A program made the position numbers and the translations under genes. The notes below the pieces were generated by a model, which did no database searches, was not told the DNA's origin, and worked only from the letters and a program-made list of their open reading frames with translations. 64,000 bases of DNA from an uncultured Bacteroidota bacterium (GTDB lineage Bacteria; Bacteroidota; Ignavibacteria; UBA10030; UBA6906), in NCBI GenBank assembly GCA_963700635.1, contig CAVOYH010000004.1:1-64000 (forward strand). Reading direction: 5' to 3'. Position 1 is the stretch's first letter. Every line of letters begins with the position of its first letter. Below, in pieces: positions 1-64,000 of this stretch.

Positions 1-588
1 TACCTCGGCCTGTACCAGCAGGTGTGGAGCCCCCGCTGGCTTTCCTGCGAACTTTTTGGCGGGCTGGGAGACCCAAGTACGAAATGGAGAGTGAGTGATT
101 CGCGTCAGGGGTACTTCGCCGTCACATACATGAGGTACTTTCACACAACCGGCAAACGGGAATACTTCGAGCGGGGAGTGGCCGCGCTCCGCGCCATGTT
201 CTCGTTGTTTGAATCTCCGGAGTCACCCAGAACCGCTGAAAATTATGCGCATGCATCCTACGACAAACTCGCCGGTGTGACCGGCCTACACTGGGGGACC
301 GGAAGCTCTGTCGTCTCGATCCACCTGATCGCCGCGTTGTATGGCGACGCATACGTGGATGCCACCGGAAACTGGGGTGCAGGGATTGATGGATGCCGGA
401 TTACACAGGTGCGGACAAAAGCTGATACCATCGATATATCGATCCATGACGTGGTCTCTTCTCCCCGCACCATCCGCCTGGTGTTCGGGAATGTCCGGTC
501 GGACACAATGGCCATCGTCGTCAACGGAACATCGTTGGGTCGGTTTAATGCCACCACGTTGCAGCGAGGTATTCATGTGGATCTGTAG
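1..588 (+). CDS. 5'-truncated hypothetical protein, probably (alpha/alpha)-toroid glycoside-hydrolase-like, C-terminal part
   Basis: Frame open from base 1 (YLGLYQQVWSP...SDSRQGYFA...EYFERGVAALRA...ENYAH...HWGTGS) to TAG 588; coupled to the next gene. Confidence 0.6.
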   Translation, partial: YLGLYQQVWSPRWLSCELFGGLGDPSTKWRVSDSRQGYFAVTYMRYFHTTGKREYFERGVAALRAMFSLFESPESPRTAENYAHASYDKLAGVTGLHWGTGSSVVSIHLIAALYGDAYVDATGNWGAGIDGCRITQVRTKADTIDISIHDVVSSPRTIRLVFGNVRSDTMAIVVNGTSLGRFNATTLQRGIHVDL

Positions 589-1580
589 AGTTATTGTGAT
601 TCTTGTTCTGGTGGGCACCGGGTACCGGGCTAGCCCATACCCAGGAGACACTGTACATGTCCGTGCTCAGTTCGCGACGCCATGCATGGGGGAAAAGCGA
701 CAACCCGAGAATCGGGCTGTTTGTCAGCACGGATGCCGGAAAAAGCTGGCAGCATGAAGGATGGAGGGAATATATCCGGATGTTCTATACCGAGGCCGGA
801 CCTGACGGGGTACTCTGGTCGGCCTGCGGAAACGGAGTGCTCCGATCGTCAGACCATGGAAAGACCTGGCGGGTCACGACAGGCTGGCAAGAGACTGAGG
901 TGCTAAAATTGAGCGTCGACGCTCAACATCCGGCCCGCGTTGCAGCGGCAACGGCGTACGGTCCGATCCTGACGACGGACGGGGGCAATCATTGGACGTT
1001 CCTGACGGCAGGCCTTGCCGGGAAGTACGCAAGTGATATTTGCATTGACCGCACGGACGGGACTCTTCTGGTCGCGACCGGCACGGGCGTGTTCCGGCGC
1101 GGCCTGAAAGACTCCCTCTGGGCCCCCACAACACTCCGGGGGAAGGATATCCGTGTTCTCGTCCAGCATCCGTCAAAGCCGTCCGTTTTTCTGGCCGGTA
1201 CCGAGGACGACGGTGTCTGGAAATCCAGCGATCGTGGCAGGACCTGGAATGCAACCAATGGCGGACTCGGTCACCTGACGGTGTACGCCATCGCGTTTGC
1301 TCCCGGCGATCATGGTGCGATCTATCTCGGCACTCACGGCGGCGGAGTTTACCGTTCCGGTGATGGCGGGAACAGCTGGCATCAGAAGAGTGCGGGGCTT
1401 TCTGTGCTTGATGTGCATTCGCTGGCGGTTTTGCCTTCAAGACCGACGACCGTTTTCGCCGGTACTCTGAATGGCGGTCTGTTTGAAAGCAGAGACGCCG
1501 GTGAACAATGGACATTCAACAGTCAGGAGGACGCGCAGGTGTGGGGGATGACGGTCCGGAAGGCCAATGAAGGACAGTAA
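575..1580 (+). CDS. Secreted BNR/Asp-box (VPS10/YCF48-like) beta-propeller protein; +1 frameshift near 622
   Basis: Repeated S-x-D-x-G-x-T/S-W boxes (STDAGKSW, SSDHGKTW, SSDRGRTW, SGDGGNSW). The signal peptide MWICRVIVILVLVGTG from ATG 575 is one base out of frame with ORF 603..1580. Confidence 0.8.
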
Positions 1581-2868
1581 AGAACGATGGGAGGCGGTAG
1601 ACCGGCTGATCCGGAGTTGGTGGGATGCCGACACGCGGTGTGCCAGGGAAGAAGAGATCTGTAATTCTGAACTGGGCGGCGCGTGGTTTCTGGATGAGGA
1701 ACACCGCGCACAGGAACAGACCGGTCGCGCAGCGGAAGCGCACACGCTGCTGTATCTTCCCTTTCCCTATATCTCGGCCGGGGGAAGTGAGTCTGCGTTT
1801 CCGGAAATGTACTGCTGGGACATTCACTTTATCAATCGTGCCTTACTTCTGCACGGAAGGCGGGACATCGTCCGGCATCATATCCTGAATCACCTTTTTA
1901 TGATAGAGCGGTACGGAATGGTGCTGAACGGAAACCGGACATACTACGTGACGCGATCACAGACTCCTCTCCTTGCCGACAGCGTGGTGGCGTTTGCCAG
2001 AACGGAGCCGGACCGGGAGCTTCTGATGCTGGCGTACCCGACTCTGAAGAAGGAGTATGAAGGTTACTGGACAGCCTCCCATCATCAAACCCCGACCGGT
2101 CTGGCAACACACCGGGACATGGGCGACAGCCGGTTACGTCCTGAACTCGCTGCGGAGGCGGAGTCTCTGGATTTTACGCCTATCTATGATGGCGACGTCC
2201 GCAACTGTGTTCCCCTGCAGCTTAATTGCGCTCTGGTCCGGTACGAGGAAAATCTCGCCTGGATCGCCTCTATGGTAGGATGTGACAAAGATGCGGACGG
2301 GTGGAGATCGAAGGCAGAACAAAGAAAATCACGAATCCGCGAGTATTGCTGGGATAGTGCAGCGGGTTTCTTCTTTGAGTACAATTACGCCCGCACCGTG
2401 CGGCTGCCCTATTGGTCCCTTGGCGCGTACTGGACACTGTGGGCGGGCGTCGCGAACGCGGAGGAGGCCCGGCGATTGGTACAGCATCTTGCCCGATTTA
2501 GCGGGTCGTACGGGTTGACGCAGACGGATGCCGCATATCCCAGCCCGCATCCTGAGTTCTCCTGGCTCCAGTGGGGATATCCCTGTGCATGGGCGCCGAG
2601 CCAGATGATCGTCGTAGAAGGACTTGACCGTTATGGGTACAGGTCCGAAGCAGAAGACGTTGCCCGGCGATATTTGCGTTGCCTTCTGGATGAATATGAC
2701 CGCACCGGCAAGTTCTGGGAGAAGTACAACGGTGTGGAGGGAACGGCAAATGTGCCGCGCGAGCGCACGCCCAGTGTGCCACTCCATGGCTGGACGACCG
2801 CTGCGGTGGCATGGCTTGGTCACCGCCTGTTTTGTGACGAGGTGTCGAGAACGGAGAGTAAGGAATGA
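1567..2868 (+). CDS. Trehalase-family glycoside hydrolase (GH37-like), cytoplasmic
   Basis: Motifs FPEMYCWD, NGNRTYYVTRSQTP, QWGYPCAWAPSQ, FWEKYN, HGWT; no signal peptide. Confidence 0.85.
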   Translation: MKDSKERWEAVDRLIRSWWDADTRCAREEEICNSELGGAWFLDEEHRAQEQTGRAAEAHTLLYLPFPYISAGGSESAFPEMYCWDIHFINRALLLHGRRDIVRHHILNHLFMIERYGMVLNGNRTYYVTRSQTPLLADSVVAFARTEPDRELLMLAYPTLKKEYEGYWTASHHQTPTGLATHRDMGDSRLRPELAAEAESLDFTPIYDGDVRNCVPLQLNCALVRYEENLAWIASMVGCDKDADGWRSKAEQRKSRIREYCWDSAAGFFFEYNYARTVRLPYWSLGAYWTLWAGVANAEEARRLVQHLARFSGSYGLTQTDAAYPSPHPEFSWLQWGYPCAWAPSQMIVVEGLDRYGYRSEAEDVARRYLRCLLDEYDRTGKFWEKYNGVEGTANVPRERTPSVPLHGWTTAAVAWLGHRLFCDEVSRTESKE

Positions 2869-4657
2869 GTATGAAACTGATCTGGCTGATGGGCGTTTTC
2901 TTCCTGATGACGGTTGCTCCCGCATGTGTTGCGCCAGAAAACGCAGGTTTTGAGACCCGCAGAACACGCCTCCTGGATGTCGCGGCAGCCGAGACGGAAT
3001 ACAATATGATGACCATTCTCGCAAAACTCCATACCGGCAGGGATCTCCCGCGTGCATACACGATGCTCGATTCCATGACGCACGACCGGGCCATGGGTGG
3101 AATGTTCTTTGCGTACAGTCTCATCGGCACCTATCTGCATACCCGTCACCTTCTGCCTGACTCACTTCACCGGAAGGTCCGCGACGCATACAGACTGCGG
3201 ACGATGTACAGGGGCGACACCGAGAATCACTGGGTCATGTACTACGCCGGGATCTACCTCGCTGCACAAACCTGGCCCCATGAATCCGGGGAACAGTGGT
3301 TTAACGGAAAGAGTTCAGACGAGAATTTTACCGAGGCCTCGGAGTGGCTCATCCACTGGATGAACATTACCACGACCATCGGGCAGGGTGAATTCGACTC
3401 GCCCACGTACATGACGGTGTTTCTTTGCCCGATGCTGGTGCTCCATCAGTTTGCCGCGGACACCGCCATGCGCACACGGGCTGGTATGATGATCGATCTG
3501 CTGCTCGCCGATTTTGCCGCCGAACACCTGGAAGGCAACTTTGGGGGCGGGCATAGCAGGGATTATCCGGATGATATCGTCAACCCGCTTGCCGCCCCGA
3601 GCACGATGTGGGCATGGTTATATTTTGGACAACCCGCGATGGAGCAATGGAATGAGGCGCGATACCGTCCGCGCCACAGGGGTTCGTGGGAAACGGTCTT
3701 CGCTGCGGCGAGCACCTACCGGCTTCCTGAAATCATCAGAACTATCGCGACGGACCGCACTCGTCCGTACATCCACCGCGAACAAAAACGGGTCCGCAAT
3801 ATTATTCGCTTTCAGGATACGACAAATCCACCTGTGTACAAGTACACGTATATGACATCCCGCTACGTCCTTGGCTCGTTGCAGGGCGGGATCCTTCAAC
3901 CGATCCAGCAGCACACGTGGGACGTTACCTGATGTTTCCCCCCGGCCCCATAACACCGTCTTCTCATTGCACCCTTTTGCGTCGGGTCGCGAGCTGGCAA
4001 TGTTCTTTCCGGAAGAACAGAAATTTCTGGCCGGAGAAGTGGATCGTTATCATCTTGTCTACACGAACCCCGGAAAATGGAATTCCAGCTCCCCGTACGA
4101 GACGACCTTCCAGCACAAGAATGCGCTGATCGTGTTGTATGATATTGCCCGGGGTGAGCGACAACCGCACGCCGATGGATTCTTTCCTAAAACTCTTGAT
4201 GAACGAATCGTGGACACGTCCGGATGGATTTTTGCCCGCAATGAAAAGGTGTACCTCGGAGTGTATCCCCTCAGCGCCTCCTCCTGGACGGAGGAAGACC
4301 TGTGCTGGAGATGGCGAAGTACTTCGCTGCAAACGGGCTGGGTGGTAGAAGTCTCCTCGGGAAGAGGAATCCGGTTCGTTCAAGGGGTTTCAGCAGGACC
4401 TCAGCAGCCGTGTACCGGACACGACCGCTTTCGGCCGGACGGGATTCGTGCGGTTTAAGACGGCAGCAGGGGACACCATGACATTTGACTTCCAGGGTCA
4501 ACGCAGACTGAACAACCAGGCGGTCTCGTTTACGGACTATCCTCTCTTTGATGGACCGTGGATGCATGCAAAGGTGGGCGAAGGACGCATCCGGATTACG
4601 GATGGCAAACGCGAACGAATCCTGGATTTTCGCAACGGCTCTGTGGAGGATCGCTGA
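2865..4657 (+). CDS. Secreted uncharacterised toroid-like protein, paralog of 6699..8519; split by two +1 frameshifts (~3931, ~4360)
   Basis: ORFs 2865..3932, 3871..4458 and 4448..4657 align in series with the intact paralog (YRGDTENHW, GQGEFDSP-Y, GSLQGG-LQPIQQHTW, MFFPEE, DGFFP, VEVSSEEESGSF vs IEVRSEKEIGSF, RILDFR); N-terminal signal peptide. Confidence 0.8.
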
Positions 4658-5662
4658 GTGGTGTATCGCAGCGTGCTGATTCCCGTGACGTTTTTCCTTG
4701 CGGTGATGTCAATGAATGCGGGGGAGAACCCTGCACACACTCCGTCACGACTCCATGCGGCGGTCTGTATCGTGCGCGGAAGCGTCTCCGGTTCGAATAT
4801 CGGATCCTACGGGCCGTTTGTGAGGGAAACGGATTCTTCCTGGCGGCGCCTATCATTATCGAATGTTATCAATTTCGGATTCGGGTCGTATACTCAAACG
4901 GAACCCAATCTGCTTTATCTTGCCGGTGGGAACGGCGTGCACCGGTCAACGGATGACGGAAAGACCTGGCGCATACTTACCGGTTGGGAGACGATGGAGA
5001 TTCTCACGGTTCTTCCCCATCCGGTCGACGCCTCACTGGTGTACGCCTCCACTCCATGGGGCGTTTACCGCACCACTGATTCAGGCCGGACCTGGGCATC
5101 ATGCATGACCGGGTTCAACCGTTGGTACGTCTTCCATATGGCGTTCGATGTACGCTCTGCTGATGTTCTGTATGCGACCGGCGAAGATGATCTGTATACA
5201 ACGACGACCCGCGGCGACCTGTGGCGACCCATGGGCGTGGGAAAGGGCGCGGTGCTGGCTTTTCTGCAACATCCTCAAAAGCCAGATCTGTTTGTGGTGG
5301 GATGTGAAGACGCCGGGATCCAACGGAGCACAGACGGGGGCATCAGCTGGAATCCGGCCCGGTGCCCGTCATCCGGTCCGGTATACACATTTGCTGCCTC
5401 CTCCGACGGCACGACACTGTATGCCGCGGGATGGGAGACGGGAATCTGGACCAGCGTCGACCATGGAGGGACATGGGAAGTACTCTGGGCAGCGGAGAAC
5501 ATTCAGACCTTTTTTTCTTTGCTTGTGGACCCGGTTGATCAGCACCATCTCTACGCCGGGACTGACATTCATGGAGTCTACGAATCCGTTGACGGAGGAC
5601 GACAGTGGAAGCAGGCAGGACTTAACGGGGGAAAAATCAAACATCTATTCTTTTATCCATGA
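4658..5662 (+). CDS. Secreted BNR/Asp-box beta-propeller protein
   Basis: Signal peptide; STDDGKTW, TTDSGRTW, STDGGISW, SVDHGGTW, SVDGGRQW repeats. Confidence 0.85.
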   Translation: MVYRSVLIPVTFFLAVMSMNAGENPAHTPSRLHAAVCIVRGSVSGSNIGSYGPFVRETDSSWRRLSLSNVINFGFGSYTQTEPNLLYLAGGNGVHRSTDDGKTWRILTGWETMEILTVLPHPVDASLVYASTPWGVYRTTDSGRTWASCMTGFNRWYVFHMAFDVRSADVLYATGEDDLYTTTTRGDLWRPMGVGKGAVLAFLQHPQKPDLFVVGCEDAGIQRSTDGGISWNPARCPSSGPVYTFAASSDGTTLYAAGWETGIWTSVDHGGTWEVLWAAENIQTFFSLLVDPVDQHHLYAGTDIHGVYESVDGGRQWKQAGLNGGKIKHLFFYP

Positions 5663-5674
5663 CGAGAATCGCTT

Positions 5675-6685
5675 ATGCAATGTAGACGGCAGTTCTTCAT
5701 CTGGCTTCATTTCTTGATGGTCGTGTGGATTCCGGCGGGAGTTGTCGCGCAGGAGTCCACCGTCTATTGTTCCGTGGTCGCCACAAAACTTTTTGTCGTG
5801 GGTGCGGCGAACCCCAGAACCGGCCTTCATTTCCAGCATCCCTCGGCGGACACCGTGTGGCAGCATACCGGCCCCAACAACATCCGGGCTTTCGGTCTCG
5901 CCATCCAACCCGGGTCGGATCAACGGGTGTTGTATATTGCTTCCGGGAACGGCCTTCACAAATCCACCGATGCCGGCTTGACCTGGAAAATCACCACCGG
6001 GTGGAACATTACAGAAGTTCTTGGGGTCAGCCCTGATCCCCTAAACCCCGACCGGGTGTATATCGCCACCCCGTACGGCGTATTCAGGACTACTGACGGG
6101 TGCCGGAGCTGGACGGAGTGTAATCGTGGACTGGGTTCGACATTTGTTTCCCAGGTGCTTGCCAGTCCGTTCGCAGACCGGACCGTCTATTGTGTCACTG
6201 AAGACGGCGCCTATGTGAGCAGGGATGGGGCTGAGACCTGGGAGCGGATGGGCCTCTCGGTCGGGAATGTGCGTACCATTGCACAACACCCACGCGATCC
6301 CAGAATCCTTGCTGTGGGAACCGAAAACCACGGAATATACATGTCAACGAACGGAGGGCGCTGGTGGACACGGCGAGAAGCCGGTGTGGATCACCTCACA
6401 TTTTATGCGGTTGCGTTTGATCCGAATGCGCCGGACACGATGTACGCGGGGGGATATGTGACGGGCATCTATAAGTCAACCGACGCCGGTCAGACCTGGA
6501 AACGCGCCAACACCGGGCTGAACGTTCTGACGTTCCATACTATCGCCGTGGACCCGCGGCAGAGTCAACGTGTGTACGCAGGTGCATACTGGGGCGGTGT
6601 GTACCGTTCGGAGAACGGGGGCGGTACATGGACGCCGCTGGGCCCCCCCGATTCCCAGGTGTGGACCATTTCCATTCAACCGTAA
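5675..6685 (+). CDS. Secreted BNR/Asp-box beta-propeller protein
   Basis: Signal peptide ending VVA-QES; STDAGLTW, SRDGAETW, STDAGQTW, SENGGGTW repeats. Confidence 0.85.
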   Translation: MQCRRQFFIWLHFLMVVWIPAGVVAQESTVYCSVVATKLFVVGAANPRTGLHFQHPSADTVWQHTGPNNIRAFGLAIQPGSDQRVLYIASGNGLHKSTDAGLTWKITTGWNITEVLGVSPDPLNPDRVYIATPYGVFRTTDGCRSWTECNRGLGSTFVSQVLASPFADRTVYCVTEDGAYVSRDGAETWERMGLSVGNVRTIAQHPRDPRILAVGTENHGIYMSTNGGRWWTRREAGVDHLTFYAVAFDPNAPDTMYAGGYVTGIYKSTDAGQTWKRANTGLNVLTFHTIAVDPRQSQRVYAGAYWGGVYRSENGGGTWTPLGPPDSQVWTISIQP

Positions 6686-6698
6686 AAAGAAAGTAGCC

Positions 6699-8519
6699 AT
6701 GATTGTACGATCGCTGATAGTGTCTCTCTTCCTCTTCGGAGGGCTTGCAACAATGTCTGCCCAGTCGCGCGACATGTACCTGAAAGGATATGCCGAACGC
6801 GCGAGCCACATCCGCAGTGTGTATGATACCTCCATGGCGGCATCGTACTACACGATAGCCGCCCGGTATGCATCGAACACCGGCATTTCCATAGCCGACA
6901 GTCTCTTCCAGGTCGTCCTGCGCGAGCCGCGGGGGGATATGTTCTGGATGTTTCCCGTGATGGGCGCCTATCTGCACGGCAAGGACAAGATGTCTTCTGC
7001 CACGCGCGCCGTTGTGCGTAATGCGTGGAAGACCTATGCGCCGTATCGGGGTGATACTGAAAACCACTGGGCGATGTATTACGCAACACTCTACCTTGCC
7101 GCGGAGCAATGGCCCGATCTCCCGGGGTCGGAATGGTACAACGGAAAGAGCTCCCGGGAGAATCTTGAAGAGTCACGTGACTATCTTATTCACTGGATAC
7201 GGATCACCACCACCATCGGGCAGGGTGAGTTTGACTCGCCGGACTATTTCCCCGAGTATGCGATTTCCATGTGTTTGCTGGCAGATTTTGCGCAGGACCC
7301 CGTCATGAAAAAACGGGGGCACATGATGATGGATTATCTCCTTGCCGATTTTGGCGTGGAGCACCTTGCGGGACAGTACCTCGGAGGATTCAGCCGCATC
7401 TATCAGCCGGCGGTGTTCACACCGCTTCTCTCCGGAGCTTCGGCCTTTGCCTATCTGTATTTTGGCACGGGTGAACCCACACATTCAGGATGGGTCCTTC
7501 TTCCTGCGCTGGCTGCGTATCGTGTTCCGGAGATCATCGAGAAGATTGCAACGGATCGTTCGGCTCCGTACCTGCACAAAGAACGCAAACGGGTGCGCAA
7601 CGTGATCCGGTTCGGGACGGAGAAAAATCCGCCGGTGTACAAACAAACGTATGTGACGTCTGACTACGGGATCGGGTCACTGCAGGGGGGGCTCCTCCAG
7701 CCGATTCAGCAACACACCTGGTCCGTACGGTACACCTATGGCCGTCCGCACACAACAATCTTCGGCCTGCACCCCTATTGGTCAAGCTACGAATTGGGGA
7801 TGTTCTTCCCCGAAGAACTCAAACCGCTTATTGCCGACGTTGTGGCGTCAAAAGGAACCTATAATAATCCCGATAAATGGACCGGTGGTTCGCCTTACGA
7901 ACGCACATATCAGAACCGTAATACACTTCTGGTGTTGTACGATATCGAACCCGGGACGATGACGGAGCACATCGACGGATTCTTCCCCGGGAACCTTGAA
8001 CAACGTCTCGTCGATCCGTCAGGATGGATTTTCTGCAAGGCGGGGGCGACGTATGTCGGGTGGTACCCGCTTCAAGAGGGCGAATGGTCTGCGGAAAATG
8101 ACCCCCCGGGTCAGCAGAAAAACGTCATCGGCAGGCCCGAGACTCTCGCAAAAAAACAGGGGGCCAGGAACTGGCGCTTTCGCAGCCACAAGCTCCAGAA
8201 TGGCTATGTGATTGAAGTCCGTTCGGAGAAGGAGATCGGGTCCTTCGATAAATTTGTGGGTTTGCTGCGTTCCCGCCGGCCCAAAGCCACACTTACGCCC
8301 GGGAAGGTCTCTGTTGAGTACACATCCCTGAACAACGACCGGATGGTTTTTTCATATCCCGAAGGACGTACGCTGAATGGCAAACCTGTAGACCTGAAGG
8401 CCACGAAACTGTTCGAGGGTCCATATCTGAATGCCGATGTGGGAAGTGAACGCCTTACGATAACGTACAAAGGTGCAAAACGGATACTTGATTTCCGCAC
8501 TGTGACGATTCAGGAGTAA
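6699..8519 (+). CDS. Secreted uncharacterised protein (helical N-domain plus beta-rich C-domain; lyase/hydrolase-like architecture inferred)
   Basis: ATG 6699 gives signal peptide MIVRSLIVSLFLFGGLATMSA-Q; intact paralog of 2865..4657. Confidence 0.8.
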   Translation: MIVRSLIVSLFLFGGLATMSAQSRDMYLKGYAERASHIRSVYDTSMAASYYTIAARYASNTGISIADSLFQVVLREPRGDMFWMFPVMGAYLHGKDKMSSATRAVVRNAWKTYAPYRGDTENHWAMYYATLYLAAEQWPDLPGSEWYNGKSSRENLEESRDYLIHWIRITTTIGQGEFDSPDYFPEYAISMCLLADFAQDPVMKKRGHMMMDYLLADFGVEHLAGQYLGGFSRIYQPAVFTPLLSGASAFAYLYFGTGEPTHSGWVLLPALAAYRVPEIIEKIATDRSAPYLHKERKRVRNVIRFGTEKNPPVYKQTYVTSDYGIGSLQGGLLQPIQQHTWSVRYTYGRPHTTIFGLHPYWSSYELGMFFPEELKPLIADVVASKGTYNNPDKWTGGSPYERTYQNRNTLLVLYDIEPGTMTEHIDGFFPGNLEQRLVDPSGWIFCKAGATYVGWYPLQEGEWSAENDPPGQQKNVIGRPETLAKKQGARNWRFRSHKLQNGYVIEVRSEKEIGSFDKFVGLLRSRRPKATLTPGKVSVEYTSLNNDRMVFSYPEGRTLNGKPVDLKATKLFEGPYLNADVGSERLTITYKGAKRILDFRTVTIQE

Positions 8520-8521
8520 GT

Positions 8522-9463
8522 ATGGTACCTCAGGCGACCTTTGATGTTGTGGTGGCCGGTCTGGCGCTGGTGGATGTCATCGGGCGTCCGATGGATCTCC
8601 GGCGGCCGCCCCCGCGCGGCGGGTTGCAGCTTCTGGAGTCCGTCACACTCACCACCGGCGGCAATGTGTCGAACTGCGGTATTGATCTCTCGAAGCTGGG
8701 CTTTCGCGTTGCCGGGATCAGCCGTGTCGGCGAGGATCCACTCGGAAGCTTTGTCCGGCGTCATCTCACGGACCATCGTGTTGACACGTCGGGGCTCATG
8801 ATCGATCACCGGGAACAGACATCAGCCACATTTGTAGCGGTCGAAAAGAGCGGTGAACGGACATTCTTCCACACCCGGGGGTGTTTGAAAAACTTCCGGG
8901 TGGATGATATTCTTGCGCAGCTCCCGCTGATCAGGAAGAGCAGGATCTTTGTGCTCGGATATCTGGGGTTGTTGCCGGAATGTGAGCCTCATCTCCCCAG
9001 GCTGTTTCGGAAATTGAAGAATGAGACGGGAATCTCGATTCTGCTTGACACCGGAGGGAACCCGGGGCGGAACCCCCGGCTGCTGGAGCAGATTCTGCCG
9101 TACGTTGACTATTTTATTCCGAGCAAGGAAGAAGCGGCTGCCTTGACGGGGAAGAAAACACCTGAAGCCATGGTAGAGACCTTCCGCCGGTGGGGTGCGC
9201 CGGGTGTTGCAGGTATCAAACTCGGGGCCGAAGGATGTTACATTACCGGTGGACGGGTCTCGGCGTACGTCCTGCCCGTCCGGGTCAGACGTGTCGTCGA
9301 TGCCACAGGCGCAGGCGATGCCTTCGTGGCGGGCTTTCTTGCCGCCACGCTCCGGGGATTGCCGCCGGTGGATGCCGCCCGAAAAGCGAATGCCATTGCT
9401 GCCAGTTGCGTGACAGCAGTTGGAGCCTCTACAGCCATTAAACCATTTGATGCATACCGATGA
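8522..9463 (+). CDS. PfkB-family carbohydrate kinase
   Basis: GGNVSNCGIDLSKLG, VGEDPLG, KLGAEG and C-terminal signature VDATGAGDAFVAG. Confidence 0.92.
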   Translation: MVPQATFDVVVAGLALVDVIGRPMDLRRPPPRGGLQLLESVTLTTGGNVSNCGIDLSKLGFRVAGISRVGEDPLGSFVRRHLTDHRVDTSGLMIDHREQTSATFVAVEKSGERTFFHTRGCLKNFRVDDILAQLPLIRKSRIFVLGYLGLLPECEPHLPRLFRKLKNETGISILLDTGGNPGRNPRLLEQILPYVDYFIPSKEEAAALTGKKTPEAMVETFRRWGAPGVAGIKLGAEGCYITGGRVSAYVLPVRVRRVVDATGAGDAFVAGFLAATLRGLPPVDAARKANAIAASCVTAVGASTAIKPFDAYR

Positions 9464-12141
9464 ATACCTACCATCTTGTCTCGCATTCCCACTGGGACCG
9501 CGAGTGGTATAAGACCTTTGAGCAGTTCCGGTCCATGCTCGTCAACATGGTTGACGATCTTATCACGCTTCTTGAGTCCGATCCGGAGTACCGGTGTTTC
9601 ACTCTGGACGGGCAAACGGTGATTCTGGACGACTATCTCGCCATCCGGCCGGAACGCGAAGCCACGTTACGCAATCTGGTGCAACAGGGGCGGCTGGTGA
9701 TTGGCCCCTGGTACATCCTCCCTGATGAATTCCTGGTGAGCGCCGAATCCACTGTCCGGAATCTTCTGCATGGCACTGCTGCCGCAAGGAGTTTCGGGGG
9801 AACGATGGATGTTGGGTACATTCCCGATAGTTTCGGACATATTGCCATGATGCCCTCGATTCTGAATGGGTTCGGCATTCCCACTGCTCTGGTGTATCGG
9901 GGTTTCGGCGGGGAACCGGACCAGCAGTCGTCGGAGTACTGGTGGCATGCGCCTGACGGCACCCGGTGTCTCATGGTGCATCTTTTCCGCCACGGGTACA
10001 GTGCCGGATACTTTCATCAGGAAACCGACGAAGAAATTCTCAAGAGGTTCAAAAGTCTGAAACAGGAAGTTGATGACCGGGCCACCACATCACACCGCCT
10101 TATCATGAACGGGGGGGATCATCACTGGCCGGATCCCCGTCTGCCTAAAACGCTCGATCTTCTGCGCGCACATGTTGAGGGCTCGTTCGTCCATAGCAGC
10201 GTGCCCGCATATGGTAATGCAGTTCGCCGCGAACTGGGTGACCTCCCCAATGTTTACGGCGAGCTTCGCTTCGGGTACCGGTATGCTTTCGCCGTCATGG
10301 GCGGTGTGTACTCCAGCAGGATGTATCTCAAACAAGCCAACTGGCGCGCCCAGCAGCTGCTCCAGCGGTACGCGGAGCCCCTGAATGTTCTGGGTGTTCA
10401 ATCGGGAATGAACTCCCAGCTTCCACTGCTCAAACATGCCTGGCGGACGCTCATGCAGAATCATCCGCACGACAGTATTTGCGGCTGCAGCATTGATCCG
10501 GTGCATCGTGAGATGATGACCCGTTTCAGAGCGGTTGAAGATATCGGCAGCAGCGTTGTTGAGTCAGGGCTTCAATCGCTGCTCCCGTATGATGACCGTG
10601 CAGCAGGCGACGACCGTTTTCTCTTTTTTGTGAATCCGTCACCCGTCTCCCGCTCCGAGGTGTCTGCTGCAGATGTGCGCTTCTACCTGCAGGACATCGT
10701 GGTGGGTCTGAATCCGGATGTACGTGTGGCACCCAAATTGCCGCCGGTCAAGGGTTTTGGATTGTTCGATGAACACGGGCGGGAGGTCCCCATCCAGATC
10801 GTGGAGCGATCCGAGGACTACGACATTACCTATACCCGCTACAACTACCCCAAACAGACCTATGCAGAACGGTTTGCTGTGCTCGTGGATACCCGCGATG
10901 TGCCCCCGATAGGGTTCCGTGGATACACGATTCGTAAAAGCAAGAAATTCTCGCGCTTTCCCACGACCCTGAAAACCGGACCCCGTTTTATCGAAAACGC
11001 CTTTCTTCGCGCTGACGTGAGGGGGAATGGGGAGATCGTTCTCACCGATAAGACCACAGGGAGAGTCATGCGGGGTTTGCACGTCCTTGAGGATACGGGA
11101 GATGTAGGAGATGAGTACAACTACTCGTACCCGAAGCGGGACCTTCGTGTGACTTCAGCGCGCAGCAGAGCCCGGGTGAAGCGCACAGAGCGGGGACCAT
11201 TGCGGGTCGCGCTTTCGGTCAGCCTGAGGATGTCTGTTCCTGAATGCGCGACGCCCGACCGGCGCGGCCGCAGTACGAAACGTGTCCCGCTTTCCATCAC
11301 ATCAACTCTCTTTCTGACGCCATCGTCGCGTTCACTTCTTGTCGAAACCGATGTGACCAATACGGCAAAGGATCACCGCCTCCGGATCCTGTTCAGTTCG
11401 GGAATCAATACGGACGCGGTTCTTGTGGACAGCCAATTCGCCGTTGTGGAACGGACACAGAAAACATACCAGACCAGAGACTTCGCGATAGAACAACCCG
11501 CGGCCGTGGCTCCGATGCAGAGGTTCGTCGGGGTACACGATCAGGAGAACGGGCTGGTCCTCTTTACGGACGGACTGCCGGAATATGAACTCCTGTTGGA
11601 CGGGAAAGGGACGATCGTATTGACGCTCCTCCGGTGTGTCGGTCTGCTTGCCGGTGAGGACTTGCTGACGCGTCCGGGAGGAAAAGCGGGCTGGCATAAT
11701 GAAACCCCGGAGGCCCAGTGTCCCGGAACCCACCGGTTCCGTTACGCCCTGCTTCCCGTTTCGGCACAGGACATGGCCACCGGGACTCTGCTCAACGCCG
11801 AATCAGAACGATTCCATGCGCCATTGCTGCCGGTCCGGCGCAAGAACGCCGATCCTCTTCCCCTGTCCCATTCGTTCCTGTCGTGCGAAACCGGACGTCT
11901 GACCTTTAGTGCCCTCAAGGAGTCGGAGGATGGCACCGCGATGATTCTCAGACTCTATAATGTGACGGGGGATAGTTGTGAGGAAACCCTTCGTTTCGCG
12001 AATCGGATCCGGGTTGCAGAACGGGCCCGGCTTGACGAAACCCCGTGCGGTGCGCTCAGCGTTGAGGACGGATCCACAATCAGGATCGTTGTGGCGCCTG
12101 CAGAGCTTGTCACGCTGCGTTTGATATTCCAGCGTCCGTAG
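9460..12141 (+). CDS. GH38 alpha-mannosidase (MngB/mannosylglycerate-hydrolase-like), cytoplasmic
   Basis: HSHWDREWY, FTLDGQ, IGPWYILPDEFLVSAES, PDSFGH, NHPHDSICGCSIDPVH, DVGDEYNY, LTLLRCVG. Confidence 0.93.
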   Translation: MNTYHLVSHSHWDREWYKTFEQFRSMLVNMVDDLITLLESDPEYRCFTLDGQTVILDDYLAIRPEREATLRNLVQQGRLVIGPWYILPDEFLVSAESTVRNLLHGTAAARSFGGTMDVGYIPDSFGHIAMMPSILNGFGIPTALVYRGFGGEPDQQSSEYWWHAPDGTRCLMVHLFRHGYSAGYFHQETDEEILKRFKSLKQEVDDRATTSHRLIMNGGDHHWPDPRLPKTLDLLRAHVEGSFVHSSVPAYGNAVRRELGDLPNVYGELRFGYRYAFAVMGGVYSSRMYLKQANWRAQQLLQRYAEPLNVLGVQSGMNSQLPLLKHAWRTLMQNHPHDSICGCSIDPVHREMMTRFRAVEDIGSSVVESGLQSLLPYDDRAAGDDRFLFFVNPSPVSRSEVSAADVRFYLQDIVVGLNPDVRVAPKLPPVKGFGLFDEHGREVPIQIVERSEDYDITYTRYNYPKQTYAERFAVLVDTRDVPPIGFRGYTIRKSKKFSRFPTTLKTGPRFIENAFLRADVRGNGEIVLTDKTTGRVMRGLHVLEDTGDVGDEYNYSYPKRDLRVTSARSRARVKRTERGPLRVALSVSLRMSVPECATPDRRGRSTKRVPLSITSTLFLTPSSRSLLVETDVTNTAKDHRLRILFSSGINTDAVLVDSQFAVVERTQKTYQTRDFAIEQPAAVAPMQRFVGVHDQENGLVLFTDGLPEYELLLDGKGTIVLTLLRCVGLLAGEDLLTRPGGKAGWHNETPEAQCPGTHRFRYALLPVSAQDMATGTLLNAESERFHAPLLPVRRKNADPLPLSHSFLSCETGRLTFSALKESEDGTAMILRLYNVTGDSCEETLRFANRIRVAERARLDETPCGALSVEDGSTIRIVVAPAELVTLRLIFQRP

Positions 12142-12152
12142 AGCGCGGTGCG

Positions 12153-12180
12153 GCCCGACGCGCGCGCGGGCATAGTATTT
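12153..12180 (+). terminator. Possible GC hairpin (weak terminator or attenuator) after the GH38 gene
   Basis: GCCCG-ACGCGCGCG-CGGGC followed by ATAGTATTTT, in one of the few intergenic gaps of the operon. Confidence 0.3.
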
Positions 12181-12224
12181 TCAGAATTCACAATCCCATC
12201 TGATTGCAGAAAGGACGGCAGACA

Positions 12225-13121
12225 GTGAAGATTGCCCAGTACGAAAGCGAACATGGTTATTTTATCGGACTCGACCTGGATGGAACATGGATCAACTACA
12301 GCAAAGCCAGCACGGCGTATTATGCGCTGACCCATGAACTGGCGCTCCTTCCACGTCCGACGATCGCGACCCTTCTGGACCGCGGACAGTTTGACGTGGA
12401 TGAGTTCCGCGCGGTTGCCGCGTTCGTGAAAAAACACCGGCTGCAGCGCGCCGTTGCAATGCCCCGGGAAGTGCTGCTCCGTGCGCCCGTCATGCGCCCG
12501 GGAAAAATTATCGCACTCGGACTAAATTACGCTCTACATGTGAAGGAAGGAACACTGGCAAAACCCAAAGAGCCGGTGATCTTCATGAAGGCGGGTTCAT
12601 CCGTCATCGATCCCGGCGAGCCCATCCGGATTCCACGCGGACTTGGCCGGATGGATCACGAGGTAGAATTGGCTGTGGTTATCGGCAGGAAGGCGAGTGG
12701 TGTAAAACGGCGAAACGCCTATGCGTACGTCGCCGGGTATACAATCTGCAATGACGTGACGGCGCGTGATCTGCAGACGCAGGACATCAACAGCCGTTAT
12801 CCCTGGTTCCGGACGAAGAGTTTTGACACGTTTACGCCGCTCGGGCCCTGGATCGTGACGACGGACGCCATCCGCCAGCCTGTCCGTCTGGATGTCGAAT
12901 GCCGTGTAAACGGCAGAAAGCGCCAGCATTCAAATACCAGGCATCTGCTGTTCGATATTCCGACGATCATTGAGTATATCAGCAAGTACATTACGCTGGA
13001 ACCGGGGGATATTATCTCAACCGGCACGCCGGAAGGAATCGGCCGAATTACACACGGGGATACCGTCGCCTGCCGTATTCAACAGATTGGCGAATTGAAA
13101 AACCCGGTCAAATATAAATGA
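12225..13121 (+). CDS. Fumarylacetoacetate hydrolase (FAH) family protein
   Basis: GKIIALGLNY, DHEVELAVVIG, NDVTARD, KSFDTF, PGDIISTGTPEG; GTG 12225 downstream of AAAGGA. Confidence 0.9.
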   Translation: MKIAQYESEHGYFIGLDLDGTWINYSKASTAYYALTHELALLPRPTIATLLDRGQFDVDEFRAVAAFVKKHRLQRAVAMPREVLLRAPVMRPGKIIALGLNYALHVKEGTLAKPKEPVIFMKAGSSVIDPGEPIRIPRGLGRMDHEVELAVVIGRKASGVKRRNAYAYVAGYTICNDVTARDLQTQDINSRYPWFRTKSFDTFTPLGPWIVTTDAIRQPVRLDVECRVNGRKRQHSNTRHLLFDIPTIIEYISKYITLEPGDIISTGTPEGIGRITHGDTVACRIQQIGELKNPVKYK

Positions 13122-14221
13122 ACATTGATGGTGTTACGCTGACGCATGTCCGGATCCCGCTGCTCGAGCCGTTCCGCATCAGCAATGGCGCTATTGACGA
13201 GAAGGATGGTATCCTGGTCGGTATCCGGGCAGACGGGCTGACAGGGTACGGCGAGTCATCTCCGATGTCCGGTTCGTTCTACTCGGCCGACACGCCGGAG
13301 ACTTGCTGGAGTGATCTGACCGAAAGAATTGTGCCTGCCCTCCTCGCGACGCCGGCACCCACCCGGGATCACGTCAACCGGATTCTCTCCACACTTCCGG
13401 TGAGTCCGTTTTCCCTGGCAGGCGTGGATTGTGCGCTCTGGGACCTGGAGGCACAACTCCAGGGAGTGCCACTCTACAGACTTCTGGGAGGGACCCGCTC
13501 ATCGGTGGAGGCCGGTCTGGCGGTGGGCATCTATCCTTCTATCCCCGAGCTGCTGCACTGTATCGAGCGCTATCTGATCGAAGGGTATAAGCGGGTAAAG
13601 ATCAAGATTCAACCCGGTTGGGACCGCGGCCCCCTGAACGCCGTTCGCAAAGAATTTGGCGCCATTCCGCTTATGGTGGACGCCAACTGCGCGTACACGC
13701 AGGACGACATCACGCTGCTAAAAAGTCTGGACGATTTTGATCTTGTGATGATCGAACAACCGCTGCCATTGTCTGATCTCGAAGGACACGCCCGTTTGCA
13801 GGCCGCCGTGAAGACCCCGGTTTGCCTGGATGAAAGTGCAGAACATGTAACGGCGGTCAGGAAGGCGATAACTCTGGGCGCATGCAGGATCGTGAACATC
13901 AAGATTCAGCGGGTGGGAGGCCTCACGGCCGCGCTGGCGATCCATGACCTCTGCAGGGAAGCGGGAATCCCGGTGTGGGCGGGAACGATGCCGGAACTCG
14001 GTATTGGTTCAAATCAGACGGTCCATCTCGCCACGCTGCCCAACTTCCTCTACCCGACGGACGTACAGTCGTCGGCACGATGGTTCGTGGACGATATTAT
14101 TACACCTGCGTTGAAGGCGGAAAAGGGTCTGCTCTCTATTCCGGATGGAACGGGAAACTGTGTCGGGGTTGATAGGCGTGTCATCGCGCGATACTCCGTG
14201 CGGGAGGAGAGCTTCCCATGA
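13118..14221 (+). CDS. menC: o-Succinylbenzoate synthase / N-acylamino acid racemase (NSAR/OSBS subfamily, enolase superfamily)
   Basis: KIKIQPG (KxK), metal ligands DAN, EQP and DES, NIKIQRVGG. No men genes are nearby, so a racemase role is more likely than menaquinone synthesis. Confidence 0.82.
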   Translation: MNIDGVTLTHVRIPLLEPFRISNGAIDEKDGILVGIRADGLTGYGESSPMSGSFYSADTPETCWSDLTERIVPALLATPAPTRDHVNRILSTLPVSPFSLAGVDCALWDLEAQLQGVPLYRLLGGTRSSVEAGLAVGIYPSIPELLHCIERYLIEGYKRVKIKIQPGWDRGPLNAVRKEFGAIPLMVDANCAYTQDDITLLKSLDDFDLVMIEQPLPLSDLEGHARLQAAVKTPVCLDESAEHVTAVRKAITLGACRIVNIKIQRVGGLTAALAIHDLCREAGIPVWAGTMPELGIGSNQTVHLATLPNFLYPTDVQSSARWFVDDIITPALKAEKGLLSIPDGTGNCVGVDRRVIARYSVREESFP

Positions 14222-15226
14222 ATCTGACGACCCGCTTCGCCGGACTGTTGTCTACGCAGCCCGGTTATTGTGGGATCCGGTCCTGCAAGCCATGACGTGA
14301 ATCAAATCCGCCTGGCCGAAGAACATGGTGCAGGCGGGGTGGTGCTCAAGACGGCGGTGTCGGACAAGTTTGCCCACATGCGATGCTGGCCCCGCCCCCG
14401 GTACAAACTCCTTGACTGGGACAAACAGATTGCCGGCCGTTCGCGGCAATTCTCGCTGTATTCCTATGAGCAGGGGTACAGCGGCACCCTTGAGGATTAC
14501 TGGACATTCATCCGGGCCTGCAAGGACCGTGCGACCATACCGATCATCGGGAGTATCTTCGCCGATATTCCCGAAGAGTGGCGTGATATGGCGCTCCGCG
14601 TTGAAGCATGCGGGGCGGATGCACTCGAATTAGACATTTCATCTCCCCATCGTCCCGAGAGTCTTGAATTTGATACGACATTCGTTGCGGCAATTACCGC
14701 TGTGGTGAAGGCGGTCCAGATCCCGGTTCTGGTTAAACTCGGGTCCGGTGCCGACGTTGTCAGGCAGGCCCTCGCCGCGGAACAGTGTGGCGCTGCCGCA
14801 GTTACATTGTGCAACAGGTTCAGGGGCATCGACGTTGACGTGGAGAGTCAGCGCCCGATTCTCCACGGCTCGTACGCCGGAATCGGCGGGCCGTGGGCCA
14901 AGTACCACACGATGCGTCATGTCGCAGAGGTTGCCCAGGCAACCCGGCTTCCGATCAGCGGTACAGGAGGGGTGATGAGTGGAGAGGATGTAATCAAGTA
15001 TTCCCTGATCGGGGCGACAGCAGTGCAGATTCTCTCTGTGATCATGGTGAACGGATGGGAGTCCATTACGCGGATCAACGCAGAAATCGCATCGTACCTT
15101 TCGGGGCGGGGGGAAGTGACGATGGATGCCATACGGGGAAGGGCGCTGGCCTCTCTTACTCCCCCTGACCAGATTGTCCGCTGGTCCGGGGAATCCACAG
15201 ACGGTCCTCGCAATATCTGGAAGTAA
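14218..15226 (+). CDS. Dihydroorotate/dihydropyrimidine dehydrogenase-like FMN protein (PreA/PyrD class 1-like); +1 frameshift near 14250
   Basis: ATGA overlap at 14218 gives MNLTTRFAGL, continuing out of frame as LRSPVIVGSGP; GAGGVVLKT, PIIGSI, PVLVKL, ISGTGGV, GATAVQ. Confidence 0.8.
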
Positions 15227-15234
15227 GAGAACGT

Positions 15235-16158
15235 ATGCCCGAACCTCGAGGAAAATACCGGGGCCTGGACCCCCTGCCACCTGTTTTTGTGCGGGAGTTC
15301 CCTCCCGTGGCTCAGGTTATCGAAGAAACCTGTATTGCCTGCGACCGTTGTCCTCCACTCTGTTTTTTTGATGCCATCGTGATGGAAGAACGGCAGGGTC
15401 ACCAGCATGGCCGGACAGCGGTAGTGGTGACGAACAATTGCACAGGCTGCGGACTTTGTTTCGAGGCGTGTCCGGTGGACACGATTGTCTGGGTGCCGGA
15501 TACAAGAGCCCAATCTGCCAAGACCCGGGAGCGCGGCGTGATCGTTATTGATCTTACTCATCCGATATCCTCTTCGATTCCTGTCTACTTCCCGTGGCAT
15601 CCCCCGACAGTGATCGAAGAGACCGCGCACTATGAGGAAAATCTCTGCCAGGTCCATCGGGTGAGTATGGGAACCCACACCGGAACGCATATTGATGCCC
15701 CCAGTCATATTTTTGCCGGGGCGTTGACATTGGACCAGTATGATCCTCATCTCTGGATCAGCGAGGCACAGGTGCTCGATTTTACGCCACGGATGGCCGG
15801 CCAGCATATTGATGTAGCAGAGCTGCGGGCGAAGAAGATCCGACAGGGTATGAGTGTAATCATCAAAACGGGGTGGTCTCAATTTTTTGGTCAAACGGAC
15901 TATTACAGGACCTATCCACCCTTGACGAATGCTGCAGCCGGGTACCTCGTTGAATCCGGAGTTCCGCTGGTAGCCGCCGATACGCCGTATACTCTGGATG
16001 TTCATCGGATATTGTTACAACACAACATCCCGCTCGTGACAAACATCAACAATACAGACCGCCTGACCGAAGGGTTTGTCCGGCTCTTCGCTGCTCCGCT
16101 GTTGATTGCTGGTGGCGACGGAGCCCCGGCGCGCGTCTTTGCTCTTCTGGAGTCCTGA
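15235..16158 (+). CDS. 2x[4Fe-4S] ferredoxin domain joined to a cyclase/kynurenine-formamidase-family domain (possibly two genes, cyclase from GTG 15538)
   Basis: CIACDRCPPLC and CTGCGLCFEACP; then IDLTHPI, HTGTHIDAPSH, IIKTGW, GGDGAPARVFA. Confidence 0.8.
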   Translation: MPEPRGKYRGLDPLPPVFVREFPPVAQVIEETCIACDRCPPLCFFDAIVMEERQGHQHGRTAVVVTNNCTGCGLCFEACPVDTIVWVPDTRAQSAKTRERGVIVIDLTHPISSSIPVYFPWHPPTVIEETAHYEENLCQVHRVSMGTHTGTHIDAPSHIFAGALTLDQYDPHLWISEAQVLDFTPRMAGQHIDVAELRAKKIRQGMSVIIKTGWSQFFGQTDYYRTYPPLTNAAAGYLVESGVPLVAADTPYTLDVHRILLQHNIPLVTNINNTDRLTEGFVRLFAAPLLIAGGDGAPARVFALLES

Positions 16159-17312
16159 TGGGAGCGAGCATCCGGGCCGAACCCATCGTGCGGCTACTTG
16201 CCGATCTTGTTCGCATCCCCAGCATCAATCCGATGGGCCGCGCGCTCTCGGGAACGATGTATTCCGAAGCCGCCATTGCCGGATATGTTGAGGTCTACCT
16301 CCGGAAGCACGGGATCGATGTGCAGGTGTCAGAGTATACCCCTGGCCGGCCGAACGTGCTGGGGTACGTTGACGTCGGTGCCGCGCGAACCATCATGCTT
16401 GAAGCGCATCTTGATACCGTGCAGGCAGACGGGATGCTGGTTGACCCTTTTGGGGGGGAGATCGTTGGTGACAATTTGTATGGCCGGGGTGCATGTGACA
16501 CCAAGGGCTCGCTCGCAGCGTTTCTTTCAGCGGTTACCAGTGTCCTCCAACGTCCGCGGGAATTGCTTCATAATGTGGTCATCGTTGCGGCGGCAGATGA
16601 GGAGTACCAGTTTTCAGGAGCCCGCCACGTGCTGAATGCAGGAGTCCGTGCGGATTGTGGAATTGTCGGTGAACCCACCATGCTCCGGATTGTCCGTGCA
16701 CACAAGGGTGTTACGCGGTGGTATATGGACACTGTCGGGAAGACGGCACATTCCGCTTATCCGGATCTCGGGGAGAATGCCATCTACCGCATGGGGGCAC
16801 TCCTGGTCCGCCTGGAACAATATGCGCGGGACCTCCTCGCGCAGAAGCCCCACGCGCTCCTGGGCACGCCGAGTCTCAGCATCGGCAGAATTGAAGGTGG
16901 GCAGGCCGTAAACATTGTGCCCGATCGATGCCGGATTGAGATTGACAGGCGGACGTTGCCGCAGGAGCATCCGGACGAAACGATGCGCGATTTCAGAACC
17001 ATGCTCAAGAACATACCCCACTGGGAGATGAGCGAACCGTATCTTGCAGTGCCCGGCATGGATGTGCCCGGAGACGCTCCCGTCGTTCAAAGTCTTGCCC
17101 GGGCAATCCGGAGCGTGACCGGTGAAGCTGTTGTCGAGGGAGCGTCGTACGCGACGGATGCGGGTCTGTATAATAGCGCAGGCATCCCGACTGTGGTATT
17201 CGGGCCGGGTGCGATCGCGGATGCCCACACGGCGAACGAACATATCTCTCTTGATGAGCTTCAGAACGCAGACTACATCATTCAGAATCTTCTCACATCG
17301 AGCCTTGTATGA
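16158..17312 (+). CDS. M20 family metallo-amidohydrolase (ArgE/DapE-like deacylase)
   Basis: EAHLDTV, GRGACDTKG, ADEE, GEPT, TAHSA, AHTANE. Confidence 0.9.
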   Translation: MGASIRAEPIVRLLADLVRIPSINPMGRALSGTMYSEAAIAGYVEVYLRKHGIDVQVSEYTPGRPNVLGYVDVGAARTIMLEAHLDTVQADGMLVDPFGGEIVGDNLYGRGACDTKGSLAAFLSAVTSVLQRPRELLHNVVIVAAADEEYQFSGARHVLNAGVRADCGIVGEPTMLRIVRAHKGVTRWYMDTVGKTAHSAYPDLGENAIYRMGALLVRLEQYARDLLAQKPHALLGTPSLSIGRIEGGQAVNIVPDRCRIEIDRRTLPQEHPDETMRDFRTMLKNIPHWEMSEPYLAVPGMDVPGDAPVVQSLARAIRSVTGEAVVEGASYATDAGLYNSAGIPTVVFGPGAIADAHTANEHISLDELQNADYIIQNLLTSSLV

Positions 17313-18244
17313 TTCTCGGGTTTGACATAGGCGGTACGAAGAGTGCTGCCATCCTTGGAACCGACCGGGGGGAAATCCGGCTGAGGAAGGAGATCGCCAC
17401 CCGGGCACCACGCGGGTTTCAGCCGGTGTTTGACGACCTGTGCGTGCTGGGTCGTGACGTTGCAGCCGGGACCGGTGGGGAACCCATCGAGGCGATCAGT
17501 GTCTCCATCGGCGGACCGCTGGATGTCTTACGAGGCATTATTCTCTCACCACCAAATCTCCCCGGTTGGGATCAGATTCCGCTGAAGGTCCTTCTGGAAA
17601 AACACTTTAACCTTCCGGTATTTATCGAGCACGACGGCAATGCGGGCGCGCTTGCCGAGTGGATGTTCGGTGCCGGACAGGGAATGGTGAACCTGGTGTT
17701 TCTGACCATGGGCACGGGTTTTGGCGCGGGACTGATTCTTGACGGCCGGTTGTACCGGGGCACGAGTGATGTTGCGGGCGAGGCGGGACACATCCGGATT
17801 GCCGAAGATGGACCCGTCTGTTACGGCAAGGCCGGGTCGCTGGAAGGGTACGCAAGCGGGACGGGTATTGCCCGCCTCGCACACCTGCTCCATCCTGCGC
17901 TCTGGAAGGAAGACGTGACGCTCCGTCAGATCGCGGACGAGGCGAGAGCCGGTTCTGCCGGAGCACTGCAGGTATTTGAAATTGCCGCCCTGCATTTCGG
18001 GCGCGGACTCGCGATGATCATGGACATGCTTAATCCCCAGATGATCATTCTTGGCGGGGTGGGGATGCGCCTGAACGAACTTCTTGTCGCTCCTGCGCTC
18101 GAAGTGGCACAGCGTGAGGCGTTGCCCCGGGCCTGGGAGTCATGTCAGGTTGTTCCCGCCAGACTCGGAGAGGCGATTGGAGATTATGCGTCGCTCTGTG
18201 CAGCGCTTGATCAGGGGAAATTACTTGCGAAGAGAGAACCATGA
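17309..18244 (+). CDS. ROK family sugar kinase
   Basis: GFDIGGTK, PPNLPGW, EHDGNAGALAE, GTGFGAG, GEAGHI; no HTH domain. Confidence 0.9.
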   Translation: MILGFDIGGTKSAAILGTDRGEIRLRKEIATRAPRGFQPVFDDLCVLGRDVAAGTGGEPIEAISVSIGGPLDVLRGIILSPPNLPGWDQIPLKVLLEKHFNLPVFIEHDGNAGALAEWMFGAGQGMVNLVFLTMGTGFGAGLILDGRLYRGTSDVAGEAGHIRIAEDGPVCYGKAGSLEGYASGTGIARLAHLLHPALWKEDVTLRQIADEARAGSAGALQVFEIAALHFGRGLAMIMDMLNPQMIILGGVGMRLNELLVAPALEVAQREALPRAWESCQVVPARLGEAIGDYASLCAALDQGKLLAKREP

Positions 18245-19344
18245 CGACACGTTATCCGCACATTCCATTTGAAGGTGCCCGCCCCGATGTCGAGCAGTTC
18301 GTCGAGTCGTTACTGGGACGCCGCTCCCTGCACCGGGCCCCGTTGATCGAATACATTGTCGATGATGTTGTAATGCAGCCCATCCTGGAGCAGATGATGG
18401 GACGCAGGTGGATACCCTGGGGGCCAACACGCGAAGACATAACCGGATATTTAGACAACATGATCGTGTTCTGGAAGGGGATGGGGTATGACTTTGTGCG
18501 CTTTGAACAGAGCCTTGCGTTGCCCGAAAACCTGACGATTATTCCCGATGCAGCGCCCGGCTCGTCGAAACAGCGCGCCTGGCCTGATGAGCACCACGGG
18601 GCCATCACCTCGTGGGAGGAGTTTGAGCGATATCCCTGGCCGCGCGTTGAAGAATTTGATTTCTTCCCGTTCGAGTATCTGAATCAGCACCTTCCTGATG
18701 GCATGGGACTGATCAGCAGTCATGGCGGGGGGATGTTCGAGCACCTTTCCTGGATAATGTCCTTCGAGGGTCTCTGTACCGCGCTGTACGAGGCTCCTGA
18801 TCTCGTAAAGGCCATAGCCGACCGGCTTGGAAATCTTATGGTCCCGTTCTACCGGCATCTCCTTGATCTCGACCGGCTTGCCGTTGTCTTCCCCGGTGAT
18901 GATATGGGGTATCGTTCCTCGACCATGATATCCCCTCGCGACCTGCGCACGCACATTCTGCCGTGGCACAAACAATTTGCGGCAATGGCTCATGCCCGAT
19001 CGATTCCGTATTTCCTGCATTCGTGCGGGAACATCTTTTCCCTCATGGATGACCTGATCGATGATGTGGGCATTGACGGCAAGCACTCTTTCGAGGACGC
19101 CATCCTCCCTGTCGAGGAGTTCCAGCGGCGGTACGGTCAGCGTGTTGCTGTTCTCGGGGGGGTGGATATTAACATCCTCTCCGGCAAACCACCGGAAGAA
19201 GTCCGCGCCCGGGTACATGAACTGATCCTTACATGCGGACCTGCCGGTCGATATGCGATCGGGTCCGGCAATTCTGTTCCGAGTTATGTGCCGGTCGAAA
19301 ATTATCTCACAATGATAGACGAAGCTCATGCAATTGAATTCTGA
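18241..19344 (+). CDS. Uroporphyrinogen decarboxylase / MtaA-CmuA family protein
   Basis: GDDMG, ISP, LHSCGN, GGVD, GSGNS pattern of the UroD/MetE-like TIM barrel. Confidence 0.82.
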   Translation: MTTRYPHIPFEGARPDVEQFVESLLGRRSLHRAPLIEYIVDDVVMQPILEQMMGRRWIPWGPTREDITGYLDNMIVFWKGMGYDFVRFEQSLALPENLTIIPDAAPGSSKQRAWPDEHHGAITSWEEFERYPWPRVEEFDFFPFEYLNQHLPDGMGLISSHGGGMFEHLSWIMSFEGLCTALYEAPDLVKAIADRLGNLMVPFYRHLLDLDRLAVVFPGDDMGYRSSTMISPRDLRTHILPWHKQFAAMAHARSIPYFLHSCGNIFSLMDDLIDDVGIDGKHSFEDAILPVEEFQRRYGQRVAVLGGVDINILSGKPPEEVRARVHELILTCGPAGRYAIGSGNSVPSYVPVENYLTMIDEAHAIEF

Positions 19345-21601
19345 GGGAGTATTCCCCCTGCGCGGCGCATCATGGTTCTGGATGCTCACCATTCTCCTCG
19401 TTGTGTTCGCGCCAGGCGCCCGGGCACAGAAAGGAGCATATCTGGCAGATATCCGGACCGCTGCCGAAAAATCCTGGCGGGAGATGCCGGCCTTGCTGGA
19501 ACAGTGGAAACAGGATCCCCGCCATAGTGTGCTGTGGGGATACAACTCGCCGGCCCACCCGTTGTATCTCGCCGGGACATTCGGATATCTTTACAGATTG
19601 ACGGGGGAGAACATATACGCCGAGCGTGCAGTTGCGCTCCTGAGTGCGTACGGCGATCTGCGGGCAACCCTGCCTCCCGGGTTCGCTTCCGGACGTGTGG
19701 AATACAGTGCGGGAGTACCCGCGGTGTCGAATTTCTTCTTCCTCCCTCCGTATGCGCGCGCGGTTCGTGATATCCAGGGGAGCCCTGCGCTGAACCCTGC
19801 CGCCCGTGCGAAGATTTCCCGTGATCTTGGTGAGAGTATTGAATTTGTGTTTCGTTTCCCGGAATGGGGCGCACATAATCGTGCCATGTTGCGGGCGGAG
19901 GCCTTGCGAATTGCCTGTGACGCGCTTCCCGACCATCCCGGCGTCCCTCGGTGGCGCCAGATGGCGGCTGCTATTGCCGGCGATAATCTCCGGCACTGGG
20001 AAATTGAAGATGCCACCGTGTACCACCCTGTCTGGCTACATGCCGTCCTCTCCTATGCCGAGGCGGCCGGCCATCCAGAAGTTCACCGATCGGCGATGAT
20101 GCGTTATTATATGGAGTACTTCACCCGGTTGATCGCCCCGTCCGGGTTAATCCCCGATTTCGGGGACGCATACTGGGAGTCTTCGCTGGAGGGACTTCGA
20201 ATGGTGGCGGTTTTCGAACGAGGGGCTGCGGTTTTTCAGGACCCTGCCATAAAATGGGCGGCGCACGAGTTGTACAGCAGCGGCAAAAAACGTCTCGATA
20301 CGCTCGGTATCGGAGCGGCGTATTATTTGTGTGACGCGCACCGCTGGGCGGATGAAGGTGTTTCCCGCATCCGTCCAGAAGGGGGAAGCGAGGAAGTGCT
20401 GGACGATTGTATCGGGAAGAAGGTGGTCTTTCGAAACGGTTGGGACTCAGCCAGCACATACATGCTGCTAAACTACCGGGATGAGGGCGACGGAGGATGG
20501 CTCGGCAGGACATACCTCCGCAACACGATCTCGGTGGAAGAAGAAAAAATGCATCATGGACACGCGGATGAGAACAGTATCGTGTTGCTCATGGATCAGG
20601 GATCGGTTCTTCTGCATGATGCGGGATACCGGAACGACCTGCCGAGTGGACCGTTTGGCGCATGGAGGCAGGACTACTTTCACAACCGGCTTGTCGCACG
20701 ATCGGGCAAGCGCGATGCGCGGCAGAGCGTTCTCTCCTTTGTGCAGAATTCAGGCGCCTACCGTTCTGTGCGCACGCAGAAGATTGATTTTGTCAGGCTG
20801 CGCGACGTGGATATGAGCCGCACCCGGGTCGTTGATGAAGCCCTCGGGTATTCCTGGGATCGCGTTGTGGCGTATGACGGGGTTTCCGGAATATTTGTTG
20901 TTGTGGATGGAGTCCGTGTTCTGCGTCCCGATTACTATACGTTTACAAATTTCTGGCATGCAGGTGTCGTACTCGATACCGGCCGCCATTCCTATGTGAT
21001 CGGCGTAGATTCAATCGGTTCCACCGCCCTGCCGCGCACCAGAGCGCTCCGGCTCCTCTTCCTGGAACACAATGCCAAGACCGAGGGGCGTGAGCCGATC
21101 AGCAGACACTTCCGCACTGAGCAGGCAATCACTCAGAGTGTCTCGAGTCAGTATAAAACAGGAGATATGGAGGTCTTTGTCACCATCCTGGTCCCCGGAG
21201 ATCGGAGGATGCGGGCGGATGATCCCCCGCGTGTGGAACTGATCCCGACATCTCCGGCGATGCAGGCGGTCGCGGTGACGTACGACTATCGAGGTATCCG
21301 CCGGACGATCGGCGTTAAGCTCGACCTCGAATCCGAGATTGCGCGGGACAACATCCGGCCCCGGTATCTCTACGACCTCGGCCGTGTCGCCTATGGTGCA
21401 TGTGAGACCGACGCCCATTTCTTCGTGCTCCGTGAAGAGGGCGGGAAGAGTTCCGTGTCAGCGGTCAACGTGCTGAAGTTCATCCATCGGGGCACCACCA
21501 TGATGTCCGCGCTTCCCAATACGCACGGCCTGCAGCTGGATGGAGGAGGGGCACGCGTGGGATATTCGAAGTGGAGGGTATTCGAAAGCCAGGACGAGTG
21601 A
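19328..21601 (+). CDS. Secreted heparinase II/III-like (toroid plus beta-sandwich) protein
   Basis: Signal peptide ending ARA-Q; HNRAM, EDATVYH, IPDFGD, VFRNGW, HHGHADENSI, DAGY, YFHN. Confidence 0.65.
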   Translation: MQLNSEGVFPLRGASWFWMLTILLVVFAPGARAQKGAYLADIRTAAEKSWREMPALLEQWKQDPRHSVLWGYNSPAHPLYLAGTFGYLYRLTGENIYAERAVALLSAYGDLRATLPPGFASGRVEYSAGVPAVSNFFFLPPYARAVRDIQGSPALNPAARAKISRDLGESIEFVFRFPEWGAHNRAMLRAEALRIACDALPDHPGVPRWRQMAAAIAGDNLRHWEIEDATVYHPVWLHAVLSYAEAAGHPEVHRSAMMRYYMEYFTRLIAPSGLIPDFGDAYWESSLEGLRMVAVFERGAAVFQDPAIKWAAHELYSSGKKRLDTLGIGAAYYLCDAHRWADEGVSRIRPEGGSEEVLDDCIGKKVVFRNGWDSASTYMLLNYRDEGDGGWLGRTYLRNTISVEEEKMHHGHADENSIVLLMDQGSVLLHDAGYRNDLPSGPFGAWRQDYFHNRLVARSGKRDARQSVLSFVQNSGAYRSVRTQKIDFVRLRDVDMSRTRVVDEALGYSWDRVVAYDGVSGIFVVVDGVRVLRPDYYTFTNFWHAGVVLDTGRHSYVIGVDSIGSTALPRTRALRLLFLEHNAKTEGREPISRHFRTEQAITQSVSSQYKTGDMEVFVTILVPGDRRMRADDPPRVELIPTSPAMQAVAVTYDYRGIRRTIGVKLDLESEIARDNIRPRYLYDLGRVAYGACETDAHFFVLREEGGKSSVSAVNVLKFIHRGTTMMSALPNTHGLQLDGGGARVGYSKWRVFESQDE

Positions 21602-21655
21602 TGAGGGACTGGCCAACGGGAACGGGAGATCGAGCATGACAGAAAGAAGAGGTGC

Positions 21656-22486
21656 ATGATGGTGACAGGGAAAGAAGTACGAATGCAGCGCATCTGGAAA
21701 CACCGTCGCGCAGTGATCGTACCGTATGACCATGGCGGGTTTGGCGGACCGCAGGCAGGAATTGAAGATCTTCTGCGGCTGACGGAACGGCTCGCGCGCA
21801 CGAAAGCAGACGGCATTCTCGTTTCCGCCGGTATCCTCCCTCACATCGCCCCTGCAGTCGGACAACTGGGCATTGTGGCGCGGCTGGACGGCGGGTTTAC
21901 ACGGTTTGCAACCGATGTGAGCGACTATGAACAACTCTGGTCGGTCAGCGATGCCGTTACCCTCGGTGCTGATGCCGCAATTGTCTTCACCTTCGTGGGT
22001 ACTTCCGTGGAACGACATTCACTGCACCGTTTGGGTGCAGCGGCTGTGGACGCCCATGCCCGGGGTGTGCCCCTGATCTCTGAGATTATTCCTCCCAGCC
22101 TGCTCAACAACCACTTTGGCATGACCATCTTTCCGAAGCCTTCAAAGAACGCCAACATCAGCGAGGAAATCAGCCGCACGATTCGCATCGGGGCGGAAGC
22201 CGGGGCGGATATAATCAAGACCCGGTACAACGGCAATCCCGATCAGTTCCGACGGGCGGTGAAGGCGTGTCCTGCAAAAGTGATTGTCGCGGGAGGCCCC
22301 CTTGCATCCGGGTCGGATGATGCGGTTCTTGAACTTGCAGCAGAGTGTGTTCAGGCCGAAGCCGATGGCATCATCTTCGGGCGCACCGTGTGGCAACATC
22401 CGAAAATGGAGAAGCTGATTGCGGCCCTCTGTGCCATTGTGCATGAAGAGGACAGCGTCACACACGCGCGGAAACTGCTGCGGTGA
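21656..22486 (+). CDS. Class I aldolase, DhnA/FbaB/LsrF family
   Basis: PYDHG, LGADA, Schiff-base lysine in GADIIKTRY, VAGG, GIIFGRTVWQ. Confidence 0.87.
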   Translation: MMVTGKEVRMQRIWKHRRAVIVPYDHGGFGGPQAGIEDLLRLTERLARTKADGILVSAGILPHIAPAVGQLGIVARLDGGFTRFATDVSDYEQLWSVSDAVTLGADAAIVFTFVGTSVERHSLHRLGAAAVDAHARGVPLISEIIPPSLLNNHFGMTIFPKPSKNANISEEISRTIRIGAEAGADIIKTRYNGNPDQFRRAVKACPAKVIVAGGPLASGSDDAVLELAAECVQAEADGIIFGRTVWQHPKMEKLIAALCAIVHEEDSVTHARKLLR

Positions 22487-23412
22487 TAACGACAATCACA
22501 TTGAACCCCATGCTCGACAAGACCGTCACGGTGCATCGTATTATTCCGGGCGGTATCACGCGGGCAGTACAGACACGAATGGTGGTGGGCGGCAAAGGGG
22601 TAAACGTGTCCCGCCAGCTCCGGACCCTCGGGGTAGAGACAACCGCCAGCGGTTTTCTCGGCGGCGAGATCGGGACCATCCTGGAGCGGCTCCTGGATGC
22701 AGAACACATGCGCCACTCTTTTGTGAGGGTTGCGGGCATGACGCGCGAGGGGGTGACGTATCTGGATGATGCCGGGGTTACGACCGGGGTCTTTGAACCG
22801 CCCCATGAAGTCACCGGGGCCGACGTCGGACGGCTCCTGGCGCACGGCGAACAGCTGGGAAAGGAAAGCACGTGGGTTGTGTGCTGCGGCAGTTCTCCGG
22901 AGCCGGTTGCCGATGGAGTCTACGCAGCTCTTATTCGCGTCATGCGTGCCCATGGCGTGTACACTGCTCTGGATTCGTACGGGAACGCACTCCGGGCCGG
23001 GCTTGAAGCGGTTCCGGATCTGCTCAAGGTCAACCGCCACGAGTGGGAACAGACGTTCGATGAATCTCTCGGTTCAGAAGAAACCGTCATTGGCGTGCTC
23101 AGGACCCTGCTGTATCGCGGGGTGCGCGTTGCGGTGTTGACCGACGGGGAACGGACATGTTACGCCGCCACAGGGTCATCCATCTGGAAGGTCAATCCTC
23201 CGACGGTGCAGGCCCTGAATGGGACAGGTTCGGGGGACAGCATGCTCGCGGCCATGCTCTTCGGTATCCTCCATGGGTGGGAATTCGAGACGCTTCTCGC
23301 GTTTGGGATTGCCGCAGGCGCTGCAAATGCGCGTGTCTGGGATGTGGCTGTTTCCCCGCGTGCCGATATCGATGCACTGTTGCCGCACATTCATTGTGAA
23401 AAGATCTGTTAA
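22483..23412 (+). CDS. 1-Phosphofructokinase/tagatose-6-phosphate kinase family (FruK/LacC-like PfkB)
   Basis: TITLNPMLD, GGKGVNVSR, GFLGG, LKVNRHE, GTGSGDSMLA. Confidence 0.88.
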   Translation: MITTITLNPMLDKTVTVHRIIPGGITRAVQTRMVVGGKGVNVSRQLRTLGVETTASGFLGGEIGTILERLLDAEHMRHSFVRVAGMTREGVTYLDDAGVTTGVFEPPHEVTGADVGRLLAHGEQLGKESTWVVCCGSSPEPVADGVYAALIRVMRAHGVYTALDSYGNALRAGLEAVPDLLKVNRHEWEQTFDESLGSEETVIGVLRTLLYRGVRVAVLTDGERTCYAATGSSIWKVNPPTVQALNGTGSGDSMLAAMLFGILHGWEFETLLAFGIAAGAANARVWDVAVSPRADIDALLPHIHCEKIC

Positions 23413-23447
23413 CGAACACTCTTCATTCATCAAGAAGGAAACCATCA

Positions 23448-25784
23448 ATGCCTGCGTTACACCAATACCTTACACAACTCACCACTCTGGAGCATACGCC
23501 CGGCGGCGCGCCGGTGGAACTCACGGTCGCACAGGAATTTACACAACACTGTAATAAGACCGTGGCAGTCCGGGCAACACCCGGAAACGCTGCCGGCGCA
23601 GGCAGCCTGCGGATAGGCGTGATTGCCGATCCTGCATCCGCCCGGGCCCTCCATCCGGCACTCGAGAAAAAAGAGCAGTGGATGATGCTGCGCTGCAAAG
23701 AAGGCGCCGGAGTGGAACTGTTTGCATCCCACACGCACCTGCTCTATCAGCTCTGGACTCTCGCGATCGAGGAGTGGCGTTCGACAGACATCGGCGCATT
23801 CCGCGCGGGGAAAATTGTGACCCCGACCTTTCCGGGAATGCGCCCAGTGTACGATATCTTTCTGACACAGGTCGCGCGGACATCGCGGCTGTTCAACAGG
23901 GAAGAGCACTTTCGGACCATGGCCCGGCTCGGCTCTTCGTATGCAGAGGTAAATGGTCTTGCGTTCCCCGTCCCCTTCGAAACCGGTCCGAAGGGAGAAT
24001 TGCTGCACCGGTTCTATACGTATTGCCCGGCGTTGGACCAGTTTGTCACCAGCCGGCTGAACAAGGGGTATTACGATCAGGACTATCTGCAGGCGAACCT
24101 GAACAATCTCAAGACCAACGCCGAGTATGCCCTGAAATACGGCCTTACACCGGGTCTGGTCAGTTTTGAACCGAGGTCGGTGCCGGACGAGTTGCTGCAG
24201 CGGTATCCTGTTCTCCGGGGAGCCAGGGTGGATCACCCGATGCGGAGTTTCCGGCCCCGTTATAACCTTTCCGTTGCGCATCCGGTTGTGCTCGATCATT
24301 ATGCCGAGATGATGGAAAATCTGATGCATGAAGTACCGGCTCTCGAATTCTTTTCTATCTGGTCCAACGACAGCGGCGCGGGATTCGAGTACACTAATTC
24401 ACTGTATGTCGGCCGCAACGGCGGAGGATATCTTGTCCGCGAATGGCTCGCAGCCAAAGATATTGCAGCCGCCGCTGCCATCAATCTGGTACGATTTATG
24501 AAAACGCTCCGTGACGCCGGCCGGAAGATCAACCCGCGATTCCGCACGCTTATCCGTCTGGAACCATTCTGGGAAGAACACGACCATATCTGGGGCCAGC
24601 TCGAAAACGGACTGGATGTCGAGGTGTCCTCTTTCCTGACCAAAGGCTGGGATCTTGCATACAAACATCCCAAATACGAGGAGGTGCCGCAGATACACGG
24701 GACGGCGTTGTATTGTACGTTCGTTGAACAGGAACGGGCGATCATACAGGACCTCGAACGGAAGGGCGCAGGAGCGGACGTCTATTTTGTCCCCGGCATC
24801 CTGGGTAACCACGAGCCCCTGATCGGGATTCCTTTCCCGGGTCTGGTCCATAAGAAACTTTATGAAATGGCCGACCGATCGGTCACCACTGCGGCATACC
24901 AGGGCGGTGTGACCCCGACCTCGTTCGCCCCGTATAACATCAACCAGGAAGTTATCCGTGCCTATCAGTTTGACCGCGACCTGGATCTTCAGGCATTGCT
25001 CCGGCGCAAAGCGGTGGAATGGATCGGTGAGGAACTTGCGAACGATCTGGTCAGCCTCTGGGCGCTGTCTGAGGAAGCATTCATGTCGTTCCCGCTTCCC
25101 ATCTGGATCTATTCCGGATGGAGCGTATGGTACCGGCTGTCGGTCCGCCCGATTGTTCCGAACATCGAGGCAATCCCCGAGGCCGAACGCGCATACTACG
25201 AAGACTTCCTGCTGGCTACCACCCACAATCGCACACGTGTCGACTTCCGGTACGATGTCGGGTTTGATCTTATCGAACCCCCGCGTGCGTGGAAGGCGAT
25301 CAAGCATATGGACGAAGATCTCTTCCCCGTCATGCTAAAAGCTGTTGCCCTTGCAGAATCCATGCTGAAGCGTGCGAAAACGGATCAGGCAAAGGCGTGT
25401 GCGCAGGATCAATATGACCGTATGCGGGCTCTCCTGTACTGGTACCGGACAGAATATGCAGTCACCGCCTGGGTGGCGGGGGTGCATACCTACATCGGGA
25501 GCACCGATGCCAAGGAACGGAAGATGTGCAGGGAACTGCTGCGGAAAGTGGTCCTGGATGATATTCAGAACACAAAAGACCTGCTCCATCTGTGGGAAAC
25601 TTCCCGGACGAACTGGCTCATCATCTCCGATGTCGGTGAGACCACGTTTATCTACTATAAGAACTTCGGAGAGTTGCTGAAGAAGAAGATCGCTGTCATG
25701 GCGGGACATGAGAATGATGAGCCGCACGTCGACCCCGACTTCCAATGGCGAGTTCCGGGTTTTCCGGACAAGGACAACGTATAA
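23448..25784 (+). CDS. Large hypothetical cytoplasmic protein (possible TIM-barrel hydrolase)
   Basis: 778-aa ORF with SD AAGGAA and host-like codon usage; no family motif recognised. Confidence 0.7.
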   Translation: MPALHQYLTQLTTLEHTPGGAPVELTVAQEFTQHCNKTVAVRATPGNAAGAGSLRIGVIADPASARALHPALEKKEQWMMLRCKEGAGVELFASHTHLLYQLWTLAIEEWRSTDIGAFRAGKIVTPTFPGMRPVYDIFLTQVARTSRLFNREEHFRTMARLGSSYAEVNGLAFPVPFETGPKGELLHRFYTYCPALDQFVTSRLNKGYYDQDYLQANLNNLKTNAEYALKYGLTPGLVSFEPRSVPDELLQRYPVLRGARVDHPMRSFRPRYNLSVAHPVVLDHYAEMMENLMHEVPALEFFSIWSNDSGAGFEYTNSLYVGRNGGGYLVREWLAAKDIAAAAAINLVRFMKTLRDAGRKINPRFRTLIRLEPFWEEHDHIWGQLENGLDVEVSSFLTKGWDLAYKHPKYEEVPQIHGTALYCTFVEQERAIIQDLERKGAGADVYFVPGILGNHEPLIGIPFPGLVHKKLYEMADRSVTTAAYQGGVTPTSFAPYNINQEVIRAYQFDRDLDLQALLRRKAVEWIGEELANDLVSLWALSEEAFMSFPLPIWIYSGWSVWYRLSVRPIVPNIEAIPEAERAYYEDFLLATTHNRTRVDFRYDVGFDLIEPPRAWKAIKHMDEDLFPVMLKAVALAESMLKRAKTDQAKACAQDQYDRMRALLYWYRTEYAVTAWVAGVHTYIGSTDAKERKMCRELLRKVVLDDIQNTKDLLHLWETSRTNWLIISDVGETTFIYYKNFGELLKKKIAVMAGHENDEPHVDPDFQWRVPGFPDKDNV

Positions 25785-26935
25785 CGTCTGACCGTCCATA
25801 TACTGTGGTTGTCGCGCCGGATTCTTTTAAAGGATCCCTCGACGCGCATGCGGTGTCGGCTGCCATCGGTGCAGGTGTGCATGATGTGCTGCCTCAGGCA
25901 CGGGTTCACCTGCATCCTGTCGCCGATGGGGGGGAAGGGCTGCTGGATGTTCTGCTCCCGGTGATGGGGGGTGAACGGTTGGAATCTGACGTGTGTGGGC
26001 CTCTTCCCGGTCAGCGTGTCCGTGCGCAATGGGGCTTCGTGAAACAGGAGGGGCTCGCGATCATTGAAATGGCGCAAGCCGCCGGATTGGGGCTGATCCC
26101 GATGGATCAGAGGGATCCGCGGATCACGACTACCTTCGGAGTGGGGGAACTGCTGATCGCAGCCCTCGATCATGGAGCACGTTCCGTTGTTATCGGTATC
26201 GGTGGAAGTGCGACCAACGATGGCGGAGCGGGCATGGCCCAGGCTCTCGGCGTCCGCCTGCTCAGCCGTGATGGGAACAGCATCGGGCCGGGCGGAGCAG
26301 CCCTCTGCGATGTGAGCCGGATTGACACGACGGCTCTGGATCTCAGACTGATGAGAACCACCGTCATTGTCGCCTGTGATGTGGAAAATCCGCTCACCGG
26401 GCCCGGGGGCGCAACCGCCGTGTACGGACCCCAGAAGGGAGCATCACCGGAGATCGTTGAGTACCTTGAACGTTGCCTCTGCCGGTATCGGGATCTTCTT
26501 CGCGAACAACTCGGCGTTGATGTGCAGAGTATTCCCGGGAGCGGTGCCGCGGGCGGATTGGGCGCCGGACTTGTTGTTTTCGGAAACGGCCAGCTCCGAT
26601 CCGGGATTGATCTGGTTCTGGATGTGACACGGTTTGATGAACGATTACACCATGCCGACGTGGTCATCACCGGGGAAGGCTCACTGGATGCGCAGACGCG
26701 ATGCGGGAAGGCATTGAGCGGTTTGCTGCGCAGGACCCGGGCTGCCGGAATCCCCGTCCTCGCCGTCGTGGGGCGTGTGGAAGGTGATCCCATGCTCCTG
26801 CGCGGTCCGGAGGGTTTTACGGATCTTATCACGCTGGTCAATGACCGGACCACTCCTGAGGAAGCGATGAAGCGTGCGGCGCCCCTTCTGCGCCAGAGGG
26901 CATCGACAATACTCCAGCGATTTGTCCGTCAGTAG
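25781..26935 (+). CDS. glxK: Glycerate kinase (GlxK/GarK family)
   Basis: APDSFKGSL, ADGGEG, IEMAQAAG, TTFGVGEL, GIGGSATNDGGAG, VYGPQKGA, GAAGGLG, TGEG. Start uncertain (ATA 25781 after AGGA, or ATG 25745). Confidence 0.92.
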   Translation: MTSDRPYTVVVAPDSFKGSLDAHAVSAAIGAGVHDVLPQARVHLHPVADGGEGLLDVLLPVMGGERLESDVCGPLPGQRVRAQWGFVKQEGLAIIEMAQAAGLGLIPMDQRDPRITTTFGVGELLIAALDHGARSVVIGIGGSATNDGGAGMAQALGVRLLSRDGNSIGPGGAALCDVSRIDTTALDLRLMRTTVIVACDVENPLTGPGGATAVYGPQKGASPEIVEYLERCLCRYRDLLREQLGVDVQSIPGSGAAGGLGAGLVVFGNGQLRSGIDLVLDVTRFDERLHHADVVITGEGSLDAQTRCGKALSGLLRRTRAAGIPVLAVVGRVEGDPMLLRGPEGFTDLITLVNDRTTPEEAMKRAAPLLRQRASTILQRFVRQ

Positions 26936-26945
26936 CAGGAGCACC

Positions 26946-27914
26946 ATGATTCGAGTGGGCATTATTGGGTGTGGCAGCATCGGGAAAGATCATGCCGCAT
27001 GCCTGGTTGCACGGCAGGATGTGGCGGTACAGGCGTTCTGTGATGCCGACGAAGAACGTGCGCGTTCCTTTGTGAAACGATTCGGTGGGGGATATACAAC
27101 CGCAGATCCACAGCGCGTGTTTCAAGATGGATCAATCGACGCGGTGTACATCTGTACGCGTAATGATTCACACGCATCGCTGGGTATCGATGCCGCGACC
27201 GCCGGGAAACATATCATGATGGAGAAACCGCTCGCGCTCACCGAACACGAATGTGCGTCCCTTGCCGAAACAGTGGTACAGCGCGGGGTGATCTTCATGA
27301 GCGCGTTCAAACTCCGATACGAACCGTCGGTAAAGCTGGCGCGTGCCCATGTGCCGTCCCCGCTCGTCAGTATTGCCCAGGTGACCGACAGCAGATGGCC
27401 CGACGACTTCTGGGGAAATGACCCGCTGCAGGGCGGAGGGAACGTCCTCTCTCAAGGATGTCATGCCGCTGACCTGCTCTTCCATCTCCACCAGAGTGAG
27501 CCGGAGAGCGTCATGGCATACGGAAGGAACGTTCACCATGGAAGTAATCCCATTGTTGACACACTCGCGGCGGCGGTCCATTTTGGAAACGGGAGTCTGG
27601 CGTCTCTTGTGGTGACAGATTGTGGGCGTACCCCGCTGGTCTCCAAGTTTTCCTTTCAGATTCTGGACGGACAAAGGACGGCGCATTTGTCGGATCGACT
27701 CAAGAAAGTCACGCTGGACGACGGGACACAGACCACCGTGAACGAAGCACCTGAAGAAATCGGCCTGCGTGCCGAAAATGACGACTTTATCGATGCTGTG
27801 CGCCAGGGGCGTCAGCCCGCGGTAACACTGGCTGACGGCGTCCGCGCAACGCGGCTCCTCCTGGCTGCACTCAGATCCTCTGCTTCCGGCAGGCTGGAAC
27901 ATGTGTCAGGATAG
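26946..27914 (+). CDS. Gfo/Idh/MocA family NAD(P)-dependent sugar oxidoreductase
   Basis: VGIIGCGSIG, IDAVYICT, GKHIMMEKPLA, GGG-x-QGCHAADL; SD AGGAG. Confidence 0.9.
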   Translation: MIRVGIIGCGSIGKDHAACLVARQDVAVQAFCDADEERARSFVKRFGGGYTTADPQRVFQDGSIDAVYICTRNDSHASLGIDAATAGKHIMMEKPLALTEHECASLAETVVQRGVIFMSAFKLRYEPSVKLARAHVPSPLVSIAQVTDSRWPDDFWGNDPLQGGGNVLSQGCHAADLLFHLHQSEPESVMAYGRNVHHGSNPIVDTLAAAVHFGNGSLASLVVTDCGRTPLVSKFSFQILDGQRTAHLSDRLKKVTLDDGTQTTVNEAPEEIGLRAENDDFIDAVRQGRQPAVTLADGVRATRLLLAALRSSASGRLEHVSG

Positions 27915-27917
27915 ACG

Positions 27918-29795
27918 ATGAACCTGCAATCATCCGAACGGCAGTGGCTCCTTCGCCTGGCACGGGAGGCGGGGGACCGCTTCTTCGACGCCCGGACGGG
28001 ACTCTGCCTTATCGGCAGAGACACGCTCTGGTATGCCGCGGGATTACTCTTTGATGAACACGAAGAGCGACGTGCATTTGCGAGGACGCTCATCTGTCGC
28101 ATCCGGGGCGGGGATGGAACACACACTCCTGCCACTATGCTGGCGTTGTTGTTCGGGCCCGGTGATACGCTGGATAAGCAGTGCAGCGCACACTTGGGTG
28201 CGGAGATCGCCGGAGAGCTCATCCGCGCTTCCGATGTCCAGTGGCGTGATGGAAATGTTAATCATCCCCTGGGCGCATACGCCACTCTTATTCTCGGGGG
28301 CGAGTATTGCGGAGCACCCTGGGCGACAGCGCTCGGGTACAAGCGCCTTCACGAGTTCCAGACAACAATCGGCGACCGTCGCTTCCGGGTCCGCCGGCAG
28401 GCAGAAATGTCGGAATATAACAGTCCCACCTATACCGCCCTCAACCTCGTGTTCCTCGGACTTATCGCGGAGTACGCGCGGGATGAACAATCGCGGGCGC
28501 TGGGGTTGTGGCTGGAACAACGACTCTGGCTGGATGTCGCCCTCCATTTTCATTACCCCAGCATGCAATTCGCCGGTCCTCATTCGCGTTCATATCAGGA
28601 AGACTCCACCGGCGGATTTTCGGCTCTCCACGCTGCTGTGCTCGCGGCAACAGGTCGTCCCCTGTACTGCGATCCATCGTTGTCCGAACGTTTCGAGCAT
28701 CCCTCGACATTGCTGCAATCAGGTCTGACCGGTATCACCCCCTTTCATATGACGGAAGAAGCGATGGATGTGATGTGGGAGAAGCCCTTGCCCCTTCACA
28801 TGCGGAAAACCACCTATTCCGAGCAGTATCATGAAAATGTGGTGGGTGCCGGTTTCTCATTTGACGATGAGGCATATCCGGGAGGTTGGCGGGACCTTAC
28901 CACCTACATGAATGCGGAATGGGCTCTCGGCACCGCTGCCCTGCCATACGTTAATGCCGGACACTCCGACTGCGTCATGGTAAGAATTCGCCGGTCACAT
29001 CACATTAAGAGCCCGCGCGATTTTCGCTCCCTGTACACCCGGGGGGTCTTTAACGGCTCGGTCGTAGGCCAAAAAAACCTTTGCCATGTGACGCAGGGTG
29101 CCATCGATGCCAGTTATCTGTATGAAGAGTCAAGGTGCGCGGTCTATCAACATCGTAACCGGGCGATCGTCCTGGCATGTCCGAAACGAGCCGGCCATCG
29201 GGGTATCCGGAGTTTCCGGCTGGATCTGATCGCCGGCTGGTCCGTCCCATTCGATCAGATGCTGCTCGGAGATTCACCGGTTGGCGAGTTGCCCGTTGAA
29301 GTGGACGCGCGGACCAGATTCTGTTTCCGTGATTTTCAAACATACGGCATGATTATCCCCCTGGTCCTTGCCCCTGCAGCACACCCGGCATCGCTCCGTC
29401 TCTGGACGGCGAACGGCCATATGATGGTCTCCCTGTACAATTATGACGGCCCTGCCCTGGATGTGTCACGCGATGAACTCACGGCCTGGAGAAACGGGTT
29501 CATTCTTCACCTCTCATCGGCCGAGGAGTGGGGGTCCTTTGAAGACTTTCATGGCTGGTCGAAGACAGTGCGTGTCACGGATATATGTACTGAGAGCCGT
29601 ATCCGCCAGATCGTGGTCGAATCCTCCGATGGCACCATGAAGGCGGAGTATGACCCCTGGCGCGAGGTTTTTCTCGCACGCACCTGGAATGGCATTGAGG
29701 AGGGGGTGGAACATCTTGAGATCCAGGCGGGTAAGGATGAACGCCCGCTCCTGTCGCCGCTGACGATCTTCGGATCGGAGGCACGGAACACGTGA
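27918..29795 (+). CDS. Cytoplasmic hypothetical protein, distantly related to the 2865/6699 paralogs
   Basis: NVNH, EYNSPTY and GPHSRSY match TENH, EFDSPTY and GGHSRDY of the secreted pair, in the same order. Confidence 0.7.
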   Translation: MNLQSSERQWLLRLAREAGDRFFDARTGLCLIGRDTLWYAAGLLFDEHEERRAFARTLICRIRGGDGTHTPATMLALLFGPGDTLDKQCSAHLGAEIAGELIRASDVQWRDGNVNHPLGAYATLILGGEYCGAPWATALGYKRLHEFQTTIGDRRFRVRRQAEMSEYNSPTYTALNLVFLGLIAEYARDEQSRALGLWLEQRLWLDVALHFHYPSMQFAGPHSRSYQEDSTGGFSALHAAVLAATGRPLYCDPSLSERFEHPSTLLQSGLTGITPFHMTEEAMDVMWEKPLPLHMRKTTYSEQYHENVVGAGFSFDDEAYPGGWRDLTTYMNAEWALGTAALPYVNAGHSDCVMVRIRRSHHIKSPRDFRSLYTRGVFNGSVVGQKNLCHVTQGAIDASYLYEESRCAVYQHRNRAIVLACPKRAGHRGIRSFRLDLIAGWSVPFDQMLLGDSPVGELPVEVDARTRFCFRDFQTYGMIIPLVLAPAAHPASLRLWTANGHMMVSLYNYDGPALDVSRDELTAWRNGFILHLSSAEEWGSFEDFHGWSKTVRVTDICTESRIRQIVVESSDGTMKAEYDPWREVFLARTWNGIEEGVEHLEIQAGKDERPLLSPLTIFGSEARNT

Positions 29796-30712
29796 GACGA
29801 CCGAATAGGACACAGCTCAAACACGACATCGCGGGGTATGCCTTCATCGCCCCATGGTTGATCGGCTTTGTGCTCCTAACGGCCGGACCGATGGCCGTTT
29901 CTGTGTTTCTCAGCGGGACATCCTGGACCATGTTGTCACCGCCCGTAGGCGTCGGGATGTCAAATTATGAGACGATTCTTGTCGAGGATGAATTATTTCT
30001 TACAAGTTTACTGAATACGCTCTACTATGTTGTCTTGTCTGTACCCCTCGGTCTCCTGGTGTCACTGATGCTGGCGATGTTGCTCCATCAGCGTGTGCGG
30101 GGGATGTCATTGTTCCGCACAATCTTTTTCCTCCCCTCGATCACAAACATGGTCGCGGTGTCCATGCTCTGGCTCTGGGTCTTTAATCCCGAATTCGGGC
30201 TCCTGAACGCGATGCTGGAGCTTGTCGGTATCAGGGGACCGTTATGGCTTCAGAGTGAATCCTGGGCGAAGCCATCACTGATTATCATGTCCCTCTGGGG
30301 TGTTGGCGGAACGATGATAGTGTTTCTGGCTGCGCTGCAGGGTATTCCGCAGGAGCTTTACGAGGCGGCGGACCTTGATGGGGCGGGACGGTTCGACCGG
30401 TTCAAGCATATCACGCTCCCGATGATCTCACCTGCCATGCTCTTTAATTTGATTATCGGGGTGATCGGCAGCTTTCAGGTCTTCACGCAGGCATACGTCA
30501 TGACCGGGACCGCGCAACCGGGAAGCGAAGGGGGACCGAATAATGCGACCCTCTTTGTGGTGTTGTATCTGTACAAAAAAGCATTTCAGGAATTTCGCAT
30601 GGGATACGCATCAGCTCTTGCCTGGATTCTGTTCTTTATTATTCTGGCGGTGACGCTGGTCCAGATGCGGTATTCGAAACGCTGGGTACATTATGAAGCG
30701 GGGGAACGGTGA
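29792..30712 (+). CDS. Carbohydrate ABC transporter permease (CUT1, MalF/UgpA-like)
   Basis: FRTIFFLP, EAA loop LYEAADLDGA, HITLP, MGYASA; multiple TM segments. Confidence 0.95.
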   Translation: MRRPNRTQLKHDIAGYAFIAPWLIGFVLLTAGPMAVSVFLSGTSWTMLSPPVGVGMSNYETILVEDELFLTSLLNTLYYVVLSVPLGLLVSLMLAMLLHQRVRGMSLFRTIFFLPSITNMVAVSMLWLWVFNPEFGLLNAMLELVGIRGPLWLQSESWAKPSLIIMSLWGVGGTMIVFLAALQGIPQELYEAADLDGAGRFDRFKHITLPMISPAMLFNLIIGVIGSFQVFTQAYVMTGTAQPGSEGGPNNATLFVVLYLYKKAFQEFRMGYASALAWILFFIILAVTLVQMRYSKRWVHYEAGER

Positions 30713-31578
30713 TGGGTCACGGATCGTTCTGGAATACCCTTGCGACATCGACTGCGCGTTATGTGATCCTCTATGGTACCCTGCTCGTCCTGAGTGGCGC
30801 ATTTCTTCTTCCCCTGCTCTGGATGCTTTCGGTGTCGGTGCAGGATGTGGAAGGCGTGTTCGCTCAACCGTTCCGGTGGATCCCCGACCAACCCCGGTGG
30901 GAAAACTTCCGGGACGCCGTTACGTTATTCCCGTTCGGCCGTTATCTGGCAAACACCACAGTCATTACTGTGTCGGTGGTGGTCTTTACGCTTCTCTCTT
31001 CATCACTTGTGGCGTACGGGTTTTCGCGCGTACGGTTCCGCGGGCGGAACGCCCTTTTTGCGGTGTGCCTCTCGACGATGATGTTGCCCGGCCAGGTGAC
31101 CATGATCCCTCTCTATGTTGCGTATGCGCGTTTGGGCTGGATTGACACATGGTACCCGCTCATTGTGCCGGCATTGTTCGGTTCGCCCTTTTATATCTTT
31201 CTCCTGCGGCAATTCTTCCTCACCATTCCCCGGGAGTATGATGAGGCAGCCGTGCTCGACGGTGCTGGAAAATTGAGAATCTACTGGAGTATTATTCTGC
31301 CTCTTGCCCGTCCGGGACTCGCAACGGTGGCACTTTTCAGTTTTGTTGGTACGTGGAATGACTTCTTTGGTCCGCTCATCTATATCAACAGCCCTGAGAA
31401 AGCCACGTTGACGCTCGGTCTGCAGATGTTGAAGGCGCAGATCGTCGGAACGGGTACAGTGGAATGGCATATCCTTATGGCCGCTTCACTTCTGGTGATG
31501 ATTCCGAATGTTATCGTCTTTTTCCTGGCACAGAAACATTTTGTCAAAGGGCTCCAGATGGGAGGGCTCCGCGGATGA
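30709..31578 (+). CDS. Carbohydrate ABC transporter permease (CUT1, MalG/UgpE-like)
   Basis: FLLRQFFLTIP, DEAAVLDGAG, WNDFFGPL. Confidence 0.95.
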   Translation: MMGHGSFWNTLATSTARYVILYGTLLVLSGAFLLPLLWMLSVSVQDVEGVFAQPFRWIPDQPRWENFRDAVTLFPFGRYLANTTVITVSVVVFTLLSSSLVAYGFSRVRFRGRNALFAVCLSTMMLPGQVTMIPLYVAYARLGWIDTWYPLIVPALFGSPFYIFLLRQFFLTIPREYDEAAVLDGAGKLRIYWSIILPLARPGLATVALFSFVGTWNDFFGPLIYINSPEKATLTLGLQMLKAQIVGTGTVEWHILMAASLLVMIPNVIVFFLAQKHFVKGLQMGGLRG

Positions 31579-32921
31579 AGTATGGAGGCGTGTTCTGTGT
31601 ATTGCTCGGTATTATGACGGTGGGTGGGTGTGGCACCGGCGATCAGCCGCAGAAGGGGACTGTTGTGTACAACTGCCCGGCAAATGCAGCCGAAGTGGCT
31701 GTTCTGCAGAAAGAAATCCCCCAATTTGCCGAGACCTCCGGCGTCACGATCACATTACATCCGTTTACGGGCCAGGAGAAACTGTATGCAATGATGGCCG
31801 CGGGACAGGCCCCCGACATCTTTTATACAAGCGGGACCATTCGCGACCAGCTGGCGGCGGAAGGTCGGCTGCTTGATCTCCGCCTGGTAAGTGAGGGGGA
31901 TCCCTTCGTGGACCGTCTCTGGCCGCACATCAGAGAGAACAGCATTTCCCCGGACGGAGGATGGTATAGTATCGGGAACTGGGAATTTACATGCGGTGTA
32001 TACTACCGGAAAGATTTTTTTGATGCCGCCGGGATTGCCTATCCGGACACGGCCTGGACGTGGGATGATTGTGTTGCGGCAGCACGGGCCCTGACGGTGC
32101 GCCGGACCCCTTCGGAACCCCCCTCGCGGTACGGGATCTTCATCGGCAGTCACTTTATTGAAGCCCTCGAAATGATGAACGGAAGTCGGTTTCCTCCTCA
32201 TGCCCTTACCGTGACCATCCCGGAGAGCTCCCTTGAAATCTACCGCAAGTATATCGCACTGATGGATGCGGAACTTATGCCTGATGTGCGGCGCATTCAG
32301 GCAATGGGAATGCAGGCACCTCAACTCTTGCAGACCGGACGCATAGCCATGCTCGTCGAGGCAGTTCCTCATCAGACGCTCATCGAAACGTTATCGGTGC
32401 CCTGGGGACTCGCGCCGCTTCCACGCTTTTCGGGAAAGACGCCTGCATACTTCAGATCGGCAAGCGGCGGACTTTCGGTCTCATCGACGACTGCCGATCC
32501 CCGGTCAACGTGGAAAGCGCTCGTCTGGATCATCGGCGGCGCAAGCATCTATCAACCCAACCCGGTACTACGCGACGTAAACTTCGTGTCGGGCTGGGAA
32601 CGGCGCTATCCAGCGCTCGTAGGGAGCGGATTCCGGGAAGTGTGGGACCTGAGCCTTGCGCGCAACGGGGGGGATCCTCGATTTTTTGTCCGTTACTCCA
32701 CCTGGAGCTCGGGCCCGATACTGGAGAAGTTACAGCCCGTCCTGGACCAACTCTGGGCACGAAAACTTCCGGTTGAAGATCTGAACAAGACTGTACACAC
32801 GATTAATGCAAGTGTCCGCATGCAGCTCGAGGGGATCCTCCGACACAGGAACCTCCTCCCTGCATTCCGCGACAACCTCGAGCACGCCATGGAGCAGCTG
32901 GATGAGTCACCTGCGCGTTGA
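31575..32921 (+). CDS. Sugar ABC transporter substrate-binding lipoprotein
   Basis: ATGA overlap; lipobox VGGC; AAGQAPDI, YYRKDFFDAAGI, WTWDD, GRIAM. Confidence 0.88.
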   Translation: MKYGGVFCVLLGIMTVGGCGTGDQPQKGTVVYNCPANAAEVAVLQKEIPQFAETSGVTITLHPFTGQEKLYAMMAAGQAPDIFYTSGTIRDQLAAEGRLLDLRLVSEGDPFVDRLWPHIRENSISPDGGWYSIGNWEFTCGVYYRKDFFDAAGIAYPDTAWTWDDCVAAARALTVRRTPSEPPSRYGIFIGSHFIEALEMMNGSRFPPHALTVTIPESSLEIYRKYIALMDAELMPDVRRIQAMGMQAPQLLQTGRIAMLVEAVPHQTLIETLSVPWGLAPLPRFSGKTPAYFRSASGGLSVSSTTADPRSTWKALVWIIGGASIYQPNPVLRDVNFVSGWERRYPALVGSGFREVWDLSLARNGGDPRFFVRYSTWSSGPILEKLQPVLDQLWARKLPVEDLNKTVHTINASVRMQLEGILRHRNLLPAFRDNLEHAMEQLDESPAR

Positions 32922-34341
32922 ACAGACAGGTCCGGCGGATTGCCGTGTGTGGGCCGGTGAAATACAGCTCGCGGAAATCCGGAATCTCCGGCTTTCATTT
33001 CTGCGCCTCCGCGAACGTGGCGCGCAGCTTGTGGGTACGGACGTGCCACTCCCGCTCTTCTGGGAACAATATGCAGATCACGAAAATCCGGAACGGAATA
33101 CCTCGAGCGGAGCGCGTGTATCCGTTGAACAGCGGGCTGCGTACGACGGACCGGTGTCCGCCATGCAGCACACGGACGAGGATGTATCAGGTGGGCGGAC
33201 GGAATTGATGGACGGGCCGGTGTCGCTTCTCTGCCGGGGAACGACGGCGTCAGGATCAGTTCGCAGCGTCTACCGTCTGACTTTCGCCCGGACAGGCCAG
33301 GCACACTATGATCTTCTCATCCATGCCCGGTTCGAGGTGGTGGAAGGCCTGAGCTGGCTCATTACACCAAATCCTCATCACGGGGAGATAGAATTCTGCA
33401 ACCTCTGGCCGGCAGGATCTTTCTCGGCCATCGGAGGAGAGAGCAAGCGTTATACGACGACAGCAGTCCGGCGGGGCGAACACATTACCTTGATCCCGCA
33501 TAACCATCTGGAATCGGCGGAGAAGCACAATATCCCCCTTCATAAAGGCGACCGCATTGCGTGGCTCCTTGAGGACGAGAACCCGGTGCTTACTCTCGAA
33601 TCGGAGCAGGCTGTTTCAGCCGGACTGTGTGCCTACATGTGGGATATGCATCTTGCCTACAAAGTGTGCGAAGCCGGAACTCCACTTTTGCTGCCGCCCG
33701 GATGTTCGATGGAAGCGCACTTCCGTCTGGCGAGTATGTCGCGGACCGAGTGTGAACATTGGCTGGAGATTGGCAGGAGGGACATTTCCCCTGAAGATGC
33801 ACTGACTCCGGTGTACGTGCGCGGGGTGAATACATTCCGTCAGACGATCGATTCGTCCCCTGAGAAGTCACATCTCCTTTGGCCCTGGGTGTTTCAGGCG
33901 GTGACCGGACCGGCGGGGAGTATCCGCGGGGAGGTCGACAGGTCGGTGGGTTTTGATGACAGTGCGTCTGTTTCCATACGGAGTACGGAGAATTCATCGG
34001 GGCGATGGGTTGCGACCACACTGGGGCCGGCCTTCGGGGACCCTGAATTTCGCTCTGGCAGGCGGTTCCGCCTTTCCGCGCGGGTTCGTACACTCAACCT
34101 GAACGGACAGGCTCGCATCGCCCTCCGGCTGCACAGAACCGGCAGCCCGGATCTCCATCGTCCGGATGGTTATGAAGAATTTGCGGGTGTGGGTGCGGGA
34201 ACCGGAACGTCCGGGTGGCAGGAACTCACCGTTGTCACGCCGCCCATCGTGCCGGAACCGGACCGTATTCACCTCCACCTTTTCCATGAAGGAAGTGGGA
34301 CAAGCTGGTTTGACAATGTCCTTTTCGAGGAGATTGACTGA
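32902..34341 (+). CDS. Hypothetical protein with C-terminal galactose-binding-like/CBM4-9-like domain
   Basis: ATG 32902 after GGAG; C-terminus with YRL-like FRLSARVRT, GTSGWQELTV, GTSWFDNVLFEE. Confidence 0.6.
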   Translation: MSHLRVEQTGPADCRVWAGEIQLAEIRNLRLSFLRLRERGAQLVGTDVPLPLFWEQYADHENPERNTSSGARVSVEQRAAYDGPVSAMQHTDEDVSGGRTELMDGPVSLLCRGTTASGSVRSVYRLTFARTGQAHYDLLIHARFEVVEGLSWLITPNPHHGEIEFCNLWPAGSFSAIGGESKRYTTTAVRRGEHITLIPHNHLESAEKHNIPLHKGDRIAWLLEDENPVLTLESEQAVSAGLCAYMWDMHLAYKVCEAGTPLLLPPGCSMEAHFRLASMSRTECEHWLEIGRRDISPEDALTPVYVRGVNTFRQTIDSSPEKSHLLWPWVFQAVTGPAGSIRGEVDRSVGFDDSASVSIRSTENSSGRWVATTLGPAFGDPEFRSGRRFRLSARVRTLNLNGQARIALRLHRTGSPDLHRPDGYEEFAGVGAGTGTSGWQELTVVTPPIVPEPDRIHLHLFHEGSGTSWFDNVLFEEID

Positions 34342-34344
34342 AAA

Positions 34345-36366
34345 ATGAAATCCCGTCGTACATCATTGCCCGTCTCGATCATGGTGTGGAGCATTCATGA
34401 CGAGCTCATCGAAAGCGCCGCCGTGCGCGAACAACAGTTCGGGGACCTTGTTGCAGCCGGATTTGATGGCGTTGCGGCATTCGTTCGATGCAGCAGGTAC
34501 ACCTGGGATACCCCGCTTGCGCGGGCAGCACTCGGCCACATCAGCCGCATGTGCCGCGCGTCGGACAAGCACCTCTGGATTGGTCCTGATCCGCGGTTCA
34601 TATCCCGGGCGCTGATCGGGCAGTGCGGAGGGACGGATCTCCTGTTGTTCGGTGATACCAGTCGCGCCGCAGTCGTACCCAACTTCGGCCCCATCGTCCA
34701 GGATCGTTTTGCTGTCCGGTGCGCTCTGCACCCTCGTCATGTGCACATGTTGAACGAGGTGGCCATTGAATATCAGCCTCTCGAAATCATGCGGGCGTAT
34801 GCGGTCCGGGATGGGAAGAACACATTTCAGCAGGGTGATATCCGGGATATTACGTCGCGCTGCCAGATGTTCTACAATGCGCGGGATCGTTATGTAGAAG
34901 CCTTCGGCGAATTCTCCCCGCCGGACATATCAGCGTGGAAGGTGCTTGTGTTTTTCCGTGTCCGATCGTCTCATGTGGACTACTCCAATCGGGCCCATAT
35001 GCGGGAATATGCGCGCCGCCTGGCTTCGCTCAAAAAGAACGGGATACAGGCGCAGGGATTGATGTGGGATGAGCCAGGATACACATGCACATACGGGAGT
35101 CTGCCGTTCACTCCCGTTCTGCGAAAGGCCTGCGCTGCCGCCCTGGGATTTCCCCTTGAACGGGTACTCTGGAAACTGGCTCTCGATGCTGCTGACGGTT
35201 CCCATGTCCACGTACGCCAATGGTATTATCGTGTCGTCCAACAATCGGTGGTCGATGCCCAGCGGTCGGCCAACAGAGTCATGCGCCGCATCTGGGGACC
35301 GCAATGTGTTGCGGGGATACACGATACATGGCACTTCGAGTCGGCAGATATGTGCGATATGAACCACGGCAGCATGGATCTCTGGAAGGGGGCTGAGACA
35401 AAAAGTGGAGGATTTGTGGATCTCGGAGGGGTGAATGACCTCCGAGAACCGTCATCCCGGCATTACGCAGATCTTGCCGCCCTGAGCGTGATCGCCGCGT
35501 CGCTGGGAAGGTTTACACCGGGTAAGTTTGCGTACAACAACCTGTGGACCGTGGGGGACGATGACGGAGAAGGGTGGCAGGAGACGGTCATGGACCATTG
35601 TGTTAATGTTATGGCCCTTTTCGGGACACGCTGGCTGGCGCACGCCTACGGGCCTGTGGGGACGGTGGGCGAGGAACGGTCGTTTCTGGGATCACCGCCG
35701 CTTCCAGGATATCCCGATCACAGTACCTGGCCGGCTTTTCCGCGCTGGAACAAGAGACTGCAAAGCCATTTTTCTGTTACCGGCGGCCACCTGCCCGAAA
35801 CGAATCTTCTCGTCGTCTATCCTGTGGATACGCTCTACGGGCTGGCGGATGAACGGGCCGATCGTGTCGCTGCAGATGTCTTCACGCTCCTGCTCGCTCT
35901 TGTTGACGCACACTACCAGCCGGACGTGATCTCTCCTGCGCGGGCGGCCCGGGGACGCTGGAAGAATGGCAAGTTCGTGATTGGCCGGTTCTCGTATGAT
36001 GCCGTCATTATGCCGTATACTCCGGATCCACGCAAAGAGCTGGTTTCGCTCTTCCGAAAACATGAATCCAGATTGCTCCACATCGATGATGCACCGCTGG
36101 AGCCGGGCGTGTTCCTGAAAAAAATCGAAACTCTTGGCGTAGACCGGCCAGTCCGGGGCCCGAAGCAGAGCTGGGTGAGTCTCACGCGCCTGCACAATGA
36201 AACCATTGTCACCCTCATTCCTTCACGACACGGGGGTTCCATAGAGGGTTTGGTACGCTATGGCGGCAGCCAGATGAGCGTGCCGCGGTCTGGAGGACTC
36301 GTGATCGTTCGCTTCCGGGATGACCAAGCGCCGGTGCTGGTACAATTGGGGAGCACGGGCGGATGA
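34345..36366 (+). CDS. Hypothetical glycoside-hydrolase-like protein (TIM barrel plus GATase-like domain; GH106/GH42-like architecture)
   Basis: 673-aa ORF; MWDEPGY, LLVVYP, YDAVIMP recall GH106/GH42-type proteins. Confidence 0.55.
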   Translation: MKSRRTSLPVSIMVWSIHDELIESAAVREQQFGDLVAAGFDGVAAFVRCSRYTWDTPLARAALGHISRMCRASDKHLWIGPDPRFISRALIGQCGGTDLLLFGDTSRAAVVPNFGPIVQDRFAVRCALHPRHVHMLNEVAIEYQPLEIMRAYAVRDGKNTFQQGDIRDITSRCQMFYNARDRYVEAFGEFSPPDISAWKVLVFFRVRSSHVDYSNRAHMREYARRLASLKKNGIQAQGLMWDEPGYTCTYGSLPFTPVLRKACAAALGFPLERVLWKLALDAADGSHVHVRQWYYRVVQQSVVDAQRSANRVMRRIWGPQCVAGIHDTWHFESADMCDMNHGSMDLWKGAETKSGGFVDLGGVNDLREPSSRHYADLAALSVIAASLGRFTPGKFAYNNLWTVGDDDGEGWQETVMDHCVNVMALFGTRWLAHAYGPVGTVGEERSFLGSPPLPGYPDHSTWPAFPRWNKRLQSHFSVTGGHLPETNLLVVYPVDTLYGLADERADRVAADVFTLLLALVDAHYQPDVISPARAARGRWKNGKFVIGRFSYDAVIMPYTPDPRKELVSLFRKHESRLLHIDDAPLEPGVFLKKIETLGVDRPVRGPKQSWVSLTRLHNETIVTLIPSRHGGSIEGLVRYGGSQMSVPRSGGLVIVRFRDDQAPVLVQLGSTGG

Positions 36367-38714
36367 TGCCAGTGCCCCGGCATATTGCACGGCTTCCGCT
36401 GACCCGACGCCAAGAGACTTCATCCGCGTACGAGTGCACGCTCCCGACCGGAGAGAAGATCTGGCGCCGGCTTTTGCTGATGATCCAGACCACGACGTAT
36501 CCTCTGGACCACCATTGCAGATATGTGCGACACCGGGGGGAGGAATTTCCCTATACCTTCTCGAACATGCGGTTCGAATCTTCGCCTCCGGGTTTAAGAG
36601 TGGGGCCCTGGCCGGGCTGGAGAGGGATTCCCCCCTTCCCAAAGATTGTAGTGTCTTGGATCGGGGGTCAGACCTCCGCGGTCGTACACTTCTGGGGGGA
36701 CGAAATCACCTGCAAGCACCTCCGGGCGGTGGCCTGGCTTCCGCCGGAATGCGCCGGGATACTGCGTTGCTCAGTACATGACAGCCGACTCCAACCGGAA
36801 TATGCCGATCTCTTTGATGACACGCCGATCCAGCTGCAGCCCATCCCGGTCGCTCTCCGGAAGGCGCTCCAGGGAGTCCATCCCCGTTTGCTGATAACCC
36901 CGGATCTTGTCACCGGGCTCGCGGCAAAGGCCTCCACGACTCACAAGGCTCACTGGGATCGGTTGCACGCTCTGATCGAAAATACGCAACTGCCGCCGGA
37001 ATTGACGCCTGAGTCCAAAACAGTGCCGGGGCCCGAACGGCTCCGTCCGGAAGACCGCGCCATGATCACCGCGCTGTTGGCGGTTGTGGATCCCGGCGCG
37101 TTGAATACCGGCCGCGCCCTCGCTGCCTACAGGGAATTTGTTCGTACGAGCCGGGAACCGGGATACAGTCCGCTGACGATCGATACCCAGGCCGGGGAAA
37201 CTTTATTCCTGCTGGTCCTTGGGTATGACTGGTTGTATTCCCTCCTGGATGAGCGGGAGCGGAGAGATGTGCGTGATTGGCTGTGGACTGTGGCCGCGAG
37301 AGTCCGGGAGTTCCTTCCGAACGATCGCCGGGATATTGCACAGGCGCACTATCTGGGTTGCGCACTGGGGTTGCTCGCATGTGCATTTGCCTTCTGGGAG
37401 GATCATCCGAAAGCGAAACAGTGGGCTGCGGAATTCCGTGGCGCGCTTGATGTGATCATGCGGATGCTGCCCGGGGATGGCTTTCACCCGCACGGGGCTA
37501 ACCTCTGGATTTATGAATATGGATTCCTCCTGCGCTGGCTGGAACTGTACCGCGTGTGCGCGGGCGAGAGCGTCTGGGATGTACCTCACTGGAAACACGC
37601 CTCCGCGTTCAGGTCCGCAGCCCTCTCGCCCGACGGACTCTACGGCATCTCGTTCGGTGATCCCCAATACCGGGTGGGTGGTGATAGCTGGTGCCACTAC
37701 CTGATTGCTTCGCGGACGCGATCCGCGGAGGCTCAGACCGTTGGCGATCTGCTGGTCGAGGGTCCGCACGCCGGCGTGGATTACAGGCACATACCACCCA
37801 GACGCCGGGTGTACGAGTTTTTGTTCTATGACCCAACCGTTTCATCCGAAATCTCCACATCATCGATCAACAACTTCTCCGACGGGGGGCAGCTCATTGC
37901 CCGGGGTGGTGGCAGCGCAGGCGCAGTGTTTACTGCCCGTGCTGGCCTGCCCCTCGGTGCCCAACGCTACCGGGGAGGGGAACGGGGTGGGTACGGACAT
38001 GCAGACCCCTGCAACGGATCGTTTCTCTGGTTCCGGCATGGCGAGTTTGCAGTATCAGGACCGGGACCAACGTATCGGCGCGACTCGGCTCTCCATAATG
38101 TTATCACGTTTGGAGGCCAGGGCCAGATCGGGGATGGAACGGTCTGGCTTCCCGATTTTTTTCCTCCGGCCATTCTCTGCCCGGCCCCACGTGTCCGGAT
38201 CCATGATGAATCTGCTTCTTTTGATGTCGAACTTGCTCCATCCTATCTTCCGCATCTTGGAGTGCAGACGTGCCACAGGGCGATGTGGGTACATCCGGAC
38301 AGCACCATCGTGGGTGTTGACACCGTGGAATGCCGGCAGGCATCGGACATCCAGTGGAACCTCCACAGCTGGGGGAAGTTTGTTCCCGCGGCATCGACGC
38401 AATTGTGTCGGTGGACAATTCACTGCCCCAGGGAAGAATTGTCGCTTTTCCTTCTCCATCCGGACCCGGGGGCGGCCTCGACAGGGTTGACATCGATGGT
38501 ACCGGCATACCCCCACGACGGCAAACGCGACCATTTTCTCCGGTGGCAGGTTCATCGTGCAAGAGTACAACTGTTCTGGTGCCTAACGGCGCTCGACACC
38601 CCGGTGGTTCCCCATGTGACAGTGGAGGATGGCAGTACGTTGATCAGAATAACAAACGACCTTCGCCTGAAATTTTTAGATGGACAGCTTGTCCCCGAGG
38701 GGGGCATATGCTAA
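36363..38714 (+). CDS. Heparinase II/III-like / DUF4962-type oligosaccharide lyase-like protein, cytoplasmic
   Basis: HPRLL, LGYDWLY, DG-x-G-x-W-x-Y, FGD, GHAD-x-GSF, HNVITF, QWNLH. Confidence 0.65.
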   Translation: MMPVPRHIARLPLTRRQETSSAYECTLPTGEKIWRRLLLMIQTTTYPLDHHCRYVRHRGEEFPYTFSNMRFESSPPGLRVGPWPGWRGIPPFPKIVVSWIGGQTSAVVHFWGDEITCKHLRAVAWLPPECAGILRCSVHDSRLQPEYADLFDDTPIQLQPIPVALRKALQGVHPRLLITPDLVTGLAAKASTTHKAHWDRLHALIENTQLPPELTPESKTVPGPERLRPEDRAMITALLAVVDPGALNTGRALAAYREFVRTSREPGYSPLTIDTQAGETLFLLVLGYDWLYSLLDERERRDVRDWLWTVAARVREFLPNDRRDIAQAHYLGCALGLLACAFAFWEDHPKAKQWAAEFRGALDVIMRMLPGDGFHPHGANLWIYEYGFLLRWLELYRVCAGESVWDVPHWKHASAFRSAALSPDGLYGISFGDPQYRVGGDSWCHYLIASRTRSAEAQTVGDLLVEGPHAGVDYRHIPPRRRVYEFLFYDPTVSSEISTSSINNFSDGGQLIARGGGSAGAVFTARAGLPLGAQRYRGGERGGYGHADPCNGSFLWFRHGEFAVSGPGPTYRRDSALHNVITFGGQGQIGDGTVWLPDFFPPAILCPAPRVRIHDESASFDVELAPSYLPHLGVQTCHRAMWVHPDSTIVGVDTVECRQASDIQWNLHSWGKFVPAASTQLCRWTIHCPREELSLFLLHPDPGAASTGLTSMVPAYPHDGKRDHFLRWQVHRARVQLFWCLTALDTPVVPHVTVEDGSTLIRITNDLRLKFLDGQLVPEGGIC

Positions 38715-41146
38715 AACGGCTGGACAACCTTGTTGACCGGTCATGCTGGATTTCCGGCGACCGCATCAATGCCTGCATTGCCGTCGAGGCACACGGTATT
38801 GCCGAGATCGGGTTCCATGGAGCTCAACCGGTCAGCCGGAATTCACGGATGCTGGTCCGGGACGGGGGAGTGCTCTCTCTGTCGATCAGAGATGAGAACG
38901 GGAGAGAGGAACCGGTGCGTTTTGAAACTGTGGAGTGGAGTCCCCACAGGGTGTCTGTGGAACTGTCGCCGTGGGGGAGGAGTATGCATCTTGAGATTCT
39001 GGCGACTGATCGTGTAATCCAGATATCCGTCACAGGGGAAGTGCATGGGTGTTATCTGAAGAGCATGTTCTTTTCGGAAGCGTGCACCACGATGGTCCGG
39101 GGCGAACGTGTCTGGGCAACTCCCCGCGTTCTTGATGGCTGGCTCACACTGCAATGCCATGATCGTATCCGTCTGGCCGATTGGATAAAGCAGAAGGGTC
39201 CATACGCCGGTGATTTTCTGATTCCCGAGTCATGGCGACGGACTATTTTCAGCCGCACGGTTCGTTCGGGTCTTGCCACGGCGGCGGATCTCAAGCCGGA
39301 ATACCGTGATGCCGACATCCCGATCTATGATGCCGGCACGTGGATCCGGATCGGCGCAGAACTTTGTAAGGTTGAACAGAACGTCCATGATATTCAGTTT
39401 CTTACGCCGCTCGCCGAGAGCACATCCCCCGACCCGGCGCTCATCATTTCCTGTGTGGAACACGATCAGCATAAGGTTCTGAGCGGTGCAGGCCAGAAAG
39501 GACTTGCGCAACGGACGAGGGTGGCGCACGAGGAGCTGGCGATGCTGGCCCCACGGCTTGCGGGTGAAACCATTCCGGAACTGGTGGAGTGCTTCAGCAC
39601 TGTCCCCGGCATTGTGCGCTCTTGTACCGTTCGCGAGATGGGAATGACCCGCGCAACGCCGGGGGCATACTACTGGATCTGGGCGTGGGATAATATGGTC
39701 ACCGGAGCGGAAAGTCTTCGGTGGGGCGATTACACTCTCGTTTCTGAGATGACACGCTTCATCACCACACACAGGGATGTGAACGGCTCCATTCCGGCGC
39801 GCTGGACGCGGAGTTCCCAGCCACTTGACACACCGCCGCACGGAGCCATGGAGTTTCTCCTTCTGCAGCTTGTGTACCAGCATGCTCTTGAAACCGGGGA
39901 GCGGCAGAGGTTATTGGATGTTTATCCTTACGCCGTTGCGCTCCTTCATCAATGCGTCGCGTTGTCCGGGGGGACCGGCTTTGTCAGGAATATCAGCTTC
40001 TATCCGGATCACCCGGCCCGGTTCGGGAGAACGGACCGGAGTGTTGTTGCTCTTGAAGCCGGATGCCTGTACGGTCTGGTGCGCATTCTGGAAAATGTGG
40101 CAATTCTTCTGAATGATGACCATGTCCGGGAAACCAGCCGGACCCTGGCCCGGAAGCTTGAGGCCGGTTTTCTGAACGCCTTCTGGGACGACGGGCGCAA
40201 GTTTCTTGTCGATTCATTTGATGGCGAAACGGGAGAACGTAACACGACGTATCCTCTGTTCTCCCTCCTGTTCCTCCAGACGCCTCTCGGACTCTCCCTC
40301 ATCAGAAAGGTCCTCCCGGAGATGGCCGGATTTATGGAACAGCATCTCCAATCGGATAGTGGAACGCAGATGCTCCCCCCCTGGGATATCCGGAGAGGGA
40401 GTGAGGAAGCTGTGGCGTCATGGTATCCCCACTGGGATCTCTACCTTCTCAAGGTGTTGCGGAGATCTGGCAGGAGTGATGGTATCATGCGCTGGGTGCA
40501 CGCCGCCGGAGAGACTCTCCGCCGCCTTGGGTACGTGCCGGAATTTCTTATGCTCGACGGGCTCAGCCAGACCAACCCGGAGACCTGGCGGCGGCACGGC
40601 TCGGTTTCAAATGTGAATTGTCTGACGGGATGGTATCATGGTATTCTGGAAGGTCTCCTCGGACTGGAGTTTGACCCCGGCGGAATGGGCATCGTGCCGC
40701 TCGGGCTCCCGCTGGGACGGCTGACTCTTCGTGGGCTCGTCCATCGGGGTTCACGATGGGACATTCTTGTTGCACAGGAGGGGGAACATCTGGCCGAGAT
40801 GCGAATCGACGGGGAACTCCTCCGGGGAAGCACGAAAGTCCCCGCCCGTTACCATGATACACGTTCTCACGAATTGACGGTGAAGTACGGACCAGCTCCG
40901 GACGAACTCCGTTTCCGTGAAATCCTCAACGCGGAGGTTCTGGAAAGTGAAGGGGGCACACACTCGTGCGCGGTCCGCATACGTGCCCTCGGAACCGTGG
41001 ATATCGTTGTGGATCAGGCGGACACGGTGCACTGTGCAGTGGACGGAAAGCCGGTAGCGATGAGCATTGATCCGGACTCCGGCATCGGAACGTGGCAGGT
41101 TGTTTCTTCACATATACATGTGTTCACAATCCACCGTAAATCCTGA
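38708..41146 (+). CDS. Six-hairpin glycosidase (GH63/amylo-alpha-1,6-glucosidase-like)
   Basis: YYWIWAWD, FWDD, YVPE, GILEGLLGLE followed by a beta-sandwich tail; ATG 38708 after GAGGGG. Confidence 0.65.
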   Translation: MLKRLDNLVDRSCWISGDRINACIAVEAHGIAEIGFHGAQPVSRNSRMLVRDGGVLSLSIRDENGREEPVRFETVEWSPHRVSVELSPWGRSMHLEILATDRVIQISVTGEVHGCYLKSMFFSEACTTMVRGERVWATPRVLDGWLTLQCHDRIRLADWIKQKGPYAGDFLIPESWRRTIFSRTVRSGLATAADLKPEYRDADIPIYDAGTWIRIGAELCKVEQNVHDIQFLTPLAESTSPDPALIISCVEHDQHKVLSGAGQKGLAQRTRVAHEELAMLAPRLAGETIPELVECFSTVPGIVRSCTVREMGMTRATPGAYYWIWAWDNMVTGAESLRWGDYTLVSEMTRFITTHRDVNGSIPARWTRSSQPLDTPPHGAMEFLLLQLVYQHALETGERQRLLDVYPYAVALLHQCVALSGGTGFVRNISFYPDHPARFGRTDRSVVALEAGCLYGLVRILENVAILLNDDHVRETSRTLARKLEAGFLNAFWDDGRKFLVDSFDGETGERNTTYPLFSLLFLQTPLGLSLIRKVLPEMAGFMEQHLQSDSGTQMLPPWDIRRGSEEAVASWYPHWDLYLLKVLRRSGRSDGIMRWVHAAGETLRRLGYVPEFLMLDGLSQTNPETWRRHGSVSNVNCLTGWYHGILEGLLGLEFDPGGMGIVPLGLPLGRLTLRGLVHRGSRWDILVAQEGEHLAEMRIDGELLRGSTKVPARYHDTRSHELTVKYGPAPDELRFREILNAEVLESEGGTHSCAVRIRALGTVDIVVDQADTVHCAVDGKPVAMSIDPDSGIGTWQVVSSHIHVFTIHRKS

Positions 41147-41167
41147 ATCACACATACGCGAGATATC

Positions 41168-42952
41168 ATGATCGACTCCATAAAACAAGTTAATCTTCTT
41201 GATCTGGTGGTCATCATCACCTACCTTCTGCTCTTGACCGGCGTTGGAATTTACCTGACCCGGTTCAACAAGAGCGTGGATGATTTTTTTAAGGGTGGTG
41301 GAAAGATTCCCTGGTGGATTGCGGGACTCTCGACCTTTGTTGCGGGTTTTTCCGCATTTATGTTTGTGGCCGCCGCCGGGTATACATATAAGAACGGGCT
41401 TGGCGCAGTCGTGCTCTTTACCTCCGCGGTATGGGGATACGGTCTCGGATATTTGATCTATGCGGTGCGATGGCGCCGGGCCAGACTCTCCTCGCCCATG
41501 GAATTTCTGACGCGACGATTCTCCCAGGGAACAACGTATTACTACACACTGTTGTCCATTGTTCCGTCGATTATGGGTCTCGGGCTGGGGATCTATATCC
41601 TGTGTATTTTTATTGCAACAGCCCTCGGGATTATGTCGGTGACGGTGAATATCGGATTCATGATGCTCACCGGACTCGAGTTGTCCATGATCGTCACAGG
41701 GCTGGTTATGCTGGTGTATACAAGCGCCGGGGGACTCTGGGCGGTGGTGATCACGGATTCCCTCCAGTTCTTTATTATTCTCGTAATTTCACTTCTGATT
41801 TTCCCCCTCACCTTCATCGAACTCGGCGGGACCTGGAACATACTGGATGGTTTCCAGCGGCTGATCGCTGAGGCGCCGCCGGATTATATCAGCCTGGCCG
41901 ACGTGTTCACGCGTCCCCTGTTTTATCTCGCCTACCTGGTCAGCATCTTCATCGGCTACAATGCCGCCTGGCATATCGGCCAACGGTATTACAGCGTTCC
42001 TACGGAAGGTGATGCGCGCAAGATGGCCCTGCTCTGTGCGGGACTGAGTCTGGTGCTGCCGTTCCTGTGGATCGCACCGACCATGGGTGCACGGGTCCTC
42101 TTTCCTGATATCGCCTCACTCTGGCCACAACTGGCGGAACCGGCGGAGGCCTCATACGTGACCCTTGCCCTGACACTCCTGCCGAACGGATTGATCGGGC
42201 TGACACTCTCGGCGATTCTCGCAGCCACGATGACTTCTATTGACACCCAGCTGAACTACCTTGCGTCCATTCTGGTCCGCGATGTGTACGTCAAAATTCG
42301 TGAGGACTTTATGGGCGTGATTGCCGGGCAGAAGGAGCAGTTGACGGCCGGGCGCCTCACCGCTTTTACGCTGGGCATTCTTGCGATCATCACAGCCATC
42401 ATCGTTCAGAGGACCAAGGGAGTCTTTGATTTTGCACTGATGTACTATTCCTGGTTTGCGCCGTCGATGCTGACGCCGGTCATGCTGGGATTTGTGTACA
42501 AGAAAACACCATCCTGGTCTGCCATTGCTGCGGCCACGGCTGGTCTCGTGCTGGTGTTCGTCGTTAATGTGCTGGTGGACGTTGCTCCGTACCAGTACGA
42601 AGTGAACATCTTTGGCGGAGTGGGTGTGACCACGCTGGTCTTTTTTCTGTCCGGGTTGTGGAAGGAACGAAACCCTTCAATCCTGAAGAGCCAGGGCGCG
42701 TTCAGTGTGGATATGCAAACGCCCGCCGTTGATGATCATCTCCGGTGGTCCGGCAATGCACTGTCTTCGTACAGGATCGTCGGGTTTCTCACCGCCACGA
42801 TTGGCGTTGTGGTGATTGCCCTCGGGTTTGTGCCGACAACGATGTTCGTGCACGTGATCACCCTTGTCCTTGGTGCGGGCACGGCCTCGCTCGGGTGGTT
42901 GATGGTCTGGTATTTCCGGCGTCAGACGCGCCTTCTGAAAAAAGCGGAATAG
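41168..42952 (+). CDS. Sodium:solute symporter (SSS) family transporter
   Basis: DFFKGGGKIPWW, GGLWAVVITD, QRY, LPNGLIGL-x-AATMTS; many TM helices. Confidence 0.93.
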   Translation: MIDSIKQVNLLDLVVIITYLLLLTGVGIYLTRFNKSVDDFFKGGGKIPWWIAGLSTFVAGFSAFMFVAAAGYTYKNGLGAVVLFTSAVWGYGLGYLIYAVRWRRARLSSPMEFLTRRFSQGTTYYYTLLSIVPSIMGLGLGIYILCIFIATALGIMSVTVNIGFMMLTGLELSMIVTGLVMLVYTSAGGLWAVVITDSLQFFIILVISLLIFPLTFIELGGTWNILDGFQRLIAEAPPDYISLADVFTRPLFYLAYLVSIFIGYNAAWHIGQRYYSVPTEGDARKMALLCAGLSLVLPFLWIAPTMGARVLFPDIASLWPQLAEPAEASYVTLALTLLPNGLIGLTLSAILAATMTSIDTQLNYLASILVRDVYVKIREDFMGVIAGQKEQLTAGRLTAFTLGILAIITAIIVQRTKGVFDFALMYYSWFAPSMLTPVMLGFVYKKTPSWSAIAAATAGLVLVFVVNVLVDVAPYQYEVNIFGGVGVTTLVFFLSGLWKERNPSILKSQGAFSVDMQTPAVDDHLRWSGNALSSYRIVGFLTATIGVVVIALGFVPTTMFVHVITLVLGAGTASLGWLMVWYFRRQTRLLKKAE

Positions 42953-42972
42953 CAAAGGAAGGAAACGAGGCA

Positions 42973-43896
42973 ATGCAGCGAATCATAAGGGTCAGTGCGG
43001 CACAGATGCCTACCGCGTTTGAGGGAAGATCGTTTGCGGTGAAACAGAAGAAAAACAGGGCAACGATTCTCGCAACGTTGCGTGTGGCAGGTGAACGGAA
43101 ATCCGATCTTGTGCTCTTCGGGGAATATGCAAACCTCCATCACCGTACCTGGTCGACCAACCTCAGGGAATATGTCCCGGATCCGATACCCGGGAGTTTT
43201 ACGAGGGCTGTCGGCGCTGCAGCCAGACGCTACCGCATGAATGTTGCCATGCCGATGTTTGGCCGGTACAAGGGGGTGCTCTCCAGCTATGTTGTCCTCT
43301 TTGATCGGTCCGGGGAGATTCTACACTGCTACCAGAAGGCTCACCCCACCGAGCCGGAACAGGATATGGGAATCCGGCCCGGAAATGACCTTCCTGTGTA
43401 CACGCTCGACTGTGCGCGCATCGGGATCATGACCTGCATGGACATCGAATACCCGGAAGTCGCCCAGGTGTTGATGGTGCGGGGGGCTGAACTCCTGCTG
43501 TTTCCCCACGTGCAGGCGTCATGGGGAGAGGTGGATTGGGAGATCCGATACCGGGCGCGCGCCATCGATACAGGACTCCCGGTAATTTCCGCGTGTTACG
43601 GGTATCCCGAAGGGGAGTGGCTTCCGGGGAAGATGACAGGCCGGACCAGCGTCGTGGGGCGGGACGGACTGATCCTCGCTGATCTCGCACGCCGGATCGA
43701 TACGCTGACATTCGATCTGGATCTTTCGCGAGGCCGGGTGACGCAATTCTTTTTTAACACGCCGTTTCCACGTACAGAGGCCGTCATTGCGTCCCGGCGT
43801 CCTGAATTGTATACCACTTTGGGGGAATCTGAGAGCAAGAACCGTATGCTTGAGCGCTTGCGCAAGCGTACAAAGAAAGGGGCTGCCAATGCCTGA
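42973..43896 (+). CDS. Carbon-nitrogen hydrolase (nitrilase/amidase superfamily)
   Basis: Glu-Lys-Cys triad in LVLFGE, YQKAH and TCMD; GAELL, RARA, RRPELY. Confidence 0.88.
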   Translation: MQRIIRVSAAQMPTAFEGRSFAVKQKKNRATILATLRVAGERKSDLVLFGEYANLHHRTWSTNLREYVPDPIPGSFTRAVGAAARRYRMNVAMPMFGRYKGVLSSYVVLFDRSGEILHCYQKAHPTEPEQDMGIRPGNDLPVYTLDCARIGIMTCMDIEYPEVAQVLMVRGAELLLFPHVQASWGEVDWEIRYRARAIDTGLPVISACYGYPEGEWLPGKMTGRTSVVGRDGLILADLARRIDTLTFDLDLSRGRVTQFFFNTPFPRTEAVIASRRPELYTTLGESESKNRMLERLRKRTKKGAANA

Positions 43897-44683
43897 CACA
43901 ACACCCGTAGCGATCATTACCGGCGCGAGCCGCGGATTAGGCCGGGGCATCGCCCGCCGGCTTGCCGAGCAGGGACTCTCACTCGTCATTAACTATGCCG
44001 GAAACGCCGACGCCGCGGCGGAAACCGCTGAACTCTGCAAATCCAGACAATCACACCTGGACCAGCGGTTTATCACATTTCAAGCGGACATGGCTCTTCA
44101 GGAAGACCGGCAGAGGCTTGTACAGCAAACCCTGACCGCTCTCGGGCGTATTGATGTCCTCGTGAACAACGCCGGAATCGGCCCGCGTGTGCGTGCGGAT
44201 CTCACGGAAACGACGCCTGAGTCTTTTGCACATGTCCTCCAGGTTAACCTTGAAGGACCCTTCTTCCTATCCCAGGCGGTGGCGAACTACTGGCTGGAAC
44301 AACGACCGGATCCGATTCTCCCGCACGGCTTTACGGTGGTCAATGTTTCTTCCATATCGGCAAATACAGCATCTCTGAACAGAGGCGAATACTGCATTTC
44401 CAAGGCCGGACTGGCCATGGTCACCCAGTTGTGGGCGTTACGTCTGGCATCCTCACGGGTTCACGTCTACGAACTCCGACCCGGTATTATGGCCACTGAC
44501 ATGACTGCCAGCGCCAAGGACAAGTACGATAGACTGCTCGGAGAAGGCCTGGTGCCGCAAAACCGATGGGGAAGCCCCGACGACGTCGGAAAGGCTGTCG
44601 GTGCGCTGGTACGGGGCGATCTGGCCTACTCAACGGGTGAGGTGATCTACCTGGATGGCGGGATGCATATGAGGAAACTCTAG
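43889..44683 (+). CDS. Short-chain dehydrogenase/reductase (FabG-like)
   Basis: TGASRGLG, NNAG, catalytic YCISK, RPG, TGEVIYLDGG. Confidence 0.92.
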   Translation: MPDTTPVAIITGASRGLGRGIARRLAEQGLSLVINYAGNADAAAETAELCKSRQSHLDQRFITFQADMALQEDRQRLVQQTLTALGRIDVLVNNAGIGPRVRADLTETTPESFAHVLQVNLEGPFFLSQAVANYWLEQRPDPILPHGFTVVNVSSISANTASLNRGEYCISKAGLAMVTQLWALRLASSRVHVYELRPGIMATDMTASAKDKYDRLLGEGLVPQNRWGSPDDVGKAVGALVRGDLAYSTGEVIYLDGGMHMRKL

Positions 44684-44737
44684 GAACCATGAAGAACGGC
44701 AGGTGGAAAATCACTGCCTGAAAGGATTATCTGTACA

Positions 44738-46126
44738 ATGATACGGATTGAAGAGTCGATTACAGCGGAACACCTGCTGCCGCGCGTGACGCGAGTGTTT
44801 GACCTGTCCGCGAAAAAACTTACCCTGCTCCAGAACGCCTGGAATCCCCATCATGGCACACCCGTGTTCACGGAGAACGGGGTGTACACCTCGCGCGGAT
44901 GGACCGAATGGACACAGGGGTTCCAGTTCGGGTCAGCCATTCTGCAGTTCGATGCTACAGGAGAGCACGCGGCGCTGGAAACCGGAAGAAGGGCGACTGT
45001 GGATTGTATGGCTACCCACGTCAGCCATGTCGGAGTGCATGACCACGGTTTTAACAACGTGAGCACGTACGGCAATCTGCTCAGGCTGATGCACGAAGGA
45101 CGCATTCCGGACCAGGAGTGGGAACGCGCATACTACGAACTTGCCCTGAAAGTGAGCGGAGCCGTCCAGGCTGCGAGGTGGACTGATCTGGGCAACGGCG
45201 ACGGATACATCTATTCGTTCAACGGCCCGCATTCCCTGTTTGCCGATACTGTGCGTTCTCTCCGCGTGCTTGGTGTAGCACACCAACTCGGCCACGTGCT
45301 GATGGGCGAAAAAGACAGGAAAATCTCGCTCCTTGAACGTCTGATCGTCCATGCCTTTACAACGGCAAAATACAACGTCTACTTCGGCGAGGGCCGGGAC
45401 GCATACGATATCCGGGGTCGTGTTGCGCATGAATCGATCTTCAACCTGAACGATGGGTCGTATCGCTGTCCAAGTTCACAACAGGGGTACTCGCCGTTTT
45501 CGACCTGGACACGGGGGCTGGCATGGATTCTCTGCGGGTTTGCGGAACAGCTCGAGTACCTTTGTACCCTGTCAGACTCCGCTTTTCCGAAAGGCAGGAA
45601 GAAGGCCGAGGTGATGTCAACCTTCCTCAACACTGCCAGTGCAGTGGCCGATTTCTATATTGACCAGTCGCCGACCGACGGAATTCCGTACTGGGACACC
45701 GGGGCCCCCGGACTTGCCAGGATGGGGGACTACCTGCAGAAACCCGCCGATCCGCTGAATGACCACGAACCGGTGGACAGTTCCGCGGCGTTGATCGCTG
45801 CACAGGGCCTGCTCCGCCTGGGACTCTACTTGAAGGGGATCGGGAAAAAGGATAACGGGAGCCGGTACTTCCAGGCGGGACTCACAGTAGTAAAGCATGT
45901 TTTTGATGAGCCGTATCTCTCCCTCGGTGAAACCCATCAGGGGCTTATACTCCATTCGGTCTACCACCGCCCCAATGGGTGGGACTATGTTCCCGCGGGG
46001 GGGAAGATTCCTTGCGGCGAGTCGACAATGTGGGGTGACTACCACGCGCGGGAACTTGCCCTTATGGTGTTGCGGATGGCAAAAGGAGAACCGGTTCCGG
46101 CGTTCTTTCTCACCCCACGGCGGTGA
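44738..46126 (+). CDS. GH88-like unsaturated glucuronyl hydrolase
   Basis: WTQGF, HDHGF, TWTRGLAW, PYWD, DSSA, WGDY. Confidence 0.8.
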   Translation: MIRIEESITAEHLLPRVTRVFDLSAKKLTLLQNAWNPHHGTPVFTENGVYTSRGWTEWTQGFQFGSAILQFDATGEHAALETGRRATVDCMATHVSHVGVHDHGFNNVSTYGNLLRLMHEGRIPDQEWERAYYELALKVSGAVQAARWTDLGNGDGYIYSFNGPHSLFADTVRSLRVLGVAHQLGHVLMGEKDRKISLLERLIVHAFTTAKYNVYFGEGRDAYDIRGRVAHESIFNLNDGSYRCPSSQQGYSPFSTWTRGLAWILCGFAEQLEYLCTLSDSAFPKGRKKAEVMSTFLNTASAVADFYIDQSPTDGIPYWDTGAPGLARMGDYLQKPADPLNDHEPVDSSAALIAAQGLLRLGLYLKGIGKKDNGSRYFQAGLTVVKHVFDEPYLSLGETHQGLILHSVYHRPNGWDYVPAGGKIPCGESTMWGDYHARELALMVLRMAKGEPVPAFFLTPRR

Positions 46127-47090
46127 AAAAGGCTTCCAGGTTTGCCAGCGGCACCTGGGCCGGGATGTCACAACCTGATGAAATGACGAAGTTTTTCCTG
46201 GATGACGTCTCTGCGAGCAGGGCCTTCGTCCGGGTACGTAGTTCATCGGCGGAGGCGCCGACAAAGATCTCTGATGGATCGAGATTCCCACAGAGAATGA
46301 TATCATCAGGCACCTGTTGCAGCGCGTTCACGAGATCCATGGGTTTCCCGAAATGGAGAATGCGCGCACCCGAATCAAGTGTTGCCTGGAGATGTCCGAT
46401 GCGTGCACCACAATTGTGCAAGATAATCTGAAATCCACCGTCCTCGACGGCCTCGATGATCCTTCGTACATAGGGGGATGAAAACTCCCTGACGGACGCA
46501 GGGGACATAAGGCCGGCAGTAGGCTCTGCGATAACCACACCGTGCGCACCCGCTTTTTTGAACTCTGCGGCATACCGCATCAGGTATGCCGTCGTCTTTT
46601 CGAGGAGTGTGTGTATCATTTCCGGTTCTCCTGCTGTTTCCACGAGGGACTCGCTGACGCCAAACAGCCTGCCGGCCAGTGAGAAGGGGCCGATCATCCC
46701 TCCCAGCACAATGGCATCGTCAACGGATGCAGCCAGTCTCTCAACGGTACCCAGGTACACGCGCGCACGGTTTGTCCCGATTGCGGGAACTGACAGGGCT
46801 CTGATCATTTCCGGATTGCTCACCAGCCGCCCTGTTACGGTCGGGACTTCCCAATCCGACATCAGGACCTCTGCGCCGAATTCTTCCGCCTCAACGCTCA
46901 AATCCATTGCCGACATCACAAAGGGCGTCTTGAACCTTCTGTGGAGTTCATGCTGGGCGGCGACCTGGCGTTCAACGTCGGTAACCATGGCCCGGACCGT
47001 TGTACCGGTCAACGGTGCGCCCGGGAATGTCAGCACAGGCATAGCCAGCCGCCCGGGAGATGAGAGAATCCGTTCAGAGAGAGAAACCAT
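46110..47090 (-). CDS. MtaA/CmuA-type methylcobamide methyltransferase (UroD family)
   Basis: DLSVEAEEFGA, GPFSLAG, AEPTA, Zn ligands LHNCG and SSGCD, GNLDP. Confidence 0.85.
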   Translation of the reverse strand: MVSLSERILSSPGRLAMPVLTFPGAPLTGTTVRAMVTDVERQVAAQHELHRRFKTPFVMSAMDLSVEAEEFGAEVLMSDWEVPTVTGRLVSNPEMIRALSVPAIGTNRARVYLGTVERLAASVDDAIVLGGMIGPFSLAGRLFGVSESLVETAGEPEMIHTLLEKTTAYLMRYAAEFKKAGAHGVVIAEPTAGLMSPASVREFSSPYVRRIIEAVEDGGFQIILHNCGARIGHLQATLDSGARILHFGKPMDLVNALQQVPDDIILCGNLDPSEIFVGASADELRTRTKALLAETSSRKNFVISSGCDIPAQVPLANLEAFFTAVG

Positions 47091-47124
47091 CAACGATGCA
47101 TCCTTCGTGGTGATGACGAGATTG

Positions 47125-48648
47125 TTATTCGTGCGGGGTAAGTGGACCCGGGAAGATCATTTCTTCAACGTAGGTGTCCTGGAAGCCTTCGAGTCCACTG
47201 AGCGAGACGTGTTGTATACGCGCGGCGAGCCTGTCGAAGGTTTCCGGGGATGTAAAAAGAGCCATCTTGGCACCCAGCAGAGCCGTGTTGCCCGCAGGGT
47301 GGATCTGTGCGGAGTCGAATGGTAGAAGGCCGATACGCTGGGCGCTTGTTGTGTTGATATAGTTGCCGAAGGCCCCGGCCAGGAGTACCCGCCCCACCCC
47401 GTCATGGGTCGTTCCGAATTCCCGGAGCAAAAGCCGTATCCCGGCTCCTATGGCCCCCTTTGCAAGCTGTAACTCCCGGATATCGGTCTGGGAAATCTTC
47501 ACCGGCGGGCAGAGCATGATCGATTTTCCGCCATCAGTGAACCTCCCTCCGGTTTTGATGCGTCCGAGTGAAAGGGAGGCGGCGACTGCATCAACAAGGC
47601 CGCTTCCGCAGATTCCGCGAGGCGGAACATTGCCCAGGACCCGGCAGACAAGTTCCTCTCCTTCCACGTGTACGGCCGAAACCGCGCCGGTTGATGCCCG
47701 CATCCCCATGTAAATCCTCGCGCCTTCGAAGGCCGGTCCGGCCGCCGTGGATGCGCAGACCATCCGTTCGCTATTGCCCACAACGACCTCACCATTGGTG
47801 CCCAGGTCAACGAGGACCAGGACATCTTTGGAGTGATGCAGGCCGGTAGCGAATACGCCCGCAAGAATGTCGCTGCCCACGAATCCCCCGATGCCGGGCA
47901 GAAATCGGATTGTCGGAGTGCCCGGAGTGCTCCATCCCAGATCACGGGATGTAAATATTTTCTGTTCCAGGGTCTCCGGCTCAAAGGGGTAATGGGACAA
48001 CGGCGTGGTGTTGATATCACAGAAGAAGTGATGCATGACGGTATTTCCGACAAGGACGATGTCCTTGAGGGCGTGAACCTCTTCCGGTGTTGCGTCAAGG
48101 AGTTCACCGATCATCTTCCCGATCTGTTTCCGCAGTACGGTGACGAGCGTTGAGTGTCCGGTCGGATCGGCCGCATGGGAGACGCGGCTCATGATGTCAG
48201 CGCCAAACCGTGCCTGCGGATTGAGTCCGCTGCGCACAGCGAGCACTTCTCCGCGGCTGAGATCGAGCAGCTGGGCCACGATTGTTGTCGAGCCGACATC
48301 CACCGCGATGCCAAAACCCTCACGCGGCGTGAAAGAGAAGTCCGATGTATCGGCAAGAATTTGAGCTTCCCACTGAGCAAGCTCGAGGGTGAGGTCGCCG
48401 TCGGCACGACACTGGCACGAGAGACGCCACCCTGCGGCACATTCGTCGGGCGAGAGCATATGCTCCTGCACGGGTGACAGCGGGAGGGACCCTTCGAGCA
48501 CCCGTACGCGGCATCCTTTACATTTTCCGTTCCCACCGCAGGGAAACTCGACGCCGTAGGCGAAGAGGAGATCCTGCAGGGGGGTTCCCCGCGGGGTGTC
48601 AATATCCACGCCCATCGGGCGAAGGCGAATGCGGACCGTGCCACTCAT
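47125..48648 (-). CDS. ATP-dependent reductive activator of corrinoid proteins (RACE/RACo; 2Fe-2S plus ASKHA/DUF4445)
   Basis: CGGNGKCKGC...RLSCQ; DVGSTT, NPQ-x-FGADIMSR, VGNTVMHH, DLGTNGE, AGPAFEG, GICGSG, LAGAFG. Confidence 0.92.
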   Translation of the reverse strand: MSGTVRIRLRPMGVDIDTPRGTPLQDLLFAYGVEFPCGGNGKCKGCRVRVLEGSLPLSPVQEHMLSPDECAAGWRLSCQCRADGDLTLELAQWEAQILADTSDFSFTPREGFGIAVDVGSTTIVAQLLDLSRGEVLAVRSGLNPQARFGADIMSRVSHAADPTGHSTLVTVLRKQIGKMIGELLDATPEEVHALKDIVLVGNTVMHHFFCDINTTPLSHYPFEPETLEQKIFTSRDLGWSTPGTPTIRFLPGIGGFVGSDILAGVFATGLHHSKDVLVLVDLGTNGEVVVGNSERMVCASTAAGPAFEGARIYMGMRASTGAVSAVHVEGEELVCRVLGNVPPRGICGSGLVDAVAASLSLGRIKTGGRFTDGGKSIMLCPPVKISQTDIRELQLAKGAIGAGIRLLLREFGTTHDGVGRVLLAGAFGNYINTTSAQRIGLLPFDSAQIHPAGNTALLGAKMALFTSPETFDRLAARIQHVSLSGLEGFQDTYVEEMIFPGPLTPHE

Positions 48649-48650
48649 TG

Positions 48651-49397
48651 TTATCCGGGCTCCGCAGTAATGATACGATCGTCATGAGTCGGGACAACCC
48701 TGTGTCCGGGTGGCACGACAAGAAAGTCGCTTTCGTCCCACTCACCGCGAACGAGCCGTTCCAGCAGCGTCAGGTTTCCCTGGACGCGTTCGTAGGACCA
48801 GCCGTTTTCGCGAGCGCGGTCCTGCGCAGTGTTTTCGAACTGCGCATTAGGTTCTATGCCCATGGAGAGGAAGGTGATCTGGCGGTAATGTCTGGTCATG
48901 TCACAGAGTTGATCAAACAGAAACCGGGCGTTCTCTTCGCCGTATTTCTCCACGAGTTGCTCGTACGTGAGGTCCATGCCGTTTTTGTTCTGGATCGACA
49001 GCTGGCGGAGTTCCCCGGTGGGATCTCCCCCCCGTTCGATCCAGCCGGATGTCAGGAAATACGTGCCGGGATTATTCTGGAAGTAGTCCAGATACTTGTC
49101 CCTGCTCCCGAAGAACAAGGTCATACAATCATGGCCCCGGGGAATGACAACGGGCAGGGTTCGCGCACACAATCCTGTAATCCCATTGTTGCAGAGTGCG
49201 TATCCCAGGAGGATGGCATCATAACCGGGCGTGTCTGCAGCATCCACCGCGGCCTGCAGTCGTTCCACCATTCCTGCTGAACCGATATCGTGCAGCCCTT
49301 TGGGGAGGAAACAGTGGTCGACCTGATGCGGGGAATGCGCGATCAGGTGACACAACTCGCGGTAGAGGACTTCGCAGGATACCAGGTTAAATTTCAT
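48651..49397 (-). CDS. DUF1638 domain protein (associated with corrinoid methyltransferase clusters)
   Basis: SCEVL, GLH, LLGYALCNNG, PRGHDC, TYFLTSGW; ATG 49397. Confidence 0.85.
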   Translation of the reverse strand: MKFNLVSCEVLYRELCHLIAHSPHQVDHCFLPKGLHDIGSAGMVERLQAAVDAADTPGYDAILLGYALCNNGITGLCARTLPVVIPRGHDCMTLFFGSRDKYLDYFQNNPGTYFLTSGWIERGGDPTGELRQLSIQNKNGMDLTYEQLVEKYGEENARFLFDQLCDMTRHYRQITFLSMGIEPNAQFENTAQDRARENGWSYERVQGNLTLLERLVRGEWDESDFLVVPPGHRVVPTHDDRIITAEPG

Positions 49398-49429
49398 GTG
49401 GTCAGACAGAATGGGTAAGAAGGGAAATG

Positions 49430-50299
49430 TCAGCGTATGGTATGGGACAAGGCCTCGACGAACATGGGCGAAGTCCCGCAACACCCGCCGATAAAGGCGA
49501 CGCCGGCATCGCGGAGCGCGAGGGCCTGTGTGGCAAACTCTTCAGGTGTCGTCCGGTAGGTTACCGTACCACCGACCATTTCAGGGAGTCCGGCATTCGG
49601 CTTGATCCACAGAGGGAGGTCCGTTGCAGCTCTGAGTCTTCTGGCGATGGGTATATATCCCTCCATACCCAATCCGCAATTCGCACCGACAACATCGACG
49701 CCGGCGGCGGCGAGCTCTTGTGCCACCTGTTCCGGCGTTGAACCCATCATGGTCCGGTCCTTATCTTTTCCCGAGTCAAAAACCATTGAGGCCACAACGG
49801 GGAGTCCGGTGGCGCGGGCGGCCTTGATGGCAAGCGTAGCTTCCTGAAGATCGGACATGGTTTCAATGACCAGCGCATCGGCGCCGGCCGCAGCGAGCGC
49901 GGTGGCCTGTTCTTCAAATGCTTGCAGAACATCGTTTTCCGTCACCTCTTCGGTCATCAACAATTTCCCCGTCGGTCCGATTGACGCAAAGACCGCTGCG
50001 CGAGAGCCGGCCGCGGCGCGGGAAATGCGTACGCCGATGGAATTGATTTCCGCAGTCTTGTCGGCCAGGCCAAAACCATCCAGCGCAATGCGGTTACTGC
50101 GGAACGTGTTCGTGAGGATGACGTTACTCCCGGCCTCGATATAAAATTGTCCGACACGCTTCACGTGCTCCGGATGCGTCAGATTCCAGCCGTCCGGGCA
50201 TTCGCCCGGAGGCAGACCGAGGGCCTGGAGTTGGGTTCCCCAGGCCCCGTCAGTGATAACTGGAGTTGAACGCAGTAAGCGTGTGAGGGTCGGATGCAT
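49430..50299 (-). CDS. Stand-alone homocysteine S-methyltransferase domain (MetH N-terminal/BHMT-like)
   Basis: DGAWGTQL, AGS-x-TNTF, SIGPTG, IETMSD, Zn ligands GANCG and IGGCCGT, KPNAGLP; SD GGGGAG before ATG 50299. Confidence 0.92.
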   Translation of the reverse strand: MHPTLTRLLRSTPVITDGAWGTQLQALGLPPGECPDGWNLTHPEHVKRVGQFYIEAGSNVILTNTFRSNRIALDGFGLADKTAEINSIGVRISRAAAGSRAAVFASIGPTGKLLMTEEVTENDVLQAFEEQATALAAAGADALVIETMSDLQEATLAIKAARATGLPVVASMVFDSGKDKDRTMMGSTPEQVAQELAAAGVDVVGANCGLGMEGYIPIARRLRAATDLPLWIKPNAGLPEMVGGTVTYRTTPEEFATQALALRDAGVAFIGGCCGTSPMFVEALSHTIR

Positions 50300-50326
50300 A
50301 ACGTGCGCGTCTCCCCGGGACATGAT

Positions 50327-50962
50327 TCAGGCAGCGACGAGTTTTCGGGCGAGTGCGACGGCCCCGTTGGCGTTGGTGCTGTATCCGTCTGCGCCGATCT
50401 CCTGCGCATACTTTTCCGTGACGGGTGCCCCACCGATCATGATTTTCACTTGGTTGCGCACGCCGGCGGCTTTGATCGCTTCCACGGTGGTTTTCATCGA
50501 GTTCATGGTAGTCGTCAGTAGGGCCGACATCGCCACGAGGGTGGCTTTTTTCTCGTTCAGGGCGGCGATGAACTTTTCGGGCGGAACATCAACACCAAGG
50601 TCGATGACCTCGAATCCTGCGCCCTCCAGCATGGCGGCAACAAGATTTTTCCCGATGTCGTGAAGGTCGCCCTTCACGGTGCCGATGACCACCCGGCCGG
50701 CCGGTTCCGCGCCTTTCGCGACGAGGAGGGGACGGATAAACTCGAGTGACGCCTTCATGGCGCGGGCAGAGATGAGGAGTTCCGGAACAAAGTATTCATT
50801 TGCTTCGTACCGGCGTCCGACTTCGTCCATGGCGGGGATCATGTGTTCCTGTACCATGGCCTGGGGGTCCGCACCTGCTGCGAGTGCTTGTTGCGTAATT
50901 TCCCTGGCTGCCTTAAAATTCCCCGTGAGGATTGCATCGTAGAGCTTTTTCAGATCTTCCAT
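50327..50962 (-). CDS. Corrinoid (B12-binding) methyl-carrier protein (MtaC/MttC-like)
   Basis: Cap domain MDEVG-x-EYFVPEL; DxHxxG motif GDLHDIGKNLV, DLG-DV, SALLTTT, MIGGAP, IGADGY. Confidence 0.95.
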   Translation of the reverse strand: MEDLKKLYDAILTGNFKAAREITQQALAAGADPQAMVQEHMIPAMDEVGRRYEANEYFVPELLISARAMKASLEFIRPLLVAKGAEPAGRVVIGTVKGDLHDIGKNLVAAMLEGAGFEVIDLGVDVPPEKFIAALNEKKATLVAMSALLTTTMNSMKTTVEAIKAAGVRNQVKIMIGGAPVTEKYAQEIGADGYSTNANGAVALARKLVAA

Positions 50963-50988
50963 GGCAGTAACTCTCCCGCGAATTGTGA

Positions 50989-52038
50989 TTACAATTGTCC
51001 GTGCTCGTGCACAGTCTCGTACATGGTCAGAATATTGACAGTTGGCGTGACGGGTTGAAGGTTGTGACACGGAGCGCAGATCCAGCGCGCCCCCGAAAAG
51101 AGACGGATATTGTCCAGAACTTCCGAACGAACCTCCTCGACACTGCCAAAGGGAAGCGTGTGCTGGTTATCCACTGCACCATGAAATATCACACGCTTGC
51201 CGAAATCACGCACCAGTCCTTCTCTCTCCATACCCGGACACCGCCACTGGATCGGATTAAGGATTTCTATGCCGGTCACATCCAGCAGGTCCGGAATAAT
51301 ACTCCGTGCGGCGCCGTCGGTGTGATAGAATACATGGATGCCGAAGCTGCGCGCAAGATCGGCCATTTTCTTCTGACGCGGGAGAATGAACCGGCGGATT
51401 TCCGGGACTCCGAAGAGGAGCGCCGTCTGTCCGCCCAGGTCTTCTGCGACATACGTGATGTCGATCCGCCCCTTCCCCAGCTCGAAGGTGCGCTGATTCA
51501 CAGTGTAGTAGTATTGAAAGATATGTTCAAGGGCTGTGTCGACGAACTCCTGATCGACCAGCAGGTCCATCATGGCCAGTTCCATTCCGCGCAACGCGCA
51601 GTACAGCAGGAATGGTTCATATTCTCCGGACCGCACAATACGGTGAGAGGGCGCCGCAGAAATCTCTCTGTGATACCGTTCAAAATCGTGATCCGCAGGC
51701 CGGGGCCAGGGATACGCGTTCAGTTCGTCAACCGTGGTCAGGTCGGCCAGGGGGTGGTTGGCAAATTCGTCGTATGATCCGGTTCCATAATCGATCGCCG
51801 TGCGCCGCAAACCCCAGATATCTGCCTGCTCATCTCCCGGAGGATGCTTCAGGGTCCGTTCGGGGTTAATATGGACAACGCCGTCGATATGAAGACGTGT
51901 ATACAGTGCTTCTTTATCTGCACAGCCAAGCTCTTTGAGGAGTCGCGCCGTGACTTCGTCTGTCGCCCAGTAATCTGTGGGAATTCTGTCGGGCTTTTCA
52001 CCGGCAAAGAGGGCAAGCCACCGTTCTCGAGGTGTCAT
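50989..52038 (-). CDS. UroD/MtaA-family protein (candidate substrate:corrinoid methyltransferase, MT1)
   Basis: MTPRER-x-PDRIP, LRGME, AEDLG-Q, YHTDG, LNPIQ, GAVDNQ-x-LP, APCHN. Confidence 0.85.
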   Translation of the reverse strand: MTPRERWLALFAGEKPDRIPTDYWATDEVTARLLKELGCADKEALYTRLHIDGVVHINPERTLKHPPGDEQADIWGLRRTAIDYGTGSYDEFANHPLADLTTVDELNAYPWPRPADHDFERYHREISAAPSHRIVRSGEYEPFLLYCALRGMELAMMDLLVDQEFVDTALEHIFQYYYTVNQRTFELGKGRIDITYVAEDLGGQTALLFGVPEIRRFILPRQKKMADLARSFGIHVFYHTDGAARSIIPDLLDVTGIEILNPIQWRCPGMEREGLVRDFGKRVIFHGAVDNQHTLPFGSVEEVRSEVLDNIRLFSGARWICAPCHNLQPVTPTVNILTMYETVHEHGQL

Positions 52039-52161
52039 ATGACATAAGATGCCCCATAATTACGACAGAAGCAACCGTTTTCGGGGAATGTTTCATATGC
52101 AAACTGCTGTTTCATTAGCTGGGCCATGATGCACCTCCGCAAAGCTTCACGACCCACCCGA

Positions 52162-52190
52162 TTGTCATTGGAGATGGATTCCCGTACTAT
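52162..52190 (+). promoter_or_regulatory. Sigma70-like promoter for the 52217 gene
   Basis: TTGTCA (52162-67), 17-bp spacer, TACTAT (52185-90); SD GGAGG before ATG 52217. Confidence 0.6.
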
Positions 52191-52216
52191 AGAAGGAACT
52201 CATTTTTTGGAGGGAT

Positions 52217-54604
52217 ATGCGACTCGGAATCCTGCTGCTGCCGGTTACAATAATCCTGGTCCTGGGTACAGGATACGGGGGAGACGTGGAGGACCGCGGA
52301 TACCTGGCGAAACCCGCCCTTACCGCCGCCGGTGTGATGTGTACCAACAGCTTTGGCTCAGCGCTGTACGTCGTACGGAACGATACGCTTCACGAGCTCG
52401 CCGCGGGACCCGGGATTGGGCTGTACTATACCGTCTCCCCGGCAGGGGACCTTGTGGGATGCAAGGAAATAACCGAGTCCGGTCTGCAGTCTGCACTGCT
52501 CATCAATCTTCACAACGGACAACGACAACTGCTCACCGGACCGGAAGCACGCGTCGGACAGGTCAGCTTTGCCACCAACGGCAGGATAGCGTTTACCGTC
52601 GGTACGGACCTGATCGTTACGGACGGCGTAACGCAGGAACGGTACCCCCTCGGGACGTATGCCAATATCGCGCCGGTCTCGCCCGATGCACGATTCGCAG
52701 CGTTTAATGATCCGGACGACCAGCTCTGGCTCCTGGAACTGGCCACCCGGAATAAGCGCCGCATCACGGATGGAACCGTGGGATTTTTTTCACCGCTCTG
52801 GTCTCCGGACGGGAACCGTATCGTGTACTCTACGCTCCACGGTATGCTGTCCGTGTACGATCTTGGCACCGGACAAACGTATGAACTCGGTCGTGGTTCT
52901 CACCCGGCATGGACGCCGGACTCAAGGACAATTGTGTTTCACCGGACGAGCAGCGATCGGGACGAGGTTGTGGCATCGGACCTGTTCAGCATCGGATATG
53001 ATGGGTCAGGTGAGACACTTCTCACCGCGGGGATGGACGACTTTGCCATGGACCCCTCTGTTACACCGGATGGCAAGGCGGTGCTCTTCCACACGTTTAC
53101 TACGCGGGAGGTACGGTGGAAGGCCCTCGAGAATGATGCACCCGTTCAAAAATCTGCCGATGCCAGACGAATCTCCGGGACCGCGTTGACCATCCGGGCC
53201 AGAACGCCCTCCACGGTCCCGGAGTCCGTCTCCGGACTCGATATCCCGTATGTGCATCAGGTCTATGATACACCGGACTGGTTCAACGGACACTGGGCAT
53301 GCGCTCCCACGCAGGCCATGATGGTACTCGCGTATTATCATGTCCTTCCCCCCTGGAACATCACCTGTACCTGGCCGTCCCCTCACACGACGCCATGGGG
53401 GAACTATGTTGCTGAACAGTACCGGTTCCGGGGAACCGACTATGCCAGCGTCGCGCAAGATCCCAATGGAGTCAACGGCAGAGGGGGGTACGGCTTTATG
53501 TGGACCGGCTCATTCAGTCCGCGCAGTCGTATGGCTGACTACTACAGGAGTCATGGTCTTTCAGCGGTGCAGACGGAGGGCACGGCTTACAGTGCCGCGG
53601 CTGCGGACATCTCCGCAGGATTCCCCTTCAGTATGTGCGTGCTGCTGACGACCTCAGGCCATCTTGTGCTGGCACATGGTTTCGGAGCAGAACCCCACAC
53701 GCTGATGTTTCATGATCCGTACGGGAATAAGAATCAGGGATACATGAATGCCTCCGGGAAGAATGTATTGTATGACTGGCCGGGCTACAACAACGGTTAT
53801 CAAAATCTGAACGAGGTGGCGTGGTGCATCTCCACGCGATTCTCTCCGCCGCCAGTGGAAAACACGGTCGTGGATGATCTGCAATTCAGCAACGGTTTTT
53901 CTATGCAGACAGCCCCGCCGGCCTCCATGAAAATCTGGCGAGACCTGAACCGGGGCTATCAGGGGCATCTCTGGTATGCATACACTTCACTGGGACCTGT
54001 TGACACGTTTTTTGCGGAGTGGAGACCGGTACTCTCCGATGCCGGTGATTACGATGTACAGGCATTCATCGAACTCAGCAACGCGACCGATGCACGGTAC
54101 GAGGTCACCCATGCTGCCGGGAGAGATACGGTGTTCTTGAACCAGAAACTTTTTAGTGCGGAGTGGGTATCCCTCGGGGTGTTTCCGTTCACCATCGGAA
54201 ACAGCGGAGCTGTGCGGTTGAGTCATCTCTCGAGCATCGCGGGGCAGGAAATCGTCTTTGACGCGGTTCGATGGATCAAGGCGGCTTCCACATCCACTGT
54301 GTCAGAGAAAGCGGGAGCAGGGGAACCGGCATTCCGTCTGGAGCAGAACTACCCCAACCCCTTTAACCCATCCACCCGGCTCCACTTTTTTGTCCCCCGT
54401 GAAGCCCTGGTGCGGCTTGAGATTGTAAATGCGCTCGGGCAGAGTGTGGCGGTCTTACGGGATGGGATCATCGGACCCGGAGCGCATGTGCACGAGTGGT
54501 CCCCCGGCCGACTCTCCTCGGGAATCTACATCGCGCGACTCCGGCTAACGACCAGTGACGGGACCAGTCATCAGTCCGTCGTTAAAATGCTTCTGACGCG
54601 TTGA
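52217..54604 (+). CDS. T9SS-secreted protein: TolB/PD40 propeller + C39-like cysteine peptidase + golvesin/Xly-CBD-like domain + CTD
   Basis: Signal peptide; PLWSPDGNRIVY, PAWTPDS, PSVTPDG; CAPTQ..GHLVL..HDPYG (Cys-His-Asp); W-P-L-x-G-Y-V..WVSLG-F..DAVRW; LEQNYPNPFNPST..SSGIY. Confidence 0.8.
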   Translation: MRLGILLLPVTIILVLGTGYGGDVEDRGYLAKPALTAAGVMCTNSFGSALYVVRNDTLHELAAGPGIGLYYTVSPAGDLVGCKEITESGLQSALLINLHNGQRQLLTGPEARVGQVSFATNGRIAFTVGTDLIVTDGVTQERYPLGTYANIAPVSPDARFAAFNDPDDQLWLLELATRNKRRITDGTVGFFSPLWSPDGNRIVYSTLHGMLSVYDLGTGQTYELGRGSHPAWTPDSRTIVFHRTSSDRDEVVASDLFSIGYDGSGETLLTAGMDDFAMDPSVTPDGKAVLFHTFTTREVRWKALENDAPVQKSADARRISGTALTIRARTPSTVPESVSGLDIPYVHQVYDTPDWFNGHWACAPTQAMMVLAYYHVLPPWNITCTWPSPHTTPWGNYVAEQYRFRGTDYASVAQDPNGVNGRGGYGFMWTGSFSPRSRMADYYRSHGLSAVQTEGTAYSAAAADISAGFPFSMCVLLTTSGHLVLAHGFGAEPHTLMFHDPYGNKNQGYMNASGKNVLYDWPGYNNGYQNLNEVAWCISTRFSPPPVENTVVDDLQFSNGFSMQTAPPASMKIWRDLNRGYQGHLWYAYTSLGPVDTFFAEWRPVLSDAGDYDVQAFIELSNATDARYEVTHAAGRDTVFLNQKLFSAEWVSLGVFPFTIGNSGAVRLSHLSSIAGQEIVFDAVRWIKAASTSTVSEKAGAGEPAFRLEQNYPNPFNPSTRLHFFVPREALVRLEIVNALGQSVAVLRDGIIGPGAHVHEWSPGRLSSGIYIARLRLTTSDGTSHQSVVKMLLTR

Positions 54605-54729
54605 CCGCCGGGTATGTTCCGTCAGGCCTCCCGCCGCGCAACATTCTCTGTGTGCCATCGTATCCAGACAGAGGAGCACTTTGAGTCTGGAAATGTTTGA
54701 GTGGATTCTAGCCTGTCCGGAGCGGAGAA

Positions 54730-55500
54730 ATGAAAGAGGGCCGGAGTATTGACGTGGTCATTGCGGCGGGGGATCAGTCCGTGACGGAACATATCCGGCA
54801 CTGTGCTCAGGGGCATCAGGGTGTGCGCATTGCGGCTGTGTGCAGGTCGTCAGCGGAGGTTCAGTCCTACATGCATGCCCGTCGTGCTGATGTATTGATC
54901 CTCGACACGGTATTGCCCGAAACCGGATGTTTTTCACTCCTTCACGCGCTGGGTAGTAAAGATCGTCCGATGGTCATTTTTACTGCCGCGTCGGAAGAAC
55001 ATGCCCTGATTGCATTCCAGTTCCACCCTTTGGACTATCTTCTGTATCCTCTTGATGCTGCTCTCCTGGCGAGAGCGTTTGAACGGGCATTGGAGCAAAC
55101 ACGGAGTGCCTCAGCAAGAGGCCTCCCGGCGGGGCTTCCCGGTCAACCCGGGCTGCAGAAGTCCCCACGGAAACGCCTCATGGTAAAGACCGGGGGCAAG
55201 ATTGTTTTCCTGACTCCTGAAGAAATTGACTGGGTTGAAGCCGATCGGGACTATGTCCGCATTCACAATGGTGGCCGAAAGTATCATATGAGGGGAACCA
55301 TTACCGGGATGGAGCAGCAGCTCCCGGATGAACGATTTGTCAGGATCCATCGCTCCACGATAGTGAATGTTGACCGGATTCGGGAGATGCAGCCCTTGAG
55401 TTACGGAGAGTACGCGGTCATTCTGCTTGACGGGACACGATTGACGCTGAGCCGGTCATTTCGGGAAAGAGTATTCCGCCGTCTTGTGACCGCGGCATGA
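54730..55500 (+). CDS. LytTR-family response regulator with degenerate receiver domain
   Basis: LytTR domain IDWVEA, FVRIHRSTIVN, GTRLTLSR; the receiver has AAGD in place of VDDE and DYLLYP in place of DYLLKP. Confidence 0.88.
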   Translation: MKEGRSIDVVIAAGDQSVTEHIRHCAQGHQGVRIAAVCRSSAEVQSYMHARRADVLILDTVLPETGCFSLLHALGSKDRPMVIFTAASEEHALIAFQFHPLDYLLYPLDAALLARAFERALEQTRSASARGLPAGLPGQPGLQKSPRKRLMVKTGGKIVFLTPEEIDWVEADRDYVRIHNGGRKYHMRGTITGMEQQLPDERFVRIHRSTIVNVDRIREMQPLSYGEYAVILLDGTRLTLSRSFRERVFRRLVTAA

Positions 55501-55631
55501 CCTCATTTTTCTGCACCTCGTCGCGTCTTCACGCGGTTCGCCGCCCCCTCCGTTGTTTCCAGCCTGAAAAAGGGTACCATGCACCCAGAATGTGGCAATG
55601 AGCCGCATCGTGTTCTCTCTGAAGGAGTGGC

Positions 55632-58600
55632 ATGCACCCATTCTCTACGCGGATAATACTCGCCGCTCTTGTGGCAACGGGGGGATCAGCCGTCACGTCT
55701 CCGGCTGAGGCTGATGGGCTGGATCCCGCTCGCGAAATCACACAGTACGCCCACCGAGCGTGGACGAAGCGGGATGGGCTTCCTCAGAACACCGTTGAGG
55801 CAATCGCGCAGACTCCTGATGGATACATGTGGTTTGGGACCGTCGAAGGCCTCGCGCGCTTCGATGGGACGAGATTCCGCACATACAATGTCCGAAACAC
55901 GCCGCATCTCGAACTCAACTATATTTCCGCCCTTCATGTCACGCGCGACAGCACTATGTTCATAGGGAACTATGGCGGAATGATTCTTCGCTGGCGCAAT
56001 GGAAAAGTCCGTCAGCTGCCAAATCCCGGCACCGTTGAACGCTATGCAATCCGCAGAATTGTTGAAGATCGGCATGGAGCTGTTTGGGTGGCGGCGGGGA
56101 GTAGTCTTATCGAGATCCGGGGAGATTCCATATTCAAAGTCCACGGTGTGTCCGATGGACTGCCTCACGTTATGATCAATTCTCTGTGCGCGAGCAATGA
56201 CGGGGGGATGTACGTCGCGACCCCGTTCGGCATCTGGATTCGCAATAATGCATGTTTTGAGCCTTGGATGAAAGGCCCCGAGATCAAAGGCGAAAACAGG
56301 GTACGAGTTCAACTTCGCTGCGCCCCAAGTACTACATGCCATGCCAACAGCACTCCTCTGTGACCGTGAGGGAGGTCTATGGATTGGGACACCGGGATCG
56401 TGGGCTGTTCCGGTATCACGACGGAGTGCTGACATCATATCGCGAGACTTCGATCATCAAAGACGCTCCGATTACGCAGTTGTACCAGGACCGACGAGGA
56501 ACGATCTGGATTGGGTCAGGAGCGCATGGATTGTTCCGCTTTGTGGATGGCCGTTTTTCCTCCTTTTCGTCTGGTGACGGACTCTCGGGGGATGATGTCG
56601 TGAGTCTCTTCGAAGATCGGGAAGGCAACCTCTGGGCCGGCGTTTCGACGGCGGGTGTTAACCGTTTTACGAACAGCAGATTTACTACCTACCGTGTCGG
56701 CTCAACAGTTGCTGAGAACATGATTTGGTCAGTGGCGCAAGGTCCTCGCGGCGAGATTCTGGCGAGTACGGCCGCCGGCAAGCTTTTTACATCTTCGGGA
56801 AAGAAATTTGAACCATCAACACGGTACGATGTGTTCAAGGGAGGGATTGCGGCAGCGTATCTGAAAGACAATTCCGGCGCATTCTGGGTAGGCGGTACCA
56901 GAGGGGTAGTGCGATTTGAAGGAGGGTCTTCCAAGCACTTTCCCCTGGGGATGATCCACGCCGCTGCGGAAGACCCTTACGGGCGTATCTGGTTCACAGG
57001 ATCATCGGGGATCTTCGTGTTCGGACATGGCCAGATGACGAAATTGGATATGGGTAACTCCGCCGCCCAGTATACCGGGCGTAACATCCTCTTCGACAAG
57101 CGCGGCAATGTATGGCTGGCATCCCGGAACCTCGGGGTCGGTCGTATTCCATTGCCGCCCATCACATCGCAGGCCCTCACGATCGATTCCTCGGACTTTC
57201 ATTGGTATCCTCTCCTTGAAGGACACCCCTCAGCGTGGGTAATGACGATGTCGATGGATTCTCTCGAAGGACTCTGGGTTACGACCATGGGAGCCGGAGT
57301 AAAAGTGATTCGGGGGGATTCCGTCAGGACCATTACATCCTGTGAAGGATTGCCTGAAGAGGTCATGTACATCGCCGTGCCTGACAACAGAGGGTTTCTC
57401 TGGTTCTCATCGAACAACGGTGTGTACCGGGCACGAACCGAGGAATTGTACGAGCTTCTCGACAGGAGACGCGAAACGGTCCAGTTCGAACGGTTCGGCG
57501 TCAGCGACGGCATGTATAGCGATGAGTGTAATGGCGGCTACGAGGCGAGCGCAGTAAAAGGAAAAGACGGGCGGTTGTGGTTCCCTACAACCGCAGGGGT
57601 TGTTATGGTTGATCCGGAACGGATGCCTTTGAACAGCGTGCCACCGGCTGTTGTTATTGAGCGGGTCAACGTCGACAACGTCGAGGGTATCGTTTCCTCG
57701 GACATCGTGTACCCGCCCGGGAATGGTGACCTGGAGTTTCACTTCATCGGTCTGAGCTTCGCTTCCCCGGAGCGCGTGCAGTATCGATACATTCTCGAAG
57801 GGTTCAACAAACAATGGATTGATGCCGGCGATCGAAGTGAGGCGTTCTATACGAACGTACCCCCCGGATCTTATCGATTCCGTGTCCAGGCCGCAAATGT
57901 TAATGGTATCTGGAACGAGCGCGGCTCTTCGGTGGCGTTTACGCTCCTCCCCCATTTCCATCAGACCGTGTGGTTTCCCGTGTTGATTGTTCTAGGTCTT
58001 GCCGGAACAATTGTGTTTGGACTGTTCATGTATAAGCGGGACCGGGATAGGGAGGTTCAGGCTTCTCAACTCGAATCGGAACTCGCGCTTGCCCAGGTGC
58101 AAATCCTGGAAATGCAACTCCAGCCTCATTTCCTCTTCAATACGCTCAACAGCATTATGGTGCTTATACGCGGGGAACCGGATTTGGCGAGTCGCATGGT
58201 GGCCCGACTCAGTGAATTTCTCCGGCTGACACTCGACAGTGCGGGCATGCAGGAGGTACCGTTGCGCAGGGAATTGGAATTCCTGGACAGGTACGTGCAG
58301 ATTGAGCGTATCCGTTTCGGCGAACGTCTTCACGTTGAGCAGCACATTGATCCCTTGCTGTTTGATGCACTGGTCCCCAATCTGATTCTTCAGCCGTTGG
58401 TGGAAAATGCAATCCGCCATGGAGTCGCGAAACGCCGCGGTACGGCGGTGATTGTTGTGTCGGTCGGGCGGCTTGACGGGCTCCTGACGATCCATGTGCG
58501 TGATAATGGGGCAGGACTGTGTTTGCGGGAGGGTGTGCACGTGAGAGAGGGAATCGGTCTCAGGACTACCCGACAACGACTGCACCATCTGTACGGGAAC

Positions 58601-58684
58601 GCCGCTGCCTTTGCACTCGAGAGTCCTCCGGATGGTGGCGTTAATGCCGTGATAACATTACCCCTTCACAGCAAGGTCGGCTGA
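55632..58684 (+). CDS. LytS-type sensor histidine kinase with periplasmic Reg_prop beta-propellers and Y_Y_Y domain; two +1 frameshifts (~56335, ~56392)
   Basis: DGLPQNTV-x-QTPDGYMWFGT repeats, YTNVPPGSYRFRVQA, one TM, QLQPHFLFNTLNSI, QPLVENAIRHG, DNG-G. Three frames join via PTALLCDREGGLWIGT. Confidence 0.9.
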
Positions 58685-58686
58685 TT

Positions 58687-59460
58687 ATGGACAGAATTCG
58701 CATTCTCATCGTGGACGATGAACCCCTTGCGCGGCAGGGTATCCGGTCGCATCTGGAGAATGACCCCGACGTGGAGATCCTCGGAGAAGCCGGCGACGGT
58801 GTCGAGGCCCTCGAACGAATCAGAACCGACCGGCCGGAGCTCGTCCTTCTGGATGTGCAGATGCCGGAGATGAACGGGTTCGAGGTGTTGGACGCGCTCA
58901 CCCCTGAGGAGATGCCTTTTGTGGTATTTGTGACGGCCTATGATCAGTACGCGTTGAATGCTTTCCAGGTGCATGCACTCGACTACCTGCTCAAACCATA
59001 CGAGGATGAACGGTTACAGGAAGCCCTGGATCGAGCAAAATCGCAGCTGCGGCAAAAAAACGGATCACGTGCAAGCACAAAGCGTCTTGTGGAAATGCTG
59101 GACAGCACGAAGAGCGACAGGGGGTGTGTGGGACGAATAATGGTGCGGAGTGGTGGCCGGATTACGTTCGTGCGTGTGGATGATGTTGATTGGATCGAGG
59201 CCCAGGGCGACTATATCTGTCTCCATACCCAGGGAAAGAGACACCTTGTGCGCGAAAAGATCAGCGAAATGGAAACACAACTCTCTCCCGATCACTTCCT
59301 GCGGATTCACCGTTCGACCATGATCAATGTCGCCCGGATAAAGGAGATGCAGCCTCTGTTCCACGGAGAATATGCCGTGGTCCTGCAGGATGGCACCCGG
59401 CTGACGATGAGCCGCTCGTTCCGTGACAGAGTGTTTGATCGCCTGACCGGAACCCTCTGA
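58687..59460 (+). CDS. LytTR-family response regulator (canonical)
   Basis: IVDDEPLAR, LLDVQMP, FVTAYD, DYLLKP; LytTR domain FLRIHRS. Confidence 0.95.
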   Translation: MDRIRILIVDDEPLARQGIRSHLENDPDVEILGEAGDGVEALERIRTDRPELVLLDVQMPEMNGFEVLDALTPEEMPFVVFVTAYDQYALNAFQVHALDYLLKPYEDERLQEALDRAKSQLRQKNGSRASTKRLVEMLDSTKSDRGCVGRIMVRSGGRITFVRVDDVDWIEAQGDYICLHTQGKRHLVREKISEMETQLSPDHFLRIHRSTMINVARIKEMQPLFHGEYAVVLQDGTRLTMSRSFRDRVFDRLTGTL

Positions 59461-59522
59461 TCCGGGCGGACGCGGATGGCGCCAGGGAGGAGGAACCATC
59501 CGCGCTGAGGATCCGACCCGGA
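59461..59522. terminator. Inverted repeat filling the gap between convergent genes (probable bidirectional terminator or stabiliser)
   Basis: CGCGGATGG (59471-79) pairs with CCATCCGCG (59496-504); outer TCCGGG/CCCGGA and CGGA/TCCG also pair; no clear U-tract. Confidence 0.55.
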
Positions 59523-59523
59523 T

Positions 59524-59977
59524 TCACCTGCGGCCGTATTCAACGGGCGCCGCAGGTTGTACCGCGACAAATTCAAAGGAGCCGGGCTTGACGTACTGAT
59601 TGTAGAACCAGGCACAAAGGGTTCTGACTTTTTCGCTGTCGTCAAACTTCGCAGCGCCCTTCACCGCATACACCCCCCTCGGGTCGCCGATCCGGCAGAG
59701 CGAAAGAGCGGCAATAATTCTTGACGATTCATCTTCTTCGTTTCGCAACATCTGCATGAGCGGCACCACTCCCCGGGATACCCTTTCCTCTCCCAGCAAG
59801 AATGCGGCACTCTCCTTGAGTCCTTTGTTCTTCGATTGTAGTCCGCGCAACAGGTTCGTAGCGACCAGTTCTTTCGCGATTGCTGGCGCCACCTGGACCT
59901 TGCCGGTTGCCCAGGCATGTCGCAGCGACAATCACGACGACTCCAACACATAAGCTCTTCTTCAATAACGTAAGCAT
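59524..59977 (-). CDS. Small exported HEAT-repeat protein; +1 frameshift near 59918
   Basis: SD GGAGG and ATG 59977 give signal peptide MLTLLKKSLCVGVVVIVAAT, out of frame with AWATG..NLLRGLQS..SAAFLLGE..RIIAALSLCRIGD. Confidence 0.72.
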
Positions 59978-60061
59978 AGGAACCTCCGCGGTGATAGTTG
60001 TGTGAGAGCTGATTGGCCTACACTGAATATACCGTGCGATCGGCGCGTGGGATGCGTTTAT

Positions 60062-60114
60062 GGGACAAACGCGATGCAGTGTAAGACGAATGTGTTGGAA
60101 TGACGGATGAACTC
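60062..60114 (-). promoter_or_regulatory. Three imperfect direct repeats at 21-bp period (candidate LytTR operator)
   Basis: Minus strand GAGTTCATCCG (60114-104), ACATTCGTCTT (60093-83), GCGTTTGTCCC (60072-62); a -10-like TATATT lies at 60031-26. Confidence 0.6.
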
Positions 60115-60511
60115 GCAGCAGTGTTCGGAGTGACCGGAAATATTCCGCGGGTCGCTTGGACCTCGAAAACCAGCAACTCGTCGCAAACGGTTTGTCCGCA
60201 CGGCGAATCCACTGTACCATGGTGTACCGTGTTAGCCTGAAGATCACGATCCCGATGAACGGCCTCCGTAGGATCACAACATCCTGGTGAGTGGAAACGG
60301 AGTGTCGTTCATGCGGGTCGTGCCAGGTACACGACAAAGGGAGGTGATGAGATTCGAAGGTTGATACTCCTTTCATTGCAGTAAAAATCCCCATATCACC
60401 CATCTTCTTCCCGGTCGAGTGAGGGTGCGACCTCCTGTGGCAGGCGTGGATACGTACGCCCGCAGGGAGGGAAGGGATACGTCTGTTCACTAATTCCCAG
60501 GGAGACTCCCT

Positions 60512-63500
60512 ATGAGCAAGAGATTTGTGCTCCTTCCGACGATGTTGCTTCTCGTGCCGGTACTGGTGTTTGCTTCGGGCAAAATCAGAGGCACGATCGT
60601 TGATAAGGACACCCGCGAACCTCTCGTCGGCGCCAACGTGTCCATCGTCGGCACAACCTACGGCGCGGCAGCGGATGTCAACGGTGAATATGTTATTCTG
60701 AATGTCCCGGTGGGCGTGTATGCGCTAAAGGCGACATTCGTTGGGTATGCGCAATACACGGTCTCCAATGTCCGTGTGAATAACGATCTGACAACGGAAC
60801 TTGACCTCAGCTTGTCCAGTGAGGCGGTCGCATTACAGGCTGTGGAGATCGTCGCGCAACGCCCGCTGGTCAACAAAAATGCTACCAATGCAGTGCGCAT
60901 CAGCACATCGGAAGACCTGGCTGCGCTTCCTGTGAGGGGGATCAACAATATTCTCGCCGTCACGCCGGGTGTCGTCGTCCAGGATGGTGCAGTGTTTATC
61001 CGTGGAGGGCGCCTGGATGAAACTGGATACTATCTTGAGGGAGTCAGCATCCGGAATCCGTTGACGGGAGCCCGGGCCGTGACGCTTGTGCAGGATGCGA
61101 TAGAGGAGATCCAGGTTCAGGCCGGGGGGTACAATGCCGAATTTGGCGGTGCAAATGCCGGTATCATCCAGCAACAACTTCGGACCGGGACATCTTCATG
61201 GAAAGCAAGCGCGCAGTACATCACGGATAACATCTCGCTAAAACCTAAAAGTAAAGCCCTTGATGGAGAGAAGCGCCTGGGGAGCCACTGGTTCGGCTAC
61301 AACGAATTTACCGGGAGTGTCAGCGGTCCGGTGTTCAGTGATCGGTTCAAATTCTTCGGCCTGTTCAATTATCAGTACCAGCGTGACCAGAATCCGCAAC
61401 CGTTTCCCGGGATTTCGCTTGGACCGGTGGTCGGGCAGACGGGGGACACCGTAAATCTGACGTACCCCGCAGGATCCCTCATGAAGAACCCGCGCCAGGA
61501 CTACACAGGGACGGGGACCTTTACGTTGGATTTCATGCCGATCACCGTGCGTCTGGCAGGTACCTATACTGCCACCACGCAGTACAATGCGTACAATTCT
61601 CACCGTAACGCCGGTGCTATCGCAAATCTCCTGAACCAGGATCGTATAGAAGAAATTCGCCAGAAGAACGGGGCAGGGAGTCTGAAGCTGACGCACCTTC
61701 TGAATCCGACAACGTTTTATGAAGTTACGCTGGGTTATTTCCATCAATCCCAGAAACAGCTGGATCCCTATCTCGAAGATGATTTTCTGCATTATGGCGA
61801 CAGTGTGGCCAATGCAAACGTCGGCTGGGTGTGGGAGCGTACGGCTGCGGATATCGCCAGCGGACAAACCGGACGATACCTTCGTCCAACCCGGAGAATC
61901 CTCTATGATTTCGCCTTCAATTCGCCCGGCGAACCACTGGCAGGCTACGTCAAATGGAAAAGAGAGAATATTAGCGTTAATGGTGCCTTCTTTACCCAGA
62001 TCGGCTCGGAGCATTCCATAAAGATCGGTGGCGAATTTCAGCGGTACACCATCCGGAACTATTCTTGGTCGAACGAAAGTGTGTTGCACCCTTGCCGGTC
62101 TCCTGGCCGCAAATGACGCCCTTCCGGACGGTGACCCCAACAAAGTTGCCCGGGAGCAGGTGCTTATCAACCGCGGTGTCAACAATTACGGGTTCGACGT
62201 ATGGGGGAACGAGACGAACACCGGTGGATTCACCGGTCCCAAACATCCGGTATTTGCATCGGCCTATATCCAGGACAAGATCGAATACAAGGATCTTGTC
62301 GTGAATATCGGATTCCGGTATGACTACATCAACATTGACAACTATGCGTTTGCAGATCCAACCAGACCAGACCTGGCCATCGATCCCTACAGCGGGGCGA
62401 TTAGCCCGGCAGGGCTAGTAAAAGCCAGCCCGTTCCATTCGGTAAGTCCGCGACTGGGCCTTTCATTTCCTGTGACGGATCAGACTGTTTTCCATACGCA
62501 GTTCGGACAATTTGTGCAGCAGTCGCGCCTGGCGGATGTGTATCAGGGGATGTACGCCACCGCGTCCAACGTGCGCGGGGGTTTCTATATCCACACGCCG
62601 GTCGGGTACGACGTTCGGCCGACGCGCACGACTCAATACGAACTCGGATTCACCCAGCAGATCGGTGAGTTTGCCTCATTTGATATCACGGGCTATTACA
62701 AGGATATCAAAGACCAGGTTGTGTATGAGCAGTGGAACACCGCCCCAAGCTCTGCGCTGGGGGCATATTTCGCGCTCGCAAACGGCGATTTTGCGACAAC
62801 GAAGGGGATCGAGGTGACGTTCAACATGCGGCGGACCAAACGACTTCAAACAAACGCATCGATCGCTTTCCAGGATGCGCGTGGGACAGGGTCTTTCCCC
62901 AACTCCGCGCGCGGAATCGTGGGTGCTCCGCTTGACGGTGTAACACAATTCAAACCGGTGTATGTGTCTCCGCTCGAGTACAACAATGCGATCCGGGGAA
63001 ATCTGAATCTGGATTACCGGTTTGCCGAAGGCGAGGGTGGTGCGCTCCTCGAACGTCTTGGGGCATCCGCTTTGTTGATGTTCAGCAGTGGACACCCGTA
63101 TACGCGCGGCATCGGCGGGGCAGATCTCGAAGGTGAAGCGCGCAGTCGCGACACCTGTTGAGCCCTTGAACGCCTCGACGACACCGTGGACGTTCCAGGT
63201 CGACCTGCGCATCGACAAGACGGTCCGATCTGTTCGAGACCCTCAATGCCAACTTCTTTGTATACATCATCAACCTGTTCGACACAAAAAATGTTCAGAA
63301 CGTGTTTTTAAGAACGGGCTCCACTGATGACGACGGTGTTCTGAGTAATCCCACTCTCGGCGCGGCACTGATCAGGACGTACGGGTCCAGGTATGCCGAT
63401 GTGTACCGGGCACTCAACATCGATTATTACGAACGGTATCAGAACGCTGTAGGACTGACAACCGTGCCGTATTTTTATGGACCTCCGCGCCAGATTCGTT

Positions 63501-63523
63501 TTGGCGTCCGGCTTGAGTACTAA
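60512..63523 (+). CDS. TonB-dependent receptor with N-terminal carboxypeptidase-regulatory-like domain; three +1 frameshifts (~62090, ~63152, ~63229)
   Basis: Signal peptide, GKIRGTIVD-x-EPLVGANV, plug IRGGR..GGYNAEFG, YIQDKIE, SPRLGLSFP, terminal PRQIRFGVRLEY; fragments 60512..62116, 62028..63161, 63088..63327, 63302..63523. Confidence 0.9.
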
Positions 63524-63543
63524 CCGTGAAGGAGCACACTCTT

Positions 63544-64000
63544 ATGAATCGTGTAACCATACTTTGTGCGAGCCTGCTTCTGGTTGTGGCGATTGGCAGT
63601 GCTCGTGATGACGGGAGGAGCGCGAGTGGCCGGAAACAGCTGCACAAACCCGCCGGCTCTCCGGTATACACATTCCTGAATATCAACAACATTTCCACCG
63701 TGTACAGGAACGACGGGACGGCAGACATTGATCCTGCGCAGCAGAACTCGGGCCTCGTGTTTCCCAAAGGGAGCAGGCGGACCGCAATGTATTCCAGCGG
63801 ATTACTCTGGGGAGCGAAAATCGCGGGTGATCCTCAAGTCCGCGTTGGCGGCTCCGCTCATCGCAGCGGCCTCCAGCCGGGCCGCGTTTTGCCCGGCGGT
63901 CTTCCTGAGGATCCGAATCTGCCCCATGTGAGGATATTCCGGGTACGGCCGGATTACCGGACCGCGGACCTGAGCGCCGAAATCGCCGATGAACATGTCA
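63544..64000 (+). CDS. 3'-truncated secreted protein of the type that follows TBDRs in Ignavibacteria-like genomes
   Basis: SD AAGGAG, ATG 63544, signal peptide, LNINNIS..NDG..SGLVFPKGS-x-TA-Y-SGLLWG..VRVGGS; frame open to the window end, so absent from the ORF track. Confidence 0.75.
   Translation, partial: MNRVTILCASLLLVVAIGSARDDGRSASGRKQLHKPAGSPVYTFLNINNISTVYRNDGTADIDPAQQNSGLVFPKGSRRTAMYSSGLLWGAKIAGDPQVRVGGSAHRSGLQPGRVLPGGLPEDPNLPHVRIFRVRPDYRTADLSAEIADEHV

Follow-up and report, generated by a model that had tools for sequence, protein, structure and literature searches.

The locus described here is a candidate oxygen-free route for sugar demethylation in which the methyl group would end on homocysteine. 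It lies in a window of 64,000 nt, i.e., the whole stretch of DNA analyzed, taken from contig CAVOYH010000004.1 of an uncultured Ignavibacteria bacterium, which holds both a six-gene methyl-transfer module on the minus strand (46110-52038) and a sugar operon on the plus strand. According to the explanation that we favor, although tentatively, the module would be a shared corrinoid hub, passing to homocysteine the methyl groups collected by scattered glycan-linked methyltransferases. Among named contigs, those of Ignavibacteriota/Bacteroidota MAGs came closest, so the host was rightly placed in the FCB group by an earlier, sequence-only reading of this DNA.

The methyl-transfer module and the adjacent uronate operon

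Searches with Pfam and NCBIfam profiles confirmed the gene content proposed for the module in that reading, namely:

50989-52038, minus strand: UroD2, a divergent UroD/MtaA-fold protein and candidate corrinoid methyltransferase (weak Pfam URO-D match, 53 bits, covering the C-terminal half only)
50327-50962, minus strand: corrinoid protein with a cap and a Rossmann B12-binding domain (Pfam B12-binding_2, PF02607, and B12-binding, PF02310)
49430-50323, minus strand: stand-alone homocysteine S-methyltransferase domain, MetH module 1/MtgE-like (Pfam S-methyl_trans, PF02574, 222 bits; NCBIfam)
48651-49484, minus strand: DUF1638 protein (Pfam DUF1638, 132 bits)
47125-48648, minus strand: RACo/RACE-type ATP-dependent reductive activase of corrinoid proteins, with 2Fe-2S, middle and ASKHA domains (Pfam Fer2, Raco_middle and RACo_C_ter)
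46110-47093, minus strand: MtaA-like UroD-family methyltransferase with a thiol-type His-Cys-Cys set (Pfam URO-D, 187 bits)

The corrinoid protein carries the motif D-L-H-D-I-G, which fits DxHxxG, and its NCBIfam matches were of the MtgC/pyl_corrinoid type, all under the cut-offs. Its reading frame is open to position 51070; in the ortholog alignment the orthologs start at the methionine at 50962, which is probably the start of this gene as well, giving 211 aa. Judged likewise from orthologs, the DUF1638 gene probably starts at about 49397. The intact zinc cysteines reported earlier for the homocysteine domain correspond to Cys216, Cys281 and Cys282, which were kept in 22/22 orthologs, and we take this three-cysteine set to be the zinc pattern of MetH and BHMT. 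The five Pterin_bind (PF00809) matches of the genome all lie outside the window, and the cluster is, as had been noted, devoid of a pterin-binding MT2. Its architecture was also as described before, with UroD-type methyltransferases, a corrinoid protein and a RACE, and two thiol-type zinc enzymes on the acceptor side. The stand-alone corrinoid protein, the stand-alone PF02574 domain with its three zinc cysteines, and DUF1638 together with a RamA-like activase are the features of a split methionine synthase (split MetH) core, in which DUF1638 is described as the partner of RamA-like activases (PMC5764234).

At their 3' ends, the MtaA-like gene and the last plus-strand gene (44738-46126) share 17 nt, which agrees with the overlap between module and sugar operon reported previously. 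The two are convergent and hence form separate transcripts. The window gave no match to any Rfam family, SAM and cobalamin riboswitches included. The sugar operon comprises:

15235-18244, plus strand: cyclase and 4Fe-4S protein, M20 peptidase/deacylase and ROK kinase, conserved upstream of UroD3 (Pfam)
18241-19344, plus strand: UroD3, a UroD-family protein within the sugar operon (Pfam URO-D, 71 bits)
19328-21601, plus strand: p757, heparinase II/III-like, with a putative uronate polysaccharide lyase fold (no Pfam match)
21656-23412, plus strand: DeoC/LacD-family aldolase and PfkB sugar kinase (Pfam)
23448-25784, plus strand: p778, with a predicted GH138/GH67/GH115-like (alpha-uronidase-type) fold, from a large unannotated family (no Pfam match)
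25745-26935, plus strand: glycerate kinase (Pfam Gly_kinase, 446 bits)
26874-41146, plus strand: genus-specific insertion with a GFO/IDH/MocA oxidoreductase, ABC permeases and binding protein, and five large proteins without firm family matches (Pfam)
41168-46126, plus strand: Na+/solute symporter, CN-hydrolase, SDR and p462, a GH88-like unsaturated uronyl hydrolase (Pfam; p462 by PDB GH88)

The UroD3 gene overlaps by 4 nt the end of the ROK kinase gene (17309-18244), so the third UroD/MtaA protein does lie straight after this kinase, as had been proposed. The gene set at 15235-18244 was syntenic in three relatives (G022, G019 and G008) and in metagenome loci. For p757, the Atlas pointed to heparinase II/III and ulvan lyase clusters with scores of 0.95-0.99, which are to be taken as leads only. 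For p778, 1224 homologs were found, the named ones among the 120 listed all being "hypothetical"; its AF2 model (pLDDT 80.2) resembled GH138 (6hzg, E 2.5e-14, TM 0.55), GH67 (1h41) and GH115 (5by3) in Foldseek, and Atlas leads went to GH115/GH67N. Likewise, p462 matched GH88 1vd5 in the PDB with an E-value of 1.2e-7. The operon had been called "giant". It does abut the module through its conserved end (41168-46126, by synteny), but its conserved part is smaller, because the 26874-41146 insertion was seen only in this genus (G003, G005 and the C3 copy) and was absent from G022, G019 and G008. With its GH138/67/115-like, heparinase-like and GH88-like proteins, SDR, PfkB kinase, aldolase and glycerate kinase, the conserved neighbor operon is uronate-directed.

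UroD-family active sites and docking of UroD3

The AF2 model of UroD2 (pLDDT 95.2) had MtaA 4ay7 as its top Foldseek match (E 2.7e-12, TM 0.68), pointing to an MtaA-like fold. In a profile alignment to the MtaA-like family (hhalign, 39% probability), H239-x-D241 falls at the position of the MtaA-type H-x-C, and C267, C324 and H325 were invariant among 44 sequences. The site would hence be His/Asp/Cys instead of the thiol-type His/Cys/Cys. Such a carboxylate ligand is, however, likewise present in MetE, which is a thiol enzyme. A departure from His-Cys-Cys is reported for the zinc sites of O-methyl enzymes in a preprint (Kountz and Balskus, PMC10418091), and taking the Asp-for-Cys exchange as the mark of an oxygen-type zinc site rests on this rule and on the above alignment. 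UroD3, in turn, has H260-S-C262 and an Asn at the third ligand position (alignment). Among the three UroD-family proteins of the window, the MtaA-like protein alone has H-x-C...C, whose residues align with the zinc ligands of 4ay7. Its best NCBIfam matches were of the MtaA/MtbA type (also CmuA), all under cut-off (131.7 vs. 244, 120 vs. 235 and 91 vs. 400 for MtaA/MtbA models), and UroD2 and UroD3 scored at most 41 bits with these models. None of the three scored as HemE, the best TIGR01464 score being 67.5 against a cut-off of 302.95; the HemE of the genome is likely C5:101309-102319 (Pfam URO-D, 470 bits).

Docking of UroD3 with the corrinoid protein of the module gave an ipSAE of 0.71 against 0.00 for the best of three controls, a mark reached by 116 of 157 solved complexes and by 2 of 215 mismatched pairs, in a test that close cousins of true partners pass too. 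The runs agreed in at least 89% of contacts, with partner pLDDT of at least 88, and in the model the cap and His-loop of the corrinoid protein are placed against the barrel face of UroD3. This pass may mirror likeness to solved methyltransferase-corrinoid complexes. A dependence of UroD3, and likewise of UroD2, on a corrinoid protein is a prediction.

Conservation, genome content and alternative explanations

UroD2 was surveyed in 80 loci, a module locus being one with at least two core genes beside it. There were 22 such loci, 16 of them with all six genes. The four-gene core (corrinoid protein, homocysteine domain, DUF1638 and RACo) stands alone in a relative (G018), and UroD2 and the MtaA-like gene are add-ons to it. 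Eighteen module loci extended for 2.5 kb or more past the module. Among these, the sugar genes of the window were present in 12 (with the GH88-like gene in 11) and other CAZymes in three (GxGYxYP; GH92, CBM9 and heparinase-like; GH89 and CBM9), while two had three further UroD genes and one had MtaB. Hence the linkage to glycan genes, for which a conservation survey had been proposed, was found in 15/18 judgeable loci within Ignavibacteriota/Bacteroidota, where a gene order shared by related genomes does not count as independent evidence. In metagenome locus L201, the corrinoid protein, p778, SSF symporter, CN-hydrolase, SDR, p462, UroD3 and homocysteine domain occur together in another gene order.

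Other observations speak against the explanation that we favor. Of the 80 loci, 45 with a UroD2 of more than 55% identity (20 of them of at least 12 kb) had no core gene nearby, and the neighbors in 16 UroD2 loci examined (15 core-less loci and L078) were mostly unrelated housekeeping genes. Most UroD3 loci were also solitary; in 44 loci of at least 6 kb, UroD3 stood beside ROK in 11, p757 in nine and p778 in eight. Orthologs of UroD2 and UroD3 in other phyla, at 60-67% identity, stand alone in unrelated neighborhoods, and identity at this level between phyla speaks more for a single shared substrate than for a special sugar. In its favor, on the other hand, five other-phylum genomes with a stand-alone UroD2 contained RACo (5/5) and DUF1638 (4/5), each of which was present in 1/14 control genomes.

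The genome is 97% complete and encodes two copies of canonical MetH, with homocysteine, pterin, B12 and their own reactivation domains. The module is therefore not needed for ordinary methionine synthesis, and methionine prototrophy is not expected to depend on it. This bears on one alternative, in which the core is a plain split methionine synthase using CH3-THF and a pterin subunit encoded elsewhere, with the UroD and sugar genes as neighbors that take no part in the pathway. In support of it, methionine synthesis in Phaeobacter depends genetically on this same set of four parts, with the pterin subunit likewise encoded apart from them (PMC5764234; for Ruegeria, PMC12478193), and the core occurs by itself in G018. 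The proposed search for a pterin domain elsewhere did reveal a candidate subunit, C4:926055-926927, the only stand-alone non-FolP-like Pterin_bind gene of the genome; however, it belongs to a separate cluster with UroD, MetF and its own corrinoid protein. The genome has three stand-alone corrinoid proteins, and its two full RACo and two DUF1638 copies amount to one of each per module copy. Together with the complete MetH, the retention of UroD2 and the MtaA-like gene in the operon in 16/22 module loci and the lack of a SAM or cobalamin riboswitch argue against this alternative, which had been named as a refuting case; weakened in this way, it appears unlikely.

Methanol salvage was also considered. 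An orphan MtaB (530 bits), with no corrinoid protein or MT2 adjoining, lies just after GH97/BNR/heparinase-like genes. It could charge the corrinoid protein of the module with methyl groups for homocysteine or another acceptor, UroD2 acting on the acceptor side like methanogen MtaA, and the methanol would come from methyl-esterified or 4-O-methylated uronic acids through esterases or beta-elimination. The uronate-directed neighbor operon suits this scheme, and so does L078, where MtaB immediately precedes UroD2-Corr-DUF1638-RACo with no other MT2, an order that would fit UroD2 as an acceptor-side enzyme. MtaB was nevertheless found in 0/5 other UroD2-bearing genomes, so that UroD2 is not tied to it, and it is unlinked to the module in this genome and in the other 21 module loci. 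Methanol salvage would moreover leave UroD3 of the sugar operon without a role. We regard it as quite improbable. A similarly low probability is given to methyl-sulfur or -selenium recycling, in which the His-Cys-Cys MtaA-like enzyme would demethylate a methylthio compound (methanethiol, dimethylsulfide, methylthio-sugars or -acids) toward homocysteine: the thiol-type ligands of this protein, the UroD2 loci adjoining PfkB and IF-2B/MtnA-like genes (L066, L068) and the clusters of UroD-type Mlp, corrinoid protein and RACE without folate methyltransferase that are tied to S/Se-methyl metabolism (type 1 mlp; PMC10418091) favor it, but the His-Cys-Cys set is incomplete in UroD2 and UroD3, no sulfur or selenium gene lies within or beside the module, and the module neighbors are consistently CAZymes.

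Proposed methyl transfer through a shared corrinoid protein

In the explanation that we favor, the corrinoid protein of a split methionine synthase core, joined by UroD2 and the MtaA-like enzyme, would be the methyl carrier. Substrate-specific methyltransferases from glycan-utilization loci would load it, i.e., UroD3 of the neighboring uronate operon, other UroD paralogs and the orphan MtaB, so that one corrinoid protein may serve several methyltransferases. The homocysteine-binding zinc domain would then move the methyl of methyl-Co(III) to homocysteine, giving methionine, a direction of transfer that we infer from the gene content, and RACo with DUF1638 would re-reduce oxidized Co(II) to Co(I). 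A catabolic flux of methyl groups could hardly be absorbed in bulk by homocysteine, which speaks against this explanation. The MtaA-like enzyme would probably pass surplus methyl groups to a second thiol. The genome has 24 URO-D matches plus UroD3, which that scan missed, i.e., at least 24 UroD paralogs, as well as the single orphan MtaB, compared with only three stand-alone corrinoid proteins, two RACo and two DUF1638 genes. Sugar neighbors (glycoside hydrolase, esterase, sugar transporter or sugar kinase) were found at 8/15 other UroD paralog loci vs. 2/15 random loci, a borderline enrichment (Fisher two-sided p = 0.05) in which control loci were scored at a slightly stricter E-value.

The most likely donors would be methoxy groups of sugars from acidic plant or algal glycans, such as 4-O-methyl-glucuronate or the 2-O-methyl sugars of pectic side chains. 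Betaines, which had been listed as possible donors, are unlikely here because no MttB-family gene was found in the 97%-complete genome. The earlier proposal that methyl groups of O-methyl sugars or osmolytes reach homocysteine is partly supported, through the architecture, the glycan linkage and the docking model of UroD3, but its choice of O-methyl sugars as donors is not.

The statement that no pathway of this kind has been characterized needs qualifying, because the core of corrinoid protein, homocysteine methyltransferase, DUF1638 and RamA-like activase is already published as the split MetH of Phaeobacter/Ruegeria, where it also takes methyl from substrate-specific MT1 (PMC5764234; PMC12478193). 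As described there for Phaeobacter inhibens and Ruegeria pomeroyi (split MetH/MtgBCDE), corrinoid protein and homocysteine zinc domain are separate, DUF1638 accompanies a RamA-like ferredoxin-domain activase, and one corrinoid protein serves both methionine synthesis and MT1, as is proposed here. Unlike the MttB/MtgB of Roseobacters, the donor enzymes would here be of the UroD family (and MtaB); the four core genes share one operon with two UroD genes and no pterin subunit, and the host is a soil/sediment Ignavibacteria-type bacterium with a complete MetH besides. The O-demethylases of acetogens and Desulfitobacterium (MT1, corrinoid protein, MT2 and activating enzyme) are similar in their UroD-superfamily MT1 candidate, small corrinoid protein and RACE-type activase, and in a zinc site departing from His-Cys-Cys, as reported for O-methyl enzymes (PMC10418091). 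In contrast to them, the acceptor here is a homocysteine domain and not a pterin-binding methyl-THF former, the context is glycan rather than aromatic catabolism, and DUF1638 is present. Type 1 mlp clusters also combine several UroD/MtaA-like proteins with a corrinoid protein and a bacterial RACE without folate methyltransferase; as presented in PMC10418091, they have two or three His-Cys-Cys Mlps and sulfur/selenium neighbors, whereas here there is one His-Cys-Cys protein with CAZyme neighbors, and the homocysteine domain and DUF1638, which are core here, are not listed as core in the account available to us. Methanosarcina MtaABC is resembled in the predicted fold of UroD2, the alignment of the MtaA-like protein with 4ay7 and the MtaB homolog, but NCBIfam MtaA/MtbA/MtaC scores were far under cut-off, MtaB lies apart from the module, nothing points to coenzyme M as a substrate, and the domain on the acceptor side is of the homocysteine type.

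Plant and algal walls commonly contain methyl-ether sugars, e.g., the 4-O-methyl-glucuronate of xylans and arabinogalactans and the 2-O-methyl-fucose and -xylose of pectic side chains, and these methyl ethers block normal sugar catabolism. A P450 route is known for 6-O-methyl-galactose. No description of corrinoid-dependent removal of sugar methyl ethers was found in the literature searched. A broader and rather doubtful extension is an oxygen-independent sugar O-demethylase system of hub-and-spoke type of Ignavibacteria, and possibly of Planctomycetes, Anaerolineae and Armatimonadetes sharing UroD2, UroD3, RACo and DUF1638. Each UroD-family (or MtaB-like) methyltransferase of a glycan locus would strip the methyl ether of one particular sugar, for example 4-O-methyl-glucuronate freed by a new GH138/67/115-like uronidase family, and deliver it to one common corrinoid protein, from which homocysteine would be methylated to methionine along with a second thiol. 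The P450 route would thereby gain an anaerobic counterpart. Should the shared-hub explanation fail, the locus would still provide the first example described here of a split-MetH-type core from outside Proteobacteria, extended by UroD genes. If that explanation is true, it would point to testable genes for sugar demethylation in bacteria that abound in soil, peat and sediment, assign a role to DUF1638 and to two large, widespread orphan UroD families, and connect the breakdown of glycans with the need for vitamin B12 and the supply of methionine.

The six-gene module and its core

The assembly (4.2 Mb in six contigs, 97% complete, 6.7% contamination) has Ignavibacteriota/Bacteroidota MAGs from soil, fen, lake sediment and groundwater as its closest named relatives. 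Genes were called from an ORF listing together with Pfam and NCBIfam scans of the window, by which the six-gene minus-strand cluster of the sequence-only reading was recovered.

50989-52038, minus strand: UroD2, a divergent UroD-fold protein
50327-50962, minus strand: corrinoid protein, with an ORF open to 51070
49430-50323, minus strand: stand-alone homocysteine S-methyltransferase domain
48651-49484, minus strand: DUF1638 protein
47125-48648, minus strand: Fer2 and RACo activase
46110-47093, minus strand: MtaA-like UroD protein
18241-19344, inside the plus-strand sugar operon: UroD3, a UroD-family protein

Further details of that reading were borne out. The MtaA-like gene overlaps the last gene of the sugar operon by 17 nt at the 3' ends, and UroD3, the third UroD gene, shares 4 nt with the ROK kinase gene directly ahead of it. 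The zinc cysteines of the homocysteine domain (C216, C281 and C282) are kept in 22 of 22 orthologs, and the absence of a pterin-binding MT2 extends from the cluster to the whole window, where no pterin-binding domain was found. The corrinoid protein carries the motif D-L-H-D-I-G. Rfam gave no match at the gathering threshold across the window and hence no riboswitch clue. Between 45800 and 52400, neither the sigma-70 scan (6 promoter-like sites against 2.8 expected), whose coverage leaves out Bacteroidota promoters, nor the terminator-like sites (8 against 5.5 expected) were informative.

Judging from gene content, the middle four genes appear to be a split MetH unit of the Roseobacter type, the likeness to Phaeobacter and Ruegeria lying in the set of corrinoid protein, homocysteine methyltransferase, DUF1638 and RamA-like/RACo protein. 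The three-part MetH of Phaeobacter inhibens is described as requiring RamA-like and DUF1638 proteins (PMC5764234), and in Ruegeria pomeroyi methyl groups from MtgB, in glycine betaine catabolism, are described as also being loaded on the same corrinoid protein (PMC12478193). One relative (G018) has exactly these four genes, in the same order, without UroD genes; therefore, UroD2 and the MtaA-like gene are additions to a four-gene core. An apparent fusion of the homocysteine methyltransferase with DUF1638 in another relative (G008, a 543-aa ORF) was taken as a probable frameshift, since the homocysteine domain match ends at profile position 195 of 283 and the genome is 61% complete.

The proposed search for a MetH pterin domain elsewhere in the genome revealed canonical MetH in two places (C3:1688848-1692376 and C6:126353-129882), both split into one ORF with the homocysteine and pterin domains and one with the B12 and reactivation domains. 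In the C6 copy the ORFs overlap by 4 nt and the reactivation-domain match includes one in-frame TGA. RACo and DUF1638 are present in two copies each, confined to two module copies. That the six genes are a plain split MetH is an unlikely reading, with the known core on its side and, on the other, the UroD additions and canonical MetH at two other sites.

Glycan genes around the module

The adjoining operon reads as the catabolism of a uronic-acid glycan, based on three proteins of about 778, 757 and 462 residues (p778, p757 and p462) together with an SDR, a PfkB kinase, a class I aldolase and a glycerate kinase. The first, p778 (23448-25784), has no Pfam match and is one of a family of proteins about 778 aa in length, with 1224 homologs; of the 120 homologs listed, those with names are all annotated as hypothetical. 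Its model (pLDDT 80.2) best matched GH138 (E 2.5e-14, TM 0.55), followed by GH67 and GH115 alpha-uronidases and GH20, and the Atlas leads were the same families. Probably the p778 family is a glycoside hydrolase family, so far undescribed, with uronic acid side chains as its target. PDB sequences gave nothing useful for p757, whose likeness to heparinase II/III and ulvan lyases comes from the Atlas alone, while p462 matches GH88 unsaturated glucuronyl hydrolases (PDB, E 1.2e-7). Upstream of M20, ROK and UroD3, 12204-16158 encodes FAA-hydrolase, enolase-superfamily (MR_MLE), DHO_dh-like, and cyclase plus 4Fe-4S proteins, a set that we take to resemble non-phosphorylative deoxy-sugar or sugar-acid pathways.

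UroD2 orthologs (at least 67% identity) were found in 10 of 40 relatives and DUF1638 in 12 of 40; six relatives (G002, G003, G005, G008, G019 and G022) keep all six genes and their order. In the last three, each of a different genus, the module adjoins p462, SDR, CN-hydrolase, SSF, glycerate kinase and p778, and the operon continues with PfkB, aldolase (missing in G022), p757, UroD3, ROK and M20, whereas the stretch 26874-41146 is confined to the window's genus. At least two core genes lie beside UroD2 at 22 of 80 UroD2 loci, with all six genes at 16. The suggested check of linkage to glycan genes thus came out positive within the phylum: the window's sugar genes occur at 12 of the 18 module loci that extend 2.5 kb or more past the module. 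From the neighbours at these 18 loci, the setting of the module within the phylum regularly includes glycan genes, at loci of different kinds; the other six have the following genes.

L062: GxGYxYP, glycerate kinase, two UroD genes
L063: GH92, CBM9, heparinase-like
L101: GH89, CBM9
L057 and L087: three extra UroD genes each
L078: MtaB, of the methanol:corrinoid methyltransferase family

In a relative of another genus (L234, G021:C1:1337500-1357000), a solitary DUF1638 gene is flanked by genes for an uncharacterised 830-aa protein and for a protein with DUF4838 and a GH67 N-terminal domain, with a strong URO-D gene nearby, a second DUF1638-to-uronidase-like adjacency. Beyond the module, 52217-63161 encodes a Golvesin_C/PD40 protein, two LytTR response regulators, a Reg_prop/Y_Y_Y histidine kinase and a TonB-dependent receptor; all are kept beside the module in several relatives and may regulate it or serve it in uptake.

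The genome has 24 URO-D matches, from a scan that missed the window's UroD3, found by other Pfam scans. Neighbours clearly concerned with glycans or sugar uptake (GH97, GxGYxYP, GH130/43-like, cellulase-like, AXE1, MFS_2, SSF, sugar ABC with GHMP kinase) occur at 8 of 15 other UroD paralog loci, 2 more being borderline, against 2 of 15 random control loci (Fisher two-sided p = 0.05, with the control at E 1e-10 and the paralog loci at 1e-8). In each of two paralogous clusters (L131, C6:59001-69500; L132, C3:1755001-1768500) a UroD-family gene stands with genes for sugar-type ABC transporter parts, a GHMP kinase and a PrsW-like protease, and one of the two also has a lyxose-isomerase-like gene. 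Genes for small SAM-dependent methyltransferases (Methyltransf_11/25) adjoin several solitary UroD3, UroD2 or paralog genes, at L163, L176 and L182 (metagenome), L073 and L138 (own genome).

The first ~114 kb of C4 (the window, on to C4:114505) are collinear gene by gene with the last ~98 kb of C3 (C3:1826311-1922073), at 50-91% protein identity, and include the second six-gene copy (C3:1868427-1874316). GC is 59.4% at this end of C3 against 56.5% in the rest, and both copies are about equidistant from other species of the genus. The collinearity has one of two origins: duplication or transfer of a large segment long ago, or a chimera formed at the join or in the bin, contamination being 6.7%.

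UroD-family proteins and their proposed corrinoid dependence

None of UroD2, UroD3 and the MtaA-like protein reaches the NCBIfam cut-off as HemE (uroporphyrinogen decarboxylase) or MtaA equivalog; the likely HemE is a 470-bit URO-D match at C5:101309, outside the window. A fold search was made for UroD2 because PDB sequences gave no match to the single sequence and only chance matches to an 8-row profile (E about 0.7). The model (pLDDT 95.2) best matched MtaA (E 2.7e-12, TM 0.68), with uroporphyrinogen decarboxylases and MetE next. The H-x-C and distal Cys of the MtaA-like protein align with MtaA 4ay7. A profile alignment of 39% probability places UroD2 H239-T-D241 on this H-x-C, and H239, D241, C267, C324 and H325 are invariant in 44 sequences, down to 38% identity. 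UroD3 has H260-S-C262, with Asn at the distal Cys position. A preprint assigns His-Cys-Cys to UroD-type S-methyltransferases and a carboxylate or non-ligand for Cys to O-methyl enzymes (PMC10418091); by that rule, a soft one, UroD2 and UroD3 would not be of the thiol type. Methyl-sulfur recycling, with the ligands of the MtaA-like protein in its favour and those of UroD2 and UroD3 against it, seems improbable.

UroD3 was docked on the module's corrinoid protein (alignments of 5 and 9 rows, respectively), giving an ipSAE of 0.71 in the median run, against 0.00 for the best of three controls. Of 157 solved complexes, 116 attained the docking mark, as did 2 out of 215 mismatched pairs. Runs agreed in at least 89% of contacts, with partner pLDDT of at least 88. 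Predicted contacts are the cap helix 55-67 and His-loop residues 103 and 106 of the corrinoid protein, and 175-184, 226-234 and 267 on the barrel face of UroD3. The model lends support to a putative binding of UroD3 to this corrinoid protein, and part of the score may come from resemblance to solved methyltransferase-corrinoid complexes.

Loci outside the phylum count against the reading of a glycan-linked hub: 45 UroD2 loci (>55% identity; 20 of them at least 12 kb) from Planctomycetota, Anaerolineales, Lentisphaerae and Armatimonadota had no core gene nearby; neighbours in the loci examined were DnaA, SMC, housekeeping enzymes and similar. UroD3 gave a similar picture in metagenome contigs: of the 44 loci that span 6 kb or more, 11 have ROK next to UroD3, 9 have p757 and 8 have p778, the remainder being solitary with varied neighbours. 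As gene scattering is said to be usual in Planctomycetes and Armatimonadetes, co-occurrence was tested in place of neighbourhood. RACo was present in 5/5 and DUF1638 in 4/5 genomes with solitary UroD2, against 1/14 control genomes for each, which supports corrinoid dependence of UroD2 but gives no support to a sugar donor. Conservation this high argues for a common substrate.

Candidate methyl donors and outlets

An orphan MtaB homolog (530 bits, C3:83228-84586; L238:8141-9592) directly follows heparinase-like, BNR and GH97 genes and precedes a catalase gene, with no corrinoid protein or MT2 adjoining. A general pairing of UroD2 with MtaB as cognate partners was rejected on the five solitary-UroD2 genomes (MtaB in 0/5), and methanol salvage through MtaB is a doubtful role for the module. 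Betaines, among the donors first suggested, and methylamines were dismissed as donors via the MttB family, no gene of which was found in the genome. A third corrinoid protein lies in a classical methyl-to-folate cluster without its own activase (C4:923925-928195; UroD, Pterin_bind, MetF C-terminal-like, MetF and corrinoid protein), which would give a folate outlet for methyl groups.

The most concrete candidate donor may be 4-O-methyl-glucuronate, by analogy with GH67 and GH115 enzymes, which set this sugar free according to the titles of PDB 1l8n and 5by3. No paper on corrinoid-dependent methyl-sugar demethylation was found in the literature searched, outside which lie ~1.7 million PMC articles and subscription journals. 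Of the original proposal, B12-dependent demethylation of methylated sugars leading to methionine, the endpoint stands, the six-gene module being very likely a corrinoid methyl-transfer system ending on homocysteine, while the sugar donor is unsupported by co-occurrence. The best single reading, held tentatively, is that the module may be a hub fed by glycan-linked methyltransferases that strip sugar methyl ethers.
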